Assembly: GCF_003991155.1 (NCBI RefSeq)
Contig: NZ_CP031294.1
Source of the DNA: Escherichia coli
GTDB lineage: Bacteria; Pseudomonadota; Gammaproteobacteria; Enterobacterales; Enterobacteriaceae
Reading direction: 5' to 3' (one strand)
DNA length: 64,000 nt
In this document: positions 1 to 64,000 of the stretch, one piece after another
Layout of the letters: each line of letters starts with the position of its first letter
Numbering within the stretch: the first letter of the stretch is position 1
The notes under the pieces: generated by a model
Told to the model about the DNA's origin: nothing
The model's database searches: none
What the model saw: the letters and a program-made list of their open reading frames with translations, nothing else
Position numbers and translations under genes: made by a program

Positions 1-1056
1 ATGAGCGAAAACGGCAATAAAAACATAGCGATCGTTGAAGCATTTTCAGAAACAGATAAAAAGACAGGCGAAGTTGTTACGTTGGTTCCTAACACTAATA
101 ACACTGTTCAGCCTGTTGCTTTGATGCGTCTGGGCCTCTTCGTTCCGACGCTGAAATCGACATCCAGAGGAAGAAAGGGGCAAATGGTCTCTATGGATGC
201 CTCTGCTGAACTCAAACAGCTGTCTCTGGCAAAAGCCGAAGGGTACGAAGACATAAGGATCTCTGGCCTTCGGCTTGATATGGATAACGACTTTAAAACG
301 TGGGTGGGAATAATCCACGCGTTTGCCAAACACAAGGTTGTTGGCGATACTGTCACGTTGCCGTTCGTTGAGTTTGTAAGGCTGTGTGGCATTCCGACCG
401 CCAGGTCATCAGCGAAGTTACGCAAACGCCTGGACAGTTCGCTAAGCCGTATTGCCACAAATACCATCTCGTTCCGTAGCAAAGGCTCTGATGAGTTTTA
501 CGTAACGCATCTTGTGCAAACGGCAAAATATAGTGTCAAGCACGATACGGTCGAACTGAAAGCAGATCCCAAGATTTTCGAACTCTACCAGTTCGACAAA
601 AAGGTTCTTCTGCAACTCCGGGCTATAAACGAACTCTCAAGAAAAGAATCCGCTCAGGCGCTTTATACTTTTATTGAAAGTTTGCCGCCTGATCCGGCAC
701 CAATATCACTAGCCCGTTTACGCGCCAGACTTAATCTGACAAGTCGCACTATTACTCAGAATGCGACGGTAAGAAAGGCTATGGAACAGCTGCGAGAGAT
801 AGGATATCTCGATTACACGGAAGTTAAGCGCGGAAACTCGGTCTACTTCGTCATCCACTATAGGCGGCCAAAGTTACGCCAGGCACAAATATCAACAAAA
901 ATCGATAATGATGAGACGGAATATAGCCTCCCAGATGAGAATCAAGATGACATTATCGACGTTGTGCCTGACGAAAAAGAAGGCAAAATGGTCATGTTGA
1001 GTAAAGAAGAACTGGCGCTTCTCGAAGAGTTGCGCAAGGCAAAGACTCGCAAATAG
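1..1056 (+). CDS. Putative plasmid-type replication initiator (RepA-like, iteron-binding)
   Basis: 351-aa ORF starting at window position 1, immediately followed by a dense array of direct and inverted short repeats (iterons). Family assignment is by context only, not by recognised motif. Confidence 0.5.
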
Positions 1057-1059
1057 CCC

Positions 1060-1540
1060 AACCACTGTAGTTAGTAGTAAGGCTCACTATCCACTGTAGT
1101 GAGCCTCACTTATATCTGTAATTCGCTATCCACTATAGTGAGTATCGTTATCTGTTGATAACCACTGTAGGCAGTAGAATGCAAATACTGAATTAAATGT
1201 TAGTGATCACTAACACTGATGAAACAAGGGCTGCGAGGTTAGTGGTCACTGGGTATCTTGGAAAATTTACTGTCTATAGTGGTTGTTGTCGCCCTCATCT
1301 TTGAGCGTATCCACTGTGGCGAGTGGATATCCACTGAAAACAGCAAAGGCTTACTCACCATAGTGGATACCCGCTGGACATCTCACTCCAATACTCACCA
1401 TAGTGGTTGTTTGATGCGAATGAAAGGTTGTCTACTCGCTACAGTGGTTAGCAGATATGTAGGAAGGGTTTGTTACTGACTACAGTGGATAATGAGCTGG
1501 ATACGAATGCGGTGAGCAGACTACTCACCGCAGTGGTTGG
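1060..1540. repeat. Iteron array: about 11 copies of a ~14-19 bp motif (core CCACTGTAGTGAG / CTCACCATAGTGGAT) in both orientations
   Basis: Read directly: copies near 1061, 1087, 1127, 1161 in one orientation and 1270, 1308-1335 (dyad), 1351, 1392, 1431, 1476, 1520 in the other. Confidence 0.75.
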
Positions 1541-1545
1541 TGCTA

Positions 1546-1758
1546 TTAGTGTATTTTCTTCAACAGACCCCAAAGTGTTCCGGCTTTTGTAGTCAGTTTT
1601 CCTGTTTCTGGATCGTACATACGCCATTCACGCCGCTGGTGGACGATATACCCATCTTCACGTTCCAGACGCTCAAGAATGCCAGGCTGCTTGAAACCCT
1701 TAGCACGCCAGTAGCCGCTTGTTTTCTCGATTTCCAGACCTGCCAGTGTTAATGCCAT
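1546..1758 (-). CDS. Hypothetical protein
   Basis: 70-aa ORF abutting the downstream gene (shared coordinate 1758); no recognisable motif. Confidence 0.3.
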   Translation of the reverse strand: MALTLAGLEIEKTSGYWRAKGFKQPGILERLEREDGYIVHQRREWRMYDPETGKLTTKAGTLWGLLKKIH

Positions 1759-2093
1759 TATCCAACCTCCTTGCAGTCATCGAAAAGGTAGCTTTGCTGA
1801 GAAGCGTGAACGCCATAGAAGCCCTTGTATTTGTTGTATACGAAGTGGTCTTCTCCGACGCCGGTTAATTTGCCATTACGATTTGTGAGATATGGGGATG
1901 ACAACACTCGATCGTCACGCACAACATAGAACTGGTCGCCGCTGTCTACGACCATCGCTCCATATGGTGCTTTTATGACGTCGGTAAGAGCGCCATTCTT
2001 AACGTCGGCTACAGACATTTCACACTGATAAACAGTGGTGTCGGCTACAACGATCGAAGAAAGGAACAACAGCGCGAATGGGATGGCCTTCAT
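1758..2093 (-). CDS. Hypothetical secreted protein
   Basis: N-terminal signal-peptide-like stretch MKAIPFALLFLSSIVVA. Confidence 0.45.
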   Translation of the reverse strand: MKAIPFALLFLSSIVVADTTVYQCEMSVADVKNGALTDVIKAPYGAMVVDSGDQFYVVRDDRVLSSPYLTNRNGKLTGVGEDHFVYNKYKGFYGVHASQQSYLFDDCKEVG

Positions 2094-2308
2094 GCTGCCA
2101 CCTCTTTGATTACATCAAATGCTGAATTAAATACGAGCACGATAGCCAAAGCGTTTATGACTACGTCGTGCACCGGGGAAAAGACTTTACGAATGACACC
2201 AGTGAAAATGCAGTCGATGACAAAAGCTATTGAAACGATGAGTAACAAGTATTCAATAAAAATCTTCATGATAGGTAGATACTAACTTATATAAATTTTA
2301 CTGTAAAC

Positions 2309-2584
2309 TCACTCAAAAGTGCTGATGCTTAAAATACGCTCAAGATGTTCGGCATCTTCATCACTGATTTGTTGAGTCTCTTCTACGTACCAACAGTTGC
2401 CGTTATGCCAACAAACACCATCATCATCAACCATCACTGAATCAGCGTCATGACCTGTATATTCAACGAGAATACGCTGGATCAGCGCGTCAGTTTCTTC
2501 GTCGTTAAGGCCATCGGCTTTGACCATAAAAAGCGGAAACACGTCATAGACAGTGCTGGTAACGATTCGAACTAAAACTCTCAT
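2309..2584 (-). CDS. Hypothetical protein
   Basis: 91-aa acidic ORF in the minus-strand gene run. Confidence 0.35.
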   Translation of the reverse strand: MRVLVRIVTSTVYDVFPLFMVKADGLNDEETDALIQRILVEYTGHDADSVMVDDDGVCWHNGNCWYVEETQQISDEDAEHLERILSISTFE

Positions 2585-2639
2585 GTGTTTTTCCTTTTGT
2601 GGTTAGTGTTTACTTATTTTGTTAGTTATGAATAGGCGA

Positions 2640-3065
2640 TCAATCTTCTTGTTTAGGGAAAAACTGTTCAATAACTCTGTCAACGGCTGTGTCTATATGG
2701 AGTAGATGCCACACAACCATATCTTTGCTTCCCATGCCTTGTGTGAATATCACGTCATACTTACGCCATGCGCAGTGGAACCAATATGCTGAGTCATCAA
2801 TTGGTAAATCCTCTCCCGCCTCTTTGAAGTATTTCAGCAGCATTGCCTGCTCTGCCGTTGGCGTTGGACCTATTTCCTGAGCGTACATACGGATGAATCG
2901 CTGCCAGTCTGTCTCGTCGGGGGTTGGATCTGGTGGGGTCATTTCTGCGATAGCGTTTCGTAGCTGATGCGCCCAATCAGGTTCAGGAAAGCCTTTTGCT
3001 ACTTCATCATCAATAACATCCAGAGCCACGTTTGCGGCATCGTAGAGTTTCTTAATAACTGTCAT
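2640..3065 (-). CDS. Hypothetical protein
   Basis: 141-aa ORF preceded by an AAGGA-type RBS and the conserved palindromic upstream motif at 3077-3100. Confidence 0.45.
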   Translation of the reverse strand: MTVIKKLYDAANVALDVIDDEVAKGFPEPDWAHQLRNAIAEMTPPDPTPDETDWQRFIRMYAQEIGPTPTAEQAMLLKYFKEAGEDLPIDDSAYWFHCAWRKYDVIFTQGMGSKDMVVWHLLHIDTAVDRVIEQFFPKQED

Positions 3066-3110
3066 GTTTTCTTATCCTTTTAAACAAATTGTTTTCTTAA
3101 TAAGATAATT

Positions 3111-3140
3111 GCGATAAAAAAGGCGTCCAACTGGACGCCT
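3111..3140 (-). terminator. Rho-independent terminator (minus strand)
   Basis: Hairpin AGGCGTCC-AACT-GGACGCCT followed on the minus strand by a T-run (plus-strand AAAAA at 3116-3120). Confidence 0.5.
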
Positions 3141-3156
3141 GAACTTTTTAGGGGAG

Positions 3157-3987
3157 TTATTTCACTGTAATGAAAGGAGTGTTAGCCCCTTGAGTCATGT
3201 ACTGCGGTAACTGGCCATTCCATTTATTGATGGCTTCCAGTTCCATAACGTTCGGGTTTTGACGCAGAGCTTCACCGCGCAGACGAATGGCGTCCGCTTC
3301 TGCTTGCGCACGAGCACGGATAGCATCAGCTTCACCATTAGCCTGTTCACGTAGCATATTCGCCTCAGCTTTACGTTGTTCAACTTCCTGCTGACGTTGC
3401 AGAGTACGCTGGTTAGCCGTTACTTTGGCGTTAATAGATTCAATGACAGTTTTTGGGTAATCAGGCTTTCCAACCCATGACAGGCTCAGTACCTCAATAC
3501 CAACCGGAGACATCTCTTTCTGAATATCTTTCAGTGCGTTGTCCAGCAATTGTGCCTTACCACCGTCGATAAATGAGTCAGTGGTCATACGGCTGGCCAA
3601 ACGGTTTAGAGAGTCGGCAATTTTCTGACGCAGATCTGATTCGGTGATATCGTCTACGCCTTTGCGATAGGTCTGGAACACCGTCGTTACCTTGTCACGA
3701 TTAACCAGATACGCAACGCCAATTTTGTGACCAATAGCAGTACCGTCACTCATCTGGAATGTGAACGGCTCGTCGTAGGTCTTCATTTGTTTGAAGGTCG
3801 GGAATACGTAAAGTTCGGTGTTAAGACCTGTCCATTGGCGACCAACGCCAACCACTTCACCAATCCCTTTGTCTTCACCTAATTTGTTTACTTTGATGCC
3901 AACGTATCCAGGCTCCACGCGATCGCAGCCAGTAAGACCCATTGTGCAAATAGCCGCCAGAGCAACTGCAAGTAAACCTTTCTTCAT
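3157..3987 (-). CDS. SPFH/band-7 (HflK/YqiK-like) lipoprotein
   Basis: Signal peptide with lipobox LTGC; C-terminal Ala/Glu/Arg/Gln-rich coiled region typical of the SPFH family. Confidence 0.55.
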   Translation of the reverse strand: MKKGLLAVALAAICTMGLTGCDRVEPGYVGIKVNKLGEDKGIGEVVGVGRQWTGLNTELYVFPTFKQMKTYDEPFTFQMSDGTAIGHKIGVAYLVNRDKVTTVFQTYRKGVDDITESDLRQKIADSLNRLASRMTTDSFIDGGKAQLLDNALKDIQKEMSPVGIEVLSLSWVGKPDYPKTVIESINAKVTANQRTLQRQQEVEQRKAEANMLREQANGEADAIRARAQAEADAIRLRGEALRQNPNVMELEAINKWNGQLPQYMTQGANTPFITVK

Positions 3988-3990
3988 TAC

Positions 3991-4191
3991 TTATTTCCCC
4001 TTTGCTTTGATTAATGAGTTGATAAACTTACGACCAGCAATAAGACCGATTACAGGAGCACCAAAACCAACGATAACTCCAAACATGACGGCTAAATCAC
4101 TCTTGGTAGAAATCAGCGACGGAACCAGTAAACCGTAGATGAGAGCCACTGAAAGGCCTGTGGCTACTGCCAATAGATAGATTTTGATCAT
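3991..4191 (-). CDS. Small integral membrane protein (possible NfeD-like partner of the SPFH protein)
   Basis: 66 aa with two hydrophobic helices; stop lies 4 nt before the SPFH start. Confidence 0.4.
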   Translation of the reverse strand: MIKIYLLAVATGLSVALIYGLLVPSLISTKSDLAVMFGVIVGFGAPVIGLIAGRKFINSLIKAKGK

Positions 4192-4251
4192 GTGTTTTCC
4201 TATGTGGTTGTTATGCGAAAATAATAAGTAAGTGCTTATATATTTTCAAGA

Positions 4252-4279
4252 GATAAAAAAGGCGTCCTGTGGACGCCTT
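4252..4279 (-). terminator. Rho-independent terminator (minus strand)
   Basis: Hairpin GGCGTCC-TGT-GGACGCC with a T-run on the minus strand (plus-strand AAAAAA at 4255-4260). Confidence 0.5.
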
Positions 4280-4283
4280 GTGT

Positions 4284-5357
4284 TTACTCTTCTACTGACT
4301 CGGTGGGGTTGTCTTTTGCTCTTCGGTCGTCGATTGCCTGCAAAGCCGCAATGATTTCAGCCAGTGGCTTCTCCCGATACATCTCGACGATCTGCGATTT
4401 GGTGTATTTCTTGTCACCAATTTCAACTCGCCCGCTGGCGTTCTTTGGCAGGTATCCTTCTTCCAGCATGTACTCGACGAGCGATTCGATAACGTCGAGG
4501 CCACGAGTAGGATCGAAGTAGAATTTCCAGGTGCATTTGCCATACGGTGGTGCAACTTTGTTTTTGATGCATTCTGCGCCTACGTCCTGGCCGATCTTCT
4601 CTTTACCATCCTTCATCACCGATGCACCAAGACGGATACGTACAGAAGCGTAGAACTTCGGTGAATCTCCACCTGGCGACGTAGTAGGGTCGCCAAACAT
4701 TACACCGATTTTTGTGCGAACCTGATTCAAGAAGATGATGCAGGCGTTGTATTTGCGTGCCCACAAAGCCAGAGTAGGGAAGTTCGCACTCGTCGCACGA
4801 GCCAGTGCCGTATTGTCGTTCATGTTTAGCTGATCTTTGTCTTTGGCAGTGCCTTCAGCCATCTTTTCGAACTTCTCGGCTTTGGAGTTCGGAACCATAG
4901 ACGCAAGAGAGTCAGCCACGATACAGATTGGTGCTGATTCGGGGATAAGCTCTTCATCACGAACCAATTTAAGTATTGTGCCGATCAACTCTACAGAGTC
5001 TTCGAAGGTATCTGGCTGCTTGTATACCCACTGACCGTCATCCTCATCTGCGTTCAGGCCATTGGCGACAGCCAGGCCAACGTCAAAACTGTTTTCATGA
5101 TCGAGGAATACCGCCAGACCATCTTGTTTTTGAGCGGAGATCATCGCTGCTGTTGCAAGGAACGTTTTCCCTGCACTTGGAGGACCGAATACTTCGACGA
5201 TACGACCACAAGGGAAGCCGCCATCGTAACGACCAGAAATAGCTTTGTTTAACGGTGGAAAGCCTGTATCAATCCAATGAGTTACTTTCTGAATTTCGTC
5301 GTTGCTACCGATTTTCTTTTTCAGAGCAAGTGCCAGTGCGGATTTTCCTTTTGCCAT
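4284..5357 (-). CDS. RecA-family recombinase (RecA/UvsX-like)
   Basis: Walker A GPPSAGKT, Walker B-like ICIVADS, RecA-like core of 357 aa. Confidence 0.65.
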   Translation of the reverse strand: MAKGKSALALALKKKIGSNDEIQKVTHWIDTGFPPLNKAISGRYDGGFPCGRIVEVFGPPSAGKTFLATAAMISAQKQDGLAVFLDHENSFDVGLAVANGLNADEDDGQWVYKQPDTFEDSVELIGTILKLVRDEELIPESAPICIVADSLASMVPNSKAEKFEKMAEGTAKDKDQLNMNDNTALARATSANFPTLALWARKYNACIIFLNQVRTKIGVMFGDPTTSPGGDSPKFYASVRIRLGASVMKDGKEKIGQDVGAECIKNKVAPPYGKCTWKFYFDPTRGLDVIESLVEYMLEEGYLPKNASGRVEIGDKKYTKSQIVEMYREKPLAEIIAALQAIDDRRAKDNPTESVEE

Positions 5358-5359
5358 GA

Positions 5360-5632
5360 TCAGGCTCCTTTTGTTTCGTTGATTCGTTTTAAAGCGGCGG
5401 ATTCATCGAATACAATCGCATCGTGGTTAAGGAGTCTGGATACACGAGCGAGGATTTTTACGACCTGCTCGCTGACTAATCCAAACTCGCGATCTGTCGC
5501 TTTCATTCCGGCAGCGCCTAGAATTGACGGCAGTGCGATGACAGCGTACTCACCGTGATAAAAGACAATCTCTTTTGCCAGTTGGGCAGGGGTGGTTGTA
5601 GCGCCATTGATAATCGATTTAAGCATTAGCAA
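5360..5632 (-). CDS. Hypothetical protein
   Basis: 90-aa ORF tightly packed between the recombinase and flap endonuclease genes. Confidence 0.35.
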   Translation of the reverse strand: MLMLKSIINGATTTPAQLAKEIVFYHGEYAVIALPSILGAAGMKATDREFGLVSEQVVKILARVSRLLNHDAIVFDESAALKRINETKGA

Positions 5633-6621
5633 TACCTTTCGAATGGAAGAACAAACACTTCAAGGTCTTCAAGGAACGAACGGAAATTCAGCTCGTAGCA
5701 CAGTTGCTCGAATGCTTTCACGTCACGATTGCCTTTGATTGTTTCGATTTCGGTAGGCGGAAACTTCGTCTCAATCAGGTTCATTAGCGTGATGTTTCTC
5801 TTGAACGCTTCGAGCATTCGACAGCCTGTTTTCTCGTTGAAGGCATTCTTCGCTAGTTTGTTGAAGGCGGTCTTATGACGCCCTTTATTAACCACGATTG
5901 AGCCGTCGTTGATGCCGCGTACCATCGTTGCGACACTTCCCCATTCATGCAGCAGCTCTTTCGCACCGCCAGCACCAATGCCACCAACACCGCTAATGTT
6001 GTCCGAGTTATCGCCTTGTAATGCTTTTGCTTCCAAAAATGCGCGAGGCGTGGCGAATCCTGTCAGCTCCGCAAATTGCTCAAAATTAACCTGCTTGTTT
6101 TTGGCGTCTTCACGCAGGCTTACCCAGCTTACGTTTTCACGAACTAACTGAAGCCAGTCGCTATCGCCTGTTAACAGATAGATGTGTTCAACGGTTGGCT
6201 GCGGTGCCATGCGGGATACCAGCAGCCCGGCCAGATCATCCGCTTCTGCATCTTTTGCAATGAGTTGGGTAACTCCAAGCGCGGTCATCATTTTGAGGAT
6301 GTATGGCTTCTGGATAGCAAAGCCTTCCTTCATCTTTTTCATATCAGGATCGTCGTCGCGATTTGCTTTGTAGTCCGGGTAAAAGTCGCGACGCTTGTCA
6401 CTAAATCCATCCCAAAGAATCATAGGTCGGGCATGGAGGATGGAGGCATAACGACGGACGTTCTTAACAAAGCCGAAAGCAGCCTGTACTTCCATTTCGC
6501 CGTTGTGCAATTTGTCAGATTGTTGGTGGTAATAACCCAGGCTATTGCCATCTACGAAGAGATAATTCACCGGTACATTCCTTCCAAAAAGTAAGGCGTC
6601 CGTAGACGCCTTACTGGTCAC
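5626..6621 (-). CDS. Flap endonuclease / 5'-3' exonuclease (RNase H-like, FEN family)
   Basis: Acidic catalytic clusters (AKDAEADD, TGDSDWLQL) and an H3TH-like glycine-rich segment (NISGVGGIGAGGAKELL). Confidence 0.7.
   Translation of the reverse strand: MTSKASTDALLFGRNVPVNYLFVDGNSLGYYHQQSDKLHNGEMEVQAAFGFVKNVRRYASILHARPMILWDGFSDKRRDFYPDYKANRDDDPDMKKMKEGFAIQKPYILKMMTALGVTQLIAKDAEADDLAGLLVSRMAPQPTVEHIYLLTGDSDWLQLVRENVSWVSLREDAKNKQVNFEQFAELTGFATPRAFLEAKALQGDNSDNISGVGGIGAGGAKELLHEWGSVATMVRGINDGSIVVNKGRHKTAFNKLAKNAFNEKTGCRMLEAFKRNITLMNLIETKFPPTEIETIKGNRDVKAFEQLCYELNFRSFLEDLEVFVLPFERYC
6584..6612 (-). terminator. Rho-independent terminator (minus strand)
   Basis: Hairpin AAGGCGTC-CGTA-GACGCCTT with a minus-strand T-run (plus-strand CCAAAAAG). 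Confidence 0.5.
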
Positions 6622-6630
6622 GTAATGGGA

Positions 6631-7659
6631 TTACAGAGAGTCCAGCTCTCTCAGTAGGTCATCCAGACCTTCATCTTCCGTCGCAGATGCGGTTGCTACA
6701 GATGTCGCTGCGACTGCTTCAGACTCTTTGACTGATACGGCAACGGCAGCGGAACTTGCCTCTGGTTTAAATTCAGTTTCAACGGCACGGAGGATTTCTT
6801 CATCAACCAGACTGGTTGGTTCAGAAGCCGGTGTGTGCGCGGTTGCTACAGCCGTCGCTCCTTCTGTATGACCAGTGACAGAGCCAAATCCAGGCAGTGC
6901 CGCGGTCGATGTTTTCGCGGTAGAGGAAATTGCTGGTGCAGATGCAGAGGCAGTTGGTGCTGCGATGCCAATCAGACGACCCATAGTGCGAACTGTCGAG
7001 AGAAGACGAGTTTCATCAGCCTGATTTGCGTATGCGATCAGGTCATGCTGGGTATTCCAGAATTTATCTTCGATATCGCCTTTGTAGACTTTACGCTTAG
7101 GCGAGACGTCATATTTGGTATCGCGACCAGAGCCAGTACGTTTAATCAGGAATGCGTAGCCTTCCTCTTTGCTCAGTGGATTGCCGATATCATCAGCGAT
7201 GTCTTCGGTGATTGCTTTGCAGATATCATCGAATACAGTAGACGGCAGCTCGATTAACTGGCATTTCTCAGCATCTGCGAAATCCTCACGAGCAGAAAGA
7301 ATGCCGTTGACCAGGTAGCGAGGCGTGGCACGCATTTGACCGATGCGTTCTTCCATTGCTTTGTTACCCTTGTGACGAGCGCGACCTTCCATCACCATTT
7401 CGCATAGCTGACAAGCGCGACCGTGAGTATGTTGCTCACAAATATAAGCGTTGGTTGCTTCTTTACCTTCCTCGTTCTGATACTTAACGTAGTGCATACC
7501 GAAAGTCTGGAAGAACTTACCGTTTGGGTCGTCTTTATTCGGGAAGATGCGGATATAGTTGACGCCGTCTTTTAAGCGAGTCAGATCAACGTTGTTACCA
7601 CGTTTGGCGGCAATGTCTTCACGAGTTTTGTTAAGCAAATCAAGTAATGTCTTAGACAT
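6631..7659 (-). CDS. Putative ssDNA-binding protein (gp32-like)
   Basis: Cys/His cluster CEQHTHGRACQLC resembling a zinc-binding subdomain, Ala/Ser/Thr-rich linker and acidic C-terminal tail (EDEGLDDLLRELDSL); sits between nuclease and polymerase genes. Confidence 0.4.
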   Translation of the reverse strand: MSKTLLDLLNKTREDIAAKRGNNVDLTRLKDGVNYIRIFPNKDDPNGKFFQTFGMHYVKYQNEEGKEATNAYICEQHTHGRACQLCEMVMEGRARHKGNKAMEERIGQMRATPRYLVNGILSAREDFADAEKCQLIELPSTVFDDICKAITEDIADDIGNPLSKEEGYAFLIKRTGSGRDTKYDVSPKRKVYKGDIEDKFWNTQHDLIAYANQADETRLLSTVRTMGRLIGIAAPTASASAPAISSTAKTSTAALPGFGSVTGHTEGATAVATAHTPASEPTSLVDEEILRAVETEFKPEASSAAVAVSVKESEAVAATSVATASATEDEGLDDLLRELDSL

Positions 7660-7776
7660 GTGTTTCTCCTTGTTGTGATTTGGCCGATGGCGCTATGCGC
7701 GTTGGGCTTTCGTTCATTCGTGGCTCTTTCGAGCTGTTAAATGATAGATCAGTACTTACTTATTATCTATCAAAAA

Positions 7777-8208
7777 TCAACGGGGAGTAATAAAGCGTTC
7801 AGAGCCTAATCGCTCTAATTCAACGATGGCCATCTTTGACGCCTGAACGATCATGTCTCGGCGATGCGAAAAGGCGGCGACAGCATGTTTGTATATGTCT
7901 GCGATGTGCCGTGCTTCATCCAACTTCTGCCGTTTAGACAGATACTGTGGGTTTGTTTTAACCTTAGCGTCCAGTACAGATTCGTTGAACTTAATGCCAT
8001 TCATACTCAAGTTCTTACGCTCTGTGTCGTATAGCTTTGCTTCAACAGCTTCAAGGTTAAGTTTTGCTTCTGCGACACTTCTTTCTGCATGGGCGAGTTT
8101 TGAGCCATATTCCATCAACAGGCGGGGTTGTCTACGCCAGACTTCTTCCAGATTGTCTCGGTCAAACTCGAGATCGGACATGATTTTTTCGTATATATTG
8201 GTGCTCAT
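7777..8208 (-). CDS. Hypothetical protein (predicted coiled coil)
   Basis: 143-aa ORF with no recognisable catalytic motif. Confidence 0.4.
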   Translation of the reverse strand: MSTNIYEKIMSDLEFDRDNLEEVWRRQPRLLMEYGSKLAHAERSVAEAKLNLEAVEAKLYDTERKNLSMNGIKFNESVLDAKVKTNPQYLSKRQKLDEARHIADIYKHAVAAFSHRRDMIVQASKMAIVELERLGSERFITPR

Positions 8209-8452
8209 TTTGATAGATTCTCACTTATCATGATGTATTGATTATAGAGCTTAAATTAACGCTAATCCAAGATAGACCGTTATGCTATCTGCTCGAACAA
8301 CCATTTCTTAGGGCTTGTTAATTGCAGGAGTTTCTCCTATTGTGTTCGTGGATTTAATCGAAAGAAATATGGGTTTTGAAAAGGATAGAATCTTCATGTT
8401 TCCGCACAGCATTTATCATTAATTATTCAAATTAAAAGGAAATATTATCCTC

Positions 8453-9043
8453 ATGTTTGATATTTATAATTTATTAAAGCAAATAGCAGAGAACACGAAA
8501 CCTGACCATTCTGCTATTTGGATTGCTGTAATATCTTCAATATCAGCTATTGCAGGCGCTGCTATTGGTGCATATTTGTTATATCGAGGCACAAACGAAC
8601 AAATTAATTCTGCTGCTGCTATTGAAGATAAAAAATTAAAAGCAACTATAATTACCGCAGAAAGACTTCGTTGGCTTCAAGAGCTAAGGTCAAGAAGTAG
8701 TGAGTTTTATGCGAATCTCGATATGAATTACAACTTATTAAAACGACCGATAAATCCGCAGGCAATCCCGACATATCAACAAGCTGGGGACGAACTGGCG
8801 AAAATTGTAATGATTCAATGCAATCAGATAATTGTATTGCTTAATCCTAAAAAAACTCATCAGCAAACTATTTTTAATAAATGTAATGATGCACTTAAAT
8901 TTTTCATGGAATGCGTCGAAGAAAAAAATAATGGTAATCTGAACTTTGATGATTCCAAGTATGCGGAAATAAAAAACGATTACTTTAATGCTTTAACTGA
9001 AATAGGTATTGAAACTTGGAAGCAGATAAAAGAGTTAAGTTGA
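8453..9043 (+). CDS. AT-rich accessory gene: membrane-anchored protein of unknown function
   Basis: Plus-strand ORF inside a minus-strand block; visibly lower GC than flanks; hydrophobic helix at residues ~20-45; own downstream terminator. Confidence 0.5.
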   Translation: MFDIYNLLKQIAENTKPDHSAIWIAVISSISAIAGAAIGAYLLYRGTNEQINSAAAIEDKKLKATIITAERLRWLQELRSRSSEFYANLDMNYNLLKRPINPQAIPTYQQAGDELAKIVMIQCNQIIVLLNPKKTHQQTIFNKCNDALKFFMECVEEKNNGNLNFDDSKYAEIKNDYFNALTEIGIETWKQIKELS

Positions 9044-9104
9044 TGTCTTATTGGCGGAAGATAATTAATAACTATCACTACACGGAATCTGCAATTAATA
9101 AATG

Positions 9105-9133
9105 AAACCCGCGATTGGCGGGTTTTTTATTTA
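9105..9133 (+). terminator. Rho-independent terminator (plus strand)
   Basis: AAACCCGC-GATTG-GCGGGTTT hairpin followed by TTTTATTTAT. Confidence 0.6.
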
Positions 9134-9261
9134 TGCGACTTTCTTACCCAAGATGTTGGATAGAGTGACTCTGGTCTGGCGTTTCAGCCTGTACTATCTC
9201 ACATCGCCAATCTTGTTTACTTTCATAAACTCTTTGGCCTCCTTTATGGTGTTTTCTTTAT

Positions 9262-12200
9262 TCATTTGCTAATAGTCTCCGCTACCTCTGCCAGAATTGC
9301 TTCCAGCTTTTCGCCTTCCTCTGGGCGAAAGTACAAAATATTCGGGTTAAATCCGTAGAAAACAGTCACATCCAGCTCCGGCAGATACTCTTTGCGTCCA
9401 ACCAGGTCGGATGGTTTGATCTTGTTGTTGAAGAGCGACGTTGCCCGGCTGCCACACGTCAGCACATAGGTCGGACGCACCAGATTGATCTCTTCACGCA
9501 TAAAGTCGGTGAACTGGCCGATCTCGTCTTTGGTGTAGTCTTTTTCTTTGTCTTTAACCTTCTTGCAAACGCCTGTGACATAGAGATCGCCCATGCGTAA
9601 ATCTCCAGCCGTCAATAGCTTGGCCTTAAAATCGTCGTATCCGTTCTCCATAAAGTAACCGGTTCGAGCATCATTGCCGTTCGCATTGTCCAGAATGATC
9701 ATGATTTTCGGCTTAATACCAATGCTGGGGCGGATTAGTTCATCACCTAAGCCCATTTCAGCCGCCATCCGTGTCATGAGCACGTTAATCTCAGCCGAAC
9801 GTTTGGGGTTCATCTCAAACGGACGAGAGGCTTTAACTGCATCTATGACAAGGTTTCCCATCAATTCAGCCTGGTCGCGGAGGCGCTCTGGATCAGTTGC
9901 TGGCAGACTACCTGGCTCGATGGATGCAAACGCCCCTACTTTTTGCAGCGATTCGCGCACTCGACTATTACAGGCACGTTTCTCGACAGCTTCTTCGAAT
10001 TGCGCAAGTGACTCGAATTTGCCGCCAACCTTTTCTCGCGCTCTCATGATGGCCTGGCAGCCATTCTCAGAACACCCCTTCACAGCAGAGAAGGGCGCAT
10101 ACAGCACCTGGCTGCCATCTTCAAGCGTGCGGATCTCGATTCGGTTAGATGACACGTTAACGTCTGGTGGCAATACGCGAATACCATAGGTCAGCGCATC
10201 TTTAACCAGCCCCTGGTGTTTATCTTCGCCAAGAATAGTGAGAGCAGCAGCGAAAAACTCTGCGGGATAATGAGTTTTCAACCACATAGATTGATAACTG
10301 ATTAAGGAGTAAGCAACAGAGTGTGATTTGTTGAACTGGTAGGCACCATTCTTTTCGAATGCGGTCCAGATCTCCTTCGCTTTCATCTCTGATAGCCCTG
10401 GATGTGACGCTGTAACGCGTACTGCGTTTATAGGTAGTTTTGCACCGAACTCAAGTGCCTCTTCGACAGTTTTCAGAGTTCCGTCTTCGCATTTAAAATG
10501 TTCCGCACGGTGAATGCGCTGTGTAGTGCCATCTTCCAGCTCAACGTCGATCCAGCCAGCTTGAGCCTGAACGATGAACTTCTCACCCATGCTCTTCATT
10601 TTCTCCATGTCTTTTTTGCCGATCGCTTTACGAACGCCGTCAGCTTCAGCCATTGTGAAGCCGGCAAGCAATCGAGTCGCGTTCATCGTCTGTTCCTGAT
10701 AGAGAATCACGCCATTTGTTTCTGCGGTAAGTTCATCAAGAACGGGGTGTAATGATTCCGGCGTCATAAAGCCTTTGGCGACAGAAACATAATCATCCAA
10801 CATGCCTGACTGAATTGGCCCCGGCCGGAAGAGCGCAGTCGTAGCAACGACCGTTTTAAAGCTCATTGGCTCAATTCCACCACCTAAATCTTTAAGCAGC
10901 TTGCGCATTGGGCCTGATTCAAGCTGGAAAACACCTTGAGTGTACCCAGCAGCAAAACCATCCAGCACCTTGCGATCTTCAAGAGAAATGGCATCAAGAT
11001 TGATATCCTCACCTGTGTTCTCTTTAATGTAGCGTTTTGCACTATCGAGCAAATCGAGAGTCGCCAGGCCAAGTACGTCCAGCTTAATTAGGCCCATAGC
11101 CTCGCAGTAACGCTTGTCAAATGCGATACAACGCGCGTCACCACGTCGTTCAACCGGTGTTCGTTCTGTCAGAGGAACACCTGCTACGATCATCCCTGCC
11201 GCATGTCTACCATAGCCACGCATAAGGCTTTGTAACTTGCAGGCTGCATTGAATGCATCAGGATATTTTGTCGCGTATTTGTCGAGGCTTGCCAGTTGTT
11301 CGCGCAGCTCTTCCAATGGAAGGCTATCATCCTCGACGTTCTTCAGTTCTTTTGATACCGCCATATCTGCGGACTCCACACCATAAATACGAGCGGTGTC
11401 ACGTAGTGCAGAGGCCGCGCCCAGGTAGGTGAAGTTCGGAATGCCTGCAACGTAATCTTCGCCGTAGCGTTCATTCAGATACTCGATCACCTCATGGCGA
11501 CGTGCCTGGCTGAAGTCCAAGTCCGCATCTGGCAAGTCGAGACGCTCAGGGTTGATGAAACGTTCAAACAGAAGACCGTGACGGATAGGGTCGACGTTGG
11601 TTATGCCTATGCACCATGCCACCAAAGAGCCAGCGGAGGAACCACGACCAGGCCCGACAGGAATGCCAGTTTCACGGCTGTGATTCATCAGATCGCGTAC
11701 CATCAGGAAGTAACCACAAAATCCCAGGCGAGTAAGCGTGTCCATTTCGTACTTAAGTCGCTCAACATAAACCCTGTTCTCAGAAGCCGGTGGTGTGTAG
11801 CCAAACTCTTTTGTGGTAAGACGTTTACGCAGCCCAGCAACGGCCAGTTTCATCAGCGTTGCAGGCTCGTCGTCTGCCATCTTTGGCAGTGCTGGTGGCA
11901 ATTCATGCCAGCGCCATGTGCAGGCATCGATAATGGTATCCTGCGTTGTTGAGGCCATTGCGGCTGTTACCGGCACATCCATGCGAACGGAGAAGGCTTT
12001 CAGCGCCTCAAGGAGATGGCGGCGACCATTGACGGCGTTATCTCGCTGGTGGGGGATACGCAGACGATGCGGCTGGTCGATTTTGATGTTGTTCGTAACC
12101 ATGTGCGCAATGTCTTTAATGTCTGCATCGTCGATCGATTCGTAATAAGCGGGATAGAACGCTACTGGCTCTATTTTCAGTGCGCTGGCGACTTTCATCG

Positions 12201-12780
12201 CCCGGACGTTAATCTGGTCGTAGAATGGGGTAGGGTGCGGATAAACCACACTATAGAAGTTGTTTTTTCCACCCGCTGTAATCAGTGAGCTTATGATTTT
12301 TGCAAAATCGTTGCGTTGGTACACGCTACCGATGTCGGCAGTGAGCAGGATGATGTTGCCTTTGGCATATGTAGAAACCAACTGTTCGAGCGAGAGACGC
12401 GGTACAAAGTAGAACTGTTCTCGTGTGTTGGCCGCCGTCATTAGTTCGCAGATGTCTCGATATCCCTGCTCATTTTTAATTAGAGCGGTAAAGGAGTAGT
12501 TCCGCCCACGCTCTAATGATTCCATACATCCCATAGACTCTTTAGCAAGTTTAGCCCGGTGCTCGTATGTGGGATCATCAACAATGTTTAGTTTCACACC
12601 ACAAATAACCGCCATGTCGTCACCAGCGGCACGTTGTAGTGGAATAACACTCGCAATATTCATGCTATCTGCCGAAATTACAGCGGTGTAGCCAGCTTCT
12701 CTGGCAATCTTCACCGCGTTTTCTGCTTTTAGAGCCGACTCCCCAAGAGAGAAGTCAGTTCGAACCATCAGAGCCTTCAT
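9262..12780 (-). CDS. dnaE: DNA polymerase III alpha-type replicative polymerase (DnaE family) with N-terminal PHP domain
   Basis: 1172 aa; PHP-like N-terminus and the conserved DnaE core segment GFCGYFLMVRDLMNHSRETGIPVGPGRGSSAGSLVAWCIGITNVDPIRHGLLFERFINPERLDLPDADLDF. Confidence 0.85.
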   Translation of the reverse strand: MKALMVRTDFSLGESALKAENAVKIAREAGYTAVISADSMNIASVIPLQRAAGDDMAVICGVKLNIVDDPTYEHRAKLAKESMGCMESLERGRNYSFTALIKNEQGYRDICELMTAANTREQFYFVPRLSLEQLVSTYAKGNIILLTADIGSVYQRNDFAKIISSLITAGGKNNFYSVVYPHPTPFYDQINVRAMKVASALKIEPVAFYPAYYESIDDADIKDIAHMVTNNIKIDQPHRLRIPHQRDNAVNGRRHLLEALKAFSVRMDVPVTAAMASTTQDTIIDACTWRWHELPPALPKMADDEPATLMKLAVAGLRKRLTTKEFGYTPPASENRVYVERLKYEMDTLTRLGFCGYFLMVRDLMNHSRETGIPVGPGRGSSAGSLVAWCIGITNVDPIRHGLLFERFINPERLDLPDADLDFSQARRHEVIEYLNERYGEDYVAGIPNFTYLGAASALRDTARIYGVESADMAVSKELKNVEDDSLPLEELREQLASLDKYATKYPDAFNAACKLQSLMRGYGRHAAGMIVAGVPLTERTPVERRGDARCIAFDKRYCEAMGLIKLDVLGLATLDLLDSAKRYIKENTGEDINLDAISLEDRKVLDGFAAGYTQGVFQLESGPMRKLLKDLGGGIEPMSFKTVVATTALFRPGPIQSGMLDDYVSVAKGFMTPESLHPVLDELTAETNGVILYQEQTMNATRLLAGFTMAEADGVRKAIGKKDMEKMKSMGEKFIVQAQAGWIDVELEDGTTQRIHRAEHFKCEDGTLKTVEEALEFGAKLPINAVRVTASHPGLSEMKAKEIWTAFEKNGAYQFNKSHSVAYSLISYQSMWLKTHYPAEFFAAALTILGEDKHQGLVKDALTYGIRVLPPDVNVSSNRIEIRTLEDGSQVLYAPFSAVKGCSENGCQAIMRAREKVGGKFESLAQFEEAVEKRACNSRVRESLQKVGAFASIEPGSLPATDPERLRDQAELMGNLVIDAVKASRPFEMNPKRSAEINVLMTRMAAEMGLGDELIRPSIGIKPKIMIILDNANGNDARTGYFMENGYDDFKAKLLTAGDLRMGDLYVTGVCKKVKDKEKDYTKDEIGQFTDFMREEINLVRPTYVLTCGSRATSLFNNKIKPSDLVGRKEYLPELDVTVFYGFNPNILYFRPEEGEKLEAILAEVAETISK

Positions 12781-12958
12781 GTGTTTTTACCTTTCTGGTT
12801 TTTTTGATTTTGTCATTGGGGAAGCCTACGAACTTCCCATACATCGAAATCGCAACTTCTTTTGCTGATTGGTGACAATCGGGCTTGTCTGGACACACCA
12901 GACAAGCCTTGCCAGTTTCAGAAGCAGCGATAAGAGAGCCGAAACATCCTTTACGCAC
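12755..12958 (-). CDS. Small Cys-rich hypothetical protein
   Basis: 67-aa ORF overlapping the dnaE start by ~26 nt; contains CLVCPDKPDC; may not be expressed. Confidence 0.25.
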   Translation of the reverse strand: MRKGCFGSLIAASETGKACLVCPDKPDCHQSAKEVAISMYGKFVGFPNDKIKKTRKVKTHEGSDGSN

Positions 12959-12960
12959 GA

Positions 12961-14196
12961 TTAACCAAATATTTTTTGAACAACTTCACGTGCCGCTTGC
13001 GCAGAAGCTGAAGGGAGTTTGTTAATGAAAGAACGCTCAATACCTGTCACAAAGTCGCCTCGCATCATTCCAATCTTGGCCGACAACAAAAGTTCACGAG
13101 GGCCAATCGGCTGACTGATCAGGTGTTCTTCGTATCCATCGCGAACGATACCGGCAAACTTAACCATCTTTTCAGCGTATTCATCCACGATGCCAGCATT
13201 TATCAACATGTTGATCTCTGCCTCTTTGCTCATGTATTTCACATTCGAAACGATGCCAAAACGCGAAAAGTTAGCGGCGTTCTGGATGTTTGTACCCTGG
13301 TACAAGCCGGTTTCATCACCAGATCCGTTCGTGTTGCCAGTGCCAATGAAAGCAAACCGTTCATGCGGAGTAATGCGACGCCATTCTTGAGTCGCCTCTT
13401 TGATGACCAACGCTTCACCTTCCAGCACTGGCTGATACACGCCAAGAATCTGTGGAAACGCAAAGTCGTATTCATCCGCGAGGTAAACCCAGCCATGCTT
13501 CATTGCGAGCGCAAGCAAGCCAGGCTCGAAATACGTAGAGCCATCACGCGCCAGAATTTGTCCCGTAACATGAGCCTCTTCCATTGATGCTGTATGTTGG
13601 GCACGGATTAACGGACGATTGAGCAAAGCACATAGTTGTGTAGGCAATGAAGATTTGCCTGTTCCTGCATGACCCCACAAATAGCCTGGTATGCCAAGTT
13701 CAAGCATCATGAAAATGTCTTTGATCAGTTCGAAGTCGCCATATACGTATCCCTTCTTCACTTCTGGAACGAACTCTGGAAACGGCGTATTGACGTTGAC
13801 GCTAACCATGAGCGGCGTCCCACGTTTTGTTCCGAGTTCTTTCACCGTTACATTTAGCAGTTCGTGAGCTGCGACCAGATCTGTCTTGTACTCAACTGTG
13901 CCTGTATAGCCTGGGCTATTGGTCACGCCAGATGATTTGGCCATTTCGCTTATTTGCTCGGCACGTTTAGCTTGAATTGCATCAAGTGCCTTTTTCGATA
14001 GCGTTGGCTCATCTGGAAACTGCGTTGTGTACATTTTCAGTACGGTGTCAGGATCGGCATCTTTTACTGACTCAGGAATGCCCTCGCAATTACCATTGGC
14101 TACATGGGACTTAAAATAGTGAAATGATTTTCCGCACCACTTGCAAACAAGGTAATCAGAAGGATTTTTTTCATTTTGCAGTGCAGTAGTAGTCAT
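12961..14196 (-). CDS. AAA+ ATPase, CobS/MoxR-like
   Basis: Walker A GHAGTGKSS, Walker B VYLADEYD, N-terminal Cys/His cluster (CKWCGKSFHYFKSH). Confidence 0.65.
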   Translation of the reverse strand: MTTTALQNEKNPSDYLVCKWCGKSFHYFKSHVANGNCEGIPESVKDADPDTVLKMYTTQFPDEPTLSKKALDAIQAKRAEQISEMAKSSGVTNSPGYTGTVEYKTDLVAAHELLNVTVKELGTKRGTPLMVSVNVNTPFPEFVPEVKKGYVYGDFELIKDIFMMLELGIPGYLWGHAGTGKSSLPTQLCALLNRPLIRAQHTASMEEAHVTGQILARDGSTYFEPGLLALAMKHGWVYLADEYDFAFPQILGVYQPVLEGEALVIKEATQEWRRITPHERFAFIGTGNTNGSGDETGLYQGTNIQNAANFSRFGIVSNVKYMSKEAEINMLINAGIVDEYAEKMVKFAGIVRDGYEEHLISQPIGPRELLLSAKIGMMRGDFVTGIERSFINKLPSASAQAAREVVQKIFG

Positions 14197-14291
14197 GCGT
14201 TTTTCCTTTGTTTTCTAATGAGCTTTCAACTTCTTATATAAATATACCATCAAATATCGTAAGTGATTACTTATCATTAAGGCTGTTCTAA

Positions 14292-16400
14292 TCACTTCAA
14301 AATGATACGAGATAGTTCAGTAACTACAGATGAACCAAGACTATCAACGCTCGTTACCAGGGCATGGTTTGCGTAAAATCTCTCCGGTGCGTCAGTCATG
14401 ATGCCAATTGCCATCAAATCAATGTCAGTCTGCGTTTCAATTTGCTTCGCAACCGAACGCAAATGAGCGTCAAAACCTCTCCCAACAGCCCACGGCGCGC
14501 CATCGCTTAGAACAAGCATGATCTTCTTGTCCTCCATGCGACCAGAAAATAACGATGCAAGGCTGGCTATGCTTTCACCATCCACGTTATTAAGAAGTGG
14601 GAATGTGTAGCCTACGCACCCCATACGTGAGCGAACTTCGCGAGAATTGGCCTTTTCATTCCAATTTTTGATGATAGGTAGCATTAAAGATTCAAAGCGA
14701 GAGAACTCATACTTGATTGCCTTAAGCTCTCCTGCTGCCATATGACTACCAAATGTAGTGAAGCCGGTGATAATGTTGGGAACATTTATTCGATCAAGGG
14801 CATCGGCGATGGTATATGCACTTGCAAGAGCCAATTGTATCGTTATACCACTCATTGAACCTGATAAATCAATCACTTGTTGAACACAGGCGTTAACGGC
14901 TTTAGATTCTTCTTTTTTACGAAACACGCGATCATCATTCATTGCTAATCTGTAGATACTAGAACCATGAATGCGCCCCCGACGCTGGCCCGGTATAAAC
15001 TGAACTCTGTTTCTGCTTGCTATTGCTCGCTCCAGGTCTTTTGCCAGCGTCGACGAAACACCTGACGAAAGATGCTTTTCAATATATTTGTCGAAGAGCT
15101 GGTTGCCTTCAGGAACGATGCGATAGCGGCTGATTGGATATCCTCCTAAATCAATATCGGAGAATGTTTTAATAAGCCGTTTGATATGGGCTTCTGCCTG
15201 ATCAATCGAGCCGATGAAGTCGTATGAGCGATTGTATGGCCTGTATTCGCTTTTCGAGCTTTCTGTTAACTCGCTTTTAATCGTTTCGGATAGAGCATCT
15301 TCTGTCATACCTCCGACTTCATCTTCTATGCTATCCAGCTCCTCTAAAGCCTCTTCCAGACTCATTTTTGACGGAGTTGGAATATCTGAAGAGCCGTCTT
15401 CTGTCGTTTTTCTTTTTTCGTGGTCAGCGGTTAATGATTCTGACGCCGCGTTATCAGAAGCATCAGAATCTGATACCTCTTTATCATTTTCTGTATCATC
15501 GAATATTGTTTCTGATGATTCAGAATTATCTGAATCATCACTGTCGTTATTATCATGTTTGTGCTTACTGTGTGGTTCTGATTTGATAGATTTGTGATTA
15601 TCTAACATTGAGGGTGTCTCATGATCTTCGTTATCTTCATTGTTTTCTCTAGAGGCATCCGTCTGGTCAGCGTCTGAAGGATCGGAAGTTTTTCCCGGAG
15701 CTGACTCCTTACCTTTGCTTTCACTTTCAGTGTCTTTGAGGATCTTAGCTATGGTCGCAGCCACCTTTACACAATCATCGGTGCAAGACATGTTACGCAC
15801 GGCCACATCGATACCATGTTCTTTTAATAATGAAATTGGTTTCTCAATGACAGGCCAATATTCATCCATGAAATCTACGAACGGTGCTTGGCCATCCCAG
15901 GCTCTTACAACCGGACAGAGAAAGAAGTTTAGAAAAAGCGCACGCTGATCTTTGCCACAATAAGCAATAGCCTCTGAAGCCTTTGGTTTAAAGACTTTTT
16001 CGATTATAAGGCGCTGAGTTGCCATCAGATTACGTCTTGTTCCGTTAAAGACCTGACCCATTTTTCGCTCGATGAACACGTCTTCTAAGGCATTCCATAG
16101 CGACCAGGAAGGAACGCGTCCTTTTTCTCTCATTTTGTTGGACACACGAATATCGGTAAACAAAATGTGAGCAACCTCATGATCGAGAAATCCGCGCACA
16201 GCATTCATCAATGCCGGTGTTGCGTTATCCGGGATTGATGGGATGTTTACGAGAATTGGCTCTCCATCATCGTTATAGCGTACATAAGCGTCGTCCCCTC
16301 GTTCTGCAACAGGGATGTTTTTACCTGAAAGGAGAGCGACTACTCGTTTTACACTGTCACGGAAGTCCTGAACCTCTTTGATGGAACGTTTTTTAGACAT
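14292..16400 (-). CDS. CobT-like protein with C-terminal von Willebrand factor A domain and long acidic low-complexity insert
   Basis: 702 aa; ~150-aa Asp/Glu/Ser-rich central segment; C-terminal VWA-like region (DLSGSMSG resembling a MIDAS DxSxS motif); adjacent to the AAA+ partner. Confidence 0.6.
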   Translation of the reverse strand: MSKKRSIKEVQDFRDSVKRVVALLSGKNIPVAERGDDAYVRYNDDGEPILVNIPSIPDNATPALMNAVRGFLDHEVAHILFTDIRVSNKMREKGRVPSWSLWNALEDVFIERKMGQVFNGTRRNLMATQRLIIEKVFKPKASEAIAYCGKDQRALFLNFFLCPVVRAWDGQAPFVDFMDEYWPVIEKPISLLKEHGIDVAVRNMSCTDDCVKVAATIAKILKDTESESKGKESAPGKTSDPSDADQTDASRENNEDNEDHETPSMLDNHKSIKSEPHSKHKHDNNDSDDSDNSESSETIFDDTENDKEVSDSDASDNAASESLTADHEKRKTTEDGSSDIPTPSKMSLEEALEELDSIEDEVGGMTEDALSETIKSELTESSKSEYRPYNRSYDFIGSIDQAEAHIKRLIKTFSDIDLGGYPISRYRIVPEGNQLFDKYIEKHLSSGVSSTLAKDLERAIASRNRVQFIPGQRRGRIHGSSIYRLAMNDDRVFRKKEESKAVNACVQQVIDLSGSMSGITIQLALASAYTIADALDRINVPNIITGFTTFGSHMAAGELKAIKYEFSRFESLMLPIIKNWNEKANSREVRSRMGCVGYTFPLLNNVDGESIASLASLFSGRMEDKKIMLVLSDGAPWAVGRGFDAHLRSVAKQIETQTDIDLMAIGIMTDAPERFYANHALVTSVDSLGSSVVTELSRIILK

Positions 16401-16498
16401 GGCTAATCCTTTGTTATGAAAACAAATTATTTACTAGTGTGTTTAATGTAGCACTGCGCGAACAGGGAACTAAGCCATTCGCGCAGGGAGAAGAGGGG

Positions 16499-16711
16499 TT
16501 AACAGATTCTGACGGCTAAAGACCCGGAGCCGGTATTGAGAAGCGTGAAGCGTTTGTTGTTAAGTTCGAATATAAAGCCAGTTGTGTCATTCACACCAAC
16601 CTGAATCTGCTCATTCGGTAGATCGGTGAGGATGTCAGCTACACACTCAACAGCTAATTTTTGTACGTGTCCGATCTCAAGAGCGATTAGGCTGGAAATA
16701 GTGGTGTTCAT
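16499..16711 (-). CDS. Hypothetical protein
   Basis: 70-aa ORF; weak support. Confidence 0.3.
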   Translation of the reverse strand: MNTTISSLIALEIGHVQKLAVECVADILTDLPNEQIQVGVNDTTGFIFELNNKRFTLLNTGSGSLAVRIC

Positions 16712-16888
16712 TCAATCAATCCATTCTAACTTATACTATGGTAAGGAATACTACTAAAATTTGTATCAATACTGAATACATTCATATCATATGCAAGTTA
16801 CTTTTCTTACCTATTTTGGGCTAATTTTTCTCCGTGCAATGGCCTTTAACCGGTCTTTTAAGTGCCTATCGAAAAAAATGATAATAGC

Positions 16889-16916
16889 TTTACAACCCTA
16901 ACCTTTGATGTAATAT
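16889..16916 (+). promoter_or_regulatory. Candidate sigma70-type promoter for the HTH regulator gene
   Basis: TTTACA, 16-nt spacer, TAATAT, about 45 nt upstream of the ATG at 16963. Confidence 0.4.
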
Positions 16917-16962
16917 CGGTAAGCACTTACCAGAGAGAATTGAACGCGCAAAGGTTGTAACC

Positions 16963-17349
16963 ATGTCTGATAACAAGATTGAATTTATAGAAAGTCGCTA
17001 CGCTGCTTTTATCGCAGGGTTGATTGAATCCTCACCTATGAGCCAGGCCCAGATAGCCAAAACAATTGGGTATAAAAACGCCAACAACCTTTCTTTAATT
17101 AAAAGCGGCAAAATTCCTTTGCCTATCGATAAGGTTCGTCCGCTGGCGCTGGCACTGGGCATTGAGCCAAGTCGTCTTATGATGATGGTGCTGGAAGAAC
17201 GCCAACCCGAACTCGCAGCATTTTTATACAAAGAAGGCACTGCTCCTCTTAACGAGGACGAAAAACAGGTTCTTGCTGCATATAACGAGCGATTCGGTAA
17301 AGAGAAAGGCGCATCACAAAAGGTTGTTGAGGCCATAAAGTCTCTATGA
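16963..17349 (+). CDS. HTH transcriptional regulator (XRE/Cro-like)
   Basis: Helix-turn-helix signature SQAQIAKTIGYKNANNLSLIKSGK; 128 aa; convergent with the recombinase gene. Confidence 0.6.
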   Translation: MSDNKIEFIESRYAAFIAGLIESSPMSQAQIAKTIGYKNANNLSLIKSGKIPLPIDKVRPLALALGIEPSRLMMMVLEERQPELAAFLYKEGTAPLNEDEKQVLAAYNERFGKEKGASQKVVEAIKSL

Positions 17350-18447
17350 AAAATTTACACGAATAAGCTCTGTTGATAGACGATCTCCCTTAAATTTGTG
17401 GTCAATTTCGTCTAAATCCGGTTGCTCTACGATTGATGCGATGTACGTCGAGAAACTTTCTAAGGCGTCTCGCATCTCGTCCATATAATCGTGCCGGTCG
17501 TAGACCCGATCTATCCCCTCAAGACTGTGGTTCATGATTTTACGTGATACCTCCTGGCTTATGCCTAATGCTGGGAAGTAACTACGCGCAGTACGGCGCA
17601 AATCTCGGGGTGTAAATGGCTCAAGCTCCATCAGTTCTGGTCGTTCCAGAATACGACGTAATGCCTGGGCTATTGCCACTTTAGACATAGGAAGGTCTTT
17701 CCCGATTTTTTTATTCGAAGGCACGAGCCACTGGCTGTCTTTACCATATTCGAACAACTCTTCAATACAAGTGCGCATTAATGAGCTTAAAGGCAGAGAA
17801 TGCTCACGGGCAGATTTGTTCCTCTTGCCTTGATTCCAAACCCCACGCTTAAGATTGAACTCACTTTTTTTAGCCCGCAGTACTTCGTCAGGTCGTCTTG
17901 CGGATACAAGACATAGCCTGGCCGCCCATTTTGTACCAGCGCACACATTGAAGTAGTCCCATATATTCCAGAACACCCATACCTCTGCGTCGGTCAGCTT
18001 CCGCTCGCGAGGTGTGGGCTTTGCGCCACCGGCAACTTTGTTAAGTGACATATCGTTTAACGGTGACACGTCTATCATCCCCTGGAAGGCGCACCAGCTA
18101 AGGAACTGCTTCATCAGAGAGAAAACGCGGCGGCCCATAACAATTTTGCCATCCAGTATTAGTGGGTTGACCAGTTGGTTCACCATGAACCTATTAATGT
18201 CACTTACTTTTACATCGGCAATGTGCGGCAAAACATGTATCAAAATACAATGAACAGCGATCTCTGGCCGACGTCTGGTTATCAGCAGAGATAAGCGAGT
18301 GAATAACATGAATGCGTCCGAGAATCTCATGTCATTGCTGACCTGGGAGATCATAACGGCCTGCATTTGAGATGCTCTTTCGAGATACTCTATCGCCTCT
18401 TTTGAGGTGTTCTCCGCAGCGCGTGCTCTGTCAAAGCTATTTTTCAT
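17344..18447 (-). CDS. Tyrosine site-specific recombinase (integrase/resolvase family)
   Basis: Catalytic-domain boxes: ARLCLVSARRPDEV (box I Arg), HSLPL, FTPRDLRRTARS, and HSLEGIDRVYDRHDY with the terminal Tyr. Confidence 0.7.
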   Translation of the reverse strand: MKNSFDRARAAENTSKEAIEYLERASQMQAVMISQVSNDMRFSDAFMLFTRLSLLITRRRPEIAVHCILIHVLPHIADVKVSDINRFMVNQLVNPLILDGKIVMGRRVFSLMKQFLSWCAFQGMIDVSPLNDMSLNKVAGGAKPTPRERKLTDAEVWVFWNIWDYFNVCAGTKWAARLCLVSARRPDEVLRAKKSEFNLKRGVWNQGKRNKSAREHSLPLSSLMRTCIEELFEYGKDSQWLVPSNKKIGKDLPMSKVAIAQALRRILERPELMELEPFTPRDLRRTARSYFPALGISQEVSRKIMNHSLEGIDRVYDRHDYMDEMRDALESFSTYIASIVEQPDLDEIDHKFKGDRLSTELIRVNFS

Positions 18448-18620
18448 ATGACAATCACCGAGTTACGCCGATGCACTGTATAAGTAAACAGTATATTAGG
18501 CATAGATTCTTATAGGATCAAGAGTAAAAGTAACTCATTTTCAGCAATGATTCCATACATAGTAGGTATGGAATCATTTAAGGGAGGAATTTAAATTCTG
18601 AGGCGTTATTAATATGATTG

Positions 18621-19031
18621 TTAAGGGTTAGTGAGAGCTTGAAATGCGGCCGCGTAGGTAGCGATATCGACCATAATTTTTGGATCTTTCGCGTACTGAT
18701 GTGCGTTGTTAGGGAAGATTGCCAATAGGCTATACACATCTTGGAAATGTGCATGTTGACTGTAAACGAGTGCACGGTCGCTTGTGCAATTGAATCTGCT
18801 GCGGCTGCTGGTTCGTTCTTGCTTCGTGAACAAGAGATGAACGTGATAAACGCGGGAGGACACGATAGCACCAGGAGCCGTATACGGGCCATCTTTGCCG
18901 AATATGGCTGGGTACATGCCTTGTTTAAACGACTTGAAATCGTTGAGTAACGTAATCTCTAAGTCAGGCTTTATATCGAAGGTCGGCTTTAAAAATTGGG
19001 CGTAACTATCACTGTTCCATGTGATCTTCAT
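18621..19031 (-). CDS. YafO-like toxin domain protein (putative type II toxin)
   Basis: 136 aa; segments FGKDGPY, VYHVHL and LLAIFPNNAHQYAKDPKI resemble my recollection of E. coli YafO; unverified. Confidence 0.4.
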   Translation of the reverse strand: MKITWNSDSYAQFLKPTFDIKPDLEITLLNDFKSFKQGMYPAIFGKDGPYTAPGAIVSSRVYHVHLLFTKQERTSSRSRFNCTSDRALVYSQHAHFQDVYSLLAIFPNNAHQYAKDPKIMVDIATYAAAFQALTNP

Positions 19032-19040
19032 CGTTCAACC

Positions 19041-27946: not shown

Positions 27947-29191
27947 TGCTGCAATGCCTTTCACCTTGCTTAAGAGTTCAAGCTGTCGTGAGTAAGGTTT
28001 TGCGCAATAGTAGGCTTTGATAATCTGCCCCGGGGTCGCATCGCCGGGGTCGAGTCCTTCCTCGCCCAAACATGCAATTTTCACATTAAGACCAATACTG
28101 CTCAGTCGCCTGGCTGCGGCCATAGTGTTGCGTATAGCTTGCTTTTCACTATCCCACATCATGATCACATTACGTAACCCACGCGCCTTGAGCGTCAGGA
28201 ACGCGCCTAACTGATCTTCTGCATCCTGAGTGGTGTTACCAGATAGATGCATCCCGAACGTTCCTATTGGTTCCACGTAATCACGTAATGTTTCTTCGTC
28301 AAAAATAGCTCGTTTAACCCCCATAACATCGAACGCCCCCTCACAGACAACTACAGTCTGTTTGCCGACTGCATTATGGCCGTTGTAGAGAAACTTACCT
28401 GAAGCTGGAAGCTGCATAGGAAAGAGGTAGCGGCGTTCTGCTGTACCGGTAATGTCTCGTCCCTGAAATGTCTTCATTACCCCATCCAGATCGTAAACCG
28501 GTATCAGTATTCGCATATCGAATATCTGCCCTTTTACCTGATCTGTATACGGATCTACATAAGCGTGCTTGCCTTCGACGCAGTATCGTAGGTCAAAATA
28601 CTTTGCCATTTCAGGTGATATGTTTCGTTCAACCAGATAGTCTGGAAGACGGCCATCTATAGGAAGCTCGTAATGACGAGGGAGTGCAACTGGCCCCTCT
28701 AACTCGACTGTGCTTGCAAGCACTAGCTCTTCTTTCTTTGGTGCCCACCCCTGGGAAAGAAGGGCGTTCTGCACATATTCCTCGAACTGTCGTCGTGATT
28801 TGCCGCTGTAGTGCTTGAGGAAGACCAGCTTATTGAACTGAATCTCTTCGGGATGATCACCAGCGAAGCATTTACCGACGCCACTGGTCAGATTGAAATA
28901 TACCTTCCAGTTGGAGCTGCCGCATACCGGACACTCTTTGATATTCACTTCACGACCGCGAGCACTCACACCTCCACGTCGATAAACGATACCTTCAGTA
29001 TCCAACCATTGTTCAAAATCTAATTCGGCAATTAGCTCTTTCAGCTCGCTCACGATAATTCCACTTTTAACAGGCAATATTGTGACCAACCTAAATGTTG
29101 ATATAACATAAAGGCTCATGTGTTTTTCTTTTGTGGTTTGGCAAAAGAAAAGTTGTTTCACCAATGAATCAAGCGTGGAGGTGTTCTCCAC
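27938..29191 (-). CDS. DNA primase (zinc-ribbon + TOPRIM, T7 gp4-primase-like)
   Basis: Zn-ribbon CPVCGSS...GKCF, TOPRIM-like VVVCEGAFD and acidic MWDSEK. Confidence 0.7.
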   Translation of the reverse strand: MENTSTLDSLVKQLFFCQTTKEKHMSLYVISTFRLVTILPVKSGIIVSELKELIAELDFEQWLDTEGIVYRRGGVSARGREVNIKECPVCGSSNWKVYFNLTSGVGKCFAGDHPEEIQFNKLVFLKHYSGKSRRQFEEYVQNALLSQGWAPKKEELVLASTVELEGPVALPRHYELPIDGRLPDYLVERNISPEMAKYFDLRYCVEGKHAYVDPYTDQVKGQIFDMRILIPVYDLDGVMKTFQGRDITGTAERRYLFPMQLPASGKFLYNGHNAVGKQTVVVCEGAFDVMGVKRAIFDEETLRDYVEPIGTFGMHLSGNTTQDAEDQLGAFLTLKARGLRNVIMMWDSEKQAIRNTMAAARRLSSIGLNVKIACLGEEGLDPGDATPGQIIKAYYCAKPYSRQLELLSKVKGIAALV

Positions 29192-29200
29192 GCTTATTTT

Positions 29201-30541
29201 TTAGGTAACGTCTAAGATTCGCTCAATGAAGCGCATTTGTTCGAGGTTTTGTTTAACGCGAATGCTGATCCCTCCCTGCTGGTTACGCGAACCAGCAAAG
29301 TAGAGACGAGCCTCTCCTTTCGCTTCTTCTTCTTCGGTTTTGTTGATCGTTATTACCAGGTCAGCAATACGTACTTTTTCGATGTTGTCGGCAGCGTGCA
29401 TCATTGTGGCAACTTCTGACGCGCCACCTTCACGGTTTGTTTGCGATGCTGTGATACCAGCAACGTTGTGTTTGTCATAAAGAGCACGTAAATCGGTGTA
29501 GATACTACGAATGTTGGCGCGATCATCACGAAGGTCATAACTGGCACGCATCAAATCTGCGTAGTCGACAACAAGCATGTCAGGCACCATGCCATTGGCT
29601 TTCATGCTGTTAAGCATACGGTCCAGATCTGCCGGTGACATACTTCCTGACGGACGCTCAACAACCCACAAACTACCAATCCCCTTAGTGGCTCCCAACT
29701 CTGCCAACTTACGATGAACTTCATCGCGCCGTTCCACCAGCTTGGACATTTCCGTCTCCGACAATCTTGCATCAAAGCGGTCGGACAAAATGTTGGTGTG
29801 AACCTCCAGCGAGAGATACAGAACATTGTAGCCAGCAAGCGTTGCGTTTATGGAAAACTCACCCATTGCGGTCGATTTACCGGATTTAGCGAACCCCATG
29901 AAAAGCACCATTTCGCGCTTTGCCCAGCCTTTTTGGTACAGCAACCTATCGAGAAGAGGGAGTCCTGTTGTAATACTGTTTGGTACATACTCCTCTGAAG
30001 CCTCATATTCACGCGCTTTCAATCGCTCACTTGCGGAGGTGTAGTAGTCATAGATTCCGGTCGCTTCGTTCGATCCAATCTGCTGAACCTTGGCCATGAT
30101 TGCCATCGCCCCCTGAAAGTCGCCTTTCTCTTTCAGTTCAGCAGCCTTAATCAGAGCATCATCAAACGCTACGCTTTTTGCGAAGGTTGATACCTGGTCA
30201 ACCATGTACGAGGTATCGGACAATTTTTCTGCAAGGATGCGCTTAAACGCAGCAACAACATCGGCGAATAGTTCCTCACGGATAGTCTTATCGCGTTTCG
30301 CACGCTTAAGCATATCCAGAATTGCAGATGAAGAGGGCGCGCTCTTGTACATACGGTAATAGCCCGAAACCATATTAACCAATATGGCATTGGCCGCATT
30401 GGCAAATTGGCTAGGCACAACCAGATCTCCCGCACGAGTAAGAAACTCGTGATCACGACAAAAATATGCCGTCAGTCTGTTCTGGAAATCTTCATCAAAC
30501 TCTTCGGACAGCCCGCGTCCTGTATGGCAAAGTTCGGTCAT
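29201..30541 (-). CDS. Replicative DNA helicase (DnaB-like)
   Basis: Walker A GFAKSGKST, Walker B LVVDYADLM, RecA-like C-terminal domain. Confidence 0.75.
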   Translation of the reverse strand: MTELCHTGRGLSEEFDEDFQNRLTAYFCRDHEFLTRAGDLVVPSQFANAANAILVNMVSGYYRMYKSAPSSSAILDMLKRAKRDKTIREELFADVVAAFKRILAEKLSDTSYMVDQVSTFAKSVAFDDALIKAAELKEKGDFQGAMAIMAKVQQIGSNEATGIYDYYTSASERLKAREYEASEEYVPNSITTGLPLLDRLLYQKGWAKREMVLFMGFAKSGKSTAMGEFSINATLAGYNVLYLSLEVHTNILSDRFDARLSETEMSKLVERRDEVHRKLAELGATKGIGSLWVVERPSGSMSPADLDRMLNSMKANGMVPDMLVVDYADLMRASYDLRDDRANIRSIYTDLRALYDKHNVAGITASQTNREGGASEVATMMHAADNIEKVRIADLVITINKTEEEEAKGEARLYFAGSRNQQGGISIRVKQNLEQMRFIERILDVT

Positions 30542-30584
30542 GTGCTTTCCTTTGTTTTTTAAACAAATTGTTTTCTAGTATTAG

Positions 30585-31334
30585 TTAATTAGATAGGGGA
30601 TCAATAAACCGCCGTGCTTCTTCCAGTTCTTCTGGAAAGTGGGCGGAAATAAGGCGCTCTGGAACGATTTCCATTAGCCAGATAGCGGAGAAAATTGCGC
30701 GTATGCGCTTGCTGCGGGGGATGGTGCGTAAACGCTCCAGAATCCACTCAAAATAGCTTTCCTGGATCGGGTTGAACTGCATGTCTCCTATATGCTTAAA
30801 GCTAACCAGAGAGTCATCCAGACGGGTTGTTGCGCGTCTGGCTAATTTCTCTTCAAATATCTCAATCAGTTCTGGCTGCCACAAATGCTGTGGGCGAGGC
30901 AGCTTGTCCCACAGACGTCGTGCAGCTGCGGAAAGAACGGTGGAGATAAAGTAGTCGTATGAGCAGCAATAGCGGTCAGCAAACTGGCGTGCTTTCCATA
31001 GCGACGTTTTATTGGCAGTCGACAACTCCTGATAAGGCAGGCGTTTTAACCCGGTGGTGAACGGAGCTGTTTCAAAGTGTTCGCGACCGTGCGTCAGCAT
31101 GATATTTGAGTACTGACGTTTGTATGCCTCCGTAAACAGACAGGTGGCCATAAGAGGATGCATGTCGCGGTAATCAAACCACTTCGTATCGAAGAGTTCA
31201 GCCTCGTCTTTGCAGCGCGACAAACCAATGTTTTCAGCAACCCACTTATCCATAACAGCGGTATTCCACTCTGTCATGAAGTCGTACTGGTCGTTGTCGA
31301 TGGTGTCGAAAAAGATTTGGCTCATGTGGCTCAC
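30585..31334 (-). CDS. Hypothetical protein
   Basis: 249-aa ORF; upstream region carries both conserved intergenic motifs. Confidence 0.45.
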   Translation of the reverse strand: MSHMSQIFFDTIDNDQYDFMTEWNTAVMDKWVAENIGLSRCKDEAELFDTKWFDYRDMHPLMATCLFTEAYKRQYSNIMLTHGREHFETAPFTTGLKRLPYQELSTANKTSLWKARQFADRYCCSYDYFISTVLSAAARRLWDKLPRPQHLWQPELIEIFEEKLARRATTRLDDSLVSFKHIGDMQFNPIQESYFEWILERLRTIPRSKRIRAIFSAIWLMEIVPERLISAHFPEELEEARRFIDPLSN

Positions 31335-31503
31335 CTGGTAGGTAGTTACTTACTTATCACAATGAGCTGATGATAGCGATTGGTGGCAGTTTTTGGAAGT
31401 GGAAACGGAAGGGAGTTGTTCTGGTGGGTATCTTTTGAAAGACCTGCTTCCGTATATTTAATAAGTTACTTATTATTTATATACAGAAACAGGTCATGAA
31501 TAC

Positions 31504-33207
31504 TTAATTATTAAGCAATCTGCTCACACGTAGTTTGTTAAGACTTGATCTAGAGGCCAGTTTCGTTAATGCACCTATTGCTTTATTCGTGATTTTTTGC
31601 TGTTCTTCTGTTAGTTCTTGCATACTTTTGAATCTGAGCAACCCCTTTCTCACTAAATCCAAAGCATCCTGATTGCGGGATAATATCCACTTTAAATAAT
31701 CATCTTCAGAGAAACTGTTAAGATATGCTATGTCACTATGATTAAATTTGCCTTCAATTATTTTGTATAAAACATTCTCTAAATTAGTCTCTTCAGGCTT
31801 CTTATCCATCAATTTTTTTTGAATTAGCAGACCTAACGTTTCGTTACCAAATATCTCTACATACAAATTCCGAAAAGCAGTATAAGCATCATCTTGGCTA
31901 ACAAAGGCATCTGCATATGCCTCTATATAACTATCACAATCAATCTCCAATCTATTTAAGATATCAATCAAGCCTATGAAGTGAGCAACAGGTATGTGTG
32001 AAAGATTGTCGTTAATTACACATTTTATCTTAGAAATAAACTCAGATTCATTGTCCTTGAATGAGTCACTAAAAATATCCCAAACATTGTTAACCTCACA
32101 TAAAGCCTTGTGTTCTTTATATTGTTTATTTTTTTCTTCTATTATACCTCGAATATTGCTTTCAGTAGAAAGATAACCATTCTTGAGATAAAAATCTATG
32201 TCATCATCGAAAGCAATTTCCGCTCGTTCATAAATAATATCAAGACTATTAATAAATGAATATACAGAATCATCCTTTTTATCATCTAACATGTAATCAA
32301 ATACATGTATGTTTTTAATTGATTCTTTAAACAAGGCATAATCAACACCTGGAACACCAGAATAGTAAACCACTGAAAACAGAACCAATCTATTGATAAA
32401 ACTTTCTCTAACCTTATCCTCTGCCAAGCTTAGCTCATTCCTAAGATTAACCAGAGATGTTTTTATTTTATTTAATATACGGATATTTTTAATGCCTAAG
32501 TCATTTGCTAAGACTTTTAACAAAAGAAAATCAGAATCAGTTTCATAAAAAACTTTACGTAAGTTCTTCTCAGGCGTAGGATCGTATTTTATTTCGACAT
32601 CAATTACTTTTTCTCTGTACTCTAAAAACTGTTTTTTTGCAGTTTCATCATGTAAATTATCTTCATTTAAAATTAGAACAACTTTGCAACCTTTTCTTCT
32701 TGCTAATTCATCAATTACCCCCATAATTTCTTTAACTTCTAGCGAATTACCTTTTCTTTCAACATCATCAATACAAACCAAATAATTATTAACAAATTTA
32801 TACTCAAGAGATGACAGCAGGTTATCTGTTTTGAACCCAAAAAAATCGTTCTTTCCGAAATGTATTAAAAATTTTGACAAGGAGTTGTATTTCAACCATC
32901 CCCAAAACCCATTTCTATAACGAATCATAGTTCGATCCGTTTCAGATAAAATTAGTTCTTTATATTTCTTTTCATTAATTGGTGTGGCACAATGATAAAG
33001 AGTTTTTTTAATATCACCAATAGAGTTAACCCCAAACAAAGAAACATACGAATATGCATTAAAATCTAATCCTTCAGAATGCTTAGTATAAAAACTATTC
33101 CAATAATGAGTTTTACCAACGCCCCAATCTCCTTTTATGACGGCAACCCGATGATCTGAAACTAGAAAATTTTTTAGAAATGATTCTATCGATTCCATTA
33201 GTATCAA
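31504..33207 (-). CDS. AT-rich accessory gene: P-loop NTPase, KAP-family-like
   Basis: Walker A GDWGVGKTH near the N-terminus, Walker B LVCIDDVER; 567 aa; markedly lower GC than neighbours. Confidence 0.5.
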   Translation of the reverse strand: MILMESIESFLKNFLVSDHRVAVIKGDWGVGKTHYWNSFYTKHSEGLDFNAYSYVSLFGVNSIGDIKKTLYHCATPINEKKYKELILSETDRTMIRYRNGFWGWLKYNSLSKFLIHFGKNDFFGFKTDNLLSSLEYKFVNNYLVCIDDVERKGNSLEVKEIMGVIDELARRKGCKVVLILNEDNLHDETAKKQFLEYREKVIDVEIKYDPTPEKNLRKVFYETDSDFLLLKVLANDLGIKNIRILNKIKTSLVNLRNELSLAEDKVRESFINRLVLFSVVYYSGVPGVDYALFKESIKNIHVFDYMLDDKKDDSVYSFINSLDIIYERAEIAFDDDIDFYLKNGYLSTESNIRGIIEEKNKQYKEHKALCEVNNVWDIFSDSFKDNESEFISKIKCVINDNLSHIPVAHFIGLIDILNRLEIDCDSYIEAYADAFVSQDDAYTAFRNLYVEIFGNETLGLLIQKKLMDKKPEETNLENVLYKIIEGKFNHSDIAYLNSFSEDDYLKWILSRNQDALDLVRKGLLRFKSMQELTEEQQKITNKAIGALTKLASRSSLNKLRVSRLLNN

Positions 33208-33249
33208 TCCTTTAATTCATATATTGGGCGTAACAAACGCCCAATATAA

Positions 33250-33609
33250 TCAACCTTTCTTCATCAACTCTCGTTTAATTTCATCGGTACGCATCGTAAC
33301 GTCGGCAGCTGTGATCGCCTCGTTAAGCTTCACGATGTCCTCGATTTCCTGCGGTGACTTCTCTGCCAGATGGAAAATGGCTGCTCGAATCACGTCAGAA
33401 CGAGTGAACTTCTCGAAGCGAGGGATGAACTTCATCATCTCCAGCAGTTCGAAGTATTCGTCTTCCAGTGACATTGTGCGGCTTTTAATTTTCTCTTTGC
33501 CACGAGTCGGGCGTCCCTGTGGTCTGACTGGTTGGCGCAAAGGAGTTGTGTTCTTAGCCGGTGCATCAGGCTCTTTGCGCTTTGCTAGGTCACCCATTTT
33601 CATGGACAT
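33250..33609 (-). CDS. Small basic protein downstream of parA (possible ParG/RHH-like partition adaptor)
   Basis: 119 aa, translationally coupled to parA (shared coordinate 33609); role inferred from position only. Confidence 0.35.
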   Translation of the reverse strand: MSMKMGDLAKRKEPDAPAKNTTPLRQPVRPQGRPTRGKEKIKSRTMSLEDEYFELLEMMKFIPRFEKFTRSDVIRAAIFHLAEKSPQEIEDIVKLNEAITAADVTMRTDEIKRELMKKG

Positions 33610-34277
33610 TATTCTTCTTCCTCCAGACTCAACAGATAATCTACAAATTCTTCAAACTCGGCTTCCGCCTTTTTGTCGCGCTCGTTACCGGTCATTTCAA
33701 AGATAGAACGACCAGACTCTTCCGCATCATCATAGACGTTGCGGTTATATAGATTGACTGGCGCAGACTCGATGCCAAACGTCTCAACAATCTCTTTAGC
33801 CGCCAGAATGCGAGACACTTGTGATGGCAAAGCCGGGCACTGGTTCATGACCGCGCGGACCTTCACTTTATCGTTTACATTACGAACATTGTCGATAATA
33901 GGATCAATGTCACGTAAAGATTTCAAATCACGACGCTTAGGACGCAGCGGGATAATGATAACGTCAGCCATCAGCATCGCTTGTCGCTGAATTTCGGAGT
34001 CGAAGCCACCAGCATCTACCACTACAAACTCAGCTCTACCCTGAAGCGATTTTAGGTGCTTAATGATGTCATCCTGAACGTATGCAAAAGGAATCAGCTC
34101 AAGGTCTTCGTTCTGTCGACGGTCTTCACACCAGCTCGTTGTCGTGCGCTGAATATCTATATCGGTAATATAAACCTTCTTCTTCTTTTTGACTTTCAGG
34201 CAAACGGCAATTTGCTGGGCAACGGTGGATTTGCCAGGCCCGCCCTTTGTGCCGCCAACCACAAAGATCTTGGTCAT
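33609..34277 (-). CDS. parA: ParA/Soj-family partition ATPase
   Basis: Deviant Walker A GGTKGGPGKST at the N-terminus, ParA-like Walker A' and B segments (VVVDAGG). Confidence 0.65.
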   Translation of the reverse strand: MTKIFVVGGTKGGPGKSTVAQQIAVCLKVKKKKKVYITDIDIQRTTTSWCEDRRQNEDLELIPFAYVQDDIIKHLKSLQGRAEFVVVDAGGFDSEIQRQAMLMADVIIIPLRPKRRDLKSLRDIDPIIDNVRNVNDKVKVRAVMNQCPALPSQVSRILAAKEIVETFGIESAPVNLYNRNVYDDAEESGRSIFEMTGNERDKKAEAEFEEFVDYLLSLEEEE

Positions 34278-34453
34278 TGGAGAGTTCCCTTTGCGTATAT
34301 AATTATCGTCTGAAACAACTTGTTTTCTTATATGTGATATAGCCTAAATGCCTACGGCTGTGGTGTAAAGGTTAAATGGTAGGTGCTGCCTTAGAATTTT
34401 TAGGCGAGAATTAATGGCTGTTAACAAAAAAGGCGACCAAAGTCGCCTGATTT

Positions 34454-35206
34454 TTAATCTTTTAGGTATAAACCTACTGGAGTTCTTGTTTTGCGGGAGA
34501 TGATAAGTACGATAAATTTCTGAACGTTAACTTGCACTTTGTTTGGGAGCCAAGAGCTTAACTCTGCATCAAGCAACAATCCTCTGTTCCACGGCAAAAA
34601 TCCGGTTTCTTTCCCCATCCCGTACTCACCTAACACATCTTCGAACGTTTCTGTTTTGGCATTGTATATACGCACATCGCCGGTTCGCATGAGAGGCCCT
34701 GCCCAGATCTTAGCACCAGGAATGGTTTGTGTATCGTCGCAGACTAAATGCTCATACCAATGAAGAAGAAAGAGATAGGTACGGTGACACAATCCTCGCT
34801 GACGACGCTCTCTGACAGTTTCGACACCAGCTACCTGGTAACATTCGATCTCATTACCGTCTTCAACAAAACTATATTCACGCAGAGCTATCCTACCAGC
34901 GATCGTATTTTTGTTTTCGTCCAGAAGCCCGGACTGGAGCACCTCTTTGATAATCTCTTCTTCAGGGGCATCTTCATCCGCTCGATCTAAGATGAATTCG
35001 CTCAGGTCGCCTTGGTCGCGCGCACCTACACGTTCCATAGAGACATACAGGCAAATGTCATCTTCTGGTTCAATGATTTCAATTTCTGAGATTTTATAGA
35101 GGTAGGCTTCATTGATAAGAAAGCCAAAACGAACAACACGAGTCTCCCCTTTATGAGGAAACTCGCTTAGATCTTTTGAATATGCGCTATCTAGTGTAGG
35201 AGCCAT
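34454..35206 (-). CDS. Hypothetical protein
   Basis: 250-aa ORF. Confidence 0.45.
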   Translation of the reverse strand: MAPTLDSAYSKDLSEFPHKGETRVVRFGFLINEAYLYKISEIEIIEPEDDICLYVSMERVGARDQGDLSEFILDRADEDAPEEEIIKEVLQSGLLDENKNTIAGRIALREYSFVEDGNEIECYQVAGVETVRERRQRGLCHRTYLFLLHWYEHLVCDDTQTIPGAKIWAGPLMRTGDVRIYNAKTETFEDVLGEYGMGKETGFLPWNRGLLLDAELSSWLPNKVQVNVQKFIVLIISRKTRTPVGLYLKD

Positions 35207-35574
35207 TTTGTAGCAGAATCATCAGCCTTAACCGTGCTGACAATGCTACCATGATTGCGTAAGAAGCGGCGAATAGAATGTTCAATAACCTCCGAAAAAG
35301 CCTCGATAAAACGAGACAGCTCAGGGTACTGTTTAGCTGGCTTGACTACAAAACGAACACGACCATTCAGGTAAATTGCTTCAGCTAATGGCTTCACGCT
35401 TGCACCAGCGCGCTCAACATCGTCTTTGAAGGTAACGATGAAGCGTGAGTCTTCCGGTTCAATAGCGTCATTATTGAGCTTACGTACTTCAAGCTTGTGC
35501 TGATTCAGCACATGAGTCTCGATAATACTCGTGCAATCGCGAATAGTTTGTATAGAACGTTTCTCGTTCAGCAT
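35191..35574 (-). CDS. Hypothetical protein
   Basis: 127-aa ORF overlapping the downstream gene. Confidence 0.4.
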   Translation of the reverse strand: MLNEKRSIQTIRDCTSIIETHVLNQHKLEVRKLNNDAIEPEDSRFIVTFKDDVERAGASVKPLAEAIYLNGRVRFVVKPAKQYPELSRFIEAFSEVIEHSIRRFLRNHGSIVSTVKADDSATKWLLH

Positions 35575-35798
35575 GTGTCCACCTTAGCCGTTAACACAAG
35601 TGTCATTGCGGCACCCCTCTCGGGGTTGAAGGCTACGAGGATGCGTAGCCTGTATGTGCCCACTTACGTGGATGCCTAATAAATCTACATCAAATTACTA
35701 AATGATTCAACATGAGCTTGAGTGAACAGGCGTGTATATGAGTGAAGATGCCATCTTTAGGATAAAAGGTAAACTGAGACCACTCATCAATCATCGCC

Positions 35799-36026
35799 TC
35801 AGTTCAGGTGCCCCCACTCACACAGCCTTTCACCTATCGTATTGTGGATAAGCAACTGTCGCTCCGTTTCCTCAGTCATAAAATCCTCTCTACTCACATA
35901 GATAGGATTTGCAGCATCGCAGAATAGCACGCCTGGAGCCTGCGTCTTAATCACGCACCCATTTATCAAGCAGCTCGCGATGAACACCAGAGGCATCTTT
36001 TTGCCGCACTTCATTAACCGTTTCAT
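35799..36026 (-). CDS. Putative o-spanin (Rz1-like outer-membrane lipoprotein)
   Basis: Inside the 35799-36131 ORF, internal start MKRLMKCGKKMPLVFIASC gives a signal peptide with lipobox; overlaps the 3' end of the i-spanin gene in another frame. Confidence 0.4.
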   Translation of the reverse strand: MKRLMKCGKKMPLVFIASCLINGCVIKTQAPGVLFCDAANPIYVSREDFMTEETERQLLIHNTIGERLCEWGHLN

Positions 36027-36198
36027 TTTTGACATCCACTGTGCTTTGAAGTCGTTTTCTGTCTTCCTGTTTTGCCTTCTCTTCCATTGCTCGTCGCGCC
36101 GCATTTCCGCCCATCGTGTAAGCGCCGACAAGAACGAAAAGAACGGCAGCCAGCGTAATCAAAGCAACTTTTAGCTTTGTCATCAGGCTGCCTAGCAT
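35947..36198 (-). CDS. Putative i-spanin (Rz-like)
   Basis: N-terminal TM helix then charged periplasmic domain; directly downstream of the putative endolysin. Confidence 0.4.
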   Translation of the reverse strand: MLGSLMTKLKVALITLAAVLFVLVGAYTMGGNAARRAMEEKAKQEDRKRLQSTVDVKNETVNEVRQKDASGVHRELLDKWVRD

Positions 36199-36199
36199 A

Positions 36200-36919
36200 T
36201 TAGACCATCCCTTTCTGGTGTCTTCTTACCTGCGACCAGGCGATAAATCCAGCCACAACAATAGTGGCAATACCGAAGATGATGCGTACTGTATCCCCGC
36301 TAGAGATATGACCTTGTGCTTTATCCATAGCAGCGGAAACCTGCGGCATAACATCGGCCAGCTGCGCCAGACCAATACCTGCTGTAACAGTTGCGCCAGC
36401 GGTTTCTTTAGTTACAGGAACAGCCTTCACGGTTTTCACCGGCTTAACGACGCCAGCTCGACGCAGACCTTCCTCAATAACTTCTGCCGCATACCAGGTG
36501 TTCAGCGTTTTTAGTGGACCTCGACCATTCTCGTGGCGAATGATTGCCTCAACCAAAGGTCGAAGGATGTCGTAATCATGCAGATCGATGATCATGTCTG
36601 CGGTTACACCAACGGCTTTAGACACCTCATTAATGTAGGCGTCAGTGTTGTTTTCATTCGGCGGTGCCCAACGTTCAATAACTTCACGAATGGTATCGAT
36701 ACTTGAGCCGTCTTTTGCGCGACGTTTGTCGTGGTAGGTAATTAGAGTCACCGCCAGCGCACGAATCCCCCAAACAGGGTCTTTAAACGTGCAAAAGCGC
36801 GGTTCGTCTGGATTCGCAACCAGACCTTGCCACGGTGATCCTTTATCAAGATTACCGGGGTTATTATTACGAATGCCTCTCGGAGTCTTCATCCTTGATC
36901 TCCTGTTATTGCAGTCCAC
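36200..36919 (-). CDS. Putative endolysin / peptidoglycan hydrolase with C-terminal membrane anchor
   Basis: Position between holin-like and spanin genes; conserved-looking N-terminal segment GIRNNNPGNL; C-terminal hydrophobic helix (IIFGIATIVVAGFIAW). Enzymatic class not resolved. Confidence 0.4.
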   Translation of the reverse strand: MDCNNRRSRMKTPRGIRNNNPGNLDKGSPWQGLVANPDEPRFCTFKDPVWGIRALAVTLITYHDKRRAKDGSSIDTIREVIERWAPPNENNTDAYINEVSKAVGVTADMIIDLHDYDILRPLVEAIIRHENGRGPLKTLNTWYAAEVIEEGLRRAGVVKPVKTVKAVPVTKETAGATVTAGIGLAQLADVMPQVSAAMDKAQGHISSGDTVRIIFGIATIVVAGFIAWSQVRRHQKGMV

Positions 36920-37241
36920 TTTTTACGCCATACGCGGCTAACCCCAAAAGCAGTGCGGTAATAATGAACGACGTTATTTTAGAAACAATGCCGCCAAAGA
37001 ACCCACTTGAGATGGAATCTAACCGGTTAAGGAGTTTGTCCAGATTGGAGTGTTGAATACTATGTTGCGCCGGGGTCATATCACCAAAGTAGGTTTTCAG
37101 CTGATCATTGACCTCCTGGCCAATTTCTTCACGTAGCTCTTTACCTAATTTGCCAACAACCTCCCGAGCAACGATCGCGGCAATACGCTCAACTTGCTCT
37201 GTTGTAACGCCCGCCATCTCGTTCGACATGTTTTCCTCCAT
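36906..37241 (-). CDS. Lysis-associated membrane protein (holin-like)
   Basis: 111 aa with a single C-terminal TM helix; first gene of the lysis cluster. Confidence 0.3.
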   Translation of the reverse strand: MEENMSNEMAGVTTEQVERIAAIVAREVVGKLGKELREEIGQEVNDQLKTYFGDMTPAQHSIQHSNLDKLLNRLDSISSGFFGGIVSKITSFIITALLLGLAAYGVKSGLQ

Positions 37242-37431
37242 GAAAAGTCAAATCGGGATGGCGGATTTATATCACACTTCTCCTTTCAATTATAGGTATA
37301 TACTTACCTACCTATGCATATACCGTTTAACGGCTGTTCAAATTCGTATCTAGTAACTCACTAATATATCCCTATGATTGCGGCTGTGAGATCGCATTTT
37401 AAACCTCACAGCCATATAAATAATGTCTAAA

Positions 37432-40400
37432 TCAGTTACTTGTTGCCCCAACAGTACCTGCAAATTTCAGCCATTGACCTGACGGACTTCTATTACTACG
37501 GTAATGATAAACGAGGATTGCGTTTGTAACTCCACCGTAGTCAGCTTTATGTGACGTTGTTAAACGAATTGTATAATCACCGTTAGGTAGATTAAAAACT
37601 TCGATTATAGATTCTGCTAATTCTACAGCACCAAATCCCGTTATATTGTTGATACTGCCAGCATTGAATCCCATAGCATCGCCAAAGCCAATCCAATAAC
37701 TTTTGCTAAACGCCCCATTTGATTTTAGGTGGCTAATGAATGTGGACAAACTCATGCCCATATCCCCACCTGAAACAGAGGAAGTTCGCACAGTCATACT
37801 TGGAAGAGCACTGCTCTTCACATAGGAACTTAGAAGGTTTGTTACCTCTGTTTTCGTATAGGCATTAAGGTTAGCCGCAGTCAAAGTAATATCGGCAGAG
37901 CCATCAAACGCCACACCAGCAATTTTCCTTGCTGTCTGCAATTTTGTGGCAGTGGCAGCATTACCAGTAGTGTTCTGATTACCGGTTGTATTCACACCAG
38001 GTATTGAATCCTTAGCGGTATATACCTGCGCCCACGCAGACCATGCCGCATCAGTGGTATCTCTTCGGGAGCGAATGAAAACCGGCGCATGTGCACCGCT
38101 CGTACCACTCCAGCCAATAAGCAACTCGCCCTCACCAGCAGCACTCGCACCTTTCATGTGCAATACGTTGCCATACGTGGTCGGGTAGCTATTGCTGTAC
38201 GCCTCGTACATTTGAATGCCAGCAGTACCTTGAGCAGAACCGCTTAACGCCGTAACTCGGCCACGAGATACCAATGTATTAATGTTGATATCGCCTGAGC
38301 CATCAAACTTAACACCATTGATGTTTCTCGCTGTTTGCAACTTCGTAGCTGTTGAAGCATTACCGTTCAAACTACCATTTACGCCACCAGTCACATTTAG
38401 TCCATTACCAATTGATACAGCACCGCTGGTATTATTAATTGTAATAGGTCGCAAACCGTTCCATGAACCTAATGTGTCTCCTGATGCTGTTAGCATGAAA
38501 TATGTGTTCGATCCATCATTACGGATAAAGAACCCAAAGCTACCGTAAGCAATGCGGAAACCATTTGCATATTTTGAAATGATCTCGCCAGAAGATGTCA
38601 AACCTCCAGATAATGTACCACCGGTAAGAGGTAATGCACCGACATCAGAGGCTGTTGGTTTGTTTTTCGTGTTATATACTCTTCGCCATCCTGGAGAATA
38701 ATCTGTGCCATTAAATACATAGATAAACTCCGCATTAGTGAGAGCACCAGAGACACTCGTCGTTGTGGCCGTTGTTATACGGATCGTATAATTGTTTGAG
38801 CTACTACCGTTATTAAATACCTCTATAACAGCTCCTGCCAATGGAATAACGCCACAACCAGTTTCACTATTTGGTATGGTTGCACTATTGGCATAGGCCC
38901 ACGCACATCGAGCAATCCATGACTTTGTGTTAAATGCTCCATTATTTTGCAATAACGTCACTAACTGTGCTGTTGTTATTGCTCCGCCATTACTTCCTGT
39001 AGTTAACCAACCAGTAGGAGATGCCGGGCAACCTATATTTGCTGGCGACAAGGAAATATTTGCCGAGCCGTCAAACGACACCCCATTAATAGTACGCGCA
39101 GTCTGCAACTTCGTAGCAGTAGCCGCGTTGCCCGTTGTATTCTGATTACCAGTCGTATTAACACCTGGCAAATTAATATTCGCAGTACCATCAAAGCTCA
39201 CGCCGCCGATAGTTCTTGCCGTCTGAAGTTTTGTAGCAGTTGCAGCATTACCAGTGGTGTTCTGATTACCCGTAGTATTTACACCTGGAAGGTTGATATT
39301 TGCAGAACCGTCGAAACCAACTCCACCGATAGATCTTGCCGTCTGCAATTTCGTGGCTGTACTTGCATTACCATTCAATGAACCAGTTAATCCACCTGTA
39401 ACAGACAACGGACCTGAAACTGTTCCTCCGGTTGTTGGCAGTGCTCCAATATCTGATGGTGTAGGTTTCTGATGTGAGCTATACATCGTATAAACAACAC
39501 CATCGGTAACGCTGGAAGGCTTACTCGCTGAATATGTTGGCGAGGTATAAATAGAAACTGTCGCATTTGCAGTACAATCCCAATGGATATTTACACGAGT
39601 CGCATAATTGCCAATCTCAACGTAAATATCATATGTATCGCCGGATGTGTTGATCCAGGCGAAATTCGTTAATCCGACAGCTGTACGCTTCCACAAAGCA
39701 CCTGTAATCCCTTTGGGGTTTCCATTGCCTGCTCGTAGAACCAGTTCTGAAATGCCTGCCTGATGTGGGGAGCCGACGTTGTAACCAGCGCCACCAATCA
39801 ATGCGATGTAAACGATGGAACTCGCTTGTGGCATGGTAACCGTAGCCAGTTTGAACCACCCTGCCCCGCCAGAGAAAGACATCGTTACTGAATTTAAAGT
39901 ACCAATATCTTTCGGCGTTAATGTGATATCCGCAGTCAGTGCTTTACCGTTAACTTTTCGGTTAGATGGCACCCTGCTATTCGCATTGTCATTGGCTGCT
40001 TTAACTGCTTTTGGCGTTGCGGCCAGCGATTCACTGGTGCTGTCGACAGCACTGCTAAGTTTCACAACACCTTTAGTTGTAAGGCTTGCGTCTTCCATCG
40101 CAACTGCACCGGCAATCTCTTCAGCACGATCAGCAGCAGCTTCCGCACGGGTCGCAGCGGATTCAGCAGCAGTTTTGCTCTGAGATGCTGCCGTCGCACT
40201 GCCTGCCGCCTCTGTTGCTTTCGTGGATGCCGTCGTGGCACTGCCCTTCGCTGCTGACGCCTGTCTGGTCGCCTCATCTTTTGAAGCAGACGCAGATGAT
40301 GCCGATGACGCCGCCGAACTGGCGGACGATGCGGCAGCCGTTTTTGAGGATTCTGCGCTGGTTTCCGACGCTTTCGCGTTCGTTTCGGATGTCTTCGCTG

Positions 40401-41460
40401 CGGAAGCAGACCTCGCTGCTGCGCTGGCCTGTTCAGTGGCTTCGCCAGCCTTCGTTGTGGCTGTTGAAGCAGACGATGCGGCACTTTCTGCCGATTTTCC
40501 GGCGGCGGTGGCACTGGCTGAGGCCTGCCCGGCACTTGTTGACGCGGCACTGGCAGACGACGCAGCCGCTGTTTTTGAGCCTGCCGCAGCTGAGGCACTC
40601 TGTGCTGCTGCCGTCTCAGAAGACTTAGCGTTCGTCTCGGACGTTTTTGCCGCCTTCGCGGAATTGCCTGCCGCTGTTGCCGAGGAGGCTGCACTACTGG
40701 CGCTCAAGGATGCGTTCGTTTCTGATGATTTCGCTGCCTCTTTTGAGGCCGCCGCATCCCGGACTGAGGTGGCAGCTTCTGACGCTTTCGTGGTCGCGGT
40801 GGATGCAGAAGTGGCTGCTGATTGTTGTGACGCTGCGGCATTCGTTTCAGATTTTTTCGCAGCAGTTGCACTCGCACTTGCGGCACTTTGTGAGGATGCC
40901 GCAGCGGATGCACTTTGAGACGCTTGAGAGGCTTTTTCTCCAGCGGTATTGGCGCTTTCTGCTGCTGCGGCAGCACTGGCCGCCGCCTCACGAGCTTTGT
41001 CGCCAGCAGCATCAATCGCGTCAGTGTTATTTTTATACCACTCAACGTTTTCGTTGTGCTCGTTGACGATCTGCATTAGCGGCTTAACGGTTACTTCTGT
41101 ACCGTCTTCACGCTCGATTGTCACCTCATCCAGAGCAGTCAACCAACTGCGCATAGACTTGGAATCAGCCGACATACGCGACATTAGTGCTGTAAAGCGC
41201 GCGCTAAACTGTGTTAAGTCGCCTTCATAGGTCGTAATGATTCGGCACGGAACCTCAGACTGAGTTTCGCCGGTATAAGGTTCTGAGAGAACAATATTCG
41301 TATCGCTTATTACGCGCTTGATCTCATACAGCTTATTGTCGGGGCCAATGACGATCATCCCCGGCAACACACCATTAGCTGTTACGTTCCAGGCTGTCCC
41401 TGCCCCAACCAGAGTATTGCTACCCTGTGTAAATGTGATAGTACCTTCCCTGTACCACAT
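37432..41460 (-). CDS. Side tail fiber protein
   Basis: 1342 aa; long Ala/Ser/Thr-rich coiled segment; five copies of the fibre repeat ATKLQTAR.I.GV.FDG.A.I; C-terminal receptor-binding-like domain. Confidence 0.7.
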   Translation of the reverse strand: MWYREGTITFTQGSNTLVGAGTAWNVTANGVLPGMIVIGPDNKLYEIKRVISDTNIVLSEPYTGETQSEVPCRIITTYEGDLTQFSARFTALMSRMSADSKSMRSWLTALDEVTIEREDGTEVTVKPLMQIVNEHNENVEWYKNNTDAIDAAGDKAREAAASAAAAAESANTAGEKASQASQSASAAASSQSAASASATAAKKSETNAAASQQSAATSASTATTKASEAATSVRDAAASKEAAKSSETNASLSASSAASSATAAGNSAKAAKTSETNAKSSETAAAQSASAAAGSKTAAASSASAASTSAGQASASATAAGKSAESAASSASTATTKAGEATEQASAAARSASAAKTSETNAKASETSAESSKTAAASSASSAASSASSASASKDEATRQASAAKGSATTASTKATEAAGSATAASQSKTAAESAATRAEAAADRAEEIAGAVAMEDASLTTKGVVKLSSAVDSTSESLAATPKAVKAANDNANSRVPSNRKVNGKALTADITLTPKDIGTLNSVTMSFSGGAGWFKLATVTMPQASSIVYIALIGGAGYNVGSPHQAGISELVLRAGNGNPKGITGALWKRTAVGLTNFAWINTSGDTYDIYVEIGNYATRVNIHWDCTANATVSIYTSPTYSASKPSSVTDGVVYTMYSSHQKPTPSDIGALPTTGGTVSGPLSVTGGLTGSLNGNASTATKLQTARSIGGVGFDGSANINLPGVNTTGNQNTTGNAATATKLQTARTIGGVSFDGTANINLPGVNTTGNQNTTGNAATATKLQTARTINGVSFDGSANISLSPANIGCPASPTGWLTTGSNGGAITTAQLVTLLQNNGAFNTKSWIARCAWAYANSATIPNSETGCGVIPLAGAVIEVFNNGSSSNNYTIRITTATTTSVSGALTNAEFIYVFNGTDYSPGWRRVYNTKNKPTASDVGALPLTGGTLSGGLTSSGEIISKYANGFRIAYGSFGFFIRNDGSNTYFMLTASGDTLGSWNGLRPITINNTSGAVSIGNGLNVTGGVNGSLNGNASTATKLQTARNINGVKFDGSGDININTLVSRGRVTALSGSAQGTAGIQMYEAYSNSYPTTYGNVLHMKGASAAGEGELLIGWSGTSGAHAPVFIRSRRDTTDAAWSAWAQVYTAKDSIPGVNTTGNQNTTGNAATATKLQTARKIAGVAFDGSADITLTAANLNAYTKTEVTNLLSSYVKSSALPSMTVRTSSVSGGDMGMSLSTFISHLKSNGAFSKSYWIGFGDAMGFNAGSINNITGFGAVELAESIIEVFNLPNGDYTIRLTTSHKADYGGVTNAILVYHYRSNRSPSGQWLKFAGTVGATSN

Positions 41461-41553
41461 GTTGAATATGCTCCTTGATTTGGCGGGTTATCCTTGCCCG
41501 CCATTAAGTAAATACTTACCTATTTTTACCGATATAAAATTTTTTTTCCACCA

Positions 41554-44500
41554 TCACAGACGGCCAATTCTTACTCGTAGGACGTTGTTATCGTCATAAA
41601 CGTCAATCCGCTGACCATTTATAACCAATCTCCCATTGCCGCCGCTATTACCGTTGATCTCAAGCGTTCCATTTTTGCCGAACCGCCATCCAGATCTACC
41701 GCTAACAAAATTGGTAGATTGCAGATCGCCTACTTTTGCATTGGTGATTGTGCCATCCTTGATATACGCTCCATTCATATAGGCGATACTGTTTTCGATA
41801 ACAAATGGCGTTGTGATCTTCCCGTTAACAGAGTTGACCAAACCAAACCTGTCCGCCTGAACCAAAAACTGAGATAGCCCAGTGGTGTCAATACCAAGCG
41901 CAATACCGGCAACATACTTCTGCCCTCCGCTCGTTGAAGTCTCCATTTTCAACGTCCACGCGGTTGATACTTTTTTGTTGGTATCAGCAATAGCTGTTGC
42001 CTGCTGTTGAATTGTCGCGGTATTTCCATCCACCTCTGCTTTCAGAGTATCGATTCGCCCACTCAGAGCATTATCTGCCTGCGTTCTCGCTGTCGTTTCA
42101 GTTGTGACCGCCGCAGAAATGTTGGCTGCTGTTTGAGACTCTAAGTTTGTGATTTGAGTCGCCAATGCAGCATCTTGCTCTGTACGCGTTTTCGTTTCGG
42201 TTGCTACAGCCGCTTTAATATCCTCTTTGTATTGAGAGGTCAGCTTGGTGATCTGAGACGACAACGCCGAGTCAGCATCAGTTCGAGCCTGCGTTTCAAC
42301 TGCAACGGCCGCACTAATATCTTTCGCTGTCTGTGCTTTTAAACTTGAAACCTCTTTTGTTAAAGCGGTATCACCATCTGCACGAGCCGTTGTTTCTCTG
42401 GCAAGAGACGCCTCGAGATCATTAGCTTTTGCTGTAAGAGACGTAATCTGGGTAGACAATGCACTATCGGCATCAGTCCTTGCTTTTGTCTCTACAGCAA
42501 CCGCTGCGGCAATATCAGTTCCGGTTTGTGCTCGCAGGCTGTTAATTTCTCGTGAGAGCGCCTGGTCAGCACTTGCTCTGGCCTCCTGCTCCTGAGTGAT
42601 GGCCGCGGATATATCACCGTCAACCTTTGACTGAAGCTGGTTTATTTGTTTGGCTAACGCAGAGTCCCCGCTTGCTCGGGCCTCCTGCTCACTACGTATT
42701 GCAGCAGAAATATCATCATCAACCTTTGCCTGAAGTTGGGTGATCTGGCTTGCCAGAGCCGAATCTTCCGTTGCTCGGGCTTCTTGCTCTTCCTTAATAG
42801 CTGCGACGATATCGTTGCTTACTTTCGACTCAAGCTGAGTGATCTGTGTCGTCAGAGCTTCATCGGCAGATGTACGAGCCTCCTGCTCTGTACTAATCGC
42901 CGCGCTGATATCTCCTTCAAACTTAGATTGCAGCTGAGTGACACGCTTTGCCAACGCTTCATCGCCATCGGCACGAGCGGTGGACTCTTCCAGAATACTG
43001 GCCTTAATGTCTTCGCCAATTTCTACGCGAATTTCCTCAACCTTCGTGGCCATTGCAGACATATCATCAGCAAAGGTTTTCTGTGTTGTTGCGATCTTCG
43101 CGTTATTGACCATCTGCTTGTGCTGGTCTTCATCTTGACGAAGAGCCAGGTCAATATTTGTTTTGGCTAACGCCTCAATGTTCGTAGTCAGTTCTGCACT
43201 GGCACGATCGACCTCTGCAACCGTCTTTTTCATTTCTTCAACGGCAGCGGAGCTTTCCTCTACCGTTGACTGCAACACTTCCAGTTGTTTAGCGTTTGCA
43301 GCATCGCCTTCAACACGAGCCTCGCTTTCCTTAGCAATAAGAGCCGCCGCTTCATCTCTTGCAGCCTTTATTGCCTCGACTGTATTAGCGAGAGCTTTAT
43401 CGTGTTCAGATACGGTGTTTTCGATTTCAACAATTGCAGCATCAGTAGCATCAATTTTTTCAAACGCTTCATTGACCTTGTCGATCGTTGCCGAAACCTC
43501 ACCTTTAAGCTCGGTTTGTGCGTTCTCCAAAGCATCGCTACGCTCGTTGAATTTTATTTCAAAATCCGCGAGGTTATCGCTGAACTGCTTATCTAATTCA
43601 GCTATATCTTCCTTAACGTCGTTTACCGCCCCCTCCAAAGATTCGACGCTCTGGTTGATATGCTCATTTAACTCGTCAACTGCTTCTTGAGAGGCTTTGC
43701 TGTTGATGTCCTCAAGCAGAGCCTGACCAAGCTCGGAAGATGTAATTTTGCCAGTCAGGAACGACAGTACATCGCGAGTTGTCGCCTCTGTACCCAAGTT
43801 TGAGTTCGGAGGACTTAACATACCTCGCTTGTTCGATGCTCGAACCCAGTAATACCACGTTTCGCTATCCCCAAGACCAGCATGTGTAAAGGTGGTGCTT
43901 GCAGACTCTGCGATCAGTTTCGCCGTATCCAGATTGTTGGTCTGGGATGCGTAAACATTAATGTGATCAAGGTCTACCGAATCTGGATTAACCCAATTCA
44001 GTATCACATTACGATAGTCTCCAACGGCCGTTAATGACGTTGGGGCATCCGGCGGTGTCATTGTGCCCAACACCTGATAAACGGTACTGATAATCTCTGT
44101 TTTTTTACCGTTGAATGAAACCGCATACAGCTGGAAGTCGTAGCGTCCATTCTCCGCGACATTAACGATTTCGTATTGCTCTTCGGTTACACGCGCCGAT
44201 TGCCAGTTCGATACATTGTTTTCATCAGAACGTCGCCAACTGATCCAATACTCTGGAGATTTCCCTTCCCATGTTGCAGTCAGTTTTACTGACAGGTTGC
44301 CCGGGCTTGAGAGATAAGTCCCTTCAGTGATTTGCAGATTAGATGGCTTGGAGTAAGTTGGGTCCAATACCGTCGTATTCTGCGGGATCAGCGTTGCACC
44401 ATTGTCGATTGCCTCATATTTAGACGGATTGTTCTCAACAGCGGTGATGTCAAAGCTACCCGGCGTTTCCCCTTGCGCGATGTTAACGATGCGAACGCGC

Positions 44501-46287
44501 ATAGGTTCGAGGTCTGGTTCTGTAATAGTCCAGACGCCGTTCAAAACAGGCGTTTCAGCCGAAGACAGGGCTTTTGAAAACGTAACTTTTGTTATATTTT
44601 CGCCAGTTTCAAGAACATCGCGTTCAACGATTTTGCCTTCCTGATTCAGTATTCGAATAAAGCAGCCGCCTTTGGCTAACGACACAGGCGCATCGAGTGT
44701 GACGCTGTTTTTGGTAAACGCCACAATTCGACCTGAGTTACGTTTGCCTGCGCGATATTTGTTCTGAATCAGAACGGTTTCACCAGGCATCAGAAATGAC
44801 GCGTCTAAGCCGGCAGTAAATGTAATTACATCCGACTCCATTCTGGCGGTATATAAAAGCCACAAACCAACTCGGTGAGCCTGCCCTCGGCTTGTACAGC
44901 CAAATGCTACGACTTCTGTTTTACGCTCACCATAACGGCGCATTGCGTCCTGATCTTCGACGTACTCGATGTTTTGCTTATAACCGTCCTCCTTGTTGTT
45001 GTAGGTTACGAGCGCAACGGATGGGCGATCTTTACGCGCAGAACCTTTATAGGTAAACAATCCATCTTTGACGTTAGAGTTGGTAAACATCATTACCGGA
45101 TCTGATGGGCTATCCTGCATGATGTTAACCATCCCACCAGCCCAAAACACCATGCCGCGGAATGCTCCGGCAATATCCTGAATTAGCCGGTATGCGTCCT
45201 GTCGACTGGTGATCTGCGTATTGATTGCAAAGCGTTTCTCTTTGCCACCAAAGCCATCATCGACCTCTTCGTCACAATATCGACCAATCTGGTACAACTG
45301 GCCAAGGTCAATCATAGATTCCGACACATACTGACCAAGGCCATATCGAGCATTGGTCAGCAAATCAAAGAGAATCCACGCGGGGTTCGAAGAAGACAAC
45401 AGCTTAAAAGTGCCATCCCATACCCCAGCGTAAGTGTTACTGGACTCGTTATAGTTTGAAGGTACTCGAATTTTTAGGCCACGCACCAGATAAGAGCGAG
45501 ATGGCATGGTGCTGCCGAATTGCTCAGAGTTTACCTTCAATCCAACCAAAACAGAGTTTGGATAGTTCATCGGTGTATCGACAATTTCCCCGATTGAATC
45601 CACCCATGTATCGTTATAGAGATACTGGCTACTGTTATCATCGGTAATACGGACCACACGAACCTTGTATGCTCGTCCAGGCTTAGGCAGCTTCAGCTCA
45701 TAGCTACGGTAATAAACGCCGGTCTTCTTTGCTGTTAGCTTAATGCCAACGCTTTTTTCACCTTCAGCGACCACATCTACAAATGTTGAGTCGCCATTTG
45801 CTATCTGGAACTTGTACTCAACAGTCGTACCGTTCGTGTCACCAGTTTTTTTATCTATGCTTCGCAAAGAAGGAAACTTCATGATGACACGAACCCGATC
45901 AGCTTCATCGTTATCGATTGAAACCGTTACATAATGTGTTTTTTTTAACTGGATATTGACGGATTTAGGCGTTTCAACGAAATCAAAGCCAGACATTGGA
46001 GTCTGGTCTTGTGAACCGTCGCGAAAATCCCATGTGATTCCGCTGAAGTTGGAGGAACCGTCTTCATTTACAATCGGCAGATCGTCGATAAAAATAGATC
46101 TTGCGCCATTTACTAAGCCGCCAATTACCCCTTCCCCAAGAAGATCGAGGATAGCGGCCATTGCACGAGAATTTACGGTATCGTCGGCTTCAACCGGTGT
46201 ACGGCTGGAGCTTTTGCTGCTTTTTTTACCACCCGCACCGGCAATAAACAGCGGTAGCTTTTTCTTCTTGAACTGTTCCATGTTCAA
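41554..46287 (-). CDS. Central tail fiber / host specificity protein (lambda gpJ-like)
   Basis: Segments matching my recollection of lambda J, e.g. AFGCTSRGQAHRVGLWLL and C-terminal YVAGIALG...SQFLVQADR; 1577 aa with an inserted tandem-repeat coiled-coil region. Confidence 0.85.
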   Translation of the reverse strand: MNMEQFKKKKLPLFIAGAGGKKSSKSSSRTPVEADDTVNSRAMAAILDLLGEGVIGGLVNGARSIFIDDLPIVNEDGSSNFSGITWDFRDGSQDQTPMSGFDFVETPKSVNIQLKKTHYVTVSIDNDEADRVRVIMKFPSLRSIDKKTGDTNGTTVEYKFQIANGDSTFVDVVAEGEKSVGIKLTAKKTGVYYRSYELKLPKPGRAYKVRVVRITDDNSSQYLYNDTWVDSIGEIVDTPMNYPNSVLVGLKVNSEQFGSTMPSRSYLVRGLKIRVPSNYNESSNTYAGVWDGTFKLLSSSNPAWILFDLLTNARYGLGQYVSESMIDLGQLYQIGRYCDEEVDDGFGGKEKRFAINTQITSRQDAYRLIQDIAGAFRGMVFWAGGMVNIMQDSPSDPVMMFTNSNVKDGLFTYKGSARKDRPSVALVTYNNKEDGYKQNIEYVEDQDAMRRYGERKTEVVAFGCTSRGQAHRVGLWLLYTARMESDVITFTAGLDASFLMPGETVLIQNKYRAGKRNSGRIVAFTKNSVTLDAPVSLAKGGCFIRILNQEGKIVERDVLETGENITKVTFSKALSSAETPVLNGVWTITEPDLEPMRVRIVNIAQGETPGSFDITAVENNPSKYEAIDNGATLIPQNTTVLDPTYSKPSNLQITEGTYLSSPGNLSVKLTATWEGKSPEYWISWRRSDENNVSNWQSARVTEEQYEIVNVAENGRYDFQLYAVSFNGKKTEIISTVYQVLGTMTPPDAPTSLTAVGDYRNVILNWVNPDSVDLDHINVYASQTNNLDTAKLIAESASTTFTHAGLGDSETWYYWVRASNKRGMLSPPNSNLGTEATTRDVLSFLTGKITSSELGQALLEDINSKASQEAVDELNEHINQSVESLEGAVNDVKEDIAELDKQFSDNLADFEIKFNERSDALENAQTELKGEVSATIDKVNEAFEKIDATDAAIVEIENTVSEHDKALANTVEAIKAARDEAAALIAKESEARVEGDAANAKQLEVLQSTVEESSAAVEEMKKTVAEVDRASAELTTNIEALAKTNIDLALRQDEDQHKQMVNNAKIATTQKTFADDMSAMATKVEEIRVEIGEDIKASILEESTARADGDEALAKRVTQLQSKFEGDISAAISTEQEARTSADEALTTQITQLESKVSNDIVAAIKEEQEARATEDSALASQITQLQAKVDDDISAAIRSEQEARASGDSALAKQINQLQSKVDGDISAAITQEQEARASADQALSREINSLRAQTGTDIAAAVAVETKARTDADSALSTQITSLTAKANDLEASLARETTARADGDTALTKEVSSLKAQTAKDISAAVAVETQARTDADSALSSQITKLTSQYKEDIKAAVATETKTRTEQDAALATQITNLESQTAANISAAVTTETTARTQADNALSGRIDTLKAEVDGNTATIQQQATAIADTNKKVSTAWTLKMETSTSGGQKYVAGIALGIDTTGLSQFLVQADRFGLVNSVNGKITTPFVIENSIAYMNGAYIKDGTITNAKVGDLQSTNFVSGRSGWRFGKNGTLEINGNSGGNGRLVINGQRIDVYDDNNVLRVRIGRL

Positions 46288-46298
46288 AAAATCCTTGT

Positions 46299-46892
46299 TT
46301 ACATTAGCTGGTCAATCGTGATTGAAGAACTCACAACCTGTGAGCCAACCAGAATTTCCTCGCCATAGATAAGTTGTACTGGGTTGCCCTGGTTTTCTGT
46401 ATTTTGAGGGCCGTCGAAATAATAAGAGTTCGAGTTATCTGCCTGTCTCACACTTTCGTTAGTGGCTTGCGGCGATATGATTTGTGATATGCCGCCCATC
46501 ATCAGTGACAAACCGAGAGGTGCTAAAGCAGGCATCACTACCGCCGATACAACCAACAAAGCGGCCCCTACTACCGTCTGAAACCACCCAAAAGCAGATC
46601 CACCGCTTCCTCGCGGAACAGGTGTAATGCGGATTTTGGCAATGTTGTCAGACTGCCCCATCATCTGATATTCACTTTCGTCAACAGACCACTTGTGGCC
46701 CTGTTTATTGGTGATCTGGATGTGGTAACGGTCATAGGTTTTGATATTGCGCTTCATCCATGCTTTAAACCCAGGCTTGTTGGCCTCAATTAAATCCAGA
46801 GCCTGTTTTGTATTGCGCACCTTTAGATGCCAGTGGCGGCCAAAATGTTTGGCCATAGGGCCGCCAAGCTGCACATGAACTAACTCAGACAC
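46299..46892 (-). CDS. Tail assembly protein (lambda gpI-like)
   Basis: Position between K-like and J-like genes; C-terminal hydrophobic Gly-rich stretch; 197 aa. Confidence 0.55.
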   Translation of the reverse strand: MSELVHVQLGGPMAKHFGRHWHLKVRNTKQALDLIEANKPGFKAWMKRNIKTYDRYHIQITNKQGHKWSVDESEYQMMGQSDNIAKIRITPVPRGSGGSAFGWFQTVVGAALLVVSAVVMPALAPLGLSLMMGGISQIISPQATNESVRQADNSNSYYFDGPQNTENQGNPVQLIYGEEILVGSQVVSSSITIDQLM

Positions 46893-47704
46893 GTCTCATC
46901 TCCCTTGAGCAAGTCTCTGTGACGCAAGTGATGCGTCGTATGTTTCTGATACATTCCGCCGTAATAAGCACGACAACTAAGACGGTCGATCTGGTGATGA
47001 AGAATCATTCCATCGCCGATATAAACCGCGCAGTGATCTGGCATTTTCCCGTATTGAATAAAGAAGACGTCCCCACGTTGAGGCTCTGTTCCAGGTGCAA
47101 GCCGTACCAATCCCTCGTTTCGGTAGTTCTGGTCGAGAATGTCGTTATCGCCGGTGTACCACGATGGAATATGCAGGTGTGCGTTCGGGTTAAGCTCGAC
47201 GTTAAACTCACGCTTCAAATAGTCCCGACACAACATCCAGCAATCGAATACGCCAAATACATACGGTCTACCCAGGTATGGCATTTCGAAACCATCAGGT
47301 GTGATCACATTCATCTCGCTAAAATGGAAAGGGGCATCTCCCTCAACATTCTTGCGAATAGCCAGAATCATCCACGGAACTTCCGTCGCTTCACAGCCTG
47401 CACGATCGGCATCAGATGCTTCTGCTGATTCATCAGTATGTGAATGCCAGATTGCGATTACGTCACCTGCATCCTCTGCCGCCATAATGTCGTCAACGTG
47501 CATTACAAAAGTGTTCTGCGGGTTCTCCGAAACATTTCGCGCTTCCATAAAGCGATATTTGTCGCCATTAGTTCTCACCAGAAAGCCACACGCTTCATTA
47601 GGGTAGCGATTTATGGCGCAGAGATAGATTTGCTGCATAACATCAGAGCCAAGCTCAGGGATTGCTTTATTACCCATATCGCGTAGCTCCAATAAACCCG
47701 CCAA
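46880..47704 (-). CDS. Tail assembly protein (lambda gpK-like, MPN/JAMM + NlpC/P60 domains)
   Basis: MPN-type metal motif AIWHSHTDESAEASDADRAG; Cys/His peptidase-like C-terminal half; conserved gene order. Confidence 0.75.
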   Translation of the reverse strand: MAGLLELRDMGNKAIPELGSDVMQQIYLCAINRYPNEACGFLVRTNGDKYRFMEARNVSENPQNTFVMHVDDIMAAEDAGDVIAIWHSHTDESAEASDADRAGCEATEVPWMILAIRKNVEGDAPFHFSEMNVITPDGFEMPYLGRPYVFGVFDCWMLCRDYLKREFNVELNPNAHLHIPSWYTGDNDILDQNYRNEGLVRLAPGTEPQRGDVFFIQYGKMPDHCAVYIGDGMILHHQIDRLSCRAYYGGMYQKHTTHHLRHRDLLKGDETCLS

Positions 47705-48401
47705 AATGGATCACTCCGTTGGCAAAATAATTCCGACGCGCATTACAGGCGTCATAACGTTTTGTGCAGTAATCAGCACCAGACATAGACGTCTGCTGGT
47801 TATTTTTGTCGAAATATGGACCGGTATAGCCGCATTCTGGCCCTCGGTATTTCCACGGGCAGGTGTTTTTAATGATCTGACGATACGGCAGTTGCACCCC
47901 CATCAAATCGAACACACTGGACAATTCAAACTCGACAACCTGATGAGTTTCGAGAGTTTTCTGTTCGATAAACCACATTTCATCCGGGAAATGTTGGTTT
48001 GGATCTGCTGTTGGGTTGCCGTCTTTAAAATTAACGGCATCGAGGAAGCGAGCCAGCGTCATCTTGCGAATAATGCGGCAGCCAACAAGATCGTCGTTCG
48101 CCTGAACTTCCGCAGAGACGGTTCCGGCAAAGTTCGATACCTGAATTTTTGGACGTGGCAACGTTCCCTGGCCAGTTTTGTCAAAGCCTGATGCTTTGAT
48201 TGGCCACGGCTCGTATGTCACTCCTTGCCAGACGACCGGTTGCATCAGTTCGTTTGTTCCGGCGTGGAAGAATAACTTCCCCCCTGAAGTTGTGTTCGAC
48301 ATATCCAGTACGAACAACTCAATGAGTGCAGAGGGAGATAAGCTCTGAATATCAGCTTTAATTCCCATTGTTTCATCCTTGAAATAAGTAGGCGCTAACA
48401 T
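47670..48401 (-). CDS. Minor tail protein (lambda gpL-like)
   Basis: Matches my recollection of lambda L (RFLDAVNF, CPWKYRGPECGYTGP with conserved Cys cluster); true start may be the internal Met at ~48368. Confidence 0.8.
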   Translation of the reverse strand: MLAPTYFKDETMGIKADIQSLSPSALIELFVLDMSNTTSGGKLFFHAGTNELMQPVVWQGVTYEPWPIKASGFDKTGQGTLPRPKIQVSNFAGTVSAEVQANDDLVGCRIIRKMTLARFLDAVNFKDGNPTADPNQHFPDEMWFIEQKTLETHQVVEFELSSVFDLMGVQLPYRQIIKNTCPWKYRGPECGYTGPYFDKNNQQTSMSGADYCTKRYDACNARRNYFANGVIHFGGFIGATRYG

Positions 48402-48450
48402 CCTGTCAGCGCCACAATGATAGTAAATTAGTACTTACTTATCCAGATAC

Positions 48451-48786
48451 TTAAGCCTCAAATACTTGTCTGAATGTAGCAGTTAAGACACAGTACCCCT
48501 GATATCGCTTGACCGTATGACTGTCACATACAACTACAATCCGTTTTCCTCTTGGATTAACCCAATAGAACGACTCAACGCCTGCTCGCTCAGTCAGGAA
48601 GTCATCGATTGCATTAATTTCGTTGTATGATCTGGTAAAGGTTAACGACCATTCTTCTTTAATACGATTAAGACCTTGAGCCTGTCGCTGCTCGTAGTCA
48701 TCACCAAAATTAAGTACCGTTACATTCGGTTTTACGCTTTTTTCAGATTCGTAATCTGGATACCAATTAAACGTTTGTCTTTCCAT
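48451..48786 (-). CDS. Minor tail protein (lambda gpM-like)
   Basis: 111 aa, located between the tape measure and L-like genes. Confidence 0.6.
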   Translation of the reverse strand: MERQTFNWYPDYESEKSVKPNVTVLNFGDDYEQRQAQGLNRIKEEWSLTFTRSYNEINAIDDFLTERAGVESFYWVNPRGKRIVVVCDSHTVKRYQGYCVLTATFRQVFEA

Positions 48787-48828
48787 CTCACATCCTTGTG
48801 AGACTGCCCCGGTCGGGGCAGTCGATAG

Positions 48829-51800
48829 TTAGTTACGTTGAGTGTTTGGGTTGAGTGATCCGCCAGGGCGTTTCTCTTGAGCGATAGTCTCAAGCGCGAT
48901 TGCTTTCATCCGTTGAGCGGCATTGTTCCATATGCTTTCTGTATCGCCGGATTCAGTTGTGCTACCGTCACTATGGACGTTGATCTCAATTGATACAGGA
49001 GAAAGAACATTTCCTCCTCCACTCATACCATCGGTACTGAGCGTTACAGGGATTGTTCGACCATCAGGCAATGGAACATACGCCTCATTCATATCGCCTT
49101 CCCCAAACAACGCCAATTGAGGTGAGTTGGCGATACCGCCTTTCTGGTATGCCCGGAGCGGGATCACGCCGTCTTTTCCGAATATGCCACCATTTGCAAA
49201 CTTCGGAATTGCAGGAATACCATTCGTGCCATCGGCAGCAGAACTGGTCAGATTGTTGAACCCGGAAGTTGAGCCAGAAGAACCGGACATCAATCCATCG
49301 AATCCACCACCAGCCCATACTGAAACCAAACCAGATGCAACTGTCGCGCCGAAATTCAACCACTTATTACCAGAGCCGGAAGCATTAGCTCCAAGCATTG
49401 CAAACGCGGCAGACAGAGCGCCGGTAACAGAGCTGAGGTTCTGCATCGAGAAGATGGAGTCCTTCACTGCTTTTGTCTCAGCATCTTTGGCTTCGGTGCT
49501 ATTAAATAGCCCTGATACCCAGCTACCAATCGCATTTGTTGCTGTGCCAATTGCGCTGGTGGTCTGCTGTGTCGTTTGCCCCAATCCAGTTACCGAACTG
49601 GACGTCTCCTTCGTGGCTTCTCCTACCGACTTGTCGCCATTAACAGTGTTGCTTATGCGCACACCTTGATTGGCAACTGCGGAAGCAACCCCGGTGAGCA
49701 AATTACCACTCTGTGAACTACCAGCTGCGGTGGTTCCCATCCCCAACATGTTCATTAGAGGCAGCGTGATCTGCGACTTCACGACCATATTGGTGATATC
49801 TTTCAAAATGGACTGAGATAGGCTGGAGAAGCTCATCTTCCCGTTAATAACGAAATCAGTCAGGACATCAGTTAAGCCACTAAACAAATCAGTCCAGGTG
49901 CTTTCGATCTGCTCTGCCAGATTTTCGTATTCCAGTGCCAACTTCTGCGTCGCAGTCCCCGTCTCTTTAATAAGCGCGGTATTGCCAGCAGCAATCAGTT
50001 GATTGATTTTCTTTGTATAAAGCGCCACAACTTTAGGATCAGACGCCTTATCACGAAGTTCTATCAACGCTTTGAGATTGCGGTTGTAGGTGTCTTCGAA
50101 ATCAGCAACTTTCTCTTCGCGAGACGGCGTATAGCCAGCACTAATAATGGAATCCGCCTCCGGTGCCCAAGTGGAGATCATCTGCTCAACATTGCGGCGA
50201 TTAAACATCTCACGATATTCAGGTGTCGCATTTTTGAGGTCTTCAAGACGTTTTTTCGCCTTGTCGATCATCTCTTGAGTGATGAACTCGTTAGGAACCG
50301 CATTAGCCAAATCTGTCAGCGATTTCGTTGTATCGCGAAGAGACTGATCAAACGATACCGTAGCCTTAGAGCTTTCACCCATTTGCCCCATAAGCTGATC
50401 GGCTTTGTCCAGAGCCTTCTGGTATCCGGCTGCCAGTTTCTGTTGCGCTGCCTGTTCCTTCTTGGCCGCACGCTGCGAGGCGTTAGCTGATCGTTGGGCT
50501 GCTTTCTCGGCAGCTGCTGCATCCTGTTCACGAGCTTTAGTAAGTGCGGCAATGGCTGCGGCACGCTCTTCATCGCTCATTTTCTCCAGAGAGCTGGCAC
50601 TGGATGCTTTCTGCAAATTAAGCTGCGTCTTGAGTTGTTTAGGCCCAATAATCGGCTTACCTTCGAAGTCCATCATCGGAGTGCCGTCAGGCAAAGTACG
50701 CTGATAAGTCGCAGAATCCATCTGGTTTCGCATATATTGCGCCAACGCCTTCTGAGCAGCTTTATCAGTTGTACCTAACCCAAGAACAGTCCCCTGGTTT
50801 GACATTACGCCCTTACCAGTTTTGGCCGCGTTATCTCTCTCGAACTCTGCCTGAGTAAGTTCCTGAGCAACGGCTTCCAAATGCTCCTGATAACCACGAA
50901 TACTGCCTTGCAGTTTCTGGATTTGCTCGGTATTGCCATCCTTTTTGGCTTTTTCAAGCTGATCATTAAGAGTCGCGATTTGCTTCTCGGTCGCATTCTT
51001 ACGAGAAGAAAGTGAATCAACCAGTTTTTGCGCAGGCTCCAGATAGCTTTTGTTTACCGTTTCACGTAACGGTGCCAATAGCTTGTTCTTTTCGTCATCT
51101 GAAAGTGAACCGTCATCATTGATTTTCTGGATCTTATCCAGAGCCTCCTGCCGGGCTTTCACGAATGTTGCCGCGAAAATCTGGTTTTCCGCTCGAATTT
51201 TCTCAATCTGAGATTCGGCAGCCTCTTTAGCCAAACGCTTTGCTACAGCGCCGTCACCAAGAGCTATCGTGCCGGTTATCTTTTGATACTCTTCCTGATT
51301 TTTTTTCAGGCGTGCTTCGATGTCAGCCTTCGACTCTTTGTGAGTAATAACACCGGCAGAGTTAGATACGTAATTAACACCCTCACCAGTTTTTAATGCT
51401 CGTTGATCAGCAAGAATCTGCTTTTCGAGCTTTTCTGCGCGGTCGGCCATTTGTGCACGTTTGGCCGCCGTCATCGCCTCTGGTATTTTCCTAATCTCGT
51501 CAACGACCTTTGAAGTTTCGCTGCGGAGCATGGTCATGTACGTGATTAGGCCAGCAACAGCTACAGTGGCAACTGTAAATGCTGCCCCTATAGGGTTTGC
51601 TGCAATGAACGCCGTTAATCCAGCAAAAGCGCCTTTAAGCCCCGTAATCGCCCCACGGATGGCGAAAATAAGAGAGGGGATCGGAGCCAGCCCCATACGT
51701 GCCGCACGATTGAATCGGGTTACTGCTGTAGCGCCGAGGTTAAATGGAGTCTGTATGGCGGTCGCCATCGTGGCAAAGGTGCTAACCATCTGGCTGCCTG

Positions 51801-53421
51801 CGCCAACTACCCCCATGATCCCTGCTCGCATCAGTTTGAACGCAACCATCGCGGCCACGACCTTACCGAGATTAATTACCAGCTCTTGGTTCTTTGCTAA
51901 CCATTGAGCAAGCTGACGCAACCCATCGATTGCCGTCGTTAACCCCGAGCCTAAAGAATTGGCAAACGAAATCCCTTCGGCGCTATTCATGATTGAAGCC
52001 AGTTCTTTCATCCCCTTCGATAGAGAATCCAGATATCCGGCCTGACCAACCCGATCAGCAAATAACGTGAATGACGTCTGAAGTTGCGCCAGCGCACCTG
52101 TGTAGGTTTGCATCATGTCTTTCGCTGCGTTCTCATTCTCCGCACGCAGACCAACAAACATCAGAGACAACGCCTGTTTTGCCTCAACCGTACCGCTGGC
52201 AACGGCTTTAGTCAGTTCCCCCATAGTGATGCCTGCGGCGTCTGCCATTGCCTGCATCGCGTTAGGAACGGCTTCACCTAATTGCTGACGTAGCTCTTCC
52301 ATTGACACAACGCCCTTACCGGACATCTGCTGAACGGCCACAGCCGCACGTTTCAACAGCTCACTATCACCACCAAAACGAGCAACGGAGTCCACCAGCG
52401 CCTTCAGAGAACCATCGGTTGGATCTAAGCCAGCAGAACGAAACTTCACGAAGGAATCTGTTAACGCCTGCATCGCGAACGGCGCATTTTGCGCCATGTC
52501 TACGATGTACTTCATATCATCAGCGGCAGCCTGGCCCGGGTTGGACTTCTCCTTATTCAACCCTCGAAGCATCACCCGCATACGTTCCATTTCGGCCGCA
52601 GCTTCAACAATAGGCTTCTGCCACCCAAACATGATGTCAGTAACCGTTCTGGCTGCATCTCCGATCTCGCCAAGCAGGAAAATGTTGCCACGAAGGCCAG
52701 AGAACATACCTCCTTCGTTACTTTTACCGCTATGGCCAGAAGCGCCGCTACGCCGCCCGCTACCACCATCGCCACTTCCAGATGTACGAACGCGTACCGG
52801 CTTGCTAATCAGTTGCTGACGTCCGATAACTTCGTCCATCTGCTCACGAACCTTTTTCAGTCCCTCGGCAGCCTGACTCGTTGTGACACCCCAATTACTG
52901 AGTCGCTTCGTCGTGGTATTAAGGCGCGTATTCATGCCACTCACGGACGCAGAGGCTTCTTTGGCCTCCGTACCAAAGCGGCTTGCGCTTTTGCTTGCAT
53001 AGGTCGCCCAATCAGAGAAATCATTTAGCTCTGATTGCACTTTACGTAATGACGCGGTGAGTTTATCTACTGAAGAAGTTGTCGTATCGACGCGCTCAAT
53101 CAGGGCTTTAAGACCAGAATTGAGGCTGGTGATGTTGCCACGCATTTTACGCGTAGCATCTGAAGCAAGCTCAAAACCGGCAGCTACATCCTGTAGTTTA
53201 TCTGCCGTAGAATCGAGCTTGCTTTCCAGAACGCCAATGATACGGGCGACCGAACCCAAAGAGCGTTCAAAGGTTTGGATTTTTTGAGCAGGCTTTGTTA
53301 CCTGCTCACCAAATCGAGTAAGCAGTTTCCCCGCACGATCGATTGACGCTGTAAACTGTTTGTCTTCCAGCGACAGGATAAACTCTACGTTTTGTGACAT
53401 TCCCTTGTCATCCTCTGCCAA
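48829..53421 (-). CDS. Tail tape measure protein
   Basis: 1530 aa, extended predicted coiled coil, hydrophobic Gly/Ala-rich internal segment, position after the G/T chaperone genes. Confidence 0.8.
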   Translation of the reverse strand: MAEDDKGMSQNVEFILSLEDKQFTASIDRAGKLLTRFGEQVTKPAQKIQTFERSLGSVARIIGVLESKLDSTADKLQDVAAGFELASDATRKMRGNITSLNSGLKALIERVDTTTSSVDKLTASLRKVQSELNDFSDWATYASKSASRFGTEAKEASASVSGMNTRLNTTTKRLSNWGVTTSQAAEGLKKVREQMDEVIGRQQLISKPVRVRTSGSGDGGSGRRSGASGHSGKSNEGGMFSGLRGNIFLLGEIGDAARTVTDIMFGWQKPIVEAAAEMERMRVMLRGLNKEKSNPGQAAADDMKYIVDMAQNAPFAMQALTDSFVKFRSAGLDPTDGSLKALVDSVARFGGDSELLKRAAVAVQQMSGKGVVSMEELRQQLGEAVPNAMQAMADAAGITMGELTKAVASGTVEAKQALSLMFVGLRAENENAAKDMMQTYTGALAQLQTSFTLFADRVGQAGYLDSLSKGMKELASIMNSAEGISFANSLGSGLTTAIDGLRQLAQWLAKNQELVINLGKVVAAMVAFKLMRAGIMGVVGAGSQMVSTFATMATAIQTPFNLGATAVTRFNRAARMGLAPIPSLIFAIRGAITGLKGAFAGLTAFIAANPIGAAFTVATVAVAGLITYMTMLRSETSKVVDEIRKIPEAMTAAKRAQMADRAEKLEKQILADQRALKTGEGVNYVSNSAGVITHKESKADIEARLKKNQEEYQKITGTIALGDGAVAKRLAKEAAESQIEKIRAENQIFAATFVKARQEALDKIQKINDDGSLSDDEKNKLLAPLRETVNKSYLEPAQKLVDSLSSRKNATEKQIATLNDQLEKAKKDGNTEQIQKLQGSIRGYQEHLEAVAQELTQAEFERDNAAKTGKGVMSNQGTVLGLGTTDKAAQKALAQYMRNQMDSATYQRTLPDGTPMMDFEGKPIIGPKQLKTQLNLQKASSASSLEKMSDEERAAAIAALTKAREQDAAAAEKAAQRSANASQRAAKKEQAAQQKLAAGYQKALDKADQLMGQMGESSKATVSFDQSLRDTTKSLTDLANAVPNEFITQEMIDKAKKRLEDLKNATPEYREMFNRRNVEQMISTWAPEADSIISAGYTPSREEKVADFEDTYNRNLKALIELRDKASDPKVVALYTKKINQLIAAGNTALIKETGTATQKLALEYENLAEQIESTWTDLFSGLTDVLTDFVINGKMSFSSLSQSILKDITNMVVKSQITLPLMNMLGMGTTAAGSSQSGNLLTGVASAVANQGVRISNTVNGDKSVGEATKETSSSVTGLGQTTQQTTSAIGTATNAIGSWVSGLFNSTEAKDAETKAVKDSIFSMQNLSSVTGALSAAFAMLGANASGSGNKWLNFGATVASGLVSVWAGGGFDGLMSGSSGSTSGFNNLTSSAADGTNGIPAIPKFANGGIFGKDGVIPLRAYQKGGIANSPQLALFGEGDMNEAYVPLPDGRTIPVTLSTDGMSGGGNVLSPVSIEINVHSDGSTTESGDTESIWNNAAQRMKAIALETIAQEKRPGGSLNPNTQRN

Positions 53422-53677
53422 ATATTTGCATCAGTTGCTCTTTGGCGTCAGGGTCTGCCTTATCCTGGCTTGGATCGTAGACTTTATCTGTTACGACTGG
53501 TCTTCCAATCCTGAGTTGCAAACCCTCCATGAACGCCTTCACAGCCTCGCCATCCGCCTGGGACGCACGAGCGACTTGTAAGTTGCGGACATCCTCTTCC
53601 GCACGCAGACGGTCTATATTGCGACTGAGCATCCAGAACATCGTGAGAGGAACGTTCAGTAGCTCTAATGGCGACAC
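53408..53677 (-). CDS. Tail assembly chaperone, T-like frame (probable -1 frameshift extension of G)
   Basis: Reading frame is -1 relative to the upstream G-like ORF and stays open back into its 3' end; overlaps the tape measure start. Confidence 0.4.
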   Translation of the reverse strand: MSPLELLNVPLTMFWMLSRNIDRLRAEEDVRNLQVARASQADGEAVKAFMEGLQLRIGRPVVTDKVYDPSQDKADPDAKEQLMQIFGRG

Positions 53678-53757
53678 GGCGTAGTGAGCAACTACACGAC
53701 TGAAATAGAATCCGAGATCTATTGAGACGGTCCTTGTCCCGGATTCATCGCGGGAAA

Positions 53758-54075
53758 TTACTTTGCCCCTTCGCCAGCCGCTTTTTCGTTTTCTTCATCA
53801 ATCACTTCCATAGCGAAGGTGAAGATCTGCTGGAGTTGCGGAACAGTCAGTTTTTCAAGAACTTCGTCAGGTACTGAAGGGATAACCTTACGAACCAGAT
53901 CTGCATAAGCTGTCACTTGCTCAACAGGAGACATGTTCATGAGATCTTTGCCTTCCATCTGCTTGATGGAAACGAACAGACCTACCGTCATTTCAACGAT
54001 GGGATATTCCTGACCGCCAAATTTGATGCTTTTCTTCGGAGGCAGAATGGAATCGAGATCGAGTAATTTGGTCAT
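53758..54075 (-). CDS. Tail assembly chaperone (lambda gpG-like)
   Basis: 105-aa acidic protein immediately downstream of the major tail gene and upstream of the T-like frame. Confidence 0.5.
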   Translation of the reverse strand: MTKLLDLDSILPPKKSIKFGGQEYPIVEMTVGLFVSIKQMEGKDLMNMSPVEQVTAYADLVRKVIPSVPDEVLEKLTVPQLQQIFTFAMEVIDEENEKAAGEGAK

Positions 54076-54130
54076 TGGTTAAAATCCTTTTAAAAGAGAG
54101 GCCCATCCTGAGCCTCTGCTTAATTACTGA

Positions 54131-54913
54131 TTAATCTGCGGGGTTAATCGTTACTGACTTAGTTGCCTTCTTACCACCGCTATTGCTGGTGAAGGAGATA
54201 TTTGTAGAACCCTGCGCCACACCACGTACCAGACCCGTTTGATCTACCGTGGCCTTTTCCTGGTCTTCGGATTCCCAAACACCGGTTTTGTCTGCGGCAT
54301 CAGCTGGAGTGATTTCGGCTGTCAGTTGCACAGTTTCTCCAGCTTTTACGGTTGGAGATTCCGGTGAGATCGACACAGTTTTTACCGGTTTAGGACCGCT
54401 CATTTTGCCCAGAACGCCTTCATCATCCGGGTATGCGCTGAACTGAACAGAGAACACACGAACATCATCAGACTGGTAGGTCATAGTGAAGTTGCCCGCG
54501 GTTGCCGCTTTCGGGATGGTCAACACATAGTCGGTGGTGTCCTGCGGAGTCAGAACCAGCTCCTTCGCCACATCAATCAGGTTAACGCCCTGTGCAGATG
54601 TGATCGTGACAGAGTTGTCATCTTCGCTCAGAGTAGAACCAGGCATCAGGTCAACCATGTTTTGGAGTACAGACTCAGCCAGAGGCGCGGTGATGGTAAT
54701 GTTGCGCCCCTGAACTAATTCGGAAATTACGGTCTGCCCCAACTGATCGACGGTGACTTTCAGCGTTTCAGTGGCTACTTCAACCTGAACACCACCTTTG
54801 GTGTAACCCAAATCCACACCACCAAACGACACCTTACAGGCACCAAGTTTGATGTTTTTTACATGGGTATTAGACATTGATGGAAAACTCCTTTTTCCGT
54901 TAATTCTACGCAT
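54131..54913 (-). CDS. Major tail tube protein with C-terminal Ig-like (Big_2-type) domain
   Basis: Position upstream of G/T; C-terminal segment VSISPESPTVKAGETVQLTAEITPADAADKTGVWESED resembles a bacterial Ig-like domain, as in lambda gpV. Confidence 0.65.
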   Translation of the reverse strand: MRRINGKRSFPSMSNTHVKNIKLGACKVSFGGVDLGYTKGGVQVEVATETLKVTVDQLGQTVISELVQGRNITITAPLAESVLQNMVDLMPGSTLSEDDNSVTITSAQGVNLIDVAKELVLTPQDTTDYVLTIPKAATAGNFTMTYQSDDVRVFSVQFSAYPDDEGVLGKMSGPKPVKTVSISPESPTVKAGETVQLTAEITPADAADKTGVWESEDQEKATVDQTGLVRGVAQGSTNISFTSNSGGKKATKSVTINPAD

Positions 54914-54951
54914 TCATTGCGCTAATAGTAAGTATATACTTACTAATTGAG

Positions 54952-55458
54952 TTAATTCAATAAATAGCCAGCAAATTCAACAGGAATGCCTGCTTCTATT
55001 AATGCCCCATCATTTTTGGGATAAATGATTGGCATCGCCATCGGTCGTACAAGTCGAAAATAAACACCACCAGATTCCGTTTCCTCTACTGGAAACATCT
55101 CAATGATTTTATGGGCTTTCTCAACCGTCGTAGTAATTGACGAACCACGCACAATGATTGTGAATGATTCGTGATAAAAGCCCTGTAGCTCATGATCGAT
55201 GCTGATGCCGGTATTTGGGTTAATAAGCAGGACGCCAGATTTCACATTGGCAGGCAAGTAGTGACAGAAAATGTCAGTCCCGACCGTGCCAATCTTTGCC
55301 TTCTGCATCAAACTTGCAAACGCTTCAATAAACACATTAACCTCTCGTAAATCCGGCTTTTCTGGCAGCCTCAAGAATCGCTTCTGAGAACTGCTTCTCG
55401 CTAATTTCCACCGCTCTTTCCAGAAAGTGTGGCCCAACACGGGGTTTAACACCGGCAA
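54952..55458 (-). CDS. Head-tail joining / tail terminator candidate
   Basis: Position only; real start is probably the internal Met (~55308), since the long ORF overlaps the upstream gene by ~120 nt. Confidence 0.35.
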   Translation of the reverse strand: MPVLNPVLGHTFWKERWKLARSSSQKRFLRLPEKPDLREVNVFIEAFASLMQKAKIGTVGTDIFCHYLPANVKSGVLLINPNTGISIDHELQGFYHESFTIIVRGSSITTTVEKAHKIIEMFPVEETESGGVYFRLVRPMAMPIIYPKNDGALIEAGIPVEFAGYLLN

Positions 55459-55810
55459 TTGGTGGGTTTGTCACGTTCTTCATTCGAGAAAGATAACCGA
55501 GTCGGTATTTACCCAGCTCCATGTACTTAGCATAGTCACCTACTTCTACGCCCGGATGCCCCTGACGTGGTTTTGCTCCAGACACAGAAAGCTCAATACG
55601 CAGCCCTGAATAACCTTCTTTAATCACCCTGGCAAAGATGGCTGTCTCCAGAGATCCGGTTTCCAGCGGGGCCATTGCACGGCTGAGACGCTCAACCAAA
55701 CGCGCCAGCTTTTCCATGTCCCGGATAAGATATCGCTTAAATGCTTTCTGGCTGTTGTTGAGTCGATTCCCCGCACGTTTGAACTGATGCGCATCGTATT
55801 TCAGACCCAT
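55337..55810 (-). CDS. Head-tail connector candidate
   Basis: 157-aa ORF within the head-tail joining block; position only. Confidence 0.35.
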   Translation of the reverse strand: MGLKYDAHQFKRAGNRLNNSQKAFKRYLIRDMEKLARLVERLSRAMAPLETGSLETAIFARVIKEGYSGLRIELSVSGAKPRQGHPGVEVGDYAKYMELGKYRLGYLSRMKNVTNPPIAGVKPRVGPHFLERAVEISEKQFSEAILEAARKAGFTRG

Positions 55811-56241
55811 ATATTCGCCCCTACTTCAAGATGCCCAGGTCTTCCTCGTAGCCCCCAGCGGCGATGAACACTGGACACCTTTAATTTTTGACCTTCAAGG
55901 ATCAGCACATCATCAAGTTGTACAGCCGCTTCTAAAGGGACAACTAACACAGCATCAAACAGCTCCAGACTCGCCTTACCACGACTACCAGAGCTATCAG
56001 CACGAACTGACGATTTCTCATTACTCTGTTCGAACTTAACCACGCCGACATTCGTCTTCCTGACGAATTGTAATTGCGCCTCGCCGTAAACGTTCTTTGC
56101 GCCAAAGCGGTAGATCGCAATTTCTGTTTGCCACGAAATATTCATGCTCTCTCTCTGTTGTTGTCGGTCGCTCTCATTACTGGCCAAAAACCCTTTCGAC
56201 CAAAAGTAAATAATGCGACTGGCGTTACGCACGGCGAACAA
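55801..56241 (-). CDS. Head completion / head-tail adaptor candidate
   Basis: 146-aa ORF, overlapping neighbours by a few nt; position only. Confidence 0.4.
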   Translation of the reverse strand: MFAVRNASRIIYFWSKGFLASNESDRQQQRESMNISWQTEIAIYRFGAKNVYGEAQLQFVRKTNVGVVKFEQSNEKSSVRADSSGSRGKASLELFDAVLVVPLEAAVQLDDVLILEGQKLKVSSVHRRWGLRGRPGHLEVGANIWV

Positions 56242-57058
56242 TCATACGGTTGTTGATGTAACTGACCAGCAAGCGCCAGGTACTGCGAGCCACATGAACG
56301 TTTGCAGCTTTACCGGTACGGTACATGTTGGTTGTTTCACCGATTGACTCTGACAAAATGCCATCCTCTCGTGCTGCGGCAACATCATTGCCATTTGCGA
56401 TCTCACACGCTTCGTTGACAACGGCAAGCATCAACGCTTCTTTGAAGTAGTCAGGGAACTCTTCAAACTTCTCCTGCGTCATCTTTTCCCAATCGACTAA
56501 ATCATGCCGGTACGCTCCATCTGCTCCCCACGGAATGTCATACACATTCAGCATATTTTGAGGGCGATCGTATCGGTCAAAGTCGATACGTAGAATTTTG
56601 CGGATTGAGAACGGTAAAGTTTTAATTCGTCTGGTAGCCTCAATGAGACGCTTGCGCATTAAGCCTTCACCATCCGACAGCAAAGTGTCCCCATTCAGCA
56701 TATCGATCGCCTGCATTTGAGCATCAGCGACAGTTGCAAACGACTGTTCTGGTATCGACAGTTCAAAACTATTCAGCAGAACATACATTTGCCGCTCTTC
56801 ATGCGTCAGACCCGATGCAACAGCCTTCACAATGACGTACCGCAGATCGCGTTCTTTCTCAGAGAGCTGGTTATATTCAGCCGACACGACAACCGGAATC
56901 GACATTTGACCGCTGGTAATTTCTAGCGGCTCGCCATCAACGAGAATAGCCCCGGTGCTGTCCTTTACTGTGTAGGTAGCAGATTCGATATCCAGCACGT
57001 TGAAGGCAAATGAAAGGGAAACAGCTTCACCGCTACGATACGAGTCGATCTGCGCCAT
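56225..57058 (-). CDS. Hypothetical structural protein
   Basis: 277-aa ORF in the head module. Confidence 0.4.
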   Translation of the reverse strand: MAQIDSYRSGEAVSLSFAFNVLDIESATYTVKDSTGAILVDGEPLEITSGQMSIPVVVSAEYNQLSEKERDLRYVIVKAVASGLTHEERQMYVLLNSFELSIPEQSFATVADAQMQAIDMLNGDTLLSDGEGLMRKRLIEATRRIKTLPFSIRKILRIDFDRYDRPQNMLNVYDIPWGADGAYRHDLVDWEKMTQEKFEEFPDYFKEALMLAVVNEACEIANGNDVAAAREDGILSESIGETTNMYRTGKAANVHVARSTWRLLVSYINNRMIVRRA

Positions 57059-57492
57059 TACTCACCGCCTTGTGCTTTCAGGATGCCTTCAATCATCTCG
57101 ACAATTCCTTTCGCTTTGACACCAACCTGATTACCAATCACACGTAGACCGGCAATGCCTTCATTGTCTGCAATTGACTCCAACTCTTCTCGTGTGAAAG
57201 TCTGGATCTGTTTGGCCGGTTCATCTGGTGTCCCACGTTTCATTGGCACAATGTCAGGTGCTGCTGGCTCGGTAATCAGGTCTGCGGTCAACTCGCCACG
57301 ATCACTGTATGCGGCAGACGGAGAAACATTTTTGCCCTCGACTGTTGATGCTCGCATTGAGGCACAAATCCTTTGCTGATCGATAAAAGGCAACTCCGCT
57401 ACGGACACCCCGTTCTCGAACTGAACGCCGCACAACATTCCCGAATAACCGGAAAATTGCGGTTCTAATAAAACAATTTTTGCTGGTTTCAT
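57058..57492 (-). CDS. Hypothetical structural protein
   Basis: 144-aa ORF sharing coordinate 57058 with the downstream gene. Confidence 0.4.
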   Translation of the reverse strand: MKPAKIVLLEPQFSGYSGMLCGVQFENGVSVAELPFIDQQRICASMRASTVEGKNVSPSAAYSDRGELTADLITEPAAPDIVPMKRGTPDEPAKQIQTFTREELESIADNEGIAGLRVIGNQVGVKAKGIVEMIEGILKAQGGE

Positions 57493-57536
57493 AACGCATT
57501 CTCTCTACATGGGCGGCTTTCGCCGCCCAATATTGA

Positions 57537-58457
57537 TTATTCCTGTGCAGCAGTGACTTCTACGGTCGCTGTCGCTTTGTGGCTACCATCTTGGGTAGTA
57601 ACCTCGATTGTGGCAGTACCAGCCGCAACGCCAGTTACAACACCGGTTTCGCTATCCACCGTTGCAAACTCGGTATTTTTGGATTCCCAAGTAACGGTTT
57701 TATTTGTTGCTCCTGCCGGCTCGACATTTGCGGTCAGCTGAACAGTTTTGTTTGCCTCAACGGTTGTGCTATTTGGGTCGATTTCGACGCCGGTAACAGC
57801 CACAACAGGCGCAGTTACTTCCACCGTTGCAGTTCCCTTTTTGCTGCCATCTTGGGAAACGATCTCAATCGTCGCAGTGCCAACTTCTACACCAGTAACG
57901 TTCCCGCTCTGGTCTACCGTTGCCTTGTCTTCATTTTTGGAAGACCAAGTAACTGCCTTATTCGTCGCATTTGACGGCTGAACATTCGCTTTCAGACTGA
58001 CTGATTTCCCTTTCTCAACAGAGGTTGAGTCTGGCGTTACCGTTACGGATTGAACGGCTACCGGATTTACGGTGACTTCCACTGACGCGGAAAGCTGGGT
58101 TTCCTGATCAGTTGCGGTAATTTTCACTTTGCCTGGTGCTACGCCAGTTACTAATCCAGTGCCGTTGACGGTTGCAATTTGATCATTGGCTGACTTCCAG
58201 GTGAATGAACTGGCACTCTTACCCATAGTAATACCTGCACTAAGTTGAACAGTTTTCCCAACCAAAACTGACGGTGAAGCCGGGGTTATGTTTACGGATT
58301 GGGAGAAGGGAACCGCCTGCAAACAAGCAGATAGCTGACTTTGTTGTCGCTCGGTTAAAGGTTCATCGGAGATAGAATTGGTAAATCCGGCACGGCACAT
58401 ATGCCCCGTAAAATCCGAAAATGCCTCTTCCGTAATCTTCATCTTTTGTTCTGGCAT
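57537..58457 (-). CDS. Ig-like domain protein (three Big_2-type repeats); probable capsid decoration or head fibre
   Basis: Three ~85-aa repeats of the pattern VT...V..GK...L.A.V.P..ATNK.VTW.S.N...ATVD..G.VTGV..G.ATI; directly downstream of the capsid gene. Confidence 0.55.
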   Translation of the reverse strand: MPEQKMKITEEAFSDFTGHMCRAGFTNSISDEPLTERQQSQLSACLQAVPFSQSVNITPASPSVLVGKTVQLSAGITMGKSASSFTWKSANDQIATVNGTGLVTGVAPGKVKITATDQETQLSASVEVTVNPVAVQSVTVTPDSTSVEKGKSVSLKANVQPSNATNKAVTWSSKNEDKATVDQSGNVTGVEVGTATIEIVSQDGSKKGTATVEVTAPVVAVTGVEIDPNSTTVEANKTVQLTANVEPAGATNKTVTWESKNTEFATVDSETGVVTGVAAGTATIEVTTQDGSHKATATVEVTAAQE

Positions 58458-58500
58458 TTCTCGCTCCTACAAAAAGGGTGGGCGTATAGCCCACCCTTTA
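58458..58500 (-). terminator. Rho-independent terminator downstream of the capsid gene (minus strand)
   Basis: AAGGGTGGGC-GTAT-AGCCCACCCTT hairpin followed on the minus strand by TTTTTGT. Confidence 0.5.
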
Positions 58501-58530
58501 ACATAGATAATTACTTATCTACTTCACTGA

Positions 58531-59406
58531 TTAAATTTTTACATTGGTCAGTGCAGCGATAGCCTTATCGTGCTTATTCGCCAGAGAGCAGTACCACTTC
58601 ACACGGGTACGTACTGCGTCTTTGTTCTGTACAGTACCAATGTTTTCAACAACGATACCTGCGTTGTCGCCGCCATACAGACCAGTAACGCCGTTCTCTT
58701 CTGACAGATGCAGGCAGTAGATGCTTGCTTTGCCAGAATCGGTCGGGATGAAGTCGTTGATGATGAACGGAACGCCGTTATGACACAGCATCGGACGACC
58801 GAAGTTCTCCATCATGATTTCAGACGGACCTACGTTTACTGTACGCAGCAGCGCACGGTAAGCACGCAGGTGCTCTGAACGCATCATGATGCAGTCAGCA
58901 CCAAGATCTTTCACCGCATCGACCAGTTCGTCGAACATAGAGAAAGTCATAGATGCACCGGCGATATCGATCTTCTGATCTGCGTGCATCAGGCGTGGAA
59001 TGCCGTCAAACGCCTTGTTGTTGGAGCTGGAGTCACCCAAAATCAGGTTGCGACGGAACGCACGAGCCAGACCTTTAACTTTCTGACGAACCTGAATAGC
59101 CAACTGGTTGTTGGTGTCGGCCATAGTGGTCGCCAGGAATTTATCAACGTCTACGTCACCAGCCAGAATACGCAGTTTCGCAACGCATTCTTCGAAGGTT
59201 GCTGCACCTTCAGGGATGGTGTCGTTAACGTCGATGAAGGTAGCTTCACTCAGCGTTTTTTCACGGTTGTACAGATATGCCTTTGAATTAATTTTCATAA
59301 AAGGCAGGATGGCAAACAGGTCATCGCGATCGATGATAGTTTCGATCACACCCTGTTCAAGTTCGTTGTTAGACAGCTTTTCAGCTTCTTCACGCAGTAA
59401 TGGCAT
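58531..59406 (-). CDS. Major capsid protein
   Basis: 291 aa; position after the scaffold gene, strong terminator immediately downstream; no motif check possible. Confidence 0.55.
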   Translation of the reverse strand: MPLLREEAEKLSNNELEQGVIETIIDRDDLFAILPFMKINSKAYLYNREKTLSEATFIDVNDTIPEGAATFEECVAKLRILAGDVDVDKFLATTMADTNNQLAIQVRQKVKGLARAFRRNLILGDSSSNNKAFDGIPRLMHADQKIDIAGASMTFSMFDELVDAVKDLGADCIMMRSEHLRAYRALLRTVNVGPSEIMMENFGRPMLCHNGVPFIINDFIPTDSGKASIYCLHLSEENGVTGLYGGDNAGIVVENIGTVQNKDAVRTRVKWYCSLANKHDKAIAALTNVKI

Positions 59407-59431
59407 CTATCAATTCCCTTTGATTTAGATG

Positions 59432-60319
59432 TTACTTAAGTCCAATTTTCCCCAGACCGGAGGCCAACTTATCCATAGTCGACTTGTTCTTCGGTTGGGA
59501 TATTGTGTAGGTCGATTTGGAATGTGAGCCTACACCCTGCTTGGCTTCGCTACGCATCAATGCGTCAGCTTCCGGATCTGCCCGCACAATGCGTTCAATC
59601 GCGGATTCAAACGGCAACGGCTTACCTTCACCGTCAACCAGAACAGCTCGTTCTTTGTGACCTGCCGGTTTGTCATAACCCACTACGCTACCGTCTTCAC
59701 CCACTTCAAAATGAGAACCGTAGATCACGCGGGCTTTTGCCGGGGTCATCAGAACTTTGTCACGTAGGAAGAGAGAGTTACTGAAGGAAGCGCCCACGGT
59801 CATCTCGACTAATTGAGATTTCAGTGATGCGTTTTCACTTTCCAGTGCTGCATAACGTTCGTCACGCTGTGCCAGCTCTGCCTGGTGTGCTTCGATCATC
59901 TGTTTTTTAACAGCATCGAACTCACCACGACGCTCCAGTTCAGCTTGCTCCGCCTCACGACGTGCGTTTTCTGCGGCCTGTTCAGCTTCTAAAAGCTGGC
60001 GAGCACGAGCCGGATCGATATCACCGTACTGAGCAAGCTGATCGGCCAATGTGCGCTCTTTCTCTTTGCGCTTCATGTTCTCCTTCAGCAGTTCAGCACC
60101 AGCTTTCTTGGTTTTACGAAGTTCGGCCAGTAACTCTTCCTGAGTCATGCCAGCGTATTCGTCATCGCCCTTCGGCTGCTCTTTTTGTTCACCCTGTTTG
60201 TCAGGATCTTGTGTACTCTGCTCATTATCAGCAGCTACACCGCCAGCGCCTCCACGCTCATGCGCTTCAGCGACATCCATCAGACCACGACGGGCCAAAA
60301 GCATTTGCCACAGATTCAT
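59432..60319 (-). CDS. Scaffolding protein
   Basis: Highly charged Glu/Ala/Arg/Gln-rich predicted coiled coil, between portal and capsid genes. Confidence 0.5.
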   Translation of the reverse strand: MNLWQMLLARRGLMDVAEAHERGGAGGVAADNEQSTQDPDKQGEQKEQPKGDDEYAGMTQEELLAELRKTKKAGAELLKENMKRKEKERTLADQLAQYGDIDPARARQLLEAEQAAENARREAEQAELERRGEFDAVKKQMIEAHQAELAQRDERYAALESENASLKSQLVEMTVGASFSNSLFLRDKVLMTPAKARVIYGSHFEVGEDGSVVGYDKPAGHKERAVLVDGEGKPLPFESAIERIVRADPEADALMRSEAKQGVGSHSKSTYTISQPKNKSTMDKLASGLGKIGLK

Positions 60320-60340
60320 AAAAATTCCTTTTGTTACTTA

Positions 60341-61915
60341 TCACTCGTTCTCTTGAGTAGATGAGTCCCCATTCCCTCGGGGTTGATCTTGCCCGCTTTC
60401 TTGGGCTGCACCACGATCATAAGTAAGTACTGACTTATTTTCAAGGGTATTTAGATCATTTTTTGGAGGAAAATTCAAGAGATCTTTATCAAATTCCTTT
60501 TTCATCGCCTCAGTAATGTTCGGGAAAATCTTCTCAATAAGCATTTCCATCTGGTGACGACGTACAGAGTCCGGTGCCTGAAGTAATGACAGTTTCTCGG
60601 CAACAGAAAATTCATCAGTAAGGCCACGAATATCGAAACTTTCTGGATATGCAATTAAAGAGTGGTCTTCGTCCAGATCTACCCCCATCCATTTCGCAAC
60701 CAGTAGCATGATTTGGCGTTCAGCCCTTTCCAGACGCTCTGCTTTTGTGACAAGCAAGCTATTTACACGCTGGAAGTCATACATTTTTGCGGCACCAGAT
60801 GAATTATCGATTCCCTGTGCGTTGTCCTGCTTCGTTCGCTCACCAGCTACACCAACTGAATGGTAGATTTCGTTAATCACCGTCTTAATCGTAGTGATGA
60901 TCATCTGAGCTTGTTTCGGGTCTGGTGACAGATAAAACGGCTGGTTTCCACCTTCAGAATCGTAGGTGAAGACTCGCTTTGTGCCCATTTCAAGCACTTT
61001 AGTGTGGTTTTCATCACCAGGTAAAAGCGACTGTACCGGTATAGCCAACTGGCTAAATGTCTGATCCTGAATAATGGCATCAAGGTTTGACAGATAGTTT
61101 GCAACCGCACGATCAAGATAAGCGATATCATCGATCAACGATGGGCTGAAATACGGTGATTCACTTTCTCCAATACAATCAACAGGAAACACAGGAACTA
61201 CGCCGAGATTATGCTCACCGCTATCCTCTAAAATAACTTTTGCCTGACGGCGACCTGCTCCACCAGCGCCCTTCTTCACTTCCTCACGGAACAGATACCA
61301 CTCGTTTTGTGTCCACAGACGATAACGTTGGTATTCCTGACCTGTAGAAGTAAAAGGATCTGCGTCATCACGAGCGACTTCCACAATTAACGCCCACAAC
61401 ATATTCCCGTCGTCGTCCCATGCCACATCCAGCATTTGCTGAGGTGAAATCCAGTAGGCGTAGGCGCGAGCATCTTTCTTTTTCTCGTCAGCTACTGACT
61501 CAACATCACCACTCATCGTGCTATCGACAACAACCCATATGCGACCGTAAATAGACGACTGCAAATCAATAGCGGCCATAAATGAGTCAATAGAGGCATT
61601 CTGGCGAGTCGCACGTTTCCAGAAATTGCGGATCTGCTCTGGTGCCTCTTCGATATTTCTATGAATGTCTTCTTTAAAGAGATATTTGTTGATGAGGTTT
61701 ACCACCTCACGAGTGTGGTTGAAGCGATAAGCACGTTCAACTCGCTCCTTAAACTCCTGATCTCCCTCTTTAAAGTAACGAAAGATATTGTCTGTAAACC
61801 AACCACGCCCGCCAGCGTAAGTGCTGGCGAGGAAGTCCCAATGTTCTTTTTTCTTTTCGTATTCCGGGTGGCGTCGCGCCACCAGATCCTTAATTTGTTT
61901 GTCGTTCAATTCCAT
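60341..61915 (-). CDS. Portal protein
   Basis: 524 aa, immediately downstream of the terminase large subunit; position and size only. Confidence 0.6.
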   Translation of the reverse strand: MELNDKQIKDLVARRHPEYEKKKEHWDFLASTYAGGRGWFTDNIFRYFKEGDQEFKERVERAYRFNHTREVVNLINKYLFKEDIHRNIEEAPEQIRNFWKRATRQNASIDSFMAAIDLQSSIYGRIWVVVDSTMSGDVESVADEKKKDARAYAYWISPQQMLDVAWDDDGNMLWALIVEVARDDADPFTSTGQEYQRYRLWTQNEWYLFREEVKKGAGGAGRRQAKVILEDSGEHNLGVVPVFPVDCIGESESPYFSPSLIDDIAYLDRAVANYLSNLDAIIQDQTFSQLAIPVQSLLPGDENHTKVLEMGTKRVFTYDSEGGNQPFYLSPDPKQAQMIITTIKTVINEIYHSVGVAGERTKQDNAQGIDNSSGAAKMYDFQRVNSLLVTKAERLERAERQIMLLVAKWMGVDLDEDHSLIAYPESFDIRGLTDEFSVAEKLSLLQAPDSVRRHQMEMLIEKIFPNITEAMKKEFDKDLLNFPPKNDLNTLENKSVLTYDRGAAQESGQDQPRGNGDSSTQENE

Positions 61916-61941
61916 TTGAATAACCTTAGATAATTACTTAC

Positions 61942-63198
61942 CTATCGAGAACCACCAAGAATAACACGGTTTTTGACTGGATACCTACGATGTACTGGAT
62001 AGCCCAATGCGTCTGCACTATGCTCAATGCCACCTGTCTTATCCATATCTCGTGTTCCAGGCTTGTAGATGACTTTTTCCAGTGAATCAATCAAATGCTT
62101 GCACTTCGGATCGATATACAGCCGGATATCTCCAGATGCGGTCATCAGCATTCGGTTAACAGCATTAACACGATCCGCAATTGGCGGGTGCTTTTTCGAA
62201 TAATCGACACGTAAGAATCCCTTCTCTTTGAATATGTCGACGTCAGACTCCCCGCGAGCATGTTGGCGATAAGCACCTGCCGGATCTGGAAATACCGTTA
62301 TCTGTGATTTCCAGCGCCAGAAGCGTCTCTCAAGCTCATCACAAACCTCTGCCGTGTTAGAGGAAAAGAGCACCAATTCATCAATTGCCCATAGCTCACC
62401 ATTTGGCTGAGGTTGCAAAATTACTGAAGACATCGGGTCAATGTTGAAGTCCTGCCCTACCCATATAGGCAACCGAGGGTTGAACTGAAGCGGTTTTACA
62501 TGCACGTTACGATCGAACGGGTAGTAAACGCGCCCGGACATGTTCTCAAAGCTCGCCAGGTACTCCTGAGCGAACGATTTCGGGTCCATATCGTTCTTAG
62601 CAGCTTCAATTTCCGCCGTAGGTACAAACGGAGAATCGGCAGTTACAAACTGCCAGCTCTTCCACTGTCCCTTTCTTTGCAGCTCTACGTTCTGGCCTAT
62701 AGTCCACAGTTTGTGAAATTCCGAGAAGCCTTTTGGCGTACCAATGATCAGTGCACCGCCGCGTGTCGATGAAAGAGTAGGTCGTAACACCTTGTACCAG
62801 GTGTCAGCCTTCATATCCTGAAATTCATCAAGCACTACAAAATGCAACGCTACGCCGCGCAGAGTGTCAGGCTTATCAGCACCTTTGAGGGCGATCTCCG
62901 AACCGTTCTTCAACACGATTGTCATCGTGGTGTCGTTCTTTTTCCTAACCCACTTACGAGGCAGAACTTCCTGTAGATCGTCCCACAAAATCTGGCGAGC
63001 CATCTGGTAAGTAGGAGCGACATACCAGACTCTTTGCTTTTTTTCCTTTGCCGCCGCACGAATAATAGTGGAGATCGACAACCGGGATTTTCCCCAGCGT
63101 CGACCAGCACAAACAACTTTAAATCGATGCGGAGACTGGAAGACTTTCATCTGTCCAGAATGCAGTTGCACAAGACTGAGCGAGGACGGGATTGCCAT
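61942..63198 (-). CDS. Terminase large subunit
   Basis: Walker A CAGRRWGKS, Walker B VVLDEFQD, C-terminal nuclease-like region with acidic residues; 418 aa. Confidence 0.8.
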   Translation of the reverse strand: MAIPSSLSLVQLHSGQMKVFQSPHRFKVVCAGRRWGKSRLSISTIIRAAAKEKKQRVWYVAPTYQMARQILWDDLQEVLPRKWVRKKNDTTMTIVLKNGSEIALKGADKPDTLRGVALHFVVLDEFQDMKADTWYKVLRPTLSSTRGGALIIGTPKGFSEFHKLWTIGQNVELQRKGQWKSWQFVTADSPFVPTAEIEAAKNDMDPKSFAQEYLASFENMSGRVYYPFDRNVHVKPLQFNPRLPIWVGQDFNIDPMSSVILQPQPNGELWAIDELVLFSSNTAEVCDELERRFWRWKSQITVFPDPAGAYRQHARGESDVDIFKEKGFLRVDYSKKHPPIADRVNAVNRMLMTASGDIRLYIDPKCKHLIDSLEKVIYKPGTRDMDKTGGIEHSADALGYPVHRRYPVKNRVILGGSR

Positions 63199-63830
63199 TA
63201 TTCGTCCTCCCCTTCACTTCCATCATCTGTCGCATCAAATTCGCTTAGAGCTTCTTCTTCCAACGTCTCAAGCAATTCGTCATCGATGATTTCAGGCTCG
63301 TCGTCTTCCTGACGTAATTTCGCCACCTGGGAAGGCGTAAGCTCACCAAATACCAGGTTCGGAATTTCTTCCTCGTCATTTTCCGCATGATCCATGCCCA
63401 ATGCTTTGGACGAAACTTCAAAGCATTTTGCAAGGGTATTACTGGCTCTCTGTAAGCTCTTGAGAGAATCCTCAATCGCCCCTAAAGGCTTACCCTCACG
63501 TTTGGCCGTAGTGACTTCGACCATCACCATCTGCCCCAACGCATACGCCCAGCCGTCATAACGTGTACGACGTTCTTCTATCTTTTCCGCACGGGCTTTA
63601 GCGCGAAGCTCTGCGTCAGATTTAAGAGACTCACGAACCATCTTCCCAACAGAGTCCGCGCCTTTCTCTAATCCTCGCTTTTTGAAATGTCTGGAGAGTG
63701 TTTCACGACGAATGCCGTACTCTTCCTCCAGCTTTGAGAGTGTATATTCGCCTGACGTCCATTTGGCTTCAGCTTCGGCCCACTCCGCTGGTGTCAGGCG
63801 AGTTTTTACCTCGTCTTTTTCGACCGTCAT
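63198..63830 (-). CDS. Terminase small subunit
   Basis: 210 aa with acidic C-terminal tail and an N-terminal HTH-like segment; stop overlaps the large subunit start. Confidence 0.5.
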   Translation of the reverse strand: MTVEKDEVKTRLTPAEWAEAEAKWTSGEYTLSKLEEEYGIRRETLSRHFKKRGLEKGADSVGKMVRESLKSDAELRAKARAEKIEERRTRYDGWAYALGQMVMVEVTTAKREGKPLGAIEDSLKSLQRASNTLAKCFEVSSKALGMDHAENDEEEIPNLVFGELTPSQVAKLRQEDDEPEIIDDELLETLEEEALSEFDATDDGSEGEDE

Positions 63831-64000
63831 AGATCCCTCTAAAACACACAGAGCGCGTCCATGCGCTCTAAAACAACTTGTTTACTGCATCTGCTAACCA
63901 ACTTGTTTTCTGGGGTGTTTAATTAGGTCTGGCATGTCTTACGAAGCCTGCTTCCGTATATATTTAATAAGTTACTTATTATTTATATATACAGATGCAG

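Follow-up and report, generated by a model that had tools for sequence, protein, structure and literature searches.

What kind of element joins an iteron-type initiator, a partition ATPase, a tyrosine recombinase and a toxin-like gene to tail, capsid and terminase genes and four tRNAs within one 64,000-nt stretch of Escherichia coli DNA, hereafter the window? An earlier sequence-only reading proposed a phage-plasmid, or extrachromosomal prophage, in which plasmid maintenance modules are interleaved with a complete lambda-like virion module and a DnaE-based replication block. All of the components named for this architecture were found intact (Table 1), and we conclude with high confidence that the window is the repA-to-terminase part of a temperate siphovirus persisting as a circular low-copy IncFIB plasmid of the SSU5 supergroup, where it belongs to the E. 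coli lineage of Cyrano/pLF82, probably the “pSLy3” type. The architecture as such is already known (Pfeifer 2021), the SSU5 supergroup having been defined as IncFIB siphovirus phage-plasmids (PMC7969092), a class described as extrachromosomal only (PMC7969092, PMC9600943, PMC12977533).

Plasmid maintenance and replicon location

The window corresponds to bases 1–64000, or 58%, of plasmid P2 from E. coli isolate 162 (NZ_OW849379.1), a circle of 110,667 bp; the two are 100% identical in the first 25 kb and differ by 4 substitutions across the whole 64 kb. That record is IncFIB-typed and non-mobilizable, and its circularity, together with colinearity with SSU5, pHCM2 and Cyrano, agrees with an extrachromosomal prophage. 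RepA is 100% identical to that of Cyrano and 91–92% identical to those of SSU5 and pHCM2, and the iterons noticed alongside it lie directly 3′ of the gene, 5 in forward and 6 in reverse orientation. Across the whole 110.7-kb plasmid, the core 11-mer (≤1 mismatch) is found 12 times, always in the repA flanks and never outside them. Upstream of repA (record 110012–110625) lie the iteron arrays of the origin side, together with DnaA boxes and a GATC cluster; these fall outside the window because the latter starts at the repA ATG. RepA would bind the 21-bp-spaced iterons of this origin, which, with its DnaA boxes and GATC cluster, appears to resemble P1 oriR and RepFIB, while by analogy with the same two systems the array 3′ of repA probably limits copy number, as incA does in P1, through RepA titration or handcuffing.

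The ParA of the earlier reading is a full-length ParF-like ATPase, whose NCBIfam ParA_partition match (1.8e-33) is under the model cut-off. With the small basic protein of the next gene downstream, it would segregate the plasmid copies. This 117-aa protein occurs only in ~100-kb SSU5-like contigs, and its putative ribbon-helix-helix character is unconfirmed, being drawn from a sequence motif and one weak match; a structure search returned no match supporting it. Centromere repeats were looked for near parA and none were found, and two ParB/Srx genes outside the window might be the true partners of ParA.

The location of the element was surveyed across 5,426 complete E. coli genomes, queried with the virion block and the recombinase module. 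The former was present in 259 genomes at 424 places and the latter in 251 genomes at 254 places, and every one of these places was plasmid-borne, with chromosomal copies numbering 0/424 and 0/254, respectively. This exclusively plasmid location, besides the fact that the element owns full-length RepA and ParA as well as iterons, already largely refutes the reading as an integrative prophage, whose recombinase would be a genuine integrase with an attB in the chromosome and whose plasmid record would reflect excision or faulty assembly. The structural membership of the recombinase in the lambda-Int class and its nearness to the tRNA cluster, a common integration target, speak for such a prophage; nevertheless, no arm-binding domain was detected in the enzyme, no tRNA 3′-end repeat was found flanking its island, and we consider integration extremely improbable.

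Between the maintenance genes lies the expected DnaE-based block, in which DnaE is accompanied by helicase, primase, ligase and RecA. The recombination module is 82–95% identical to that of SSU5 and the primase and helicase 91–93%, while the 3′ third of dnaE is mosaic with respect to Cyrano, at only 82% identity; recA is an intein-less allele, in contrast with that of Cyrano, which carries a 421-codon LAGLIDADG intein. Upon DNA damage, the element would engage this replication set of its own, namely, DnaE, DnaB-like helicase, primase, ligase, FEN, SSB and RecA/UvsY; as with all mechanistic steps in this particular isolate, we infer this one. The term “interleaved” holds for repA, the recombinase/toxin island and parA, which are scattered among the DNA-metabolism genes, but not for the lysis/virion block, which is uninterrupted.

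Table 1. Features of the window, with strand and basis of assignment.
Feature	Coordinates	Strand	Basis
repA, iteron-type (Rep3/RepFIB-like) replication initiator	1–1056	+	Pfam Rep3_N 1.3e-10, Rep3_C 1.3e-4
Iteron array, both orientations, 3′ of repA	1059–1539	.	~11 copies of core ATCCACTRTAG
SPFH/stomatin-like membrane protein, conserved backbone	3157–3987	-	Pfam Band_7 2.6e-30; 94% to SSU5
Recombination module: RecA, 5′-3′ exonuclease, gp32-like SSB, UvsY-like mediator	4284–8208	-	Pfam RecA 2.2e-42, 5_3_exonuc_N 1.9e-24; SSB and UvsY names from Cyrano annotation
dnaE, DNA polymerase III alpha subunit, 1172 aa	9262–12780	-	RefSeq annotation; 94% aa to SSU5
AAA+ (CobS/MoxR-like) ATPase and CobT-like VWA protein pair	12961–16400	-	Pfam AAA_5 1e-15, CobT_C 2.4e-83, CobT 5.1e-27
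HTH regulator, convergent with recombinase	16963–17349	+	Weak Pfam HTH_19 match
Tyrosine recombinase	17344–18447	-	Pfam Phage_integrase 2.9e-10
Dyad AATGATTCCATAC-ATAGTAG-GTATGGAATCATT (13-7-13)	18546–18578	.	Candidate lox-like recombinase target, or operator
Two-gene cargo cassette: 202-aa protein of unknown family, then YafO-family toxin	18621–19649	-	
YafO toxin	18621–19031	-	Pfam YafO_toxin 4.7e-22, NCBIfam 7.7e-16
tRNA cluster Ser(UGA), Thr(UGU), Tyr(GUA), Asn(GUU)	21251–21808	-	ARAGORN, RefSeq annotation
ATP-dependent DNA ligase	23396–24718	-	Pfam DNA_ligase_A_M 8.8e-13
DnaG-like primase and DnaB-like replicative helicase	27938–30541	-	Pfam DnaB_C 8.7e-13; Toprim_2, DNAG_N weak
KAP-family P-loop NTPase, candidate anti-phage defence	31504–33198	-	Pfam KAP_NTPase 1.6e-5; PADLOC PDC-S49 6.7e-22
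Putative type Ib partition operon	33250–34277	-	ParF-like ATPase and 117-aa basic protein
117-aa basic protein, ribbon-helix-helix-like motif	33250–33603	-	Sequence motif
ParF-like ATPase (ParA-type)	33609–34277	-	Best solved homologue ParF of TP228, 1.4e-10
Lysis cassette: holin candidate, endolysin/transglycosylase, Rz spanin	35947–37229	-	PHROGs endolysin 4.9e-88, Rz-like spanin 4e-25; Cyrano annotates holin, endolysin, Rz
Tail module: side fibre, J, I, K, L, M, tape measure (1523 aa), two chaperone-size ORFs, Ig-bearing tube protein	37432–54877	-	PHROGs; 91–100% identity to Cyrano
Neck/connector: tail completion, neck, head closure, adaptor	54952–57492	-	PHROGs phrog_927 (tail completion/Neck1); Cyrano annotation
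Head/packaging: Ig-domain decoration protein, major capsid protein, scaffold, portal, large terminase, small terminase candidate	57537–63830	-	PHROGs major head 1.6e-105, scaffold 3.5e-54, portal 6.4e-141, TerL 6e-64; small terminase named only in Cyrano annotation (PHROG: DNA-binding domain)

Lysis and virion genes

The lysis, tail, head and terminase genes form one contiguous block of 28 kb (35947–63830), with the virion genes on the minus strand (37432–63830). The claim of a complete virion module stands, given that PHROGs recovers a full set of lysis and virion genes and that the virion ORFs are full length. The label “lambda-like”, in contrast, fits the tail tip, where M, L, K, I and J follow the same order as in lambda at 29–40% amino acid identity; in addition, one side-fibre stretch matches lambda Stf, and an Ig-like stretch of the 57537–58457 protein matches lambda V (42% identity over 28% of that protein). 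It does not fit the remainder, since a tblastn search against lambda gave no match for terminase, portal, scaffold, capsid, neck, tube or tape measure, and only 1% of the window aligns with the lambda genome. Unlike lambda, the element also has no O/P replication genes, no cI/cro immunity region and no chromosomal integration.

These genes might still belong to a cryptic plasmid with a defective prophage remnant, which replicates and segregates without making infectious particles. A related pSLy3-type element, that of E. coli strain 166F4, failed to be packaged upon mitomycin C treatment (PMC9600943), pHCM2 and pR444_B have been described as cryptic plasmids, the former having long been so regarded, and rnhA, a backbone gene outside the window, is frameshifted. 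However, all 24 ORFs for lysis, tail, neck, head and packaging have their full length, they are 89–100% identical to those of the particle-producing Cyrano, and neither an IS element nor a frameshift lies inside the 28 kb, which makes a remnant unlikely in our view. Because the 166F4 element stayed unpackaged and pHCM2 was long held cryptic, the lytic competence of this isolate is putative. Cyrano itself responds to ciprofloxacin with a 39-fold induction and yields siphovirus particles by TEM (PMC9928086). In the lytic state of a competent siphovirus, the contiguous lysis-to-terminase block and the four tRNAs would be used for making particles of ~100 kb. These tRNAs, as originally noticed, are called by both ARAGORN and RefSeq; Rfam places three of the four at gathering score, with the Ser gene 0.4 bit under the related tRNA-Sec model.

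Recombinase, dyad site and variable cargo

The tyrosine recombinase was located where Table 1 places it, and its AF2 model (pLDDT 82.6) has lambda Int as the best Foldseek match (1z1b, 7.7e-7), with lambda-Int/Xer-like core-binding and catalytic domains; Pfam recognised no arm-binding domain in it, and close homologues are devoid of PF13356. About 100 bp upstream of its gene lies the 13-7-13 dyad, possibly a detail not described before. Its arms are conserved or symmetrically co-varying in 9 relatives across 7 other genera, with varying spacers, and over these relatives the arms measure 12–14 bp, the free spacer 5–7 bp and the distance to the recombinase gene 42–100 bp; dyad-bearing elements occur in Escherichia, Salmonella, Citrobacter, Klebsiella, Nissabacter, Xenorhabdus and Providencia. 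Homology with most relatives stops at 18577–18580, at most 2 bp from the outer dyad boundary, and the dyad marks the edge of a variable cargo hot spot.

The dyad looks like a lox-type recombination site, on which the recombinase would act as Cre does on loxP in P1, most likely keeping the replicon monomeric and perhaps re-circularising incoming DNA. It could instead be an operator, either for the adjacent HTH regulator or for autoregulation of the recombinase, which in that case would target a different site or be without a present function. Its distance of 42–100 bp from the recombinase start codon is the expected place of a promoter, the regulator is a constant neighbour of the recombinase in the relatives, and, since the two always adjoin, co-variation is unable to separate them. 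Nevertheless, we hold the operator to be the less probable option, though a serious one, considering that 13-bp arms around an asymmetric, freely varying 7-bp spacer fit loxP, FRT and dif-type sites, that such arms are longer than typical XRE half-sites, and that synteny with most relatives breaks at ≤2 bp from the outer edge. Whether lox-type site or operator, the recombinase/regulator/dyad module is non-essential for the family, given that SSU5 is devoid of all three.

The regulator, 100% identical to the putative repressor CYRAN_45 and with no counterpart in SSU5, may keep the lytic genes off in the carrier state. Beside the dyad, the toxin-like gene proved to be an intact YafO toxin, in a cassette absent from Cyrano, SSU5 and pHCM2; a similar pair adjoins the dyad in pTB212. 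The KAP NTPase gene, of low GC (36%), is likewise absent from these three. Both are lineage-specific cargo, probably for addiction or defence in the carrier state. That accessory genes act in this state, as was suggested, is only indirectly supported, by analogy with LF82 lysogens, where expression above background is seen for the Cyrano genes that occupy the same hot spots, as well as for homologues of the regulator (CYRAN_45) and of the gene beside parA (PMC9928086).

Comparison with Cyrano, SSU5, pHCM2 and P1

The closest of the compared elements is Cyrano (pLF82 of AIEC strain LF82, OV696614), kept at about 5.5 copies per cell (PMC9928086). It aligns with 85.5% of the window at 97.4% identity and matches 54 of the 63 window proteins (mean 97.7% aa) in the same terminase-to-repA gene order. 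Both share the ParA operon, the recombinase with its dyad site, the lysis/virion block and RepA, and they differ in cargo at about seven hot spots: the window has YafO with the 202-aa gene, a 302-aa gene, an extra tRNA-Tyr, a TPR protein, the KAP NTPase and two genes of unknown function (34454–35574), whereas Cyrano has CYRAN_43, KacT with its antitoxin, HicAB and CYRAN_30.

The comparison with SSU5 and pHCM2 that the sequence-only reading had called for revealed colinear elements, about 80% identical. The Salmonella phage SSU5 aligns with 75% of the window at 79% identity (51/63 proteins, mean 84% aa), and pHCM2 with 78% at 79% nucleotide identity (54/63 proteins, ~84% aa); the IncFIB RepA, ParA operon, DnaE replication set and siphovirus virion module are common to all three. 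SSU5, however, has no equivalent of the 5.2-kb segment 16499–21732, which holds a 70-aa gene, the regulator, recombinase, dyad, cargo and three tRNAs, and retains tRNA-Asn alone. In pHCM2 the recombinase module is present, with TTAATAG as its spacer and cargo unlike that of the window, and the tail fibres of both elements match those of the window at 46% aa or not at all.

P1 is, in contrast, a myovirus with unrelated structural genes. Its partition system is a type Ia ParA/ParB instead of a small ParF-like ATPase, its Cre is structurally farther from the window recombinase than are lambda Int and Xer, and its dyad spacer has 8 bp versus 7. The likeness resides in the plasmid lifestyle genes, namely, an initiator of the iteron type, with iterons flanking repA on either side and an origin with DnaA boxes and GATC repeats, an active partition ATPase, toxin-antitoxin cargo, and a tyrosine recombinase whose gene lies near a short dyad, to which we add a tRNA cluster sharing 94% identity with its counterpart in P7 and D6.

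A circular phage-plasmid of the SSU5 supergroup

In architecture the window conforms to the SSU5 supergroup of phage-plasmids; this plan is already known and holds nothing new. Over its first 25 kb the window is 100% identical to positions 1-25000 of NZ_OW849379.1, the record of plasmid P2 from E. coli isolate 162 of a Madrid hospital (circular, 110,667 bp, non-mobilizable, replicon type IncFIB by MOB-suite), and over all 64 kb the two differ by four substitutions, at 12940, 22563, 28970, and 31838. The window equals record 1-64000; its first base is that of the repA ATG, and its end falls shortly after the small-terminase candidate. The 46.7 kb of the record beyond it hold nucleotide-metabolism genes, an S24 peptidase, two ParB/Srx genes, origin-side iterons, and metG/apbC, with a type I restriction-modification system, dfrA51, nrdAB, and thyA further on.

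In line with the Pfeifer et al. 2021 definition of phage-plasmids, plasmid genes (a Rep3 RepA with iterons and a ParA-family ATPase) stand alongside phage genes, core packaging, head, tail, and lysis functions are recognized by PHROG matches, and the element is extrachromosomal rather than integrated, given its circular plasmid record and zero chromosomal relatives among the matches in 5,426 complete E. coli genomes. The phage-plasmid architecture proposed by the sequence-only reading is thus borne out, with RepA, iterons, ParA, tyrosine recombinase, toxin gene, DnaE, four tRNAs, and virion genes each found and intact. Its description of the modules as interleaved holds for repA, the recombinase/toxin island, and parA, which are scattered over the first 35 kb between genes of DNA metabolism, but not for the virion block, which is unbroken and lies wholly on the minus strand. 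This block runs from Rz, endolysin, a holin candidate, side fibre, J, I, K, L, M, and a 1523-aa tape measure through two chaperone-size ORFs, an Ig-bearing tube protein, four neck proteins, and an Ig decoration protein to capsid, scaffold, portal, large terminase, and the small-terminase candidate. PHROG matches cover TerL, portal, scaffold, capsid, neck, tube, tape measure, tail tip, fibre, endolysin, and spanin, and no sheath gene was found.

The SSU5 supergroup has been described as siphoviruses of the IncFIB type in which the phage core is conserved and the plasmid-like cargo varies (PMC7969092), and its E. coli lineage has been named the pSLy3 type (PMC12977533). The IncFIB replicon, together with siphovirus genes that include a long tape measure and a lambda-type tail tip, places our element in the supergroup, and it probably belongs to the pSLy3 type rather than to SSU5_pHCM2, judging by its E. 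coli host, a size within 85-134 kb, and relatives with ISEcp1 blaCTX-M-15 insertions. This identity accounts for the entire gene content of the window and gives the context for any finding on its accessory genes, which ride on a widespread plasmid-borne temperate phage, present in about 5% of complete E. coli genomes, of a family that also carries blaCTX-M-15 and dfrA51.

Neither chromosomal integration nor pseudogenisation of the Rep and Par genes, either of which would have told against an episomal element, was found. The virion block, used for the near search, matched 259 of 5,426 complete E. coli genomes in 424 places, all of them plasmid-borne and most on plasmids of 101-115 kb, with 0 chromosomal. 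The regulator-recombinase module, used for the distant search, matched 251 of the same genomes in 254 places, and at low stringency too 0 were chromosomal. Besides the places counted, three contigs of 0.2-1 Mb have a recombinase of 86% identity. Rep and Par are both intact. These counts agree with the report that SSU5-type element types have turned up outside chromosomes only (PMC9600943). Insertion of an island at a tRNA gene was also considered and rejected, there being no tRNA 3'-end repeat or other att-like direct repeat in 16300-21900.

For Escherichia phage Cyrano, which is plasmid pLF82 of strain LF82, 5.5 copies per chromosome, protected DNA 32-fold over the plasmid background by qPCR, a 39-fold induction by ciprofloxacin, and siphovirus particles seen by TEM, their heads 76 nm and their tails 259 nm, have been described, with no permissive indicator host reported (PMC9928086). 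On the opposing side, one pSLy3-type E. coli element showed no packaging after mitomycin C (PMC9600943). By analogy with the virion production seen in the 97%-identical Cyrano, lytic competence is likely for the present element. Transcriptomes of LF82 lysogens showed expression above background of CYRAN_45, homologue of the HTH regulator, and of CYRAN_29, the gene after parA, with CYRAN_43, the cargo gene at the position held here by YafO, at 723-fold (PMC9928086). This expression in Cyrano lysogens lends indirect support to the earlier proposal that the cargo may act in the carrier state.

Replication and partition genes

Directly 3' of repA, about 11 iterons lie in both orientations, and a search of the whole plasmid for the 11-mer core, with up to one mismatch, gave 12 matches, all within the repA flanks; chance is therefore excluded. 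Upstream of repA, in the part of the record outside the window, there are two tandem origin-like units, each having a DnaA-box-like sequence and a GATC cluster followed by about five iterons at 21-bp spacing. The two units stand ~375 bp apart and share 78% identity in their spacer part, so that the origin appears to be duplicated. We take the iteron/repA layout to be that of P1 oriR/incC-repA-incA and of RepFIB. A literature search found nothing linking SSU5 or pHCM2 to partition, iterons, or multimer resolution.

The ParA candidate is a 222-aa Walker-A ATPase without an N-terminal HTH domain, as in type Ib, and its best solved match is ParF of TP228 (4dzz, E 1.4e-10, residues 9-200). A 117-aa ORF starts 5 nt past the parA stop and occurs on SSU5-like contigs of ~100 kb only, across Enterobacterales. 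Its product begins with a basic, disordered stretch, contains SRTMSLEDEY...TRSDVIRAAI, a motif typical of ribbon-helix-helix (RHH) proteins, and matches weakly (2.3e-4) the aCcr1 family, which is an RHH family. Its AF2 model (pLDDT 70) has no strand and gave zero Foldseek matches with E <1, a profile search of PDB sequences returned nothing meaningful for a ParA partner, and 33100-34500 contains no convincing centromere repeats of the type Ib kind, only a 12-bp hairpin after the operon. From these sequence features we infer that parA and the 117-aa gene may form a ParF/ParG-like type Ib operon. Possible alternative ParA partners are encoded by two ParB/Srx-domain genes. These stand immediately past the small terminase, ~30 kb from parA, together with two genes for ABC-type ATPases, and all four are conserved in SSU5, pHCM2, and Cyrano.

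The recombinase, its upstream dyad, and the adjoining cargo

The dyad AATGATTCCATAC-ATAGTAG-GTATGGAATCATT precedes the tyrosine recombinase start by about 100 bp. Its 13-7-13 layout agrees with that of the Cre-loxP, Flp-FRT, and Xer-dif targets, in which inverted arms of about 11-14 bp enclose an asymmetric spacer of 6-8 bp. Nine relatives have such a dyad 42-100 bp before the recombinase gene, with arms that either do not vary or change symmetrically on both sides while the spacer is free, and the dyad extends to seven genera beyond Escherichia. Cyrano and pHCM2 have it at the same place, the latter with spacer TTAATAG; in two E. coli plasmids with a module of just ~73% identity the spacer is CTTACAA, pKP389-3 carries CTACCAA, and elements of Citrobacter, Klebsiella, and Nissabacter also contain a 13-7-13 dyad. 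In Xenorhabdus and Providencia elements, with recombinases 44-46% identical, the same two changes appear in both arms (TGACTCCAGAC), the symmetry being preserved and the spacers different. Homology between the window and Cyrano ends exactly at 18578, 22 of the 25 E. coli relatives sampled lose it at 18577-18580, and variable cargo and tRNAs always lie immediately beyond the dyad.

The recombinase is confirmed, with catalytic candidates R185, K211, R284, H307, and Y316/Y321 invariant. A sequence search against the PDB gave zero matches, so that it is placed by fold search only, closest to the lambda Int core-binding and catalytic domains, then to Tn1549 Int and Xer, and more weakly to Cre; the model (pLDDT 82.6) has a helical N-terminal extension of ~55 aa. 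The Arm-DNA-bind Pfam domain is absent from the protein and its close family and present in more distant P4-type homologues.

We favour, at even odds or somewhat better, the dyad being a lox-type site for multimer resolution or circularisation. The main rival is that the dyad serves as an operator for the adjacent HTH regulator, or plays both roles. In SSU5 the recombinase, regulator, and dyad are all missing together. For the fuller reading, a Cre/loxP-like system that resolves multimers or circularises incoming DNA, with the dyad as entry point for cargo exchange and the spacer defining non-recombining lineages, we put the chances at evens. Lineage-specific cargo (toxin cassettes, anti-defence genes, tRNAs) would then be exchanged at the dyad, and free spacer variation would leave lineages mutually non-recombining. 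If lox-like, the site would explain both the monomeric state of these large low-copy elements and cargo turnover at one precise junction, and it might be a source of naturally heterospecific recombination sites. No description of the recombinase-dyad pair was found in the literature searched, and we regard it as a modestly interesting lead.

Three further exact copies of the 13-mer arm occur: in dnaE, at the start of a small ORF, and at an intergenic place just past the tRNA cluster. We gave them no weight as recombination sites because the first two are coding sequence retained in SSU5, which is without the recombinase, and the third is degenerate there. An integron-like cargo region was rejected, as the cargo is flanked by no more than a single full site and a distal half-site; this half-site resembles a duplicated 5' end of a small conserved ORF, and a degenerate form survives in SSU5. 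The small ORF is unannotated, its first 13 nt are the dyad arm, and its 50-aa product (MIPYISLAFMGGFLIGFGIC...), with homologues CYRAN_38 and SSU5_047, is probably a small membrane protein.

Within the cargo, YafO belongs to its family by Pfam (4.7e-22, above cut-off) and by NCBIfam at 7.7e-16, below the equivalog cut-off. No YafN-type antitoxin was found upstream; the gene directly there, 9 nt apart, encodes a 202-aa protein without a credible Pfam match (sub-threshold and at chance level, E 0.007) and with none in NCBIfam or PADLOC, possibly a new antitoxin for YafO. A similar pair of genes adjoins the dyad in pTB212. The sole credible PADLOC match in the cargo is the KAP-family P-loop NTPase (PDC-S49, 6.7e-22), encoded in an island of 36% GC and missing from Cyrano, SSU5, and pHCM2; the TPR protein matched PtuA marginally (1.7e-5, no stretch passing alone), and SPFH, YafO, and the other unknown ORFs gave nothing. 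In the cargo beside the dyad of a Klebsiella relative, one gene has a Pfam domain of the Acb2/Tad1-hairpin kind, from a family of anti-defence proteins, which suggests that this hot spot gathers defence and counter-defence genes.

Four tRNAs were called by ARAGORN and the RefSeq annotation, three of them confirmed by Rfam, where the class II Ser tRNA gene scored 46.6 bits against the tRNA-Sec model (threshold 47). The cluster is 92-94% identical to the tRNA regions of P7 and D6, which are P1-like phage-plasmids, and ~78% to those of N4-like phages, and is therefore a cassette common to unrelated phages; relatives hold one to four of these tRNAs each.

Coordinates of features in the window, in the rest of the plasmid record, and in relatives
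Feature	Sequence	Position	Strand	Remark
RepA	window	1-1056		both Rep3 winged-helix domains found
Iterons	window	1059-1539	both	core ATCCACTRTAG
recA	window	4284-5357		intein-less allele, RecA 357 aa
Island vs Cyrano	window	8229-9250
dnaE 3' third	window	9251-10594
DnaE	window	9262-12780		confirmed
Tyrosine recombinase	window	17344-18447	-
Dyad	window	18546-18578
Island vs Cyrano	window	18579-19772		YafO and 202-aa partner
YafO	window	18621-19031
202-aa protein gene	window	19041-19649	-
Island vs Cyrano	window	19991-21072
tRNA cluster	window	21228-21812
Island vs Cyrano	window	21338-21731		extra tRNAs
Arm copy	window	22001-22013		intergenic
50-aa ORF	window	22872-23024	-
Island vs Cyrano	window	26091-27952		unknown gene and TPR protein
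Island vs Cyrano	window	31498-33248		KAP NTPase, 36% GC, PADLOC candidate system PDC-S49
KAP NTPase	window	31504-33198	-
ParA candidate	window	33609-34277
Island vs Cyrano	window	34385-35818
Virion and lysis block	window	35947-63830	-
Protein matched by lambda V	window	57537-58457
ParB/Srx and ABC-type ATPase genes	record	64302-67199		L002 14302-17199
metG and apbC	record	78418-81709		L002 28418-31709; full-length metG (methionyl-tRNA synthetase), as in Cyrano
Origin-like units	record	110012-110625		L003 10012-10625
Dyad	L011	17443-17475
Dyad	L015	9069-9103
Dyad	L016 (pTB212)	9043-9077
YafO-like gene pair	L016 (pTB212)	9245-10179
Dyad	L017	8483-8513
Dyad	L018	9869-9903
Gene with Acb2/Tad1-hairpin domain	L022 (Klebsiella)	1422-1667
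Dyad	L022 (Klebsiella)	2882-2914
Dyad	L023	2910-2944
Dyad	L024	2904-2934
Dyad	L025	2924-2958

Comparison with lambda, SSU5, pHCM2, and Cyrano

The virion had been called lambda-like, a label that fits the tail tip (M, L, K, I, J) and a portion of the side fibre but not the remaining virion proteins. By tblastn, lambda M, L, K, I, and J match the window at 29-40% aa, part of Stf also matches, and lambda V matches a short Ig-like stretch of one protein; the other virion proteins gave zero matches, 1% of the window aligns, and the lambda-type head, packaging, replication, and immunity modules of a lambdoid phage are not found.

The proposed whole-genome comparison showed the window to be colinear with all three relatives. 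SSU5 aligns over 75.0% of it (79.4% nt identity; 51 of 63 proteins, mean 84% aa) and pHCM2 over 77.8% (79.2% nt identity; 54 of 63 proteins, mean 84% aa), and a wGRR-like sum, taken from window proteins only, is 0.68 for SSU5 and 0.72 for pHCM2, in keeping with the high relatedness in gene repertoire and the synteny of the supergroup.

In recA, Cyrano and most E. coli relatives have a 1263-bp in-frame LAGLIDADG homing-endonuclease insertion, at a point corresponding to ~5167 on the window, and RecA has 780 aa in Cyrano. Against Cyrano, the 3' third of dnaE reaches only 82% identity or does not align, with flanks at 97%, a pattern that suggests a recombination patch within an essential replication gene.

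Cyrano is the closest of the three, aligning over 85.5% of the window at 97.4% nt identity, with 54 of 63 proteins at a mean 97.7% aa; the differences are confined to discrete islands, and its RepA, capsid, portal, and terminase are 100% identical to those of the window.

Follow-up and report, generated by a model that had tools for sequence, protein, structure and literature searches.

An iteron array, very probably a copy-control locus of P1/RepFIB type, downstream of repA in an SSU5-like Escherichia coli phage-plasmid

Described relatives and the initiator gene

Work on the FIB replicon showed that its downstream iterons EFGHIJ alone displace an FIB plasmid, resulting in incompatibility and curing, while the origin block does not; handcuffing of the downstream block to the upstream iterons is the mechanism preferred by its authors (PMC11983097). 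For mini-F (RepFIA), the control block has been summarised as inhibiting replication via RepE-mediated pairing (PMC11983097). RepFIB (P307, F, pO157), with downstream iterons E-K, is the closest characterised relative of the replicon described here; mini-F (ori2-repE-incC) also has its Rep_3 gene flanked by origin iterons on one side and by a control block downstream, as here, although its Rep lineage and iteron differ. In P1, which like the present replicon belongs to a phage-plasmid, the layout given in curated record AF234172 has nine annotated RepA-binding iterons in incA, beginning at the repA stop codon (0 nt), three forward and then six reverse, 30-41 bp apart and followed directly by parAB, while oriR consists of direct, 21-bp-phased iterons with DnaA boxes and Dam sites. 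In ori2-inc of Vibrio cholerae chromosome II, a negative-control region that adjoins an iteron origin, iterons are combined with non-iteron 39-mers, and control involves titration and handcuffing (PMC6090056); the initiator, RctB, is unrelated to RepA. A literature search, with Lindler 1998, Hu 1998 (pMT1) and Spiers 1993 (RepFIB repeats) outside its scope, returned no description of the array reported here and no dispensability, copy-number or incompatibility result for the corresponding locus of the SSU5/pLF82 lineage.

The window, i.e., the whole stretch of 64,000 nucleotides that was analysed, derives from an SSU5-like E. coli phage-plasmid and has repA as its first gene. Bases 1-1600 are 100% identical to pPK8276-110kb and 99.8% identical to pLF82/phage Cyrano, and they match 455 PLSDB records, including pHCM2 of S. 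Typhi and pMT1 of Y. pestis; PLSDB typing assigns the plasmid family to IncFIB. The pMT1 replicon, according to Lindler et al., reportedly resembles those of RepFIB, P1 and P7. An earlier note on this DNA had recognised a RepA-like initiator gene, and our results place it in the Rep_3 type. The open reading frame (1..1056, + strand) encodes a 351-aa Rep_3-family initiator of the P1/RepFIB lineage, with Pfam matches to both winged-helix domains (WH1, Rep3_N, 2.6e-10; WH2, Rep3_C, 1.4e-3), 49% identity to P1 RepA over 267 aa (E = 5e-93) and 61% identity to classical RepFIB RepA, the repA DNA of RepFIB being ~66% identical to that of the window. A C-terminal extension of ~58 aa is absent from P1 RepA. 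NCBIfam returned no match for RepA, the cra-like ORF that faces it or the next ORF, and a PDB sequence search with RepA found nothing at E <= 1.

The array between repA and the cra-like ORF

The 489-bp gap between the repA stop codon (1056) and that of the convergent cra-like ORF (1546) contains 11 full iterons and a degenerate twelfth, with the consensus TAWCCACTRTAGTGAGTA and a unit of about 18-19 bp. This agrees with the earlier count of about eleven copies at 1060-1540; the motif itself, previously put at ~15 bp, is longer. Four forward iterons come first, at 1059..1077 (CAACCACTGTAGTTAGTAG), 1088..1106 (TATCCACTGTAGTGAGCCT), 1127..1145 (TATCCACTATAGTGAGTAT) and 1159..1177 (TAACCACTGTAGGCAGTAG). 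They are followed by iteron 5 on the minus strand (1267..1285, CAACCACTATAGACAGTAA as read on that strand), by iteron 6 (1308..1326, TATCCACTGTGGCGAGTGG) and the degenerate iteron 7 (1328..1346, TATCCACTGAAAACAGCAA) on the plus strand, and by five more on the minus strand: iteron 8 at 1351..1369, iteron 9 at 1391..1409 (40 bp from iteron 8), iteron 10 at 1432..1450 (41 bp from iteron 9), iteron 11 at 1473..1491 (41 bp from iteron 10) and iteron 12 at 1521..1539, which ends 7 nt short of the cra-like stop codon. Written out, the orientation is ++++ | -++ -----, so the two orientation blocks proposed previously hold roughly (++++, then mostly -), but two + copies, at 1308 and 1328, lie within the second. 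Centre-to-centre spacings were 29, 39, 32, 116, 33, 20, 31, 40, 41, 41, and 48 bp.

The first iteron begins 3 nt past the repA stop codon, and this +3 offset is conserved in all relatives examined. Set against P1 incA, the array thus has four forward iterons, then mostly reverse ones, a spacing of 29-48 bp and an offset of 3 nt, and both arrays show spacings of three to four helical turns. RepFIB shares mixed-orientation control iterons that start from the rep stop codon, there with an offset of ~3 nt, but has 6-7 downstream copies against 11-14 in the window lineage. The right half of the iteron, CTGTAGTGAGTA, is common to RepFIB and the window replicon, whereas the left half is ATAAG in RepFIB and TATCCA in the window replicon; since the left halves differ, cross-incompatibility between the two is not expected. 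The P1 iteron, GATGTGTGCTGGAGGGAAA, is unrelated except for a CTG.AG.GA skeleton.

These repeats are much more frequent than chance would give. Nine matches to a 12-nt core pattern were found in the window, all within 852-1491, compared with 2.25 +/- 1.4 matches in shuffles, none of 100 of which reached nine. When a weight matrix was derived solely from the 11 upstream iterons, all of which are outside the window, the 11 downstream copies all scored 13-28 bits, and the remaining ~62 kb yielded four matches of 8-10 bits, i.e., shuffle level. The reciprocal test, a downstream matrix applied to the upstream iterons, gave 8.7-24.8 bits, and over the whole 110-kb plasmid the iteron motif clusters only around repA. 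For iteron 7, the upstream-only matrix gave 20.7 bits and the downstream matrix 10.3 bits, and its sequence is very similar to that of the origin-proximal iteron at -56 on the upstream side (TATCCACTGTAATCAGCAA). A division into distinct upstream (GAGAGCA) and downstream (GTGAGTA) subclasses was rejected as confined to the window lineage, the downstream copies of SSU5, pHCM2, and pMT1 often reading GAGAGTA. One further iteron-like site lies inside the repA coding sequence (852..870, + strand, CATCCACTATAGGCGGCCA; 14.8 bits with the upstream-only matrix) and is conserved in SSU5, pHCM2, pMT1, and a Rahnella plasmid. Its Arg codon is AGG, a rare Arg codon in E. coli, which preserves the CCACTATAG core; in classical RepFIB the same HYRR residues are encoded CAC TAC CGG CGT (repeat I6).

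Arrays of relatives differ by whole ~40-bp units, giving 11-14 copies, and with the copy at 1328 being degenerate, the array could be regarded as left over from tandem duplications, now decaying and functionless. We consider this highly unlikely, since in an alignment of pLF82-type, SSU5, pHCM2, and pMT1 sequences 85% of iteron columns were invariant, compared with 63% of spacer columns (Fisher p = 1.5e-7), the array is kept in elements from E. coli, Salmonella, Yersinia, Enterobacter, and Rahnella, and the same architecture is retained by an independent lineage that uses another iteron. The spacers within the array are mutually unrelated.

The earlier note had also described a dyad at 1308-1335. 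A perfect 14-bp palindrome, AGTGGATATCCACT, does occur at 1322..1335, where the tail of iteron 6 meets the head of iteron 7, but it is not conserved: SSU5, pHCM2, and pMT1 read AGTAGATATCCGCT or AGTAGACATCCGCT, and the palindrome is therefore probably incidental. F carries an inverted-repeat operator for RepE dimers at its promoter. While an operator of this kind, as in F, pSC101 and pPS10, is a conserved palindrome of iteron half-sites over the rep promoter, 1322-1335 is downstream of repA and varies among relatives; it was thus rejected as a RepA-dimer operator, and no conserved equivalent of the F operator was found here.

Iteron 2 is enclosed in a hairpin at 1080..1106 (+ strand; stem GGCTCACTA / TAGTGAGCC), with an RNA fold of -22.1 kcal/mol (z = -5.2). 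In SSU5, pHCM2, and pMT1 the hairpin is followed by TTTTGTTTAT, and repA therefore has an intrinsic-terminator-like end in these relatives; the T-run is lost in the window, and terminator prediction returned a terminator-like site in SSU5 and none in the window. A promoter and terminator scan of the array remained at shuffle level, and an Rfam scan of 900-1800 gave sub-threshold miRNA noise only. Considering that the array fills the entire gap between two convergent genes, that iteron 2 sits within a terminator-like hairpin in relatives and that the window region has no other predicted terminator, the hairpin and RepA-coated DNA might mainly insulate repA and the convergent cra-recA operon against read-through from each other, with copy control secondary. 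However, one terminator would be enough for this, with no need for twelve sites that change in step with the origin iterons; moreover, P1 has the same arrangement though parA follows in the direction of repA, and classical RepFIB and the Rahnella plasmid share it with different neighbours. A mainly insulating role is thus very unlikely.

The upstream origin and exchange of the replicon cassette

To the left of repA, the 743 bp that precede the gene were taken from the plasmid record with 100% identity to bases 1-1600 of the window. They contain 11 iterons (5 + 6), all direct and on the plus strand, 40-545 bp before repA, with spacings of 21, 21, 21, 23 and of 21, 21, 21, 21, 22 bp, and the origin module is tandemly duplicated, unlike that of RepFIB; in P1 it is single. 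Near repA, a perfect DnaA box occurs only once, 283 bp upstream of the gene, and the same region holds the only strongly AT-rich stretch (24-30% GC) and 10 GATC sites. In RepFIB, too, a DnaA box and a GATC cluster precede the origin iterons, while 21-bp phasing and a GATC cluster are common to P1 oriR; the leader, TTATCCACTGGATAGATCCAA, is identical in P1 oriR and part of the region can be aligned with it. These results support an origin just upstream of the window, within the 743 bp before repA. The earlier note had suggested that the origin iterons may lie upstream of position 1, and on extending the sequence a second iteron block with a DnaA box was indeed found there.

Since the downstream array is a dense cluster of predicted initiator sites, it could itself be oriV or a second origin, with RepA opening the DNA there; a survey of related IncpKPHS1 phage-plasmids gave only the downstream repeats as replicon iterons (PMC6735626), and 1140-1220 is mildly AT-rich (35-40% GC). 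However, no match to the DnaA box (TTWTNCACA) was found in 1057-1545, the array as a whole has 35-50% GC with no strongly AT-rich stretch, and it contains one GATC site against the 10 upstream. Whereas the origin iterons are direct and helically phased, the downstream ones vary in spacing and orientation, and it is the upstream region that can be aligned with oriR of P1, an experimentally defined origin. Between the window-type lineage and that of PhiR41_1, the distal half of the array has been inverted, as would be more in keeping with a pairing site that works in either orientation than with an origin. We therefore regard origin function of the array as very improbable, and its incA-like position and layout, without origin features, bear out the earlier suggestion of an incA-type control locus.

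The sister phage-plasmid PhiR41_1 provides a natural exchange of the whole cassette. Its flanks are near-identical to those of the window, but the replicon between them is swapped: its RepA is just 46-49% identical, and a different iteron, TATGCTGTCAGCGG, occurs in five copies upstream and nine downstream of repA, the downstream array starting at an offset of 0 nt from the stop codon. On the right, PhiR41_1 is 100% identical from 1546 onward, yet it has a different repA and different iterons; the cra-like ORF (70 aa, 1546..1758, minus strand, annotated 'P1 Cra protein' in Cyrano) is thus outside the replicon and is the right boundary of the exchangeable cassette. When the iteron motifs of Cyrano, PhiR41_1, and P1 were each searched for in all three replicons, every motif was found in its own replicon only, on both sides of repA. 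As read from these sequences, the iterons on both sides change with the initiator, which is a natural covariation.

This covariation also bears on the idea that the repeats serve as a partition centromere or are bound by some protein other than RepA. Mixed-orientation arrays of short repeats are typical of plasmid centromeres too, and the central GTTAGT-N4-ACTAAC boxes described below resemble sites of a different, dimeric protein. However, the repeats have the sequence of the origin iterons and are exchanged together with RepA. In addition, unlike in P1, the par genes of the window lineage are tens of kb away; none adjoins the array, the annotated parA of Cyrano being ~32 kb distant and ParB-domain genes lying at 66.9-68.2 kb of the plasmid record. 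A centromere, or an array of sites for another protein, is therefore extremely improbable.

The central element and control of copy number

In the middle of the array, a conserved element that is not an iteron spans 1196..1256 and comprises two 16-bp GTTAGT-N4-ACTAAC boxes, 39 bp apart: box 1 (1199-1214, GTTAGTGATCACTAAC), a perfect palindrome, and box 2 (1238-1253, GTTAGTGGTCACTGGG). In the four-lineage alignment 85% of its columns were invariant, and it is conserved across six lineages with two different iteron types. In IMG/VR, 71 of 78 matches to the element fell within iteron arrays beside a repA homologue, and the element was absent from P1, classical RepFIB, and SJ46. The boxes are not inverted iteron heads (CCACT), since they also occur in replicons whose iterons (TATGCTGTCAGCGG) lack CCACT. 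When compared by eye with consensus sequences, they fitted none of the Tus/Ter, IHF, CRP, LexA, SlyA or TrpR sites; the closest such match was to the Ter core GTTGTAACTAA, at 9/11 positions in some lineages and 7-8/11 in the window.

Since the central element was kept through a swap of RepA and iterons and neither P1 nor classical RepFIB has it, it could conceivably be the site of a second factor. SSU5-type and pKPHS1/PhiR41-type arrays would then not be plain incA loci, and the bipartite, operator-like element would bind a factor that modulates handcuffing, a suggestion that we put forward only tentatively and consider rather unlikely. If true, the candidate factor could be a host protein, a protein of the phage-plasmid, or RepA itself in a non-iteron binding mode, as with the 39-mers at ori2 in Vibrio, whose inc region is the closest precedent for non-iteron sites lying within a control array; roles might include the release of copy control on prophage induction or the folding together of both iteron arms.

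For the array as a whole, the comparison with described systems is more direct. The initiator is a Rep_3 homologue, the same iterons lie on both sides of its gene, and the downstream set starts at the stop codon, is irregular in spacing and mixed in orientation, and covaries with the initiator. Its counterparts are P1 incA and RepFIB repeats E-K, which are known negative-control and incompatibility loci in those replicons, and by analogy 1057-1545 is very likely the locus through which an iteron replicon of P1/RepFIB type limits its copy number and exerts incompatibility.

From the repeats, homology, conservation, and covariation observed, we infer RepA binding, handcuffing, an effect on copy number, and incompatibility. 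The 11-12 iterons of the array are predicted binding sites for the RepA encoded immediately upstream. As in P1, mini-F, and RepFIB, RepA on the array would pair with RepA on the origin iterons (handcuffing), either in cis, with the 1-kb repA looped out, or in trans, on a sister copy, and such pairing would block opening of the origin. The array may also titrate RepA. As copy number rises, the pairing partners would become more concentrated and initiation would stop, and the replicon would in this way keep the SSU5-like phage-plasmid as a low-copy plasmid prophage. P1 is maintained at roughly unit copy number, below the 5.5 of the present lineage. The latter value is from Cyrano/pLF82, at ~5.5 copies per bacterium (PMC9928086). 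Since the array is larger than in P1 (nine control iterons) or RepFIB (6-7) and contains a conserved non-iteron element, its regulation may differ from theirs.

None of the feature tables of six related records has a repeat or protein-binding feature in the 489-bp stretch, and in pHCM2 and PhiR41_1 a hypothetical ORF is annotated across part of it. In one phage record, two iterons of a related type are labelled attL and attR. The practical value of our results therefore lies in annotation: the control locus at 1057-1545 and the origin in the upstream 743 bp define the SSU5-like minimal replicon. Mutual incompatibility becomes predictable, and elements with CCACTRTAG and TATGCTGTCAGCGG iterons should be compatible with each other. 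Since the downstream block alone is effective in RepFIB, the array would also be a suitable fragment for incompatibility-based curing. The arrangement of copy control after repA is largely ordinary and well understood, and the scientific gain is small, being the extension of the P1/RepFIB design from the conjugative plasmids of RepFIB and from P1 to another lineage of phage-plasmids; the central element is the only feature of the array that could lead somewhere new.

The initiator gene and its host element

The window starts at the ATG of repA, a 351-codon ORF on the plus strand (1-1056), which converges on a 70-codon ORF, the next gene, on the opposite strand (1546-1758) and leaves a gap of 489 bp, 1057-1545. 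Bases 1-1600 were 100% identical to the starts of two E. coli plasmids, pPK8276-110kb (NZ_CP080149.1) and NZ_OW849379.1, 99.8% identical to pLF82 (now named phage Cyrano) and 84% identical to Salmonella phage SSU5. They also matched 455 plasmids in PLSDB, including pHCM2 of S. Typhi and pMT1 of Y. pestis; the PLSDB records examined were of the IncFIB type. Since the annotation of Cyrano assigns tail, lysis, integrase, repressor and DNA-replication genes to the rest of the window, its sequence identifies it as an SSU5-like phage-plasmid and the ORF at 1-1056 as the predicted gene for its plasmid-maintenance initiator. On the minus strand at 4284-6621 lie three ORFs (one RecA-like, of 357 aa, one of 90 aa, and one of 331 aa that, by eye, looks like a 5'-3' exonuclease), whereas the 99.8% identical Cyrano record has a single 2340-nt 'RecA' CDS over this span, a discrepancy that probably reflects an error in one of the annotations.

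RepA carries the Pfam domains Rep3_N (WH1; 2.6e-10) and Rep3_C (WH2; 1.4e-3), and shares 49% identity with P1 RepA (267 residues, E = 5e-93) and 61% with the RepA of classical RepFIB. At the DNA level, repA is ~66% identical to the RepFIB rep genes of thousands of IncF plasmids. Residues 294-351 (nt 880-1053) form an acidic, low-complexity C-terminal tail with a short, helix-like terminal motif (16 letters). This tail was found in SSU5-type, PhiR41-type and classical RepFIB initiators and, among the initiators compared, was missing from the RepA proteins of P1 and SJ46.

The downstream array and the upstream origin

Repeat finding and motif scans located eleven full 19-bp repeats (iterons; consensus TAWCCACTRTAGTGAGTA) in the gap at 1057-1545. 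Plus-strand copies start at 1059, 1088, 1127, 1159 and 1308; minus-strand copies occupy 1267-1285, 1351-1369, 1391-1409, 1432-1450, 1473-1491 and 1521-1539; and a twelfth, degenerate, occupies 1328-1346. The first iteron starts 3 nt past the repA stop codon, and four forward copies are followed by a mostly reverse block (++++, then -++-----), with spacings of 29, 39 and 32 bp and, later, 40, 41, 41 and 48 bp (~3-4 helical turns). A 12-nt core pattern matched 9 times in the 64-kb window, as against 2.25 ± 1.4 times in shuffles, with all 9 matches falling within 852-1491. The earlier note was therefore right in its repeat count and coordinates and approximately right in describing two orientation blocks, although the unit is closer to 19 bp than to the ~15 bp it gave. 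The dyad it reported does exist as a palindrome (AGTGGATATCCACT, 1322-1335), but this is lineage-specific and was set aside as an operator. The iteron head, TATCCAC(T), at 1088-1096, 1127-1135, 1308-1316 and 1328-1336 matches the DnaA box TTATCCACA at 7-8 of 9 positions.

The region upstream of repA was read from a circular record identical over bases 1-1600 (743 bp, 109,635-110,377 of NZ_CP080149.1, i.e., 2636-3378 of its retrieved part, L003, and 4258-5000 of retrieved sequence L001). These 743 bp consist of two tandem, mutually alignable modules, A and B, a duplication of ~375 bp; both contain iterons phased at 21 bp, a DnaA box and ~10-bp repeats rich in GATC. Module A starts with the DnaA-box-like TTATCCACT, which also reads like an iteron head. 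It further contains ~10-bp repeats with GATC, arranged in a run, and five direct iterons at -543 to -439 (upstream of the repA start; spacings 21, 21, 21 and 23 bp). Following a ~100-bp stretch of 24-30% GC, module B has the sole perfect DnaA box (TTATCCACA, -283). Its GATC run has partly decayed, and its six direct iterons (-162 to -38; spacings 21, 21, 21, 21 and 22 bp) abut repA. There are 10 GATC sites upstream, most of them in module A, versus one in the downstream array. Extension upstream, as the earlier note had proposed, thus revealed a second iteron block with a DnaA box, and its guess that the origin iterons lie before position 1 was borne out by the 11 direct iterons, the perfect DnaA box, the 24-30% GC stretch and the 10 GATC sites. 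That the array is itself the origin fails on every feature tested, as it has no DnaA box, AT-rich region, GATC cluster or phased direct repeats.

With a weight matrix built from the eleven upstream iterons only, each of the eleven downstream copies was recovered, with scores of 13-28 bits, as was the degenerate copy (20.7 bits). In the rest of the window, it gave four matches of 8-10 bits, the level of shuffled sequence (0-8 matches), and in the 110-kb plasmid the motif clusters at the replicon only. A partition centromere would be another use for such repeats; however, origin iterons and array share one and the same motif, and the array lies far from the par genes.

The same matrix scored an iteron-like site inside the repA CDS (852-870; 850-873 in the matrix scan) at 14.8 bits. 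It retains the core CCACTATAG through the Arg codon AGG, which is rare in E. coli, and is kept in all five lineages with the window's (CCACT) iteron type, even Rahnella, whereas classical RepFIB encodes the same residues by other codons. The site is close to the end point of P1 RepA, beyond which the window RepA continues as its 58-aa C-terminal extension.

Conservation, exchange and the central element

The architecture is retained in SSU5, pHCM2, pMT1, an Enterobacter plasmid and a 230-kb Rahnella plasmid (repA DNA only 71% identical), with 11-14 downstream copies, the first four always at about +3, +32, +71 and +104 from the repA stop. Invariant columns made up 85% of iterons versus 63% of spacers (four-lineage alignment, Fisher p = 1.5e-7), and arrays differ in length by indels of whole ~40-bp units. 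Such selective conservation contradicts the view of the array as a relic. A strong hairpin at 1080-1106 (-22 kcal/mol, z = -5.2) encloses iteron 2; in SSU5, pHCM2 and pMT1 it is followed by TTTTGTTTAT, making an intrinsic-terminator-like end of repA (compare 6086-6128 of retrieved sequence L002), and this T-run was lost in the window lineage.

The phage-plasmid PhiR41_1 has near-identical flanking genes (100% identity from window 1546 onward), but its RepA is only 46-49% identical, and its single origin module has five iterons of different sequence, TATGCTGTCAGCGG, nine further copies of which start from the stop codon of its repA. Motifs were tested against replicons in a 3x3 design (Cyrano, PhiR41_1, P1): each motif was confined to its own replicon, on both sides of rep. 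Hence the array moves and evolves together with its initiator, as expected of cognate binding sites. SSU5-like phage-plasmids that are otherwise near-identical have swapped the complete replicon cassette, made up of the origin iterons, repA and the control array (1150-3060 of PhiR41_1, L011, versus window 1-1545 plus L001 4250-5000). Its breakpoints are at window 1546 and immediately ahead of the first origin iteron; the exchanged part does not include the DnaA-box/GATC leader. The two replicon types should be mutually compatible. In Klebsiella phage pJN2-26 (MZ779062.1, L013), features annotated 'attR/attL' at 1246-1265 and 2516-2535 coincide with two TATGCTGTCAGCGG iterons flanking repA; a prophage finder almost certainly took these direct repeats for att sites.

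Between the fourth forward and first reverse iteron, a gap of 90 bp contains a non-iteron element (1196-1256), two 16-bp boxes of the form GTTAGT-N4-ACTAAC, 39 bp apart: box 1, GTTAGTGATCACTAAC, a perfect palindrome (1199-1214), and box 2, GTTAGTGGTCACTGGG (1238-1253). At 85% invariant it equals the iterons in conservation, and its spacer is fixed in length and variable in sequence. It occurs once in the 110-kb plasmid and is common to six lineages with two unrelated iteron types; its orientation relative to repA differs between lineages. Since it does not covary with iteron specificity, an iteron derivative was ruled out. Scanning IMG/VR with AGT-N4-ACTAACCT-N31-ACTAAC gave 78 loci, 71 of them inside an iteron array adjoining a repA homologue and the other 7 consistent with chance; among the replicons compared, the element was missing from P1, classical RepFIB and SJ46. 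It looks like a candidate site for a dimeric protein. Two other near-identical 16-bp palindromes, GTAAGTATATACTTAC and GTAAGTATGTACTTAC, lie far apart (window 54928-54943 and NZ_CP080149.1 76422-76437) and may be operators of another regulator.

A probable P1/RepFIB-type control locus

In the curated P1 record (AF234172), oriR comprises DnaA sites, five Dam sites and five 21-bp-phased RepA-binding iterons containing PrepA, and its left end is identical to the module A leader, TTATCCACTGGATAGATCCAA. P1 incA has nine RepA-binding iterons from the last base of the repA stop codon, three forward and six reverse (spacings 31, 41, 40, 31, 31, 31, 30 and 31 bp); the window array likewise begins at the repA stop (3 nt on), with a forward block, then mostly reverse copies, at 3-4 helical turns. 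Classical RepFIB follows the same plan, with iterons, ATAAGCTGTAGTGAGTAAG, whose right-hand 12 nt, CTGTAGTGAGTA, are common to the window iterons. The arrangement is the textbook P1/RepFIB design, departing from it only in the duplicated origin module (P1, PhiR41_1 and classical RepFIB have one; the Rahnella plasmid has two), the large array and the conserved central element. In a 2025 study of RepFIB, the downstream block EFGHIJ alone displaced a FIB plasmid and the origin block did not, and Rep-mediated handcuffing of downstream with upstream iterons was proposed (PMC11983097).

We consider it very likely that 1057-1545 is an incA-type negative-control and incompatibility locus. The incA-type copy-control reading of the earlier note is supported by the P1/RepFIB layout, the matching origin iterons and their covariation with the initiator, the function itself being argued by analogy. 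From P1, F and RepFIB, we infer effects on copy number and incompatibility: RepA would bind the array iterons, and RepA-RepA contacts would pair them with origin iterons, either in cis, with repA looped out, or in trans between copies, which would block origin opening; the array would also titrate RepA. The ~5.5 copies of Cyrano measured per bacterium (PMC9928086) fit stringent control. Transcriptional insulation is possible as a side effect; however, that role is needless given twelve covarying sites, and P1, of the same design, has a co-directional neighbour.

The feature tables of six related records inspected annotate no repeat or protein binding in the array, and in pHCM2 and PhiR41_1 a hypothetical ORF is annotated across part of it. 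The searchable literature held no description of it; older pMT1 papers, which may show these iterons, lay outside that search. Since its design is the textbook one, the array of this phage-plasmid would be a new instance of the known P1/RepFIB-type locus, not a new kind.

What the first reader, a model, noticed from the sequence alone, without database searches (positions are those of the whole stretch)
3077..3100. Conserved palindromic upstream element TTTTAAACAA(A/C)TTGTTTTCT recurring in front of several operon-first genes
The identical 20-mer occurs at 3077-3096 and 30555-30574 (before the helicase gene). Close variants lie at 34311-34330 (before parA), 63867-63886 with a half-site at 63896-63913 (before the terminase small subunit) and 16418-16437 (before the CobT-like gene). 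Each sits 12-40 nt upstream of a start codon and has dyad symmetry AAACAA-n-TTGTTT. This is consistent with a shared operator for a phage-plasmid repressor or activator.
Basis: seen in the sequence. Interest (0 to 1): 0.55.

Follow-up and report, generated by a model that had tools for sequence, protein, structure and literature searches.

The report
Shared operator motif of phage-plasmid operons
A 13-base palindrome (AAACAA-N-TTGTTT) sits just upstream of the ribosome-binding site of five operons in this SSU5-type phage-plasmid, and of about twenty across the whole element; it is conserved in relatives from E. coli to Yersinia and is most likely the binding site through which one element-encoded repressor keeps these genes quiet.

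Summary
The window holds exactly six copies at five loci, all intergenic and all upstream of minus-strand genes: an unnamed operon, cobT-like, the DnaB-like helicase, parA and terS. Chance expectation is about 0.01.

The window is an SSU5-like phage-plasmid, 99% identical to E. phage CMS-2020a. Complete relatives carry 15-20 copies each at orthologous promoters, and the site stays conserved where its flanks diverge. In the fullest cassettes it lies 11-12 nt downstream of a GATAAT -10-like box and abuts the Shine-Dalgarno. Some cassettes add an inverted copy over the -35 region, 51 bp away.

The RNA hairpin is negligible and shows no compensatory changes. No Rfam family and no paper describes the motif.

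Two outgroup relatives (Acinetobacter, Moellerella) lack the motif. The only plausible regulator found with the same presence/absence pattern is an FljA-family protein encoded outside the window. Its predicted fold is a tandem Sm/Hfq-like domain.

Best reading: operator of an element-wide negative regulon, probably bound by this protein. Whether binding is to DNA or to the mRNA leader is unresolved. The window's HTH regulator is not supported as the binder. Binding itself is untested.

The parts
3078..3097 (-). Class-A site 1: AGAAAACAATTTGTTTAAAA, ending 12 nt upstream of the ATG (3065) of ORF 2640-3065, the first gene of a small operon running to about 1546
   Evidence: Exact 20-mer; 29.4 bits with the matrix trained on other genomes; context; conserved in Cyrano and two IMG/VR relatives with a variable centre base
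16416..16435 (-). Class-A site 2 (degenerate): AGTAAATAATTTGTTTTCAT, 15 nt upstream of the ATG (16400) of the CobT-like ORF 14292-16400
   Evidence: Core with 1 mismatch; 23.2 bits read on the + strand, 16.5 on the - strand; the orthologous position holds a consensus site in SSU5, pJN2-26 and pMT1
30557..30576 (-). Class-A site 3: AGAAAACAATTTGTTTAAAA, 15 nt upstream of the ATG (30541) of the DnaB-like helicase ORF 29201-30541
   Evidence: Exact 20-mer; 29.4 bits; an island of conservation in 17 distinct orthologous upstream regions, with centre base T/A/C
34309..34328 (-). Class-A site 4: AGAAAACAAGTTGTTTCAGA, 31 nt upstream of the ATG (34277) of parA (33609-34277)
   Evidence: 27.2 bits; conserved in 18 distinct orthologous regions. 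In the two most distant it reads GAAAACATTTTGTTTTC and GAAAACATCTTGTTTTC, so only the central 3 nt vary
63867..63886 (-). Class-A site 5 (terS-proximal): AGTAAACAAGTTGTTTTAGA, 36 nt upstream of the terS ATG (63830)
   Evidence: 25.4 bits; present in all relatives examined
63892..63911 (-). Class-A site 6 (terS-distal): AGAAAACAAGTTGGTTAGCA, 25 bp centre to centre from site 5
   Evidence: 21.3 bits; exactly this 25-bp unit is missing in the Klebsiella-type relatives
3121..3140 (-). Intrinsic terminator of the upstream gene. It leaves only 55 nt for a promoter, the site and the SD before the ATG at 3065
   Evidence: 8-bp stem, 6 G-C pairs, T run
34431..34448 (-). Intrinsic terminator upstream of the parA control region
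63849..63870 (-). Conserved terminator-like hairpin (AGAGCGC-loop-GCGCTCT followed by GTGTGTTTT) between site 5 and the terS SD
   Evidence: stem conserved (one G-U change in two relatives) and loop variable among relatives
33250..34277 (-). parA plus a 119-aa basic protein: an operon led by site 4, transcribed at 50-89 units in a Cyrano lysogen against a median of 9.8
   Evidence: expression table of PMC9928086
1546..3065 (-). Operon led by site 1. It includes a secreted 111-aa protein (1758-2093) and a 70-aa protein with no recognised domain (1546-1758) whose presence/absence pattern also matches the motif

Best explanation
The motif is the operator of an element-wide negative regulon of SSU5-type phage-plasmids.

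Mechanism proposed: a repressor encoded by the element binds the element AGAAAACAA-N-TTGTTTA. In the fullest cassettes this lies 11-12 nt downstream of a GATAAT-type -10 box, roughly +7 to +19 if transcription starts where expected, and directly upstream of the Shine-Dalgarno. Some cassettes carry a second, inverted copy over the -35 region. Occupancy blocks expression of the operon behind it. The operons affected include replication genes (helicase, nrdB), cobT, parA, the terS-led structural operon and many small accessory genes, so they stay silent or throttled while the element lives as a plasmid.

The most likely binder is the FljA-family protein (Pfam PF03614, predicted tandem Sm/Hfq-like fold) encoded outside the window (CYRAN_114 / SSU5_121).

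Shown here: the sites, their placement, their conservation and the co-distribution with that gene. Inferred: binding, the sign of regulation, the transcription start, and whether the protein reads duplex DNA or the mRNA leader.

My own estimates: about 0.7 for an operator of an element-encoded negative regulator, and about 0.5 for the FljA-family protein as binder.
For: Non-random and intergenic.

Whole genomes carry 15-20 sites each: Cyrano 18, SSU5 20, pJN2-26 17, pCAV1752-111 15. Most lie upstream of genes.

Orthologous sites persist while the flanks and the centre base change. This holds even at 68% helicase amino-acid identity (pCAV) and in the decayed plasmid pMT1.

Cassette anatomy was read from about 40 aligned sites. 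It runs: T-rich -35 region, GCCTTwT, a 16-nt spacer in all, GATAAT/TATTAT/GAAAAT, 11-12 nt, the site, then AGGAG.

Inverted upstream copies keep a fixed 19 nt to the -10 box although the spacer sequence differs. They lie 51 bp, about 5 helical turns, from the downstream copy.

At site 1 a terminator leaves only 55 nt before the ATG, so any promoter there must overlap the site.

In a Cyrano lysogen the motif-led genes sit at background (5.7-25 against a median of 9.8). Only parA is moderately expressed, at 50 (PMC9928086 S1 table).

Binder: the motif is present in five lineages (window/Cyrano, SSU5, pJN2-26, pCAV, pMT1) and absent from the Acinetobacter and Moellerella relatives. The FljA-family gene shows the same 7/7 pattern. 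Only 4 of 150 Cyrano ORFs do so. The other three are an Ig-like structural protein, a doubtful 56-aa ORF and a secreted protein.

FljA-type proteins are reported to stop fliC mRNA translation (PMC2652032, citing Bonifield and Hughes 2003 and Yamamoto and Kutsukake 2006).
Against: No binding, footprint, mapped transcription start or reporter data exist.

A perfect 6-N-6 dyad, and inverted copies upstream of the -35 that would not be in the mRNA, point to a symmetric duplex-DNA binder. An Sm-like protein is expected to bind single-stranded RNA.

The FljA-like gene has no copy of the motif upstream of it.

The Salmonella and E. coli fliC leaders do not match the motif significantly (matrix score -4.1 bits with shuffle p 0.15, and p 0.46).

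The co-distribution rests on seven genomes with only two independent absences. A 70-aa protein with no recognised domain (window 1546-1758) shares the pattern.

The strict sigma-70 scan finds no minus-strand promoter at four of the five window loci, and only a weak one about 70 nt upstream of the site at parA. The position relative to the -10 box is therefore read from better cassettes elsewhere in the genome.

Nearly all lytic genes are silent in the lysogen, so the silence of the motif-led genes does not discriminate.
Confidence: 0.5

Rival explanations
1. The motif is an operator for a conventional dimeric DNA-binding repressor of the element other than the FljA-family protein. Candidates are the 70-aa protein at 1546-1758 and a small protein too divergent for tblastn to trace. 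It would act purely on transcription by occluding the -35 region and the start site.
For: A perfect dyad over 50+ sites with single-sided, uncompensated deviations. Inverted upstream copies sit at a fixed distance from the -10 box, 51 bp from the downstream copy. The site lies at the predicted start region. The 70-aa protein is encoded in an operon led by site 1 and has the right presence/absence pattern.
Against: No conserved protein with a recognisable DNA-binding domain shares the motif's distribution. The 70-aa protein has no Pfam, NCBIfam or PDB match and is near background in the lysogen (13 against a median of 9.8). Under this reading, the FljA-family gene matching the pattern 7/7 is a coincidence of about 3% (4 of 150 ORFs).
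Confidence: 0.27
2. The motif marks dispersed centromere/operator sites for the small basic protein encoded after parA (33250-33609), acting as partition adaptor and global silencer in one. Recalled precedents are omega of pSM19035, KorB of RK2 and SopB of N15.
For: A site lies in the parA control region in every relative that has this par operon. There is no tandem-repeat centromere around the operon. The protein's central segment KSRTMS(L/I)EDE...FTRSDVIRAAI is invariant at about 50% overall identity. The operon is expressed in the lysogen.
Against: The presence/absence patterns do not match. pMT1 keeps the sites but lacks this protein, having a type Ia ParAB instead. Moellerella has a homologue of the protein (45% over the core) but no sites, not even upstream of its parA. 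My reading of a ribbon-helix-helix fold is unconfirmed: no Pfam hit, AF2 pLDDT 65, no fold matches.
Confidence: 0.08
3. The motif acts only as RNA, either as a small leader hairpin or riboregulator needing no dedicated protein, or as a target of a host factor such as Hfq. Alternatively it is a passive part of a promoter cassette spread by recombination.
For: It lies in the sense strand directly upstream of the SD at most sites, 42 forward to 13 reverse. It combines an A-rich and a U-rich tract. The cassettes upstream of many small ORFs recall the mobile promoter cassettes of T4-type phages (recalled from memory).
Against: The hairpin is worth -0.7 kcal/mol, no better than shuffles. Deviations break pairs and are not compensated; G-to-A changes giving C.A occur in forward sites in SSU5, pJN2-26 and pCAV. 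There is no Rfam match. In the window the five loci share only the 20-nt element, so this is not copy-and-paste of a cassette. The reverse copies lie upstream of the -35 region.
Confidence: 0.08
4. The motif is the operator of the HTH regulator encoded in the window (16963-17349).
For: The gene is an XRE-type HTH protein (phrog_8). It is expressed 10-fold over background in the lysogen. It lies about 500 nt from the cobT site.
Against: It is absent from SSU5, which has 20 sites. It is present in Moellerella and Acinetobacter, which have none. Its own divergent promoter region carries GGTAAGTGCTTACC-type palindromes and no class-A site.
Confidence: 0.03

Closest known systems
C1 operators of phage-plasmid P1 (recalled from memory)
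   Same: One repressor and many operators scattered over a roughly 100-kb plasmid-prophage. Each operator sits at the promoter of a separate operon, so a single factor holds many functions off.
   Different: P1 operators are asymmetric 17-mers (ATTGCTCTAATAAATTT) bound by a monomeric HTH-type C1. Here the core is a 13-bp dyad of unrelated sequence, no C1 homologue was seen, and the structural (terS) operon is also directly preceded by sites.
FljA and the fliC leader in Salmonella flagellar phase variation
   Same: The candidate binder is a full-length member of the same Pfam family (PF03614). In both cases the target lies between the promoter and the Shine-Dalgarno of the controlled gene. FljA-type proteins are reported to prevent fliC mRNA translation (PMC2652032).
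   Different: FljA is known for one host target, whereas here there are about 20 targets on the element itself. The phage-plasmid proteins are only 39-41% identical to chromosomal FljA-type proteins. The fliC leaders do not match the motif significantly. A dyad with extra copies upstream of the -35 region is not what an RNA-only mechanism predicts.
KorB OB sites of IncP plasmids, omega of pSM19035 and dispersed SopB sites of N15 (recalled from memory)
   Same: Short palindromic or repeated sites scattered at promoters of a plasmid or phage-plasmid, through which a maintenance protein also sets transcription globally.
   Different: The sequence differs from the OB site TTTAGCSGCTAAA. The partition-adaptor candidate fails the presence/absence test.
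T4 RegA translational operators and T4-type early promoter cassettes, PeSLs (recalled from memory)
   Same: A single phage factor acts on AU-rich leader sequences of many early mRNAs (RegA). Repeated promoter-plus-leader cassettes precede many small accessory ORFs (PeSLs).
   Different: No RegA homologue was looked for systematically. RegA sites overlap the AUG and are not dyads. PeSLs carry a stable stem-loop, which is absent here.

Membership tests
Dispersed operator regulon of a prophage/plasmid repressor (generic kind) | Many copies of one short sequence, confined to intergenic control regions | tested here: met
   6 of 6 sites in the window lie in 9.8% non-ORF sequence, and 12-16 of 15-20 do so in four complete relatives; chance expectation is 0.01-0.5
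Dispersed operator regulon of a prophage/plasmid repressor (generic kind) | Sites conserved at orthologous promoters while the flanks diverge | tested here: met
   Alignments of helicase, parA and terS upstream regions; pCAV and pMT1
Dispersed operator regulon of a prophage/plasmid repressor (generic kind) | Sites overlap core promoter elements or the transcription start | tested here: inconclusive
   In the fullest cassettes the site is 11-12 nt past a GATAAT box, and a second copy overlaps the -35 region. The strict sigma-70 scan finds no minus-strand promoter at four window loci and only a weak one about 70 nt upstream at parA. No transcription start data exist.
Dispersed operator regulon of a prophage/plasmid repressor (generic kind) | A cognate repressor binds the sites and lowers expression | not testable with these tools
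   Only indirect evidence: motif-led genes are at background in the lysogen, and the motif co-occurs with the FljA-family gene
FljA-type leader operator | An FljA-family (PF03614) protein is encoded by the same replicon | tested here: met
   CYRAN_114 has E 1e-80 over the full model. Homologues are present in every motif-bearing relative and in the 99%-identical CP053388.1, outside the window.
FljA-type leader operator | The target lies in the transcribed leader upstream of the SD | tested here: inconclusive
   This holds if transcription starts about 7 nt past the GATAAT box. About a quarter of the sites (13 of 55) are inverted, and several of these lie upstream of the -35 region.
FljA-type leader operator | Sequence resemblance to the known target, the fliC leader | tested here: not met
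   The best matrix score in the Salmonella fliC leader is -4.1 bits (shuffle p 0.15); E. coli gives p 0.46 (sequences from PMC5056187)
FljA-type leader operator | The protein binds the RNA and blocks translation | not testable with these tools
   The Sm/Hfq-like fold prediction fits RNA binding, but no assay was possible
Structured cis-regulatory RNA (Rfam-type element) | Match to a curated family, or a stable structure supported by covariation | tested here: not met
   Only three tRNAs reach gathering score in the window. The hairpin is -0.7 kcal/mol with z -0.5 to -0.9. Deviations are uncompensated.
ParB/KorB-type or type Ib centromere sites | The sites co-occur with the partition adaptor that binds them | tested here: not met
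   pMT1 has the sites without the adaptor, and Moellerella has the adaptor without the sites
ParB/KorB-type or type Ib centromere sites | A clustered repeat array next to the par operon | tested here: not met
   No tandem or clustered repeats flank 33100-34460

The most novel reading that the evidence does not exclude
The binder is the FljA-family protein, a tandem Hfq-like (Sm-fold) repressor, and it holds some twenty operons of a 100-kb phage-plasmid in check through one conserved leader/operator sequence. On this reading the FljA of Salmonella flagellar phase variation is a domesticated offshoot of a phage-plasmid global regulator. An Sm-fold protein would then be reading a dyad-symmetric site, possibly both as DNA and as RNA.
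Probability: 0.35. Interest if true: 0.75.

Novelty: new member of a known kind. Interest (0 to 1): 0.5.

Why it matters
SSU5-type phage-plasmids are very common in clinical Enterobacteriaceae. More than 800 PLSDB plasmids carry the marker genes used here, and they include pHCM2 of S. Typhi and pMT1 of Y. pestis. Their lysis/plasmid-maintenance control is uncharacterised: I found no paper on it.

A single 13-bp site heading the replication, partition, cobT and packaging operons gives a direct experimental handle on that switch. It offers a defined operator for reporters, pull-downs and engineering. It also names a concrete candidate regulator whose family is so far known only for silencing one flagellin gene.

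Tried and rejected
1. RNA hairpin or riboswitch reading. The folding energy equals that of shuffles, there is no Rfam hit and no compensatory changes were seen.

2. The window's HTH regulator as binder. Its distribution is wrong and its own promoter carries a different palindrome.

3. LexA-like CYRAN_98 as an SOS-sensitive repressor. It is a HumD/UmuD homologue with no DNA-binding domain.

4. The ParA-adjacent protein as a ribbon-helix-helix adaptor binding the sites. There is no Pfam, PDB or fold support, and it fails the presence/absence test.

5. Homology between the motif and the fliC leader. It looked suggestive by eye (CCAATAA..CAAGTTGT..AAGGA) but is not significant.

6. Looking for the motif in unrelated phages so as to triangulate the binder. 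Every IMG/VR contig with several hits is SSU5-like, and single hits elsewhere are at chance level.

7. Autoregulation logic. There is no site upstream of the FljA-like gene.

8. Strict sigma-70 scans at the window loci gave no minus-strand promoter, apart from one weak match about 70 nt upstream of the parA site.

9. CYRAN_61 (window 1758-2093) shares the distribution but has a signal peptide.

10. Reading Yamamoto and Kutsukake 2006 for the FljA site. The paper is not held in the library.

Full report
**What the window is.** The 64-kb window is an SSU5-type phage-plasmid. Region 2000-6000 is 99.0% identical to Escherichia phage CMS-2020a (CP053388.1), about 97% to phage Cyrano of E. coli LF82, and about 79% to Salmonella phage SSU5. 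Relative to the Cyrano record the window is reverse-complemented. It runs from repA (1-1056) to terS (63198-63830), and nearly all genes are on the minus strand.

**Checking the observation.** The exact 20-mer is at 3078-3097 and 30557-30576. Variants lie at 34309-34328, 63867-63886 and 63892-63911: five matches where shuffles give 0.01. The 13-nt core with one mismatch adds 16420-16432, making six against 0.51 expected.

A weight matrix trained only on SSU5, Klebsiella pJN2-26 and pCAV1752-111 recovers exactly these six sites at 21-29 bits. The shuffle maximum is 16.1, and the next real score is below 10. All six lie in the 9.8% of the window outside long ORFs (p about 9e-7).

In gene orientation the element reads AGAAAACAA-N-TTGTTTA. 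It ends 12-61 nt upstream of the start codons of ORF 2640-3065, the CobT-like gene, the DnaB-like helicase, parA and terS. Outside the element the five loci share no sequence.

**The element in whole genomes.** Complete relatives carry far more copies than the window. With at most one core mismatch there are 18 in Cyrano, 20 in SSU5, 17 in pJN2-26 and 15 in pCAV1752-111. Most lie in the part of the genome outside the window, a stretch of small ORFs each with its own control region.

A scan of IMG/VR with the 17-mer returned many contigs. Every contig with several hits is SSU5-like, and the single hits elsewhere have no homology. The motif is therefore a property of this group of elements.

Flanks are consistently asymmetric: AGA on one side, A(A/C)(G/A) on the other. 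42 of 55 sites point the same way as the gene downstream.

**Anatomy.** Aligning the sites shows a cassette:
- a T-rich -35 region (TTTTAC, TTTGAC, TTGGAC);
- a conserved GCCTTwT at the start of a 16-nt spacer;
- a -10-like GATAAT, TATTAT or GAAAAT;
- 11-12 nt, often AACaCCAAcAA;
- the site;
- then directly AGGAG and the ATG.

If transcription starts the usual distance past the -10 box, the dyad covers about +7 to +19.

About a quarter of the sites are inverted. Most of these lie immediately upstream of GCCTTwT, so that TTGTTTTCT runs into the -35 hexamer. Their distance to the -10 box is always 19 nt although the spacer sequences differ. Where both copies exist they are 51 bp apart.

In the window the cassettes are less canonical:
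- At site 1 an intrinsic terminator (3121-3140) leaves 55 nt before the ATG, so any promoter must overlap the site.
- parA also has a terminator upstream.
- terS has two direct copies 25 bp apart, followed by a conserved terminator-like hairpin.

The strict sigma-70 scan finds no minus-strand promoter at four of the five window loci, and only a weak match about 70 nt upstream of the site at parA. The -35 elements are poor, and the placement relative to the promoter is an inference from the better cassettes.

**Conservation.** In 17 distinct helicase upstream regions the site is an island of identity between variable flanks, with the centre base T, A or C. In 18 parA regions it is kept even in the two most distant lineages, where only the central three bases differ (AAACA-NNN-TGTTT). 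Upstream of terS, the Klebsiella type has lost exactly one 25-bp unit. The decayed Yersinia pestis plasmid pMT1 keeps the sites at terS, cobT and three other loci.

**DNA or RNA.** As RNA the dyad is worth -0.7 kcal/mol, no different from shuffles. Deviations are single-sided and include changes that would give C.A or U.U. No Rfam family matches. A self-sufficient RNA structure is therefore rejected.

The perfect dyad, and the inverted copies upstream of the -35 region at a fixed distance, argue for recognition of duplex DNA by a symmetric protein. The sense-strand bias and the position hard against the Shine-Dalgarno are what a leader-binding translational repressor would give. I cannot settle this.

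**Expression.** The supplementary table of the LF82 prophage study (PMC9928086) gives RNA-seq values for every Cyrano gene in the lysogen. Against a median of 9.8, the motif-led genes score:

| Gene | Value |
|---|---|
| terS | 7.1 |
| cobT | 7.8 |
| CYRAN_58 | 5.7 |
| helicase | 21 |
| nrdB | 12.9 |
| small ORFs | 5.7-25 |
| parA | 50 |

This fits repression, with parA autoregulated to a working level. But almost all lytic genes are silent, so it is weak evidence.

**Who binds.**
- *HTH regulator in the window* (16963-17349, identical to CYRAN_45). It is absent from SSU5, which has 20 sites. Homologues are present in relatives that lack the motif. Its own promoter carries a different palindrome.
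- *CYRAN_98.* It is a UmuD-type protein.
- *The 119-aa basic protein after parA.* Its position suggests a type Ib partition adaptor, and its central segment is invariant. However, no fold or family evidence supports a ribbon-helix-helix. It is missing from pMT1, which has the sites. It is present in Moellerella pW18-2-b, which has none.

The presence/absence test is the most informative result. The motif is present in five lineages and absent from the Acinetobacter (pORAB01-1) and Moellerella relatives. Of 150 Cyrano ORFs only four share that pattern:
- an Ig-like structural protein;
- a doubtful 56-aa ORF;
- a secreted 111-aa protein;
- the FljA-family protein CYRAN_114.

A 70-aa protein with no recognised domain (window 1546-1758) also fits when checked by hand.

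Three points count against it:
- An Sm-fold protein is not expected to read a duplex dyad.
- There is no site upstream of its own gene.
- The resemblance I thought I saw to the Salmonella fliC leader (sequence from PMC5056187) is not significant.

**Comparison with known systems.** In logic, the closest system is the C1 operator network of P1, where many dispersed operators serve one repressor on a plasmid-prophage. In candidate protein, the closest is FljA and the fliC leader. The defining features of each are listed in the membership table. The generic kind, a dispersed operator regulon, is met on sequence criteria. Membership of the FljA-operator type is open. The centromere and structured-RNA types are not met. 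I found no description of this motif or of SSU5-group regulation in the literature held.

**Verdict.** This is a real, conserved and previously undescribed operator-type motif that defines a regulon of about 20 control regions in SSU5-type phage-plasmids. Five of those regions, with six sites, are in the window. It most likely mediates repression by an element-encoded factor, with the FljA-family tandem-Sm protein as leading candidate at about 0.5. It is a new member of a known kind. Interest is moderate, and would rise markedly if the Sm-fold protein is shown to be the binder.

Noticed in passing
window about 2271, 4224, 7748, 14259, 20059, 22555, 26071, 31461, 41505, 48427, 54929, 60419, 63967 (genes on the minus strand): A second recurrent palindrome, (G)ATAAGTA-N2..6-TACTTAT. 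In gene orientation its right arm runs into a -10-like TAnnnT, for example ACTTACGAT or ACTTACTAT. Most copies are intergenic; the one at 60419 lies inside the portal-like ORF. It precedes the cobS, SSB, tail and tail-fibre genes and lies just upstream of the terS sites. It is present in all relatives, including those that lack the main motif, and its form changes by lineage: TAGGTAAGTACTTACCTA in pJN2-26, TAGTAAGCGCTTACTATAAT in Acinetobacter. It looks like a promoter class in which a palindrome replaces the -35, as in P1 late promoters (recalled from memory).
   Followed up: partly
window 63849-63870, minus strand: A terminator-like hairpin (AGAGCGC-loop-GCGCTCT followed by GTGTGTTTT) lies between the operator copies and the terS ribosome-binding site. 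Across relatives the stem is conserved (one G-U change in two of them) and the loop varies. This suggests that the 27-kb structural operon is also controlled by termination and antitermination.
   Followed up: partly
outside the window: Cyrano 100780-101301 (L003:780-1301, minus); homologues in SSU5, pJN2-26, pCAV1752-111 and pMT1: The Pfam family 'repressor of phase-1 flagellin' (FljA, PF03614) models as two tandem Hfq-like Sm domains. In the collections searched it is found overwhelmingly on SSU5-type phage-plasmids (834 PLSDB records), with chromosomal flagellar FljA proteins only 39-41% identical.
   Followed up: partly
window 16712-16962: The divergent control region between the HTH regulator (16963-17349) and the small ORF 16499-16711 carries GGTAAG-TG-CTTACC and related half-sites. 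This is the same form as the second palindrome class in pJN2-26, so that regulator may act on (some of) those sites.
   Followed up: partly
window 63867-63911, compared with L012, L046, L055, L095 and pJN2-26: The Klebsiella-type relatives lack exactly one 25-bp unit of the tandem operator pair upstream of terS. Copy number at this locus therefore varies by whole units.
   Followed up: yes
window 21565-21808, minus strand: Three tRNA genes in a row (Rfam RF00005); Cyrano annotates the homologous set as Asn, Thr and Ser.
   Followed up: no
window 4284-5357, compared with Cyrano 55065-57404: The RecA-like gene is 357 aa here and in SSU5, but the annotated Cyrano gene spans 2340 nt. Megablast splits the match into two pieces in Cyrano, PhiR41_1 and CP054387, which suggests an insertion (intein or mobile element) in those relatives.
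   Followed up: no
SSU5 90739-90754 and Cyrano 94604-94619 (outside the window): A copy of the motif on the opposite strand lies in a roughly 500-nt stretch that has no annotated gene in SSU5 (in Cyrano it falls within the annotated CYRAN_103), with a half-site just upstream. It might drive a small or antisense RNA.
   Followed up: no

Follow-up and report, generated by a model that had tools for sequence, protein, structure and literature searches.

Three hairpins within the recombination-gene block of an SSU5/pHCM2-like phage-plasmid (110.7 kb, NZ_OW849379.1) are in our assessment probably Rho-independent terminators of minus-strand transcripts, with two of them (T1 and T2) being paralogous copies that bracket an accessory transcription unit, and with no dedicated family of recognition sites among them. 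Evaluating the window (the whole stretch of 64,000 nucleotides that was analyzed), we found one stem core, AGGCGTC/GACGCCT, common to T1 (3121–3140), T2 (4259–4279) and T3 (6590–6615), which bears out the first-pass annotation in both the shared core and the location of all three hairpins; its gene labels were likewise correct (Pfam: Band_7/SPFH, RecA and gp32). The pattern AGGCGTC-N3-8-GACGCCT gave 3 matches in the window vs 0 in 100 dinucleotide-preserving shuffles. The features of the locus are as follows.

3082–3098, minus strand: operator-like palindrome AAGAAAACAATTTGTTT of the promoter after T1 (promoter role proposed from an anchored family alignment)
3113–3140, minus strand: direct-repeat unit 1 (T1 plus T tract)
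3121–3140, minus strand: T1, putative terminator hairpin after the SPFH gene, RNA AGGCGUCC AGUU GGACGCCU; U tract 3113–3120
3141–4251, minus strand: optional cassette between the repeats, ~1.1 kb (promoter, 66-codon ORF, SPFH/Band 7 gene)
3157–3987, minus strand: SPFH/Band 7 gene (Pfam)
3991–4191, minus strand: 66-codon membrane-protein ORF in the optional cassette
4221–4249, minus strand: candidate sigma-70-type promoter of the cassette (TTGAAA, 17 nt, TATTAT)
4252–4279, minus strand: direct-repeat unit 2 (T2 with its T tract), offset from unit 1 by 1139 bp
4259–4279, minus strand: T2, putative terminator hairpin after the RecA-like gene, RNA AAGGCGUCC ACA GGACGCCUU; U tract 4252–4258
4284–5357, minus strand: RecA/UvsX-like recombinase gene, its transcript presumably ended by T2
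5626–6570, minus strand: 5′-3′ exonuclease (FEN) gene, downstream of T3
6590–6615 (core 6593–6612), minus strand: T3, 11-bp hairpin with a C(UACG)G tetraloop, then UUUU
6631–7659, minus strand: gp32-like single-strand DNA-binding protein (SSB) gene, its transcript presumably ended by T3

Hairpin anatomy and transcript levels

Read on the minus (sense) strand, T1 runs AGGCGTCC AGTT GGACGCCT and then TTTTTATC, T2 runs AAGGCGTCC ACA GGACGCCTT and then TTTTATC, and T3 runs AGTAAGGCGTC TACG GACGCCTTACT and then TTTT. The full 9+9 consensus proposed earlier (AAGGCGTCC-N3-4-GGACGCCTT) matches T2 only, not T1 or T3, and the core of T3, AAGGCGTC/GACGCCTT, lacks the innermost C-G pair. Stems of 8, 9 and 11 bp (T1, T2 and T3, respectively, with 6 G-C pairs each) carry loops of 3–4 nt, and the predicted RNA hairpin energies are −15.6, −20.6 and −21.9 kcal/mol (z-scores −4.1, −5.1 and −3.5). 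Directly 3′ of the stem stands the U tract, UUUUUAUC in T1 and UUUUAUCU in T2, each finishing a six-U run begun in the 3′ arm; that of T3 is the weakest of the three, reading UUUU past the 11-bp stem or ACUUUUU past the 8-bp core. At all three minus-strand genes (SPFH, RecA-like and gp32-like) the hairpin follows the stop codon by 3–16 nt, with T3 flanked by the stop codon of the gp32-like SSB gene (6631) and the exonuclease start codon (GTG, 6570).

Each locus combines a stable GC-rich hairpin, a 3′ U-rich tract and a sense position past the gene end, as expected of Rho-independent termination. Compared with enterobacterial and phage terminators of this type, which share the 8–11-bp GC-rich stem, 3–4-nt loop, U tract and post-stop position, we saw no essential difference, the sole oddity being the use of one stem in 3 of the ~23 terminators of a replicon. 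An Rfam search of the region returned no family match. The earlier labeling of the hairpins as terminators is consistent with all features that can be tested in the sequence and with gene-level RNA-seq of Cyrano, a 97%-identical phage-plasmid sequenced at low read depth (values as log2(fpkm+5); PMC9928086, S1 Table). In macrophages at 6 h, the Cyrano cassette genes reached 7.3–7.7 vs 4.05 in RecA upstream and ~4.1 in the gene downstream, with CYRAN_56 and CYRAN_57 ~10-fold above both neighbours and with expression falling ~10-fold across T1, between the SPFH gene and the one after it (PMC9928086). Across T3, SSB read 5.1–5.2 vs 2.7 for the exonuclease in condition B1; the gene-level steps across T1, T2 and T3 were roughly 10-fold (PMC9928086). 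The cassette genes are absent from the published list of genes at least 5-fold above background in LB (PMC9928086, Table 1).

We propose that T1–T3 would end leftward transcription through the recombination-gene block, with T3 allowing an abundant gp32-like SSB message to end before the exonuclease gene. T3 is probably a partial (attenuating) terminator inside the operon. Counting against this scheme, RecA in Cyrano gives a higher value than the exonuclease gene that precedes it (PMC9928086), a pattern that simple read-through past T3 does not explain. The T3 loop is always UNCG in relatives (UACG, UGCG or UUCG) and closed by C-G, a hairpin that would stabilise the 3′ end of the SSB message. 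One might instead read T3 as part of an N-terminally extended exonuclease frame (GTG 6621) and its conservation as protein-coding, given that the longest ORF (5626–6621) spans the hairpin and that two Klebsiella phage records start the exonuclease at an upstream ATG, with the hairpin inside the CDS. We regard this as extremely improbable: one-nt indels between T3 and GTG 6570 (a deletion in L034, insertions in L057 and L081) would break such a frame and mark the region as non-coding, the upstream start is missing in several lineages (GTA in L083, GAG in L042), a Shine-Dalgarno sequence (GGAAGGA) stands ahead of the inner GTG, and this GTG is the gene start in both PGAP and the SSU5 record.

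A direct repeat at the borders of an optional cassette

T1 and T2 resemble each other well beyond the stem. Positions 3113–3128 (GATAAAAAAGGCGTCC, plus strand) are identical to 4252–4267 (16 nt, plus the other arm), such that identity continues past the stem, covers the T tract and ends at ATC (16 nt and 8 nt in the two arms). Between these repeats lies the optional cassette, whose candidate promoter is the best promoter match at 1–20 kb (10/12), begins 3 nt past the repeat unit and 10 nt past the hairpin stem, and contains an inverted repeat (ATAAG-N6-CTTAT, 4224–4239). Every lineage with the cassette, the divergent L174 among them, retains both promoter hexamers and the distance between them.

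Two viral contigs (L062/L063), seven complete E. coli plasmids, and Klebsiella-type and L032-type lineages lack the cassette, and their junctions fall within the repeat. A three-way alignment gives a direct view of the L062/L063 junction, which overlaps both repeat copies by 27 nt, and the crossover of cassette-less alleles falls inside repeat unit 2. In the Klebsiella-type and L032-type lineages, the single hairpin has the left flank of T2 and the right flank of T1. All seven cassette-less E. coli plasmids carry the intein-type recA and may therefore represent a single event. With direct repeats flanking an indel cassette and cassette-less variants joining exactly within the repeat, the data support the first-pass suggestion of a duplicated terminator module in the case of T1 and T2; T3 may share their descent, but its likeness to them does not extend past the 8-bp stem. 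In L079 and L174, the most divergent relatives that carry the cassette, T2 is a different hairpin, and the T1/T2 duplication thus cannot be ancestral to all genomes with the cassette. Insertions are frequent downstream of the RecA-like gene, a hot spot whose inserts differ between lineages, and we found no second hairpin copy bounding the other inserts at this locus.

To explain these patterns, we suggest that T1 resembles T2 because the two are paralogous, forming a 27–28-nt direct repeat, made up of hairpin and T tract, that flanks a 1.1-kb unit that would be self-contained, with its own sigma-70 promoter, 66-codon ORF, SPFH gene and terminator. Exchange within the repeat would remove the unit and leave one hairpin with the T2 left flank and the T1 right flank, and the reverse reaction could insert the unit as a circle. 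The ancestral hairpin (represented by T1 or, where the cassette is missing, by the only hairpin present) would have been fused to the promoter of the next operon. That putative promoter belongs to a heterogeneous, operator-bearing family of 16 copies with a −35 hexamer and an sCCTTwT element, and the loop end, 3′ arm and T tract of T1 (TTGGAC GCCTTTTTT) sit at its −35 position, with a weak hexamer match (TTGGAC is 3/6 to TTGACA). This arrangement suggests, from sequence, a dual role for T1 only, as terminator and −35 region of the next promoter. If the ancestral TTGGAC GCCTTTT indeed overlies the −35 hexamer and sCCTTwT of the family, the fusion would partly explain the particular stem sequence.

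Stem rarity, conservation and competing explanations

Scanning the whole plasmid (the window plus L005), we found ~23 credible terminator hairpins with diverse stems, and the genome-wide search for further copies proposed in the first-pass annotation located AGGCGTC/GACGCCT nowhere in the 110.7-kb plasmid beyond T1–T3. The nearest other hairpin is a flipped variant, AGGCGAC/GTCGCCT, at 34431–34448. Under a deliberately generous chance model (position-specific, built from the other terminators), this 6-bp core has a probability of ~6e-4 in one given other terminator and ~1% in any of 21, and the probability that any 6-bp core recurs in at least 3 of 23 terminators is ~0.04. Independent convergence of all three stems on a favoured design (AGGCG(T/A)CC...GG(A/T)CGCCUUU) with no duplication is decidedly unlikely in our view. 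It draws on two more AGGCG-starting terminators on the plasmid (34431 and 81714) and on IMG/VR, in which the same 8-bp stem followed by TTT (AGGCGTCC...GGACGCCTTT, terminator-like) occurs in ~13–15 unrelated viral contexts, the flipped version in 56 and a scrambled stem of equal composition in 5. Convergence does not fit an identity between T1 and T2 that carries on from the stem over the T tract as far as ATC, nor the fact that T1 and T2 delimit exactly the segment that varies among relatives, and it is live for T3 only, at the model probability of ~1% per given core. The T3 stem may be either an older copy or a convergent one, the latter being possible since unrelated phages often use stems of this class.

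Conservation bears on what the shared helix does. T1 is conserved in 41 related loci, and across 22 T1/T2 variants four base pairs of the stem show double-sided changes, with G·U intermediates (covariation score 0.119 vs 0.058 in shuffles; reached by 0/500 shuffles). In Yersinia pestis pMT1, T2 is GGCGCCC/GGGCGCC, with the intermediate GGCGTCC/GGGCGCC in L042, L046 and L056; in L174, T1 is GGCGCCA/TGGCGCC; and in three lineages (L079, L174 and pJN2-26) T2 is replaced by an unrelated hairpin. Double-sided changes, G·U intermediates and the UNCG loops of T3 together point to selection on the structure of the sense-strand RNA. The earlier proposal of a protein or RNase recognition site, in which the helix would serve a trans-acting factor (an RNA-binding regulator, antiterminator or RNase) co-regulating the recombination genes, could appeal to three copies within 3.5 kb around those genes and to a core that is constant in most lineages while loops and flanks vary. 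It gains no support here and strikes us as highly improbable, as primary sequence is not kept at every copy and the copies do not change together: the level of conservation is ordinary (in comparison with SSU5, other terminators of the plasmid show just as much of it, their stems retained and their loops and flanks variable), compensatory replacement is tolerated at both T1 and T2, T2 is lost to other hairpins in divergent relatives, T1 and T2 change independently within one genome (pMT1), the same stem is found in unrelated phages, and Rfam gives no family. Protein-binding RNA hairpins of phages, such as the lambda/P22 boxB bound by N and the coat-protein operators, are recognised via conserved loop and bulge nucleotides. 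T1–T3 are like them as short, repeated, conserved hairpins in phage transcripts, but T1/T2 loops vary freely, the stems show covariation, and nothing points to a partner protein.

A further possibility is that the hairpin repeats are dedicated DNA recombination sites, akin to integron attC, that mobilise cassettes and for which termination is secondary. The cassette indel junctions do fall in the palindromic repeat, the hot spot downstream of the RecA-like gene does hold lineage-specific inserts, and the element encodes RecA/UvsX-like, UvsY-like, gp32-like and exonuclease proteins. Yet each genome has only two or three copies, other inserts at the locus have no second hairpin boundary, no integron-type integrase was found adjacent, the G·U intermediates and UNCG loops speak for selection on sense-strand RNA rather than DNA, and 16 nt of identity suffice for ordinary short-homology recombination. 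Integron cassettes are each bounded by a site and have an associated dedicated recombinase, a pattern that this locus does not follow. We consider dedicated sites very unlikely and retain the reading of T1–T3 as terminators, with T1 and T2 duplicated.

Relation to phage accessory modules and wider meaning

The closest parallels are the promoter-early stem-loop (PeSL) cassettes of T4-type phages, in which a terminator stem-loop and a sigma-70-like promoter lie between genes (Arbiol et al. 2010, PMC2839356; Comeau et al. 2014, PMC4122927). PeSL copies bound small accessory genes, indels of close relatives end in the repeats, the stem-loop of one subclass overlaps the −35 box, exchange between adjacent repeats yields mini-circles, and ~50 copies per genome fill the hyperplastic regions of lytic T4-like myoviruses (PMC2839356, PMC4122927). 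Our locus is similar in that the T2 repeat unit is followed 3 nt on by a conserved promoter (TTGAAA-17-TATTAT, 10/12), forming a promoter and stem-loop composite, that cassette indels between close relatives are bounded by the T1/T2 repeat, and that T1 is proposed to overlap a −35 box. Unlike PeSLs, it has 2–3 copies, in a 110.7-kb temperate siphovirus-type phage-plasmid, and the repeat consists of the hairpin with its T tract, with different promoters after T1 and T2. The SPFH unit also resembles a moron (PMC3594210), having its own promoter and terminator between conserved phage genes in some relatives only. It differs from morons in composition, with a cassette GC of 45.3% vs 45.7% for the plasmid and no compositional mark of foreign origin, and in its flanking duplicated resident terminator, which morons usually lack.

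A broader interpretation, which we hold to be rather unlikely as a whole, would make the hairpin–T-tract repeat a PeSL-like mobile regulatory junction outside T4-like phages, with terminator/promoter composites as preferred crossovers, SPFH-type units excised as circles and re-inserted, possibly via the RecA/UvsX-, UvsY- and gp32-like machinery of the element, and T1 acting as both terminator and −35 region. No new mechanism is revealed by our analysis, and the feature is an ordinary one with a modest evolutionary point.

For annotation, the gain is three putative terminators, a candidate cassette promoter and an accessory transcription unit, together with corrected exonuclease start sites in the records that run them through T3, in a widespread family of phage-plasmids from clinical E. 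coli, Salmonella, Klebsiella and Yersinia (pHCM2, pMT1, SSU5, Cyrano). Since little has been described of how SSU5-like elements are regulated, the 16-copy palindromic operator/promoter family, which appears to organise early operons, may be the more useful lead. For evolution, the locus offers a clean natural case of a terminator repeat as the junction at which an accessory unit is gained or lost, and extends the PeSL logic of T4-type phages to a temperate phage-plasmid.

Three hairpins with a shared stem core

The window matches positions 1-64000 of NZ_OW849379.1 exactly; this plasmid of 110,667 bp, from E. coli isolate 162, belongs to the SSU5/pHCM2/pMT1 group of phage-plasmids, with 97-99% identity to Escherichia phages CMS-2020a, PhiR41_1 and Cyrano and ~80% to Salmonella phage SSU5. 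Every gene in the hairpin region lies on the minus strand, and the features are, in transcription order:

7777-8208, minus: UvsY-like gene
6631-7659, minus: gp32-like SSB gene (Pfam)
6590-6615, minus: hairpin T3; sense strand AGUAAGGCGUC UACG GACGCCUUACU, then UUUU
5626-6570, minus: 5'-3' exonuclease gene (Pfam)
between the exonuclease and RecA-like genes, minus: small ORF
4284-5357, minus: RecA-like recombinase gene (Pfam)
4259-4279, minus: hairpin T2; sense strand AAGGCGUCC ACA GGACGCCUU, then UUUUAUC
3991-4191, minus: 66-codon ORF
3157-3987, minus: SPFH/Band 7 gene (Pfam)
3121-3140, minus: hairpin T1; sense strand AGGCGUCC AGUU GGACGCCU, then UUUUUAUC
2640-3065, minus: DUF7238 gene

The RecA-like gene is uninterrupted here, and the site at ~5166-5168 holds a ~1.3 kb insertion, annotated as an intein or a LAGLIDADG homing endonuclease, in many relatives (Cyrano, PhiR41_1, and numerous E. 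coli and Klebsiella plasmids).

The first-pass annotation had described three terminators sharing one hairpin core, and all three are where it placed them: AGGCGTC-N3-8-GACGCCT matches three times in the window and never in 100 shuffles, and the coincidence of the three cores has a chance of a few per cent or less under a conservative composition model. Its longer 9+9 consensus fits T2 only, not T1 or T3. All three have stable predicted folds and were flagged as terminator-like by a consensus scan or a separate hairpin scan, and by all sequence criteria they are predicted intrinsic terminators. Searching the whole plasmid with one mismatch per arm allowed, we found no copies besides these three; the scan also returned a flipped variant at 34431, a chance match in a coding region at 4675 and GGCGGC/GCCGCC at 57512. 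The plasmid carries ~23 credible terminator hairpins with diverse stems, and the closest other stem is a flipped one (AGGCGAC/GTCGCCT, 34431-34448). An E-value-mode Rfam search of 2.5-8.5 kb returned nothing at the hairpins and elsewhere only a chance-level isrG (E = 0.53).

Two of the other hairpins have features of their own. The terminator at 34431-34448 (AGGCGAC UUUG GUCGCCU) is by sequence a fourth near-relative, differing by a T-A to A-T pair swap, and with A and T runs on both sides it looks bidirectional. At 29171-29195 stands a strong 11-bp hairpin with its T run on the plus strand, next to primase and DnaB-like helicase genes that are both on the minus strand; it is kept in SSU5 with loop and lower-stem changes, and may terminate antisense or convergent transcription.

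Predicted termination and the origin of the shared stem

Among relatives the stems are retained while loops and flanks vary, and changes in the stems are two-sided. T2 of Y. pestis pMT1 reads GGCGCCC/GGGCGCC, with a G.U intermediate in three other loci, and T1 of the related contig L174 reads GGCGCCA/TGGCGCC. Across 22 distinct T1/T2 variants, double-sided changes affect 4 of 10 pairs, with a covariation score that no shuffle matched and that collapses in slid controls. The G.U intermediates can pair on the sense strand only.

Cyrano is included in published RNA-seq of E. coli LF82; its T1 and T3 are identical to those of the window and its T2 differs in the loop only. In these gene-level, low-depth data, the two genes between T2 and T1 stand at 7.3-7.7 log2(fpkm+5) in macrophages at 6 h, versus 4.05 for the RecA gene on their upstream side and ~4.1 for the gene downstream of them (PMC9928086, S1 Table), which is what one expects if T2 insulates this unit, its own promoter drives it and T1 ends it. 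Similarly, the SSB gene reads above the exonuclease gene in every condition, for example 5.1-5.2 versus 2.7 (PMC9928086, S1 Table), as expected if T3 stops most SSB transcripts. One loose end is that the RecA gene reads above the exonuclease gene lying upstream of it (PMC9928086, S1 Table).

A dual role as a protein or RNase recognition site had also been proposed, and of this we saw no sign: conservation is not special, the copies are not concerted and T2 is replaceable. Extra conservation would have pointed to a binding factor, but 13 other plasmid terminators compared with their SSU5 counterparts show the same pattern of kept stems and variable loops and flanks, so the conservation of T1-T3 is nothing special. 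Concerted evolution is rejected by pMT1, which alters T2 only, by L174, which alters T1 only, and by the different T2 of L079 and L174; in relatives, T2 can be replaced by unrelated hairpins. As for the stem itself, AGGCGTCC-N3-4-GGACGCCTTT occurs in ~13-15 IMG/VR contexts unrelated to SSU5, several of them directly after tRNA genes, and the flipped stem AGGCGACC...GGTCGCCTTT in 56, with UUCG and GNRA among the commonest loops; a scrambled stem of equal composition occurs in only 5, so this class of stem is popular among terminators. Because of that, and because the resemblance of T3 to T1 and T2 is confined to the 8-bp stem, convergence is a reasonable explanation of T3. The suggestion of a duplicated terminator module holds for T1 and T2, whose identity and junctions are described below; T3 may be an older copy or a case of convergence.

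All T3 loops are UNCG tetraloops with a C-G closing pair (UACG, UGCG or UUCG). T3 as coding sequence was rejected on frame-breaking indels between it and the exonuclease start. Two Klebsiella phage records begin the exonuclease CDS at an upstream ATG, so that the hairpin falls inside it; the indels in other lineages argue for the inner GTG as the probable true start. In those two records, pJN2-26 (L003) and L004, the equivalent of window 6570-6621 lies in the regions of 6296-6306 and 6367-6377, respectively.

The T1/T2 repeat and an optional SPFH cassette

On the plus strand, GATAAAAAAGGCGTCC at 3113-3128 recurs at 4252-4267 with a period of 1139 bp; the other arm matches as well, and the identity of T1 and T2 extends past the stem. 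Between them lies a complete transcription unit (the cassette) of promoter, 66-codon ORF and SPFH gene, and its promoter (4249..4221; TTGAAA, 17 nt, TATTAT) is the best sigma-70-type match in the first 20 kb. An inverted repeat, ATAAG-N6-CTTAT (4224-4239, minus), sits within the spacer and -10 of this promoter; it is retained in all cassette-bearing lineages, as a perfect TAAGTACTTA palindrome in SSU5-type genomes, and as a possible operator it would agree with the way cassette expression in Cyrano varies with condition.

Using the recombinase protein, we gathered 80 related IMG/VR loci and examined the sequence after each of the three gene ends; a recombinase search of genome contigs gave a single locus, from Y. 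pestis, and contributed little besides the pMT1 variant. In two E. coli-type contigs (L062, L063) the left flank of T2 leads into a hairpin carrying the T2 loop ACA, followed by the right flank of T1; their two BLAST segments share 27 nt, namely the repeat, and the junction is visible in a three-way alignment. The identical cassette-less junction occurs in seven complete E. coli plasmids (PLSDB), and Klebsiella-type and L032-type lineages have a single hairpin whose left flank is of the T2 type and whose right flank is of the T1 type. The T1 and T2 copies are the two ends of an indel. For the E. coli-type clade parsimony favours deletion, since the cassette is missing from only 7 of ~180 plasmids, each of which carries an intein-type recA. 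In L079 and L174, the most divergent cassette-bearing relatives, T2 is a different hairpin, so in some lineages at least the T1/T2 duplication came after the cassette.

Travel of the hairpin with the SPFH gene was rejected, since unrelated sequence follows the 75%-identical SPFH gene of phage P88 and a P1-like plasmid; the hairpin therefore belongs to the SSU5-type backbone rather than to the gene. GC content gave no signal of a foreign origin of the cassette. Like a moron by definition (PMC3594210), the SPFH unit brings its own promoter and terminator and is patchily distributed, but it departs from that definition in base composition, and the Cyrano genes scored as morons in LB do not include it (PMC9928086). 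The site past the recombinase terminator (equivalent to window 3100-4280) is also a hot spot: in L003/L048 (pJN2-26 type), L055, L174 and L019 the cassette is replaced or joined by other content, which may be another terminator plus a pair of genes on the opposite strand, unrelated DNA of ~2 kb, one additional gene on the opposite strand, or an SPFH gene that is truncated. No second hairpin copy bounds any of these inserts.

A proposed promoter overlapping T1 and a dispersed operator-like family

Closely following T1 on its downstream side is AAGAAAACAATTTGTTT, with the palindrome AAACAA-N-TTGTTT as its core. The same core marks a 17-nt operator-like family, AAGAAAACAANTTGTTT, found 6 times in the window (0.1 expected), 16 times in the plasmid (0.05 in shuffles) and 19 times in SSU5. 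Its occurrences are:

3082-3098, window: operator motif
16416-16432, window: operator motif
30561-30577, window: operator motif
34313-34329, window: operator motif, ~100 nt downstream of the 34431-34448 terminator
63871-63887, window: operator motif
63896-63912, window: operator motif
rest of the plasmid (L005): ten more, e.g. record positions 73013, 73498, 75151, 75635, 78270, 91069

Most are oriented with the sense strand of early and replication genes and precede the ribosome-binding site and start codon by 15-50 nt. Anchored on the motif, the layout is a TTKnnn hexamer, sCCTTwT, ~9 nt, a GATAAT-like hexamer, (T)AACACCAAC and the palindrome, a layout resembling a sigma-70-type promoter whose operator sits close to the start site. 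Among the plasmid's candidate repressors is the product of 16963-17349. CCTT occurs at -38 to -19 in 5 of 12 and 6 of 11 family members (T1 left out), versus a background of 0.06. A literature search found neither these terminators nor the operator motif described in SSU5-like elements; the logic of such a dispersed operator/promoter family is comparable to the many C1 operators of P1.

The end of the T1 loop, the 3' arm and the T tract (TTGGAC GCCTTTTTT) coincide exactly with the hexamer and sCCTTwT element, and one SSU5 family member has TTGGACGCCTTAT at the same place without the complementary 5' arm. The T1 loop ends in TT before GGAC in every lineage (AGTT, ACTT, ATT, GAGTTG), whereas T2 loops are free in cassette-bearing genomes (ACA, GAAT, AAAC, ACT, ATA, AAT). 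From these alignments we infer that the ancestral hairpin is a terminator built onto the -35 region of the next promoter, the -35 match itself being weak; such an arrangement would explain the particular sequence of that hairpin. The overlap resembles the subclass of PeSLs (promoter-early stem-loops) with the stem-loop over the -35 box (PMC2839356), and the arrangement of hairpin and cassette behaves as PeSL cassettes do in T4-type phages (PMC2839356, PMC4122927), yet it differs from them in both copy number and genome type and so does not belong to that family.

The original observation is thus correct and the feature ordinary. What our analyses add is an indel junction within a terminator repeat, a non-coding T3 with a tetraloop, an inferred overlap of terminator and promoter at T1, and a putative operator-bearing promoter family.
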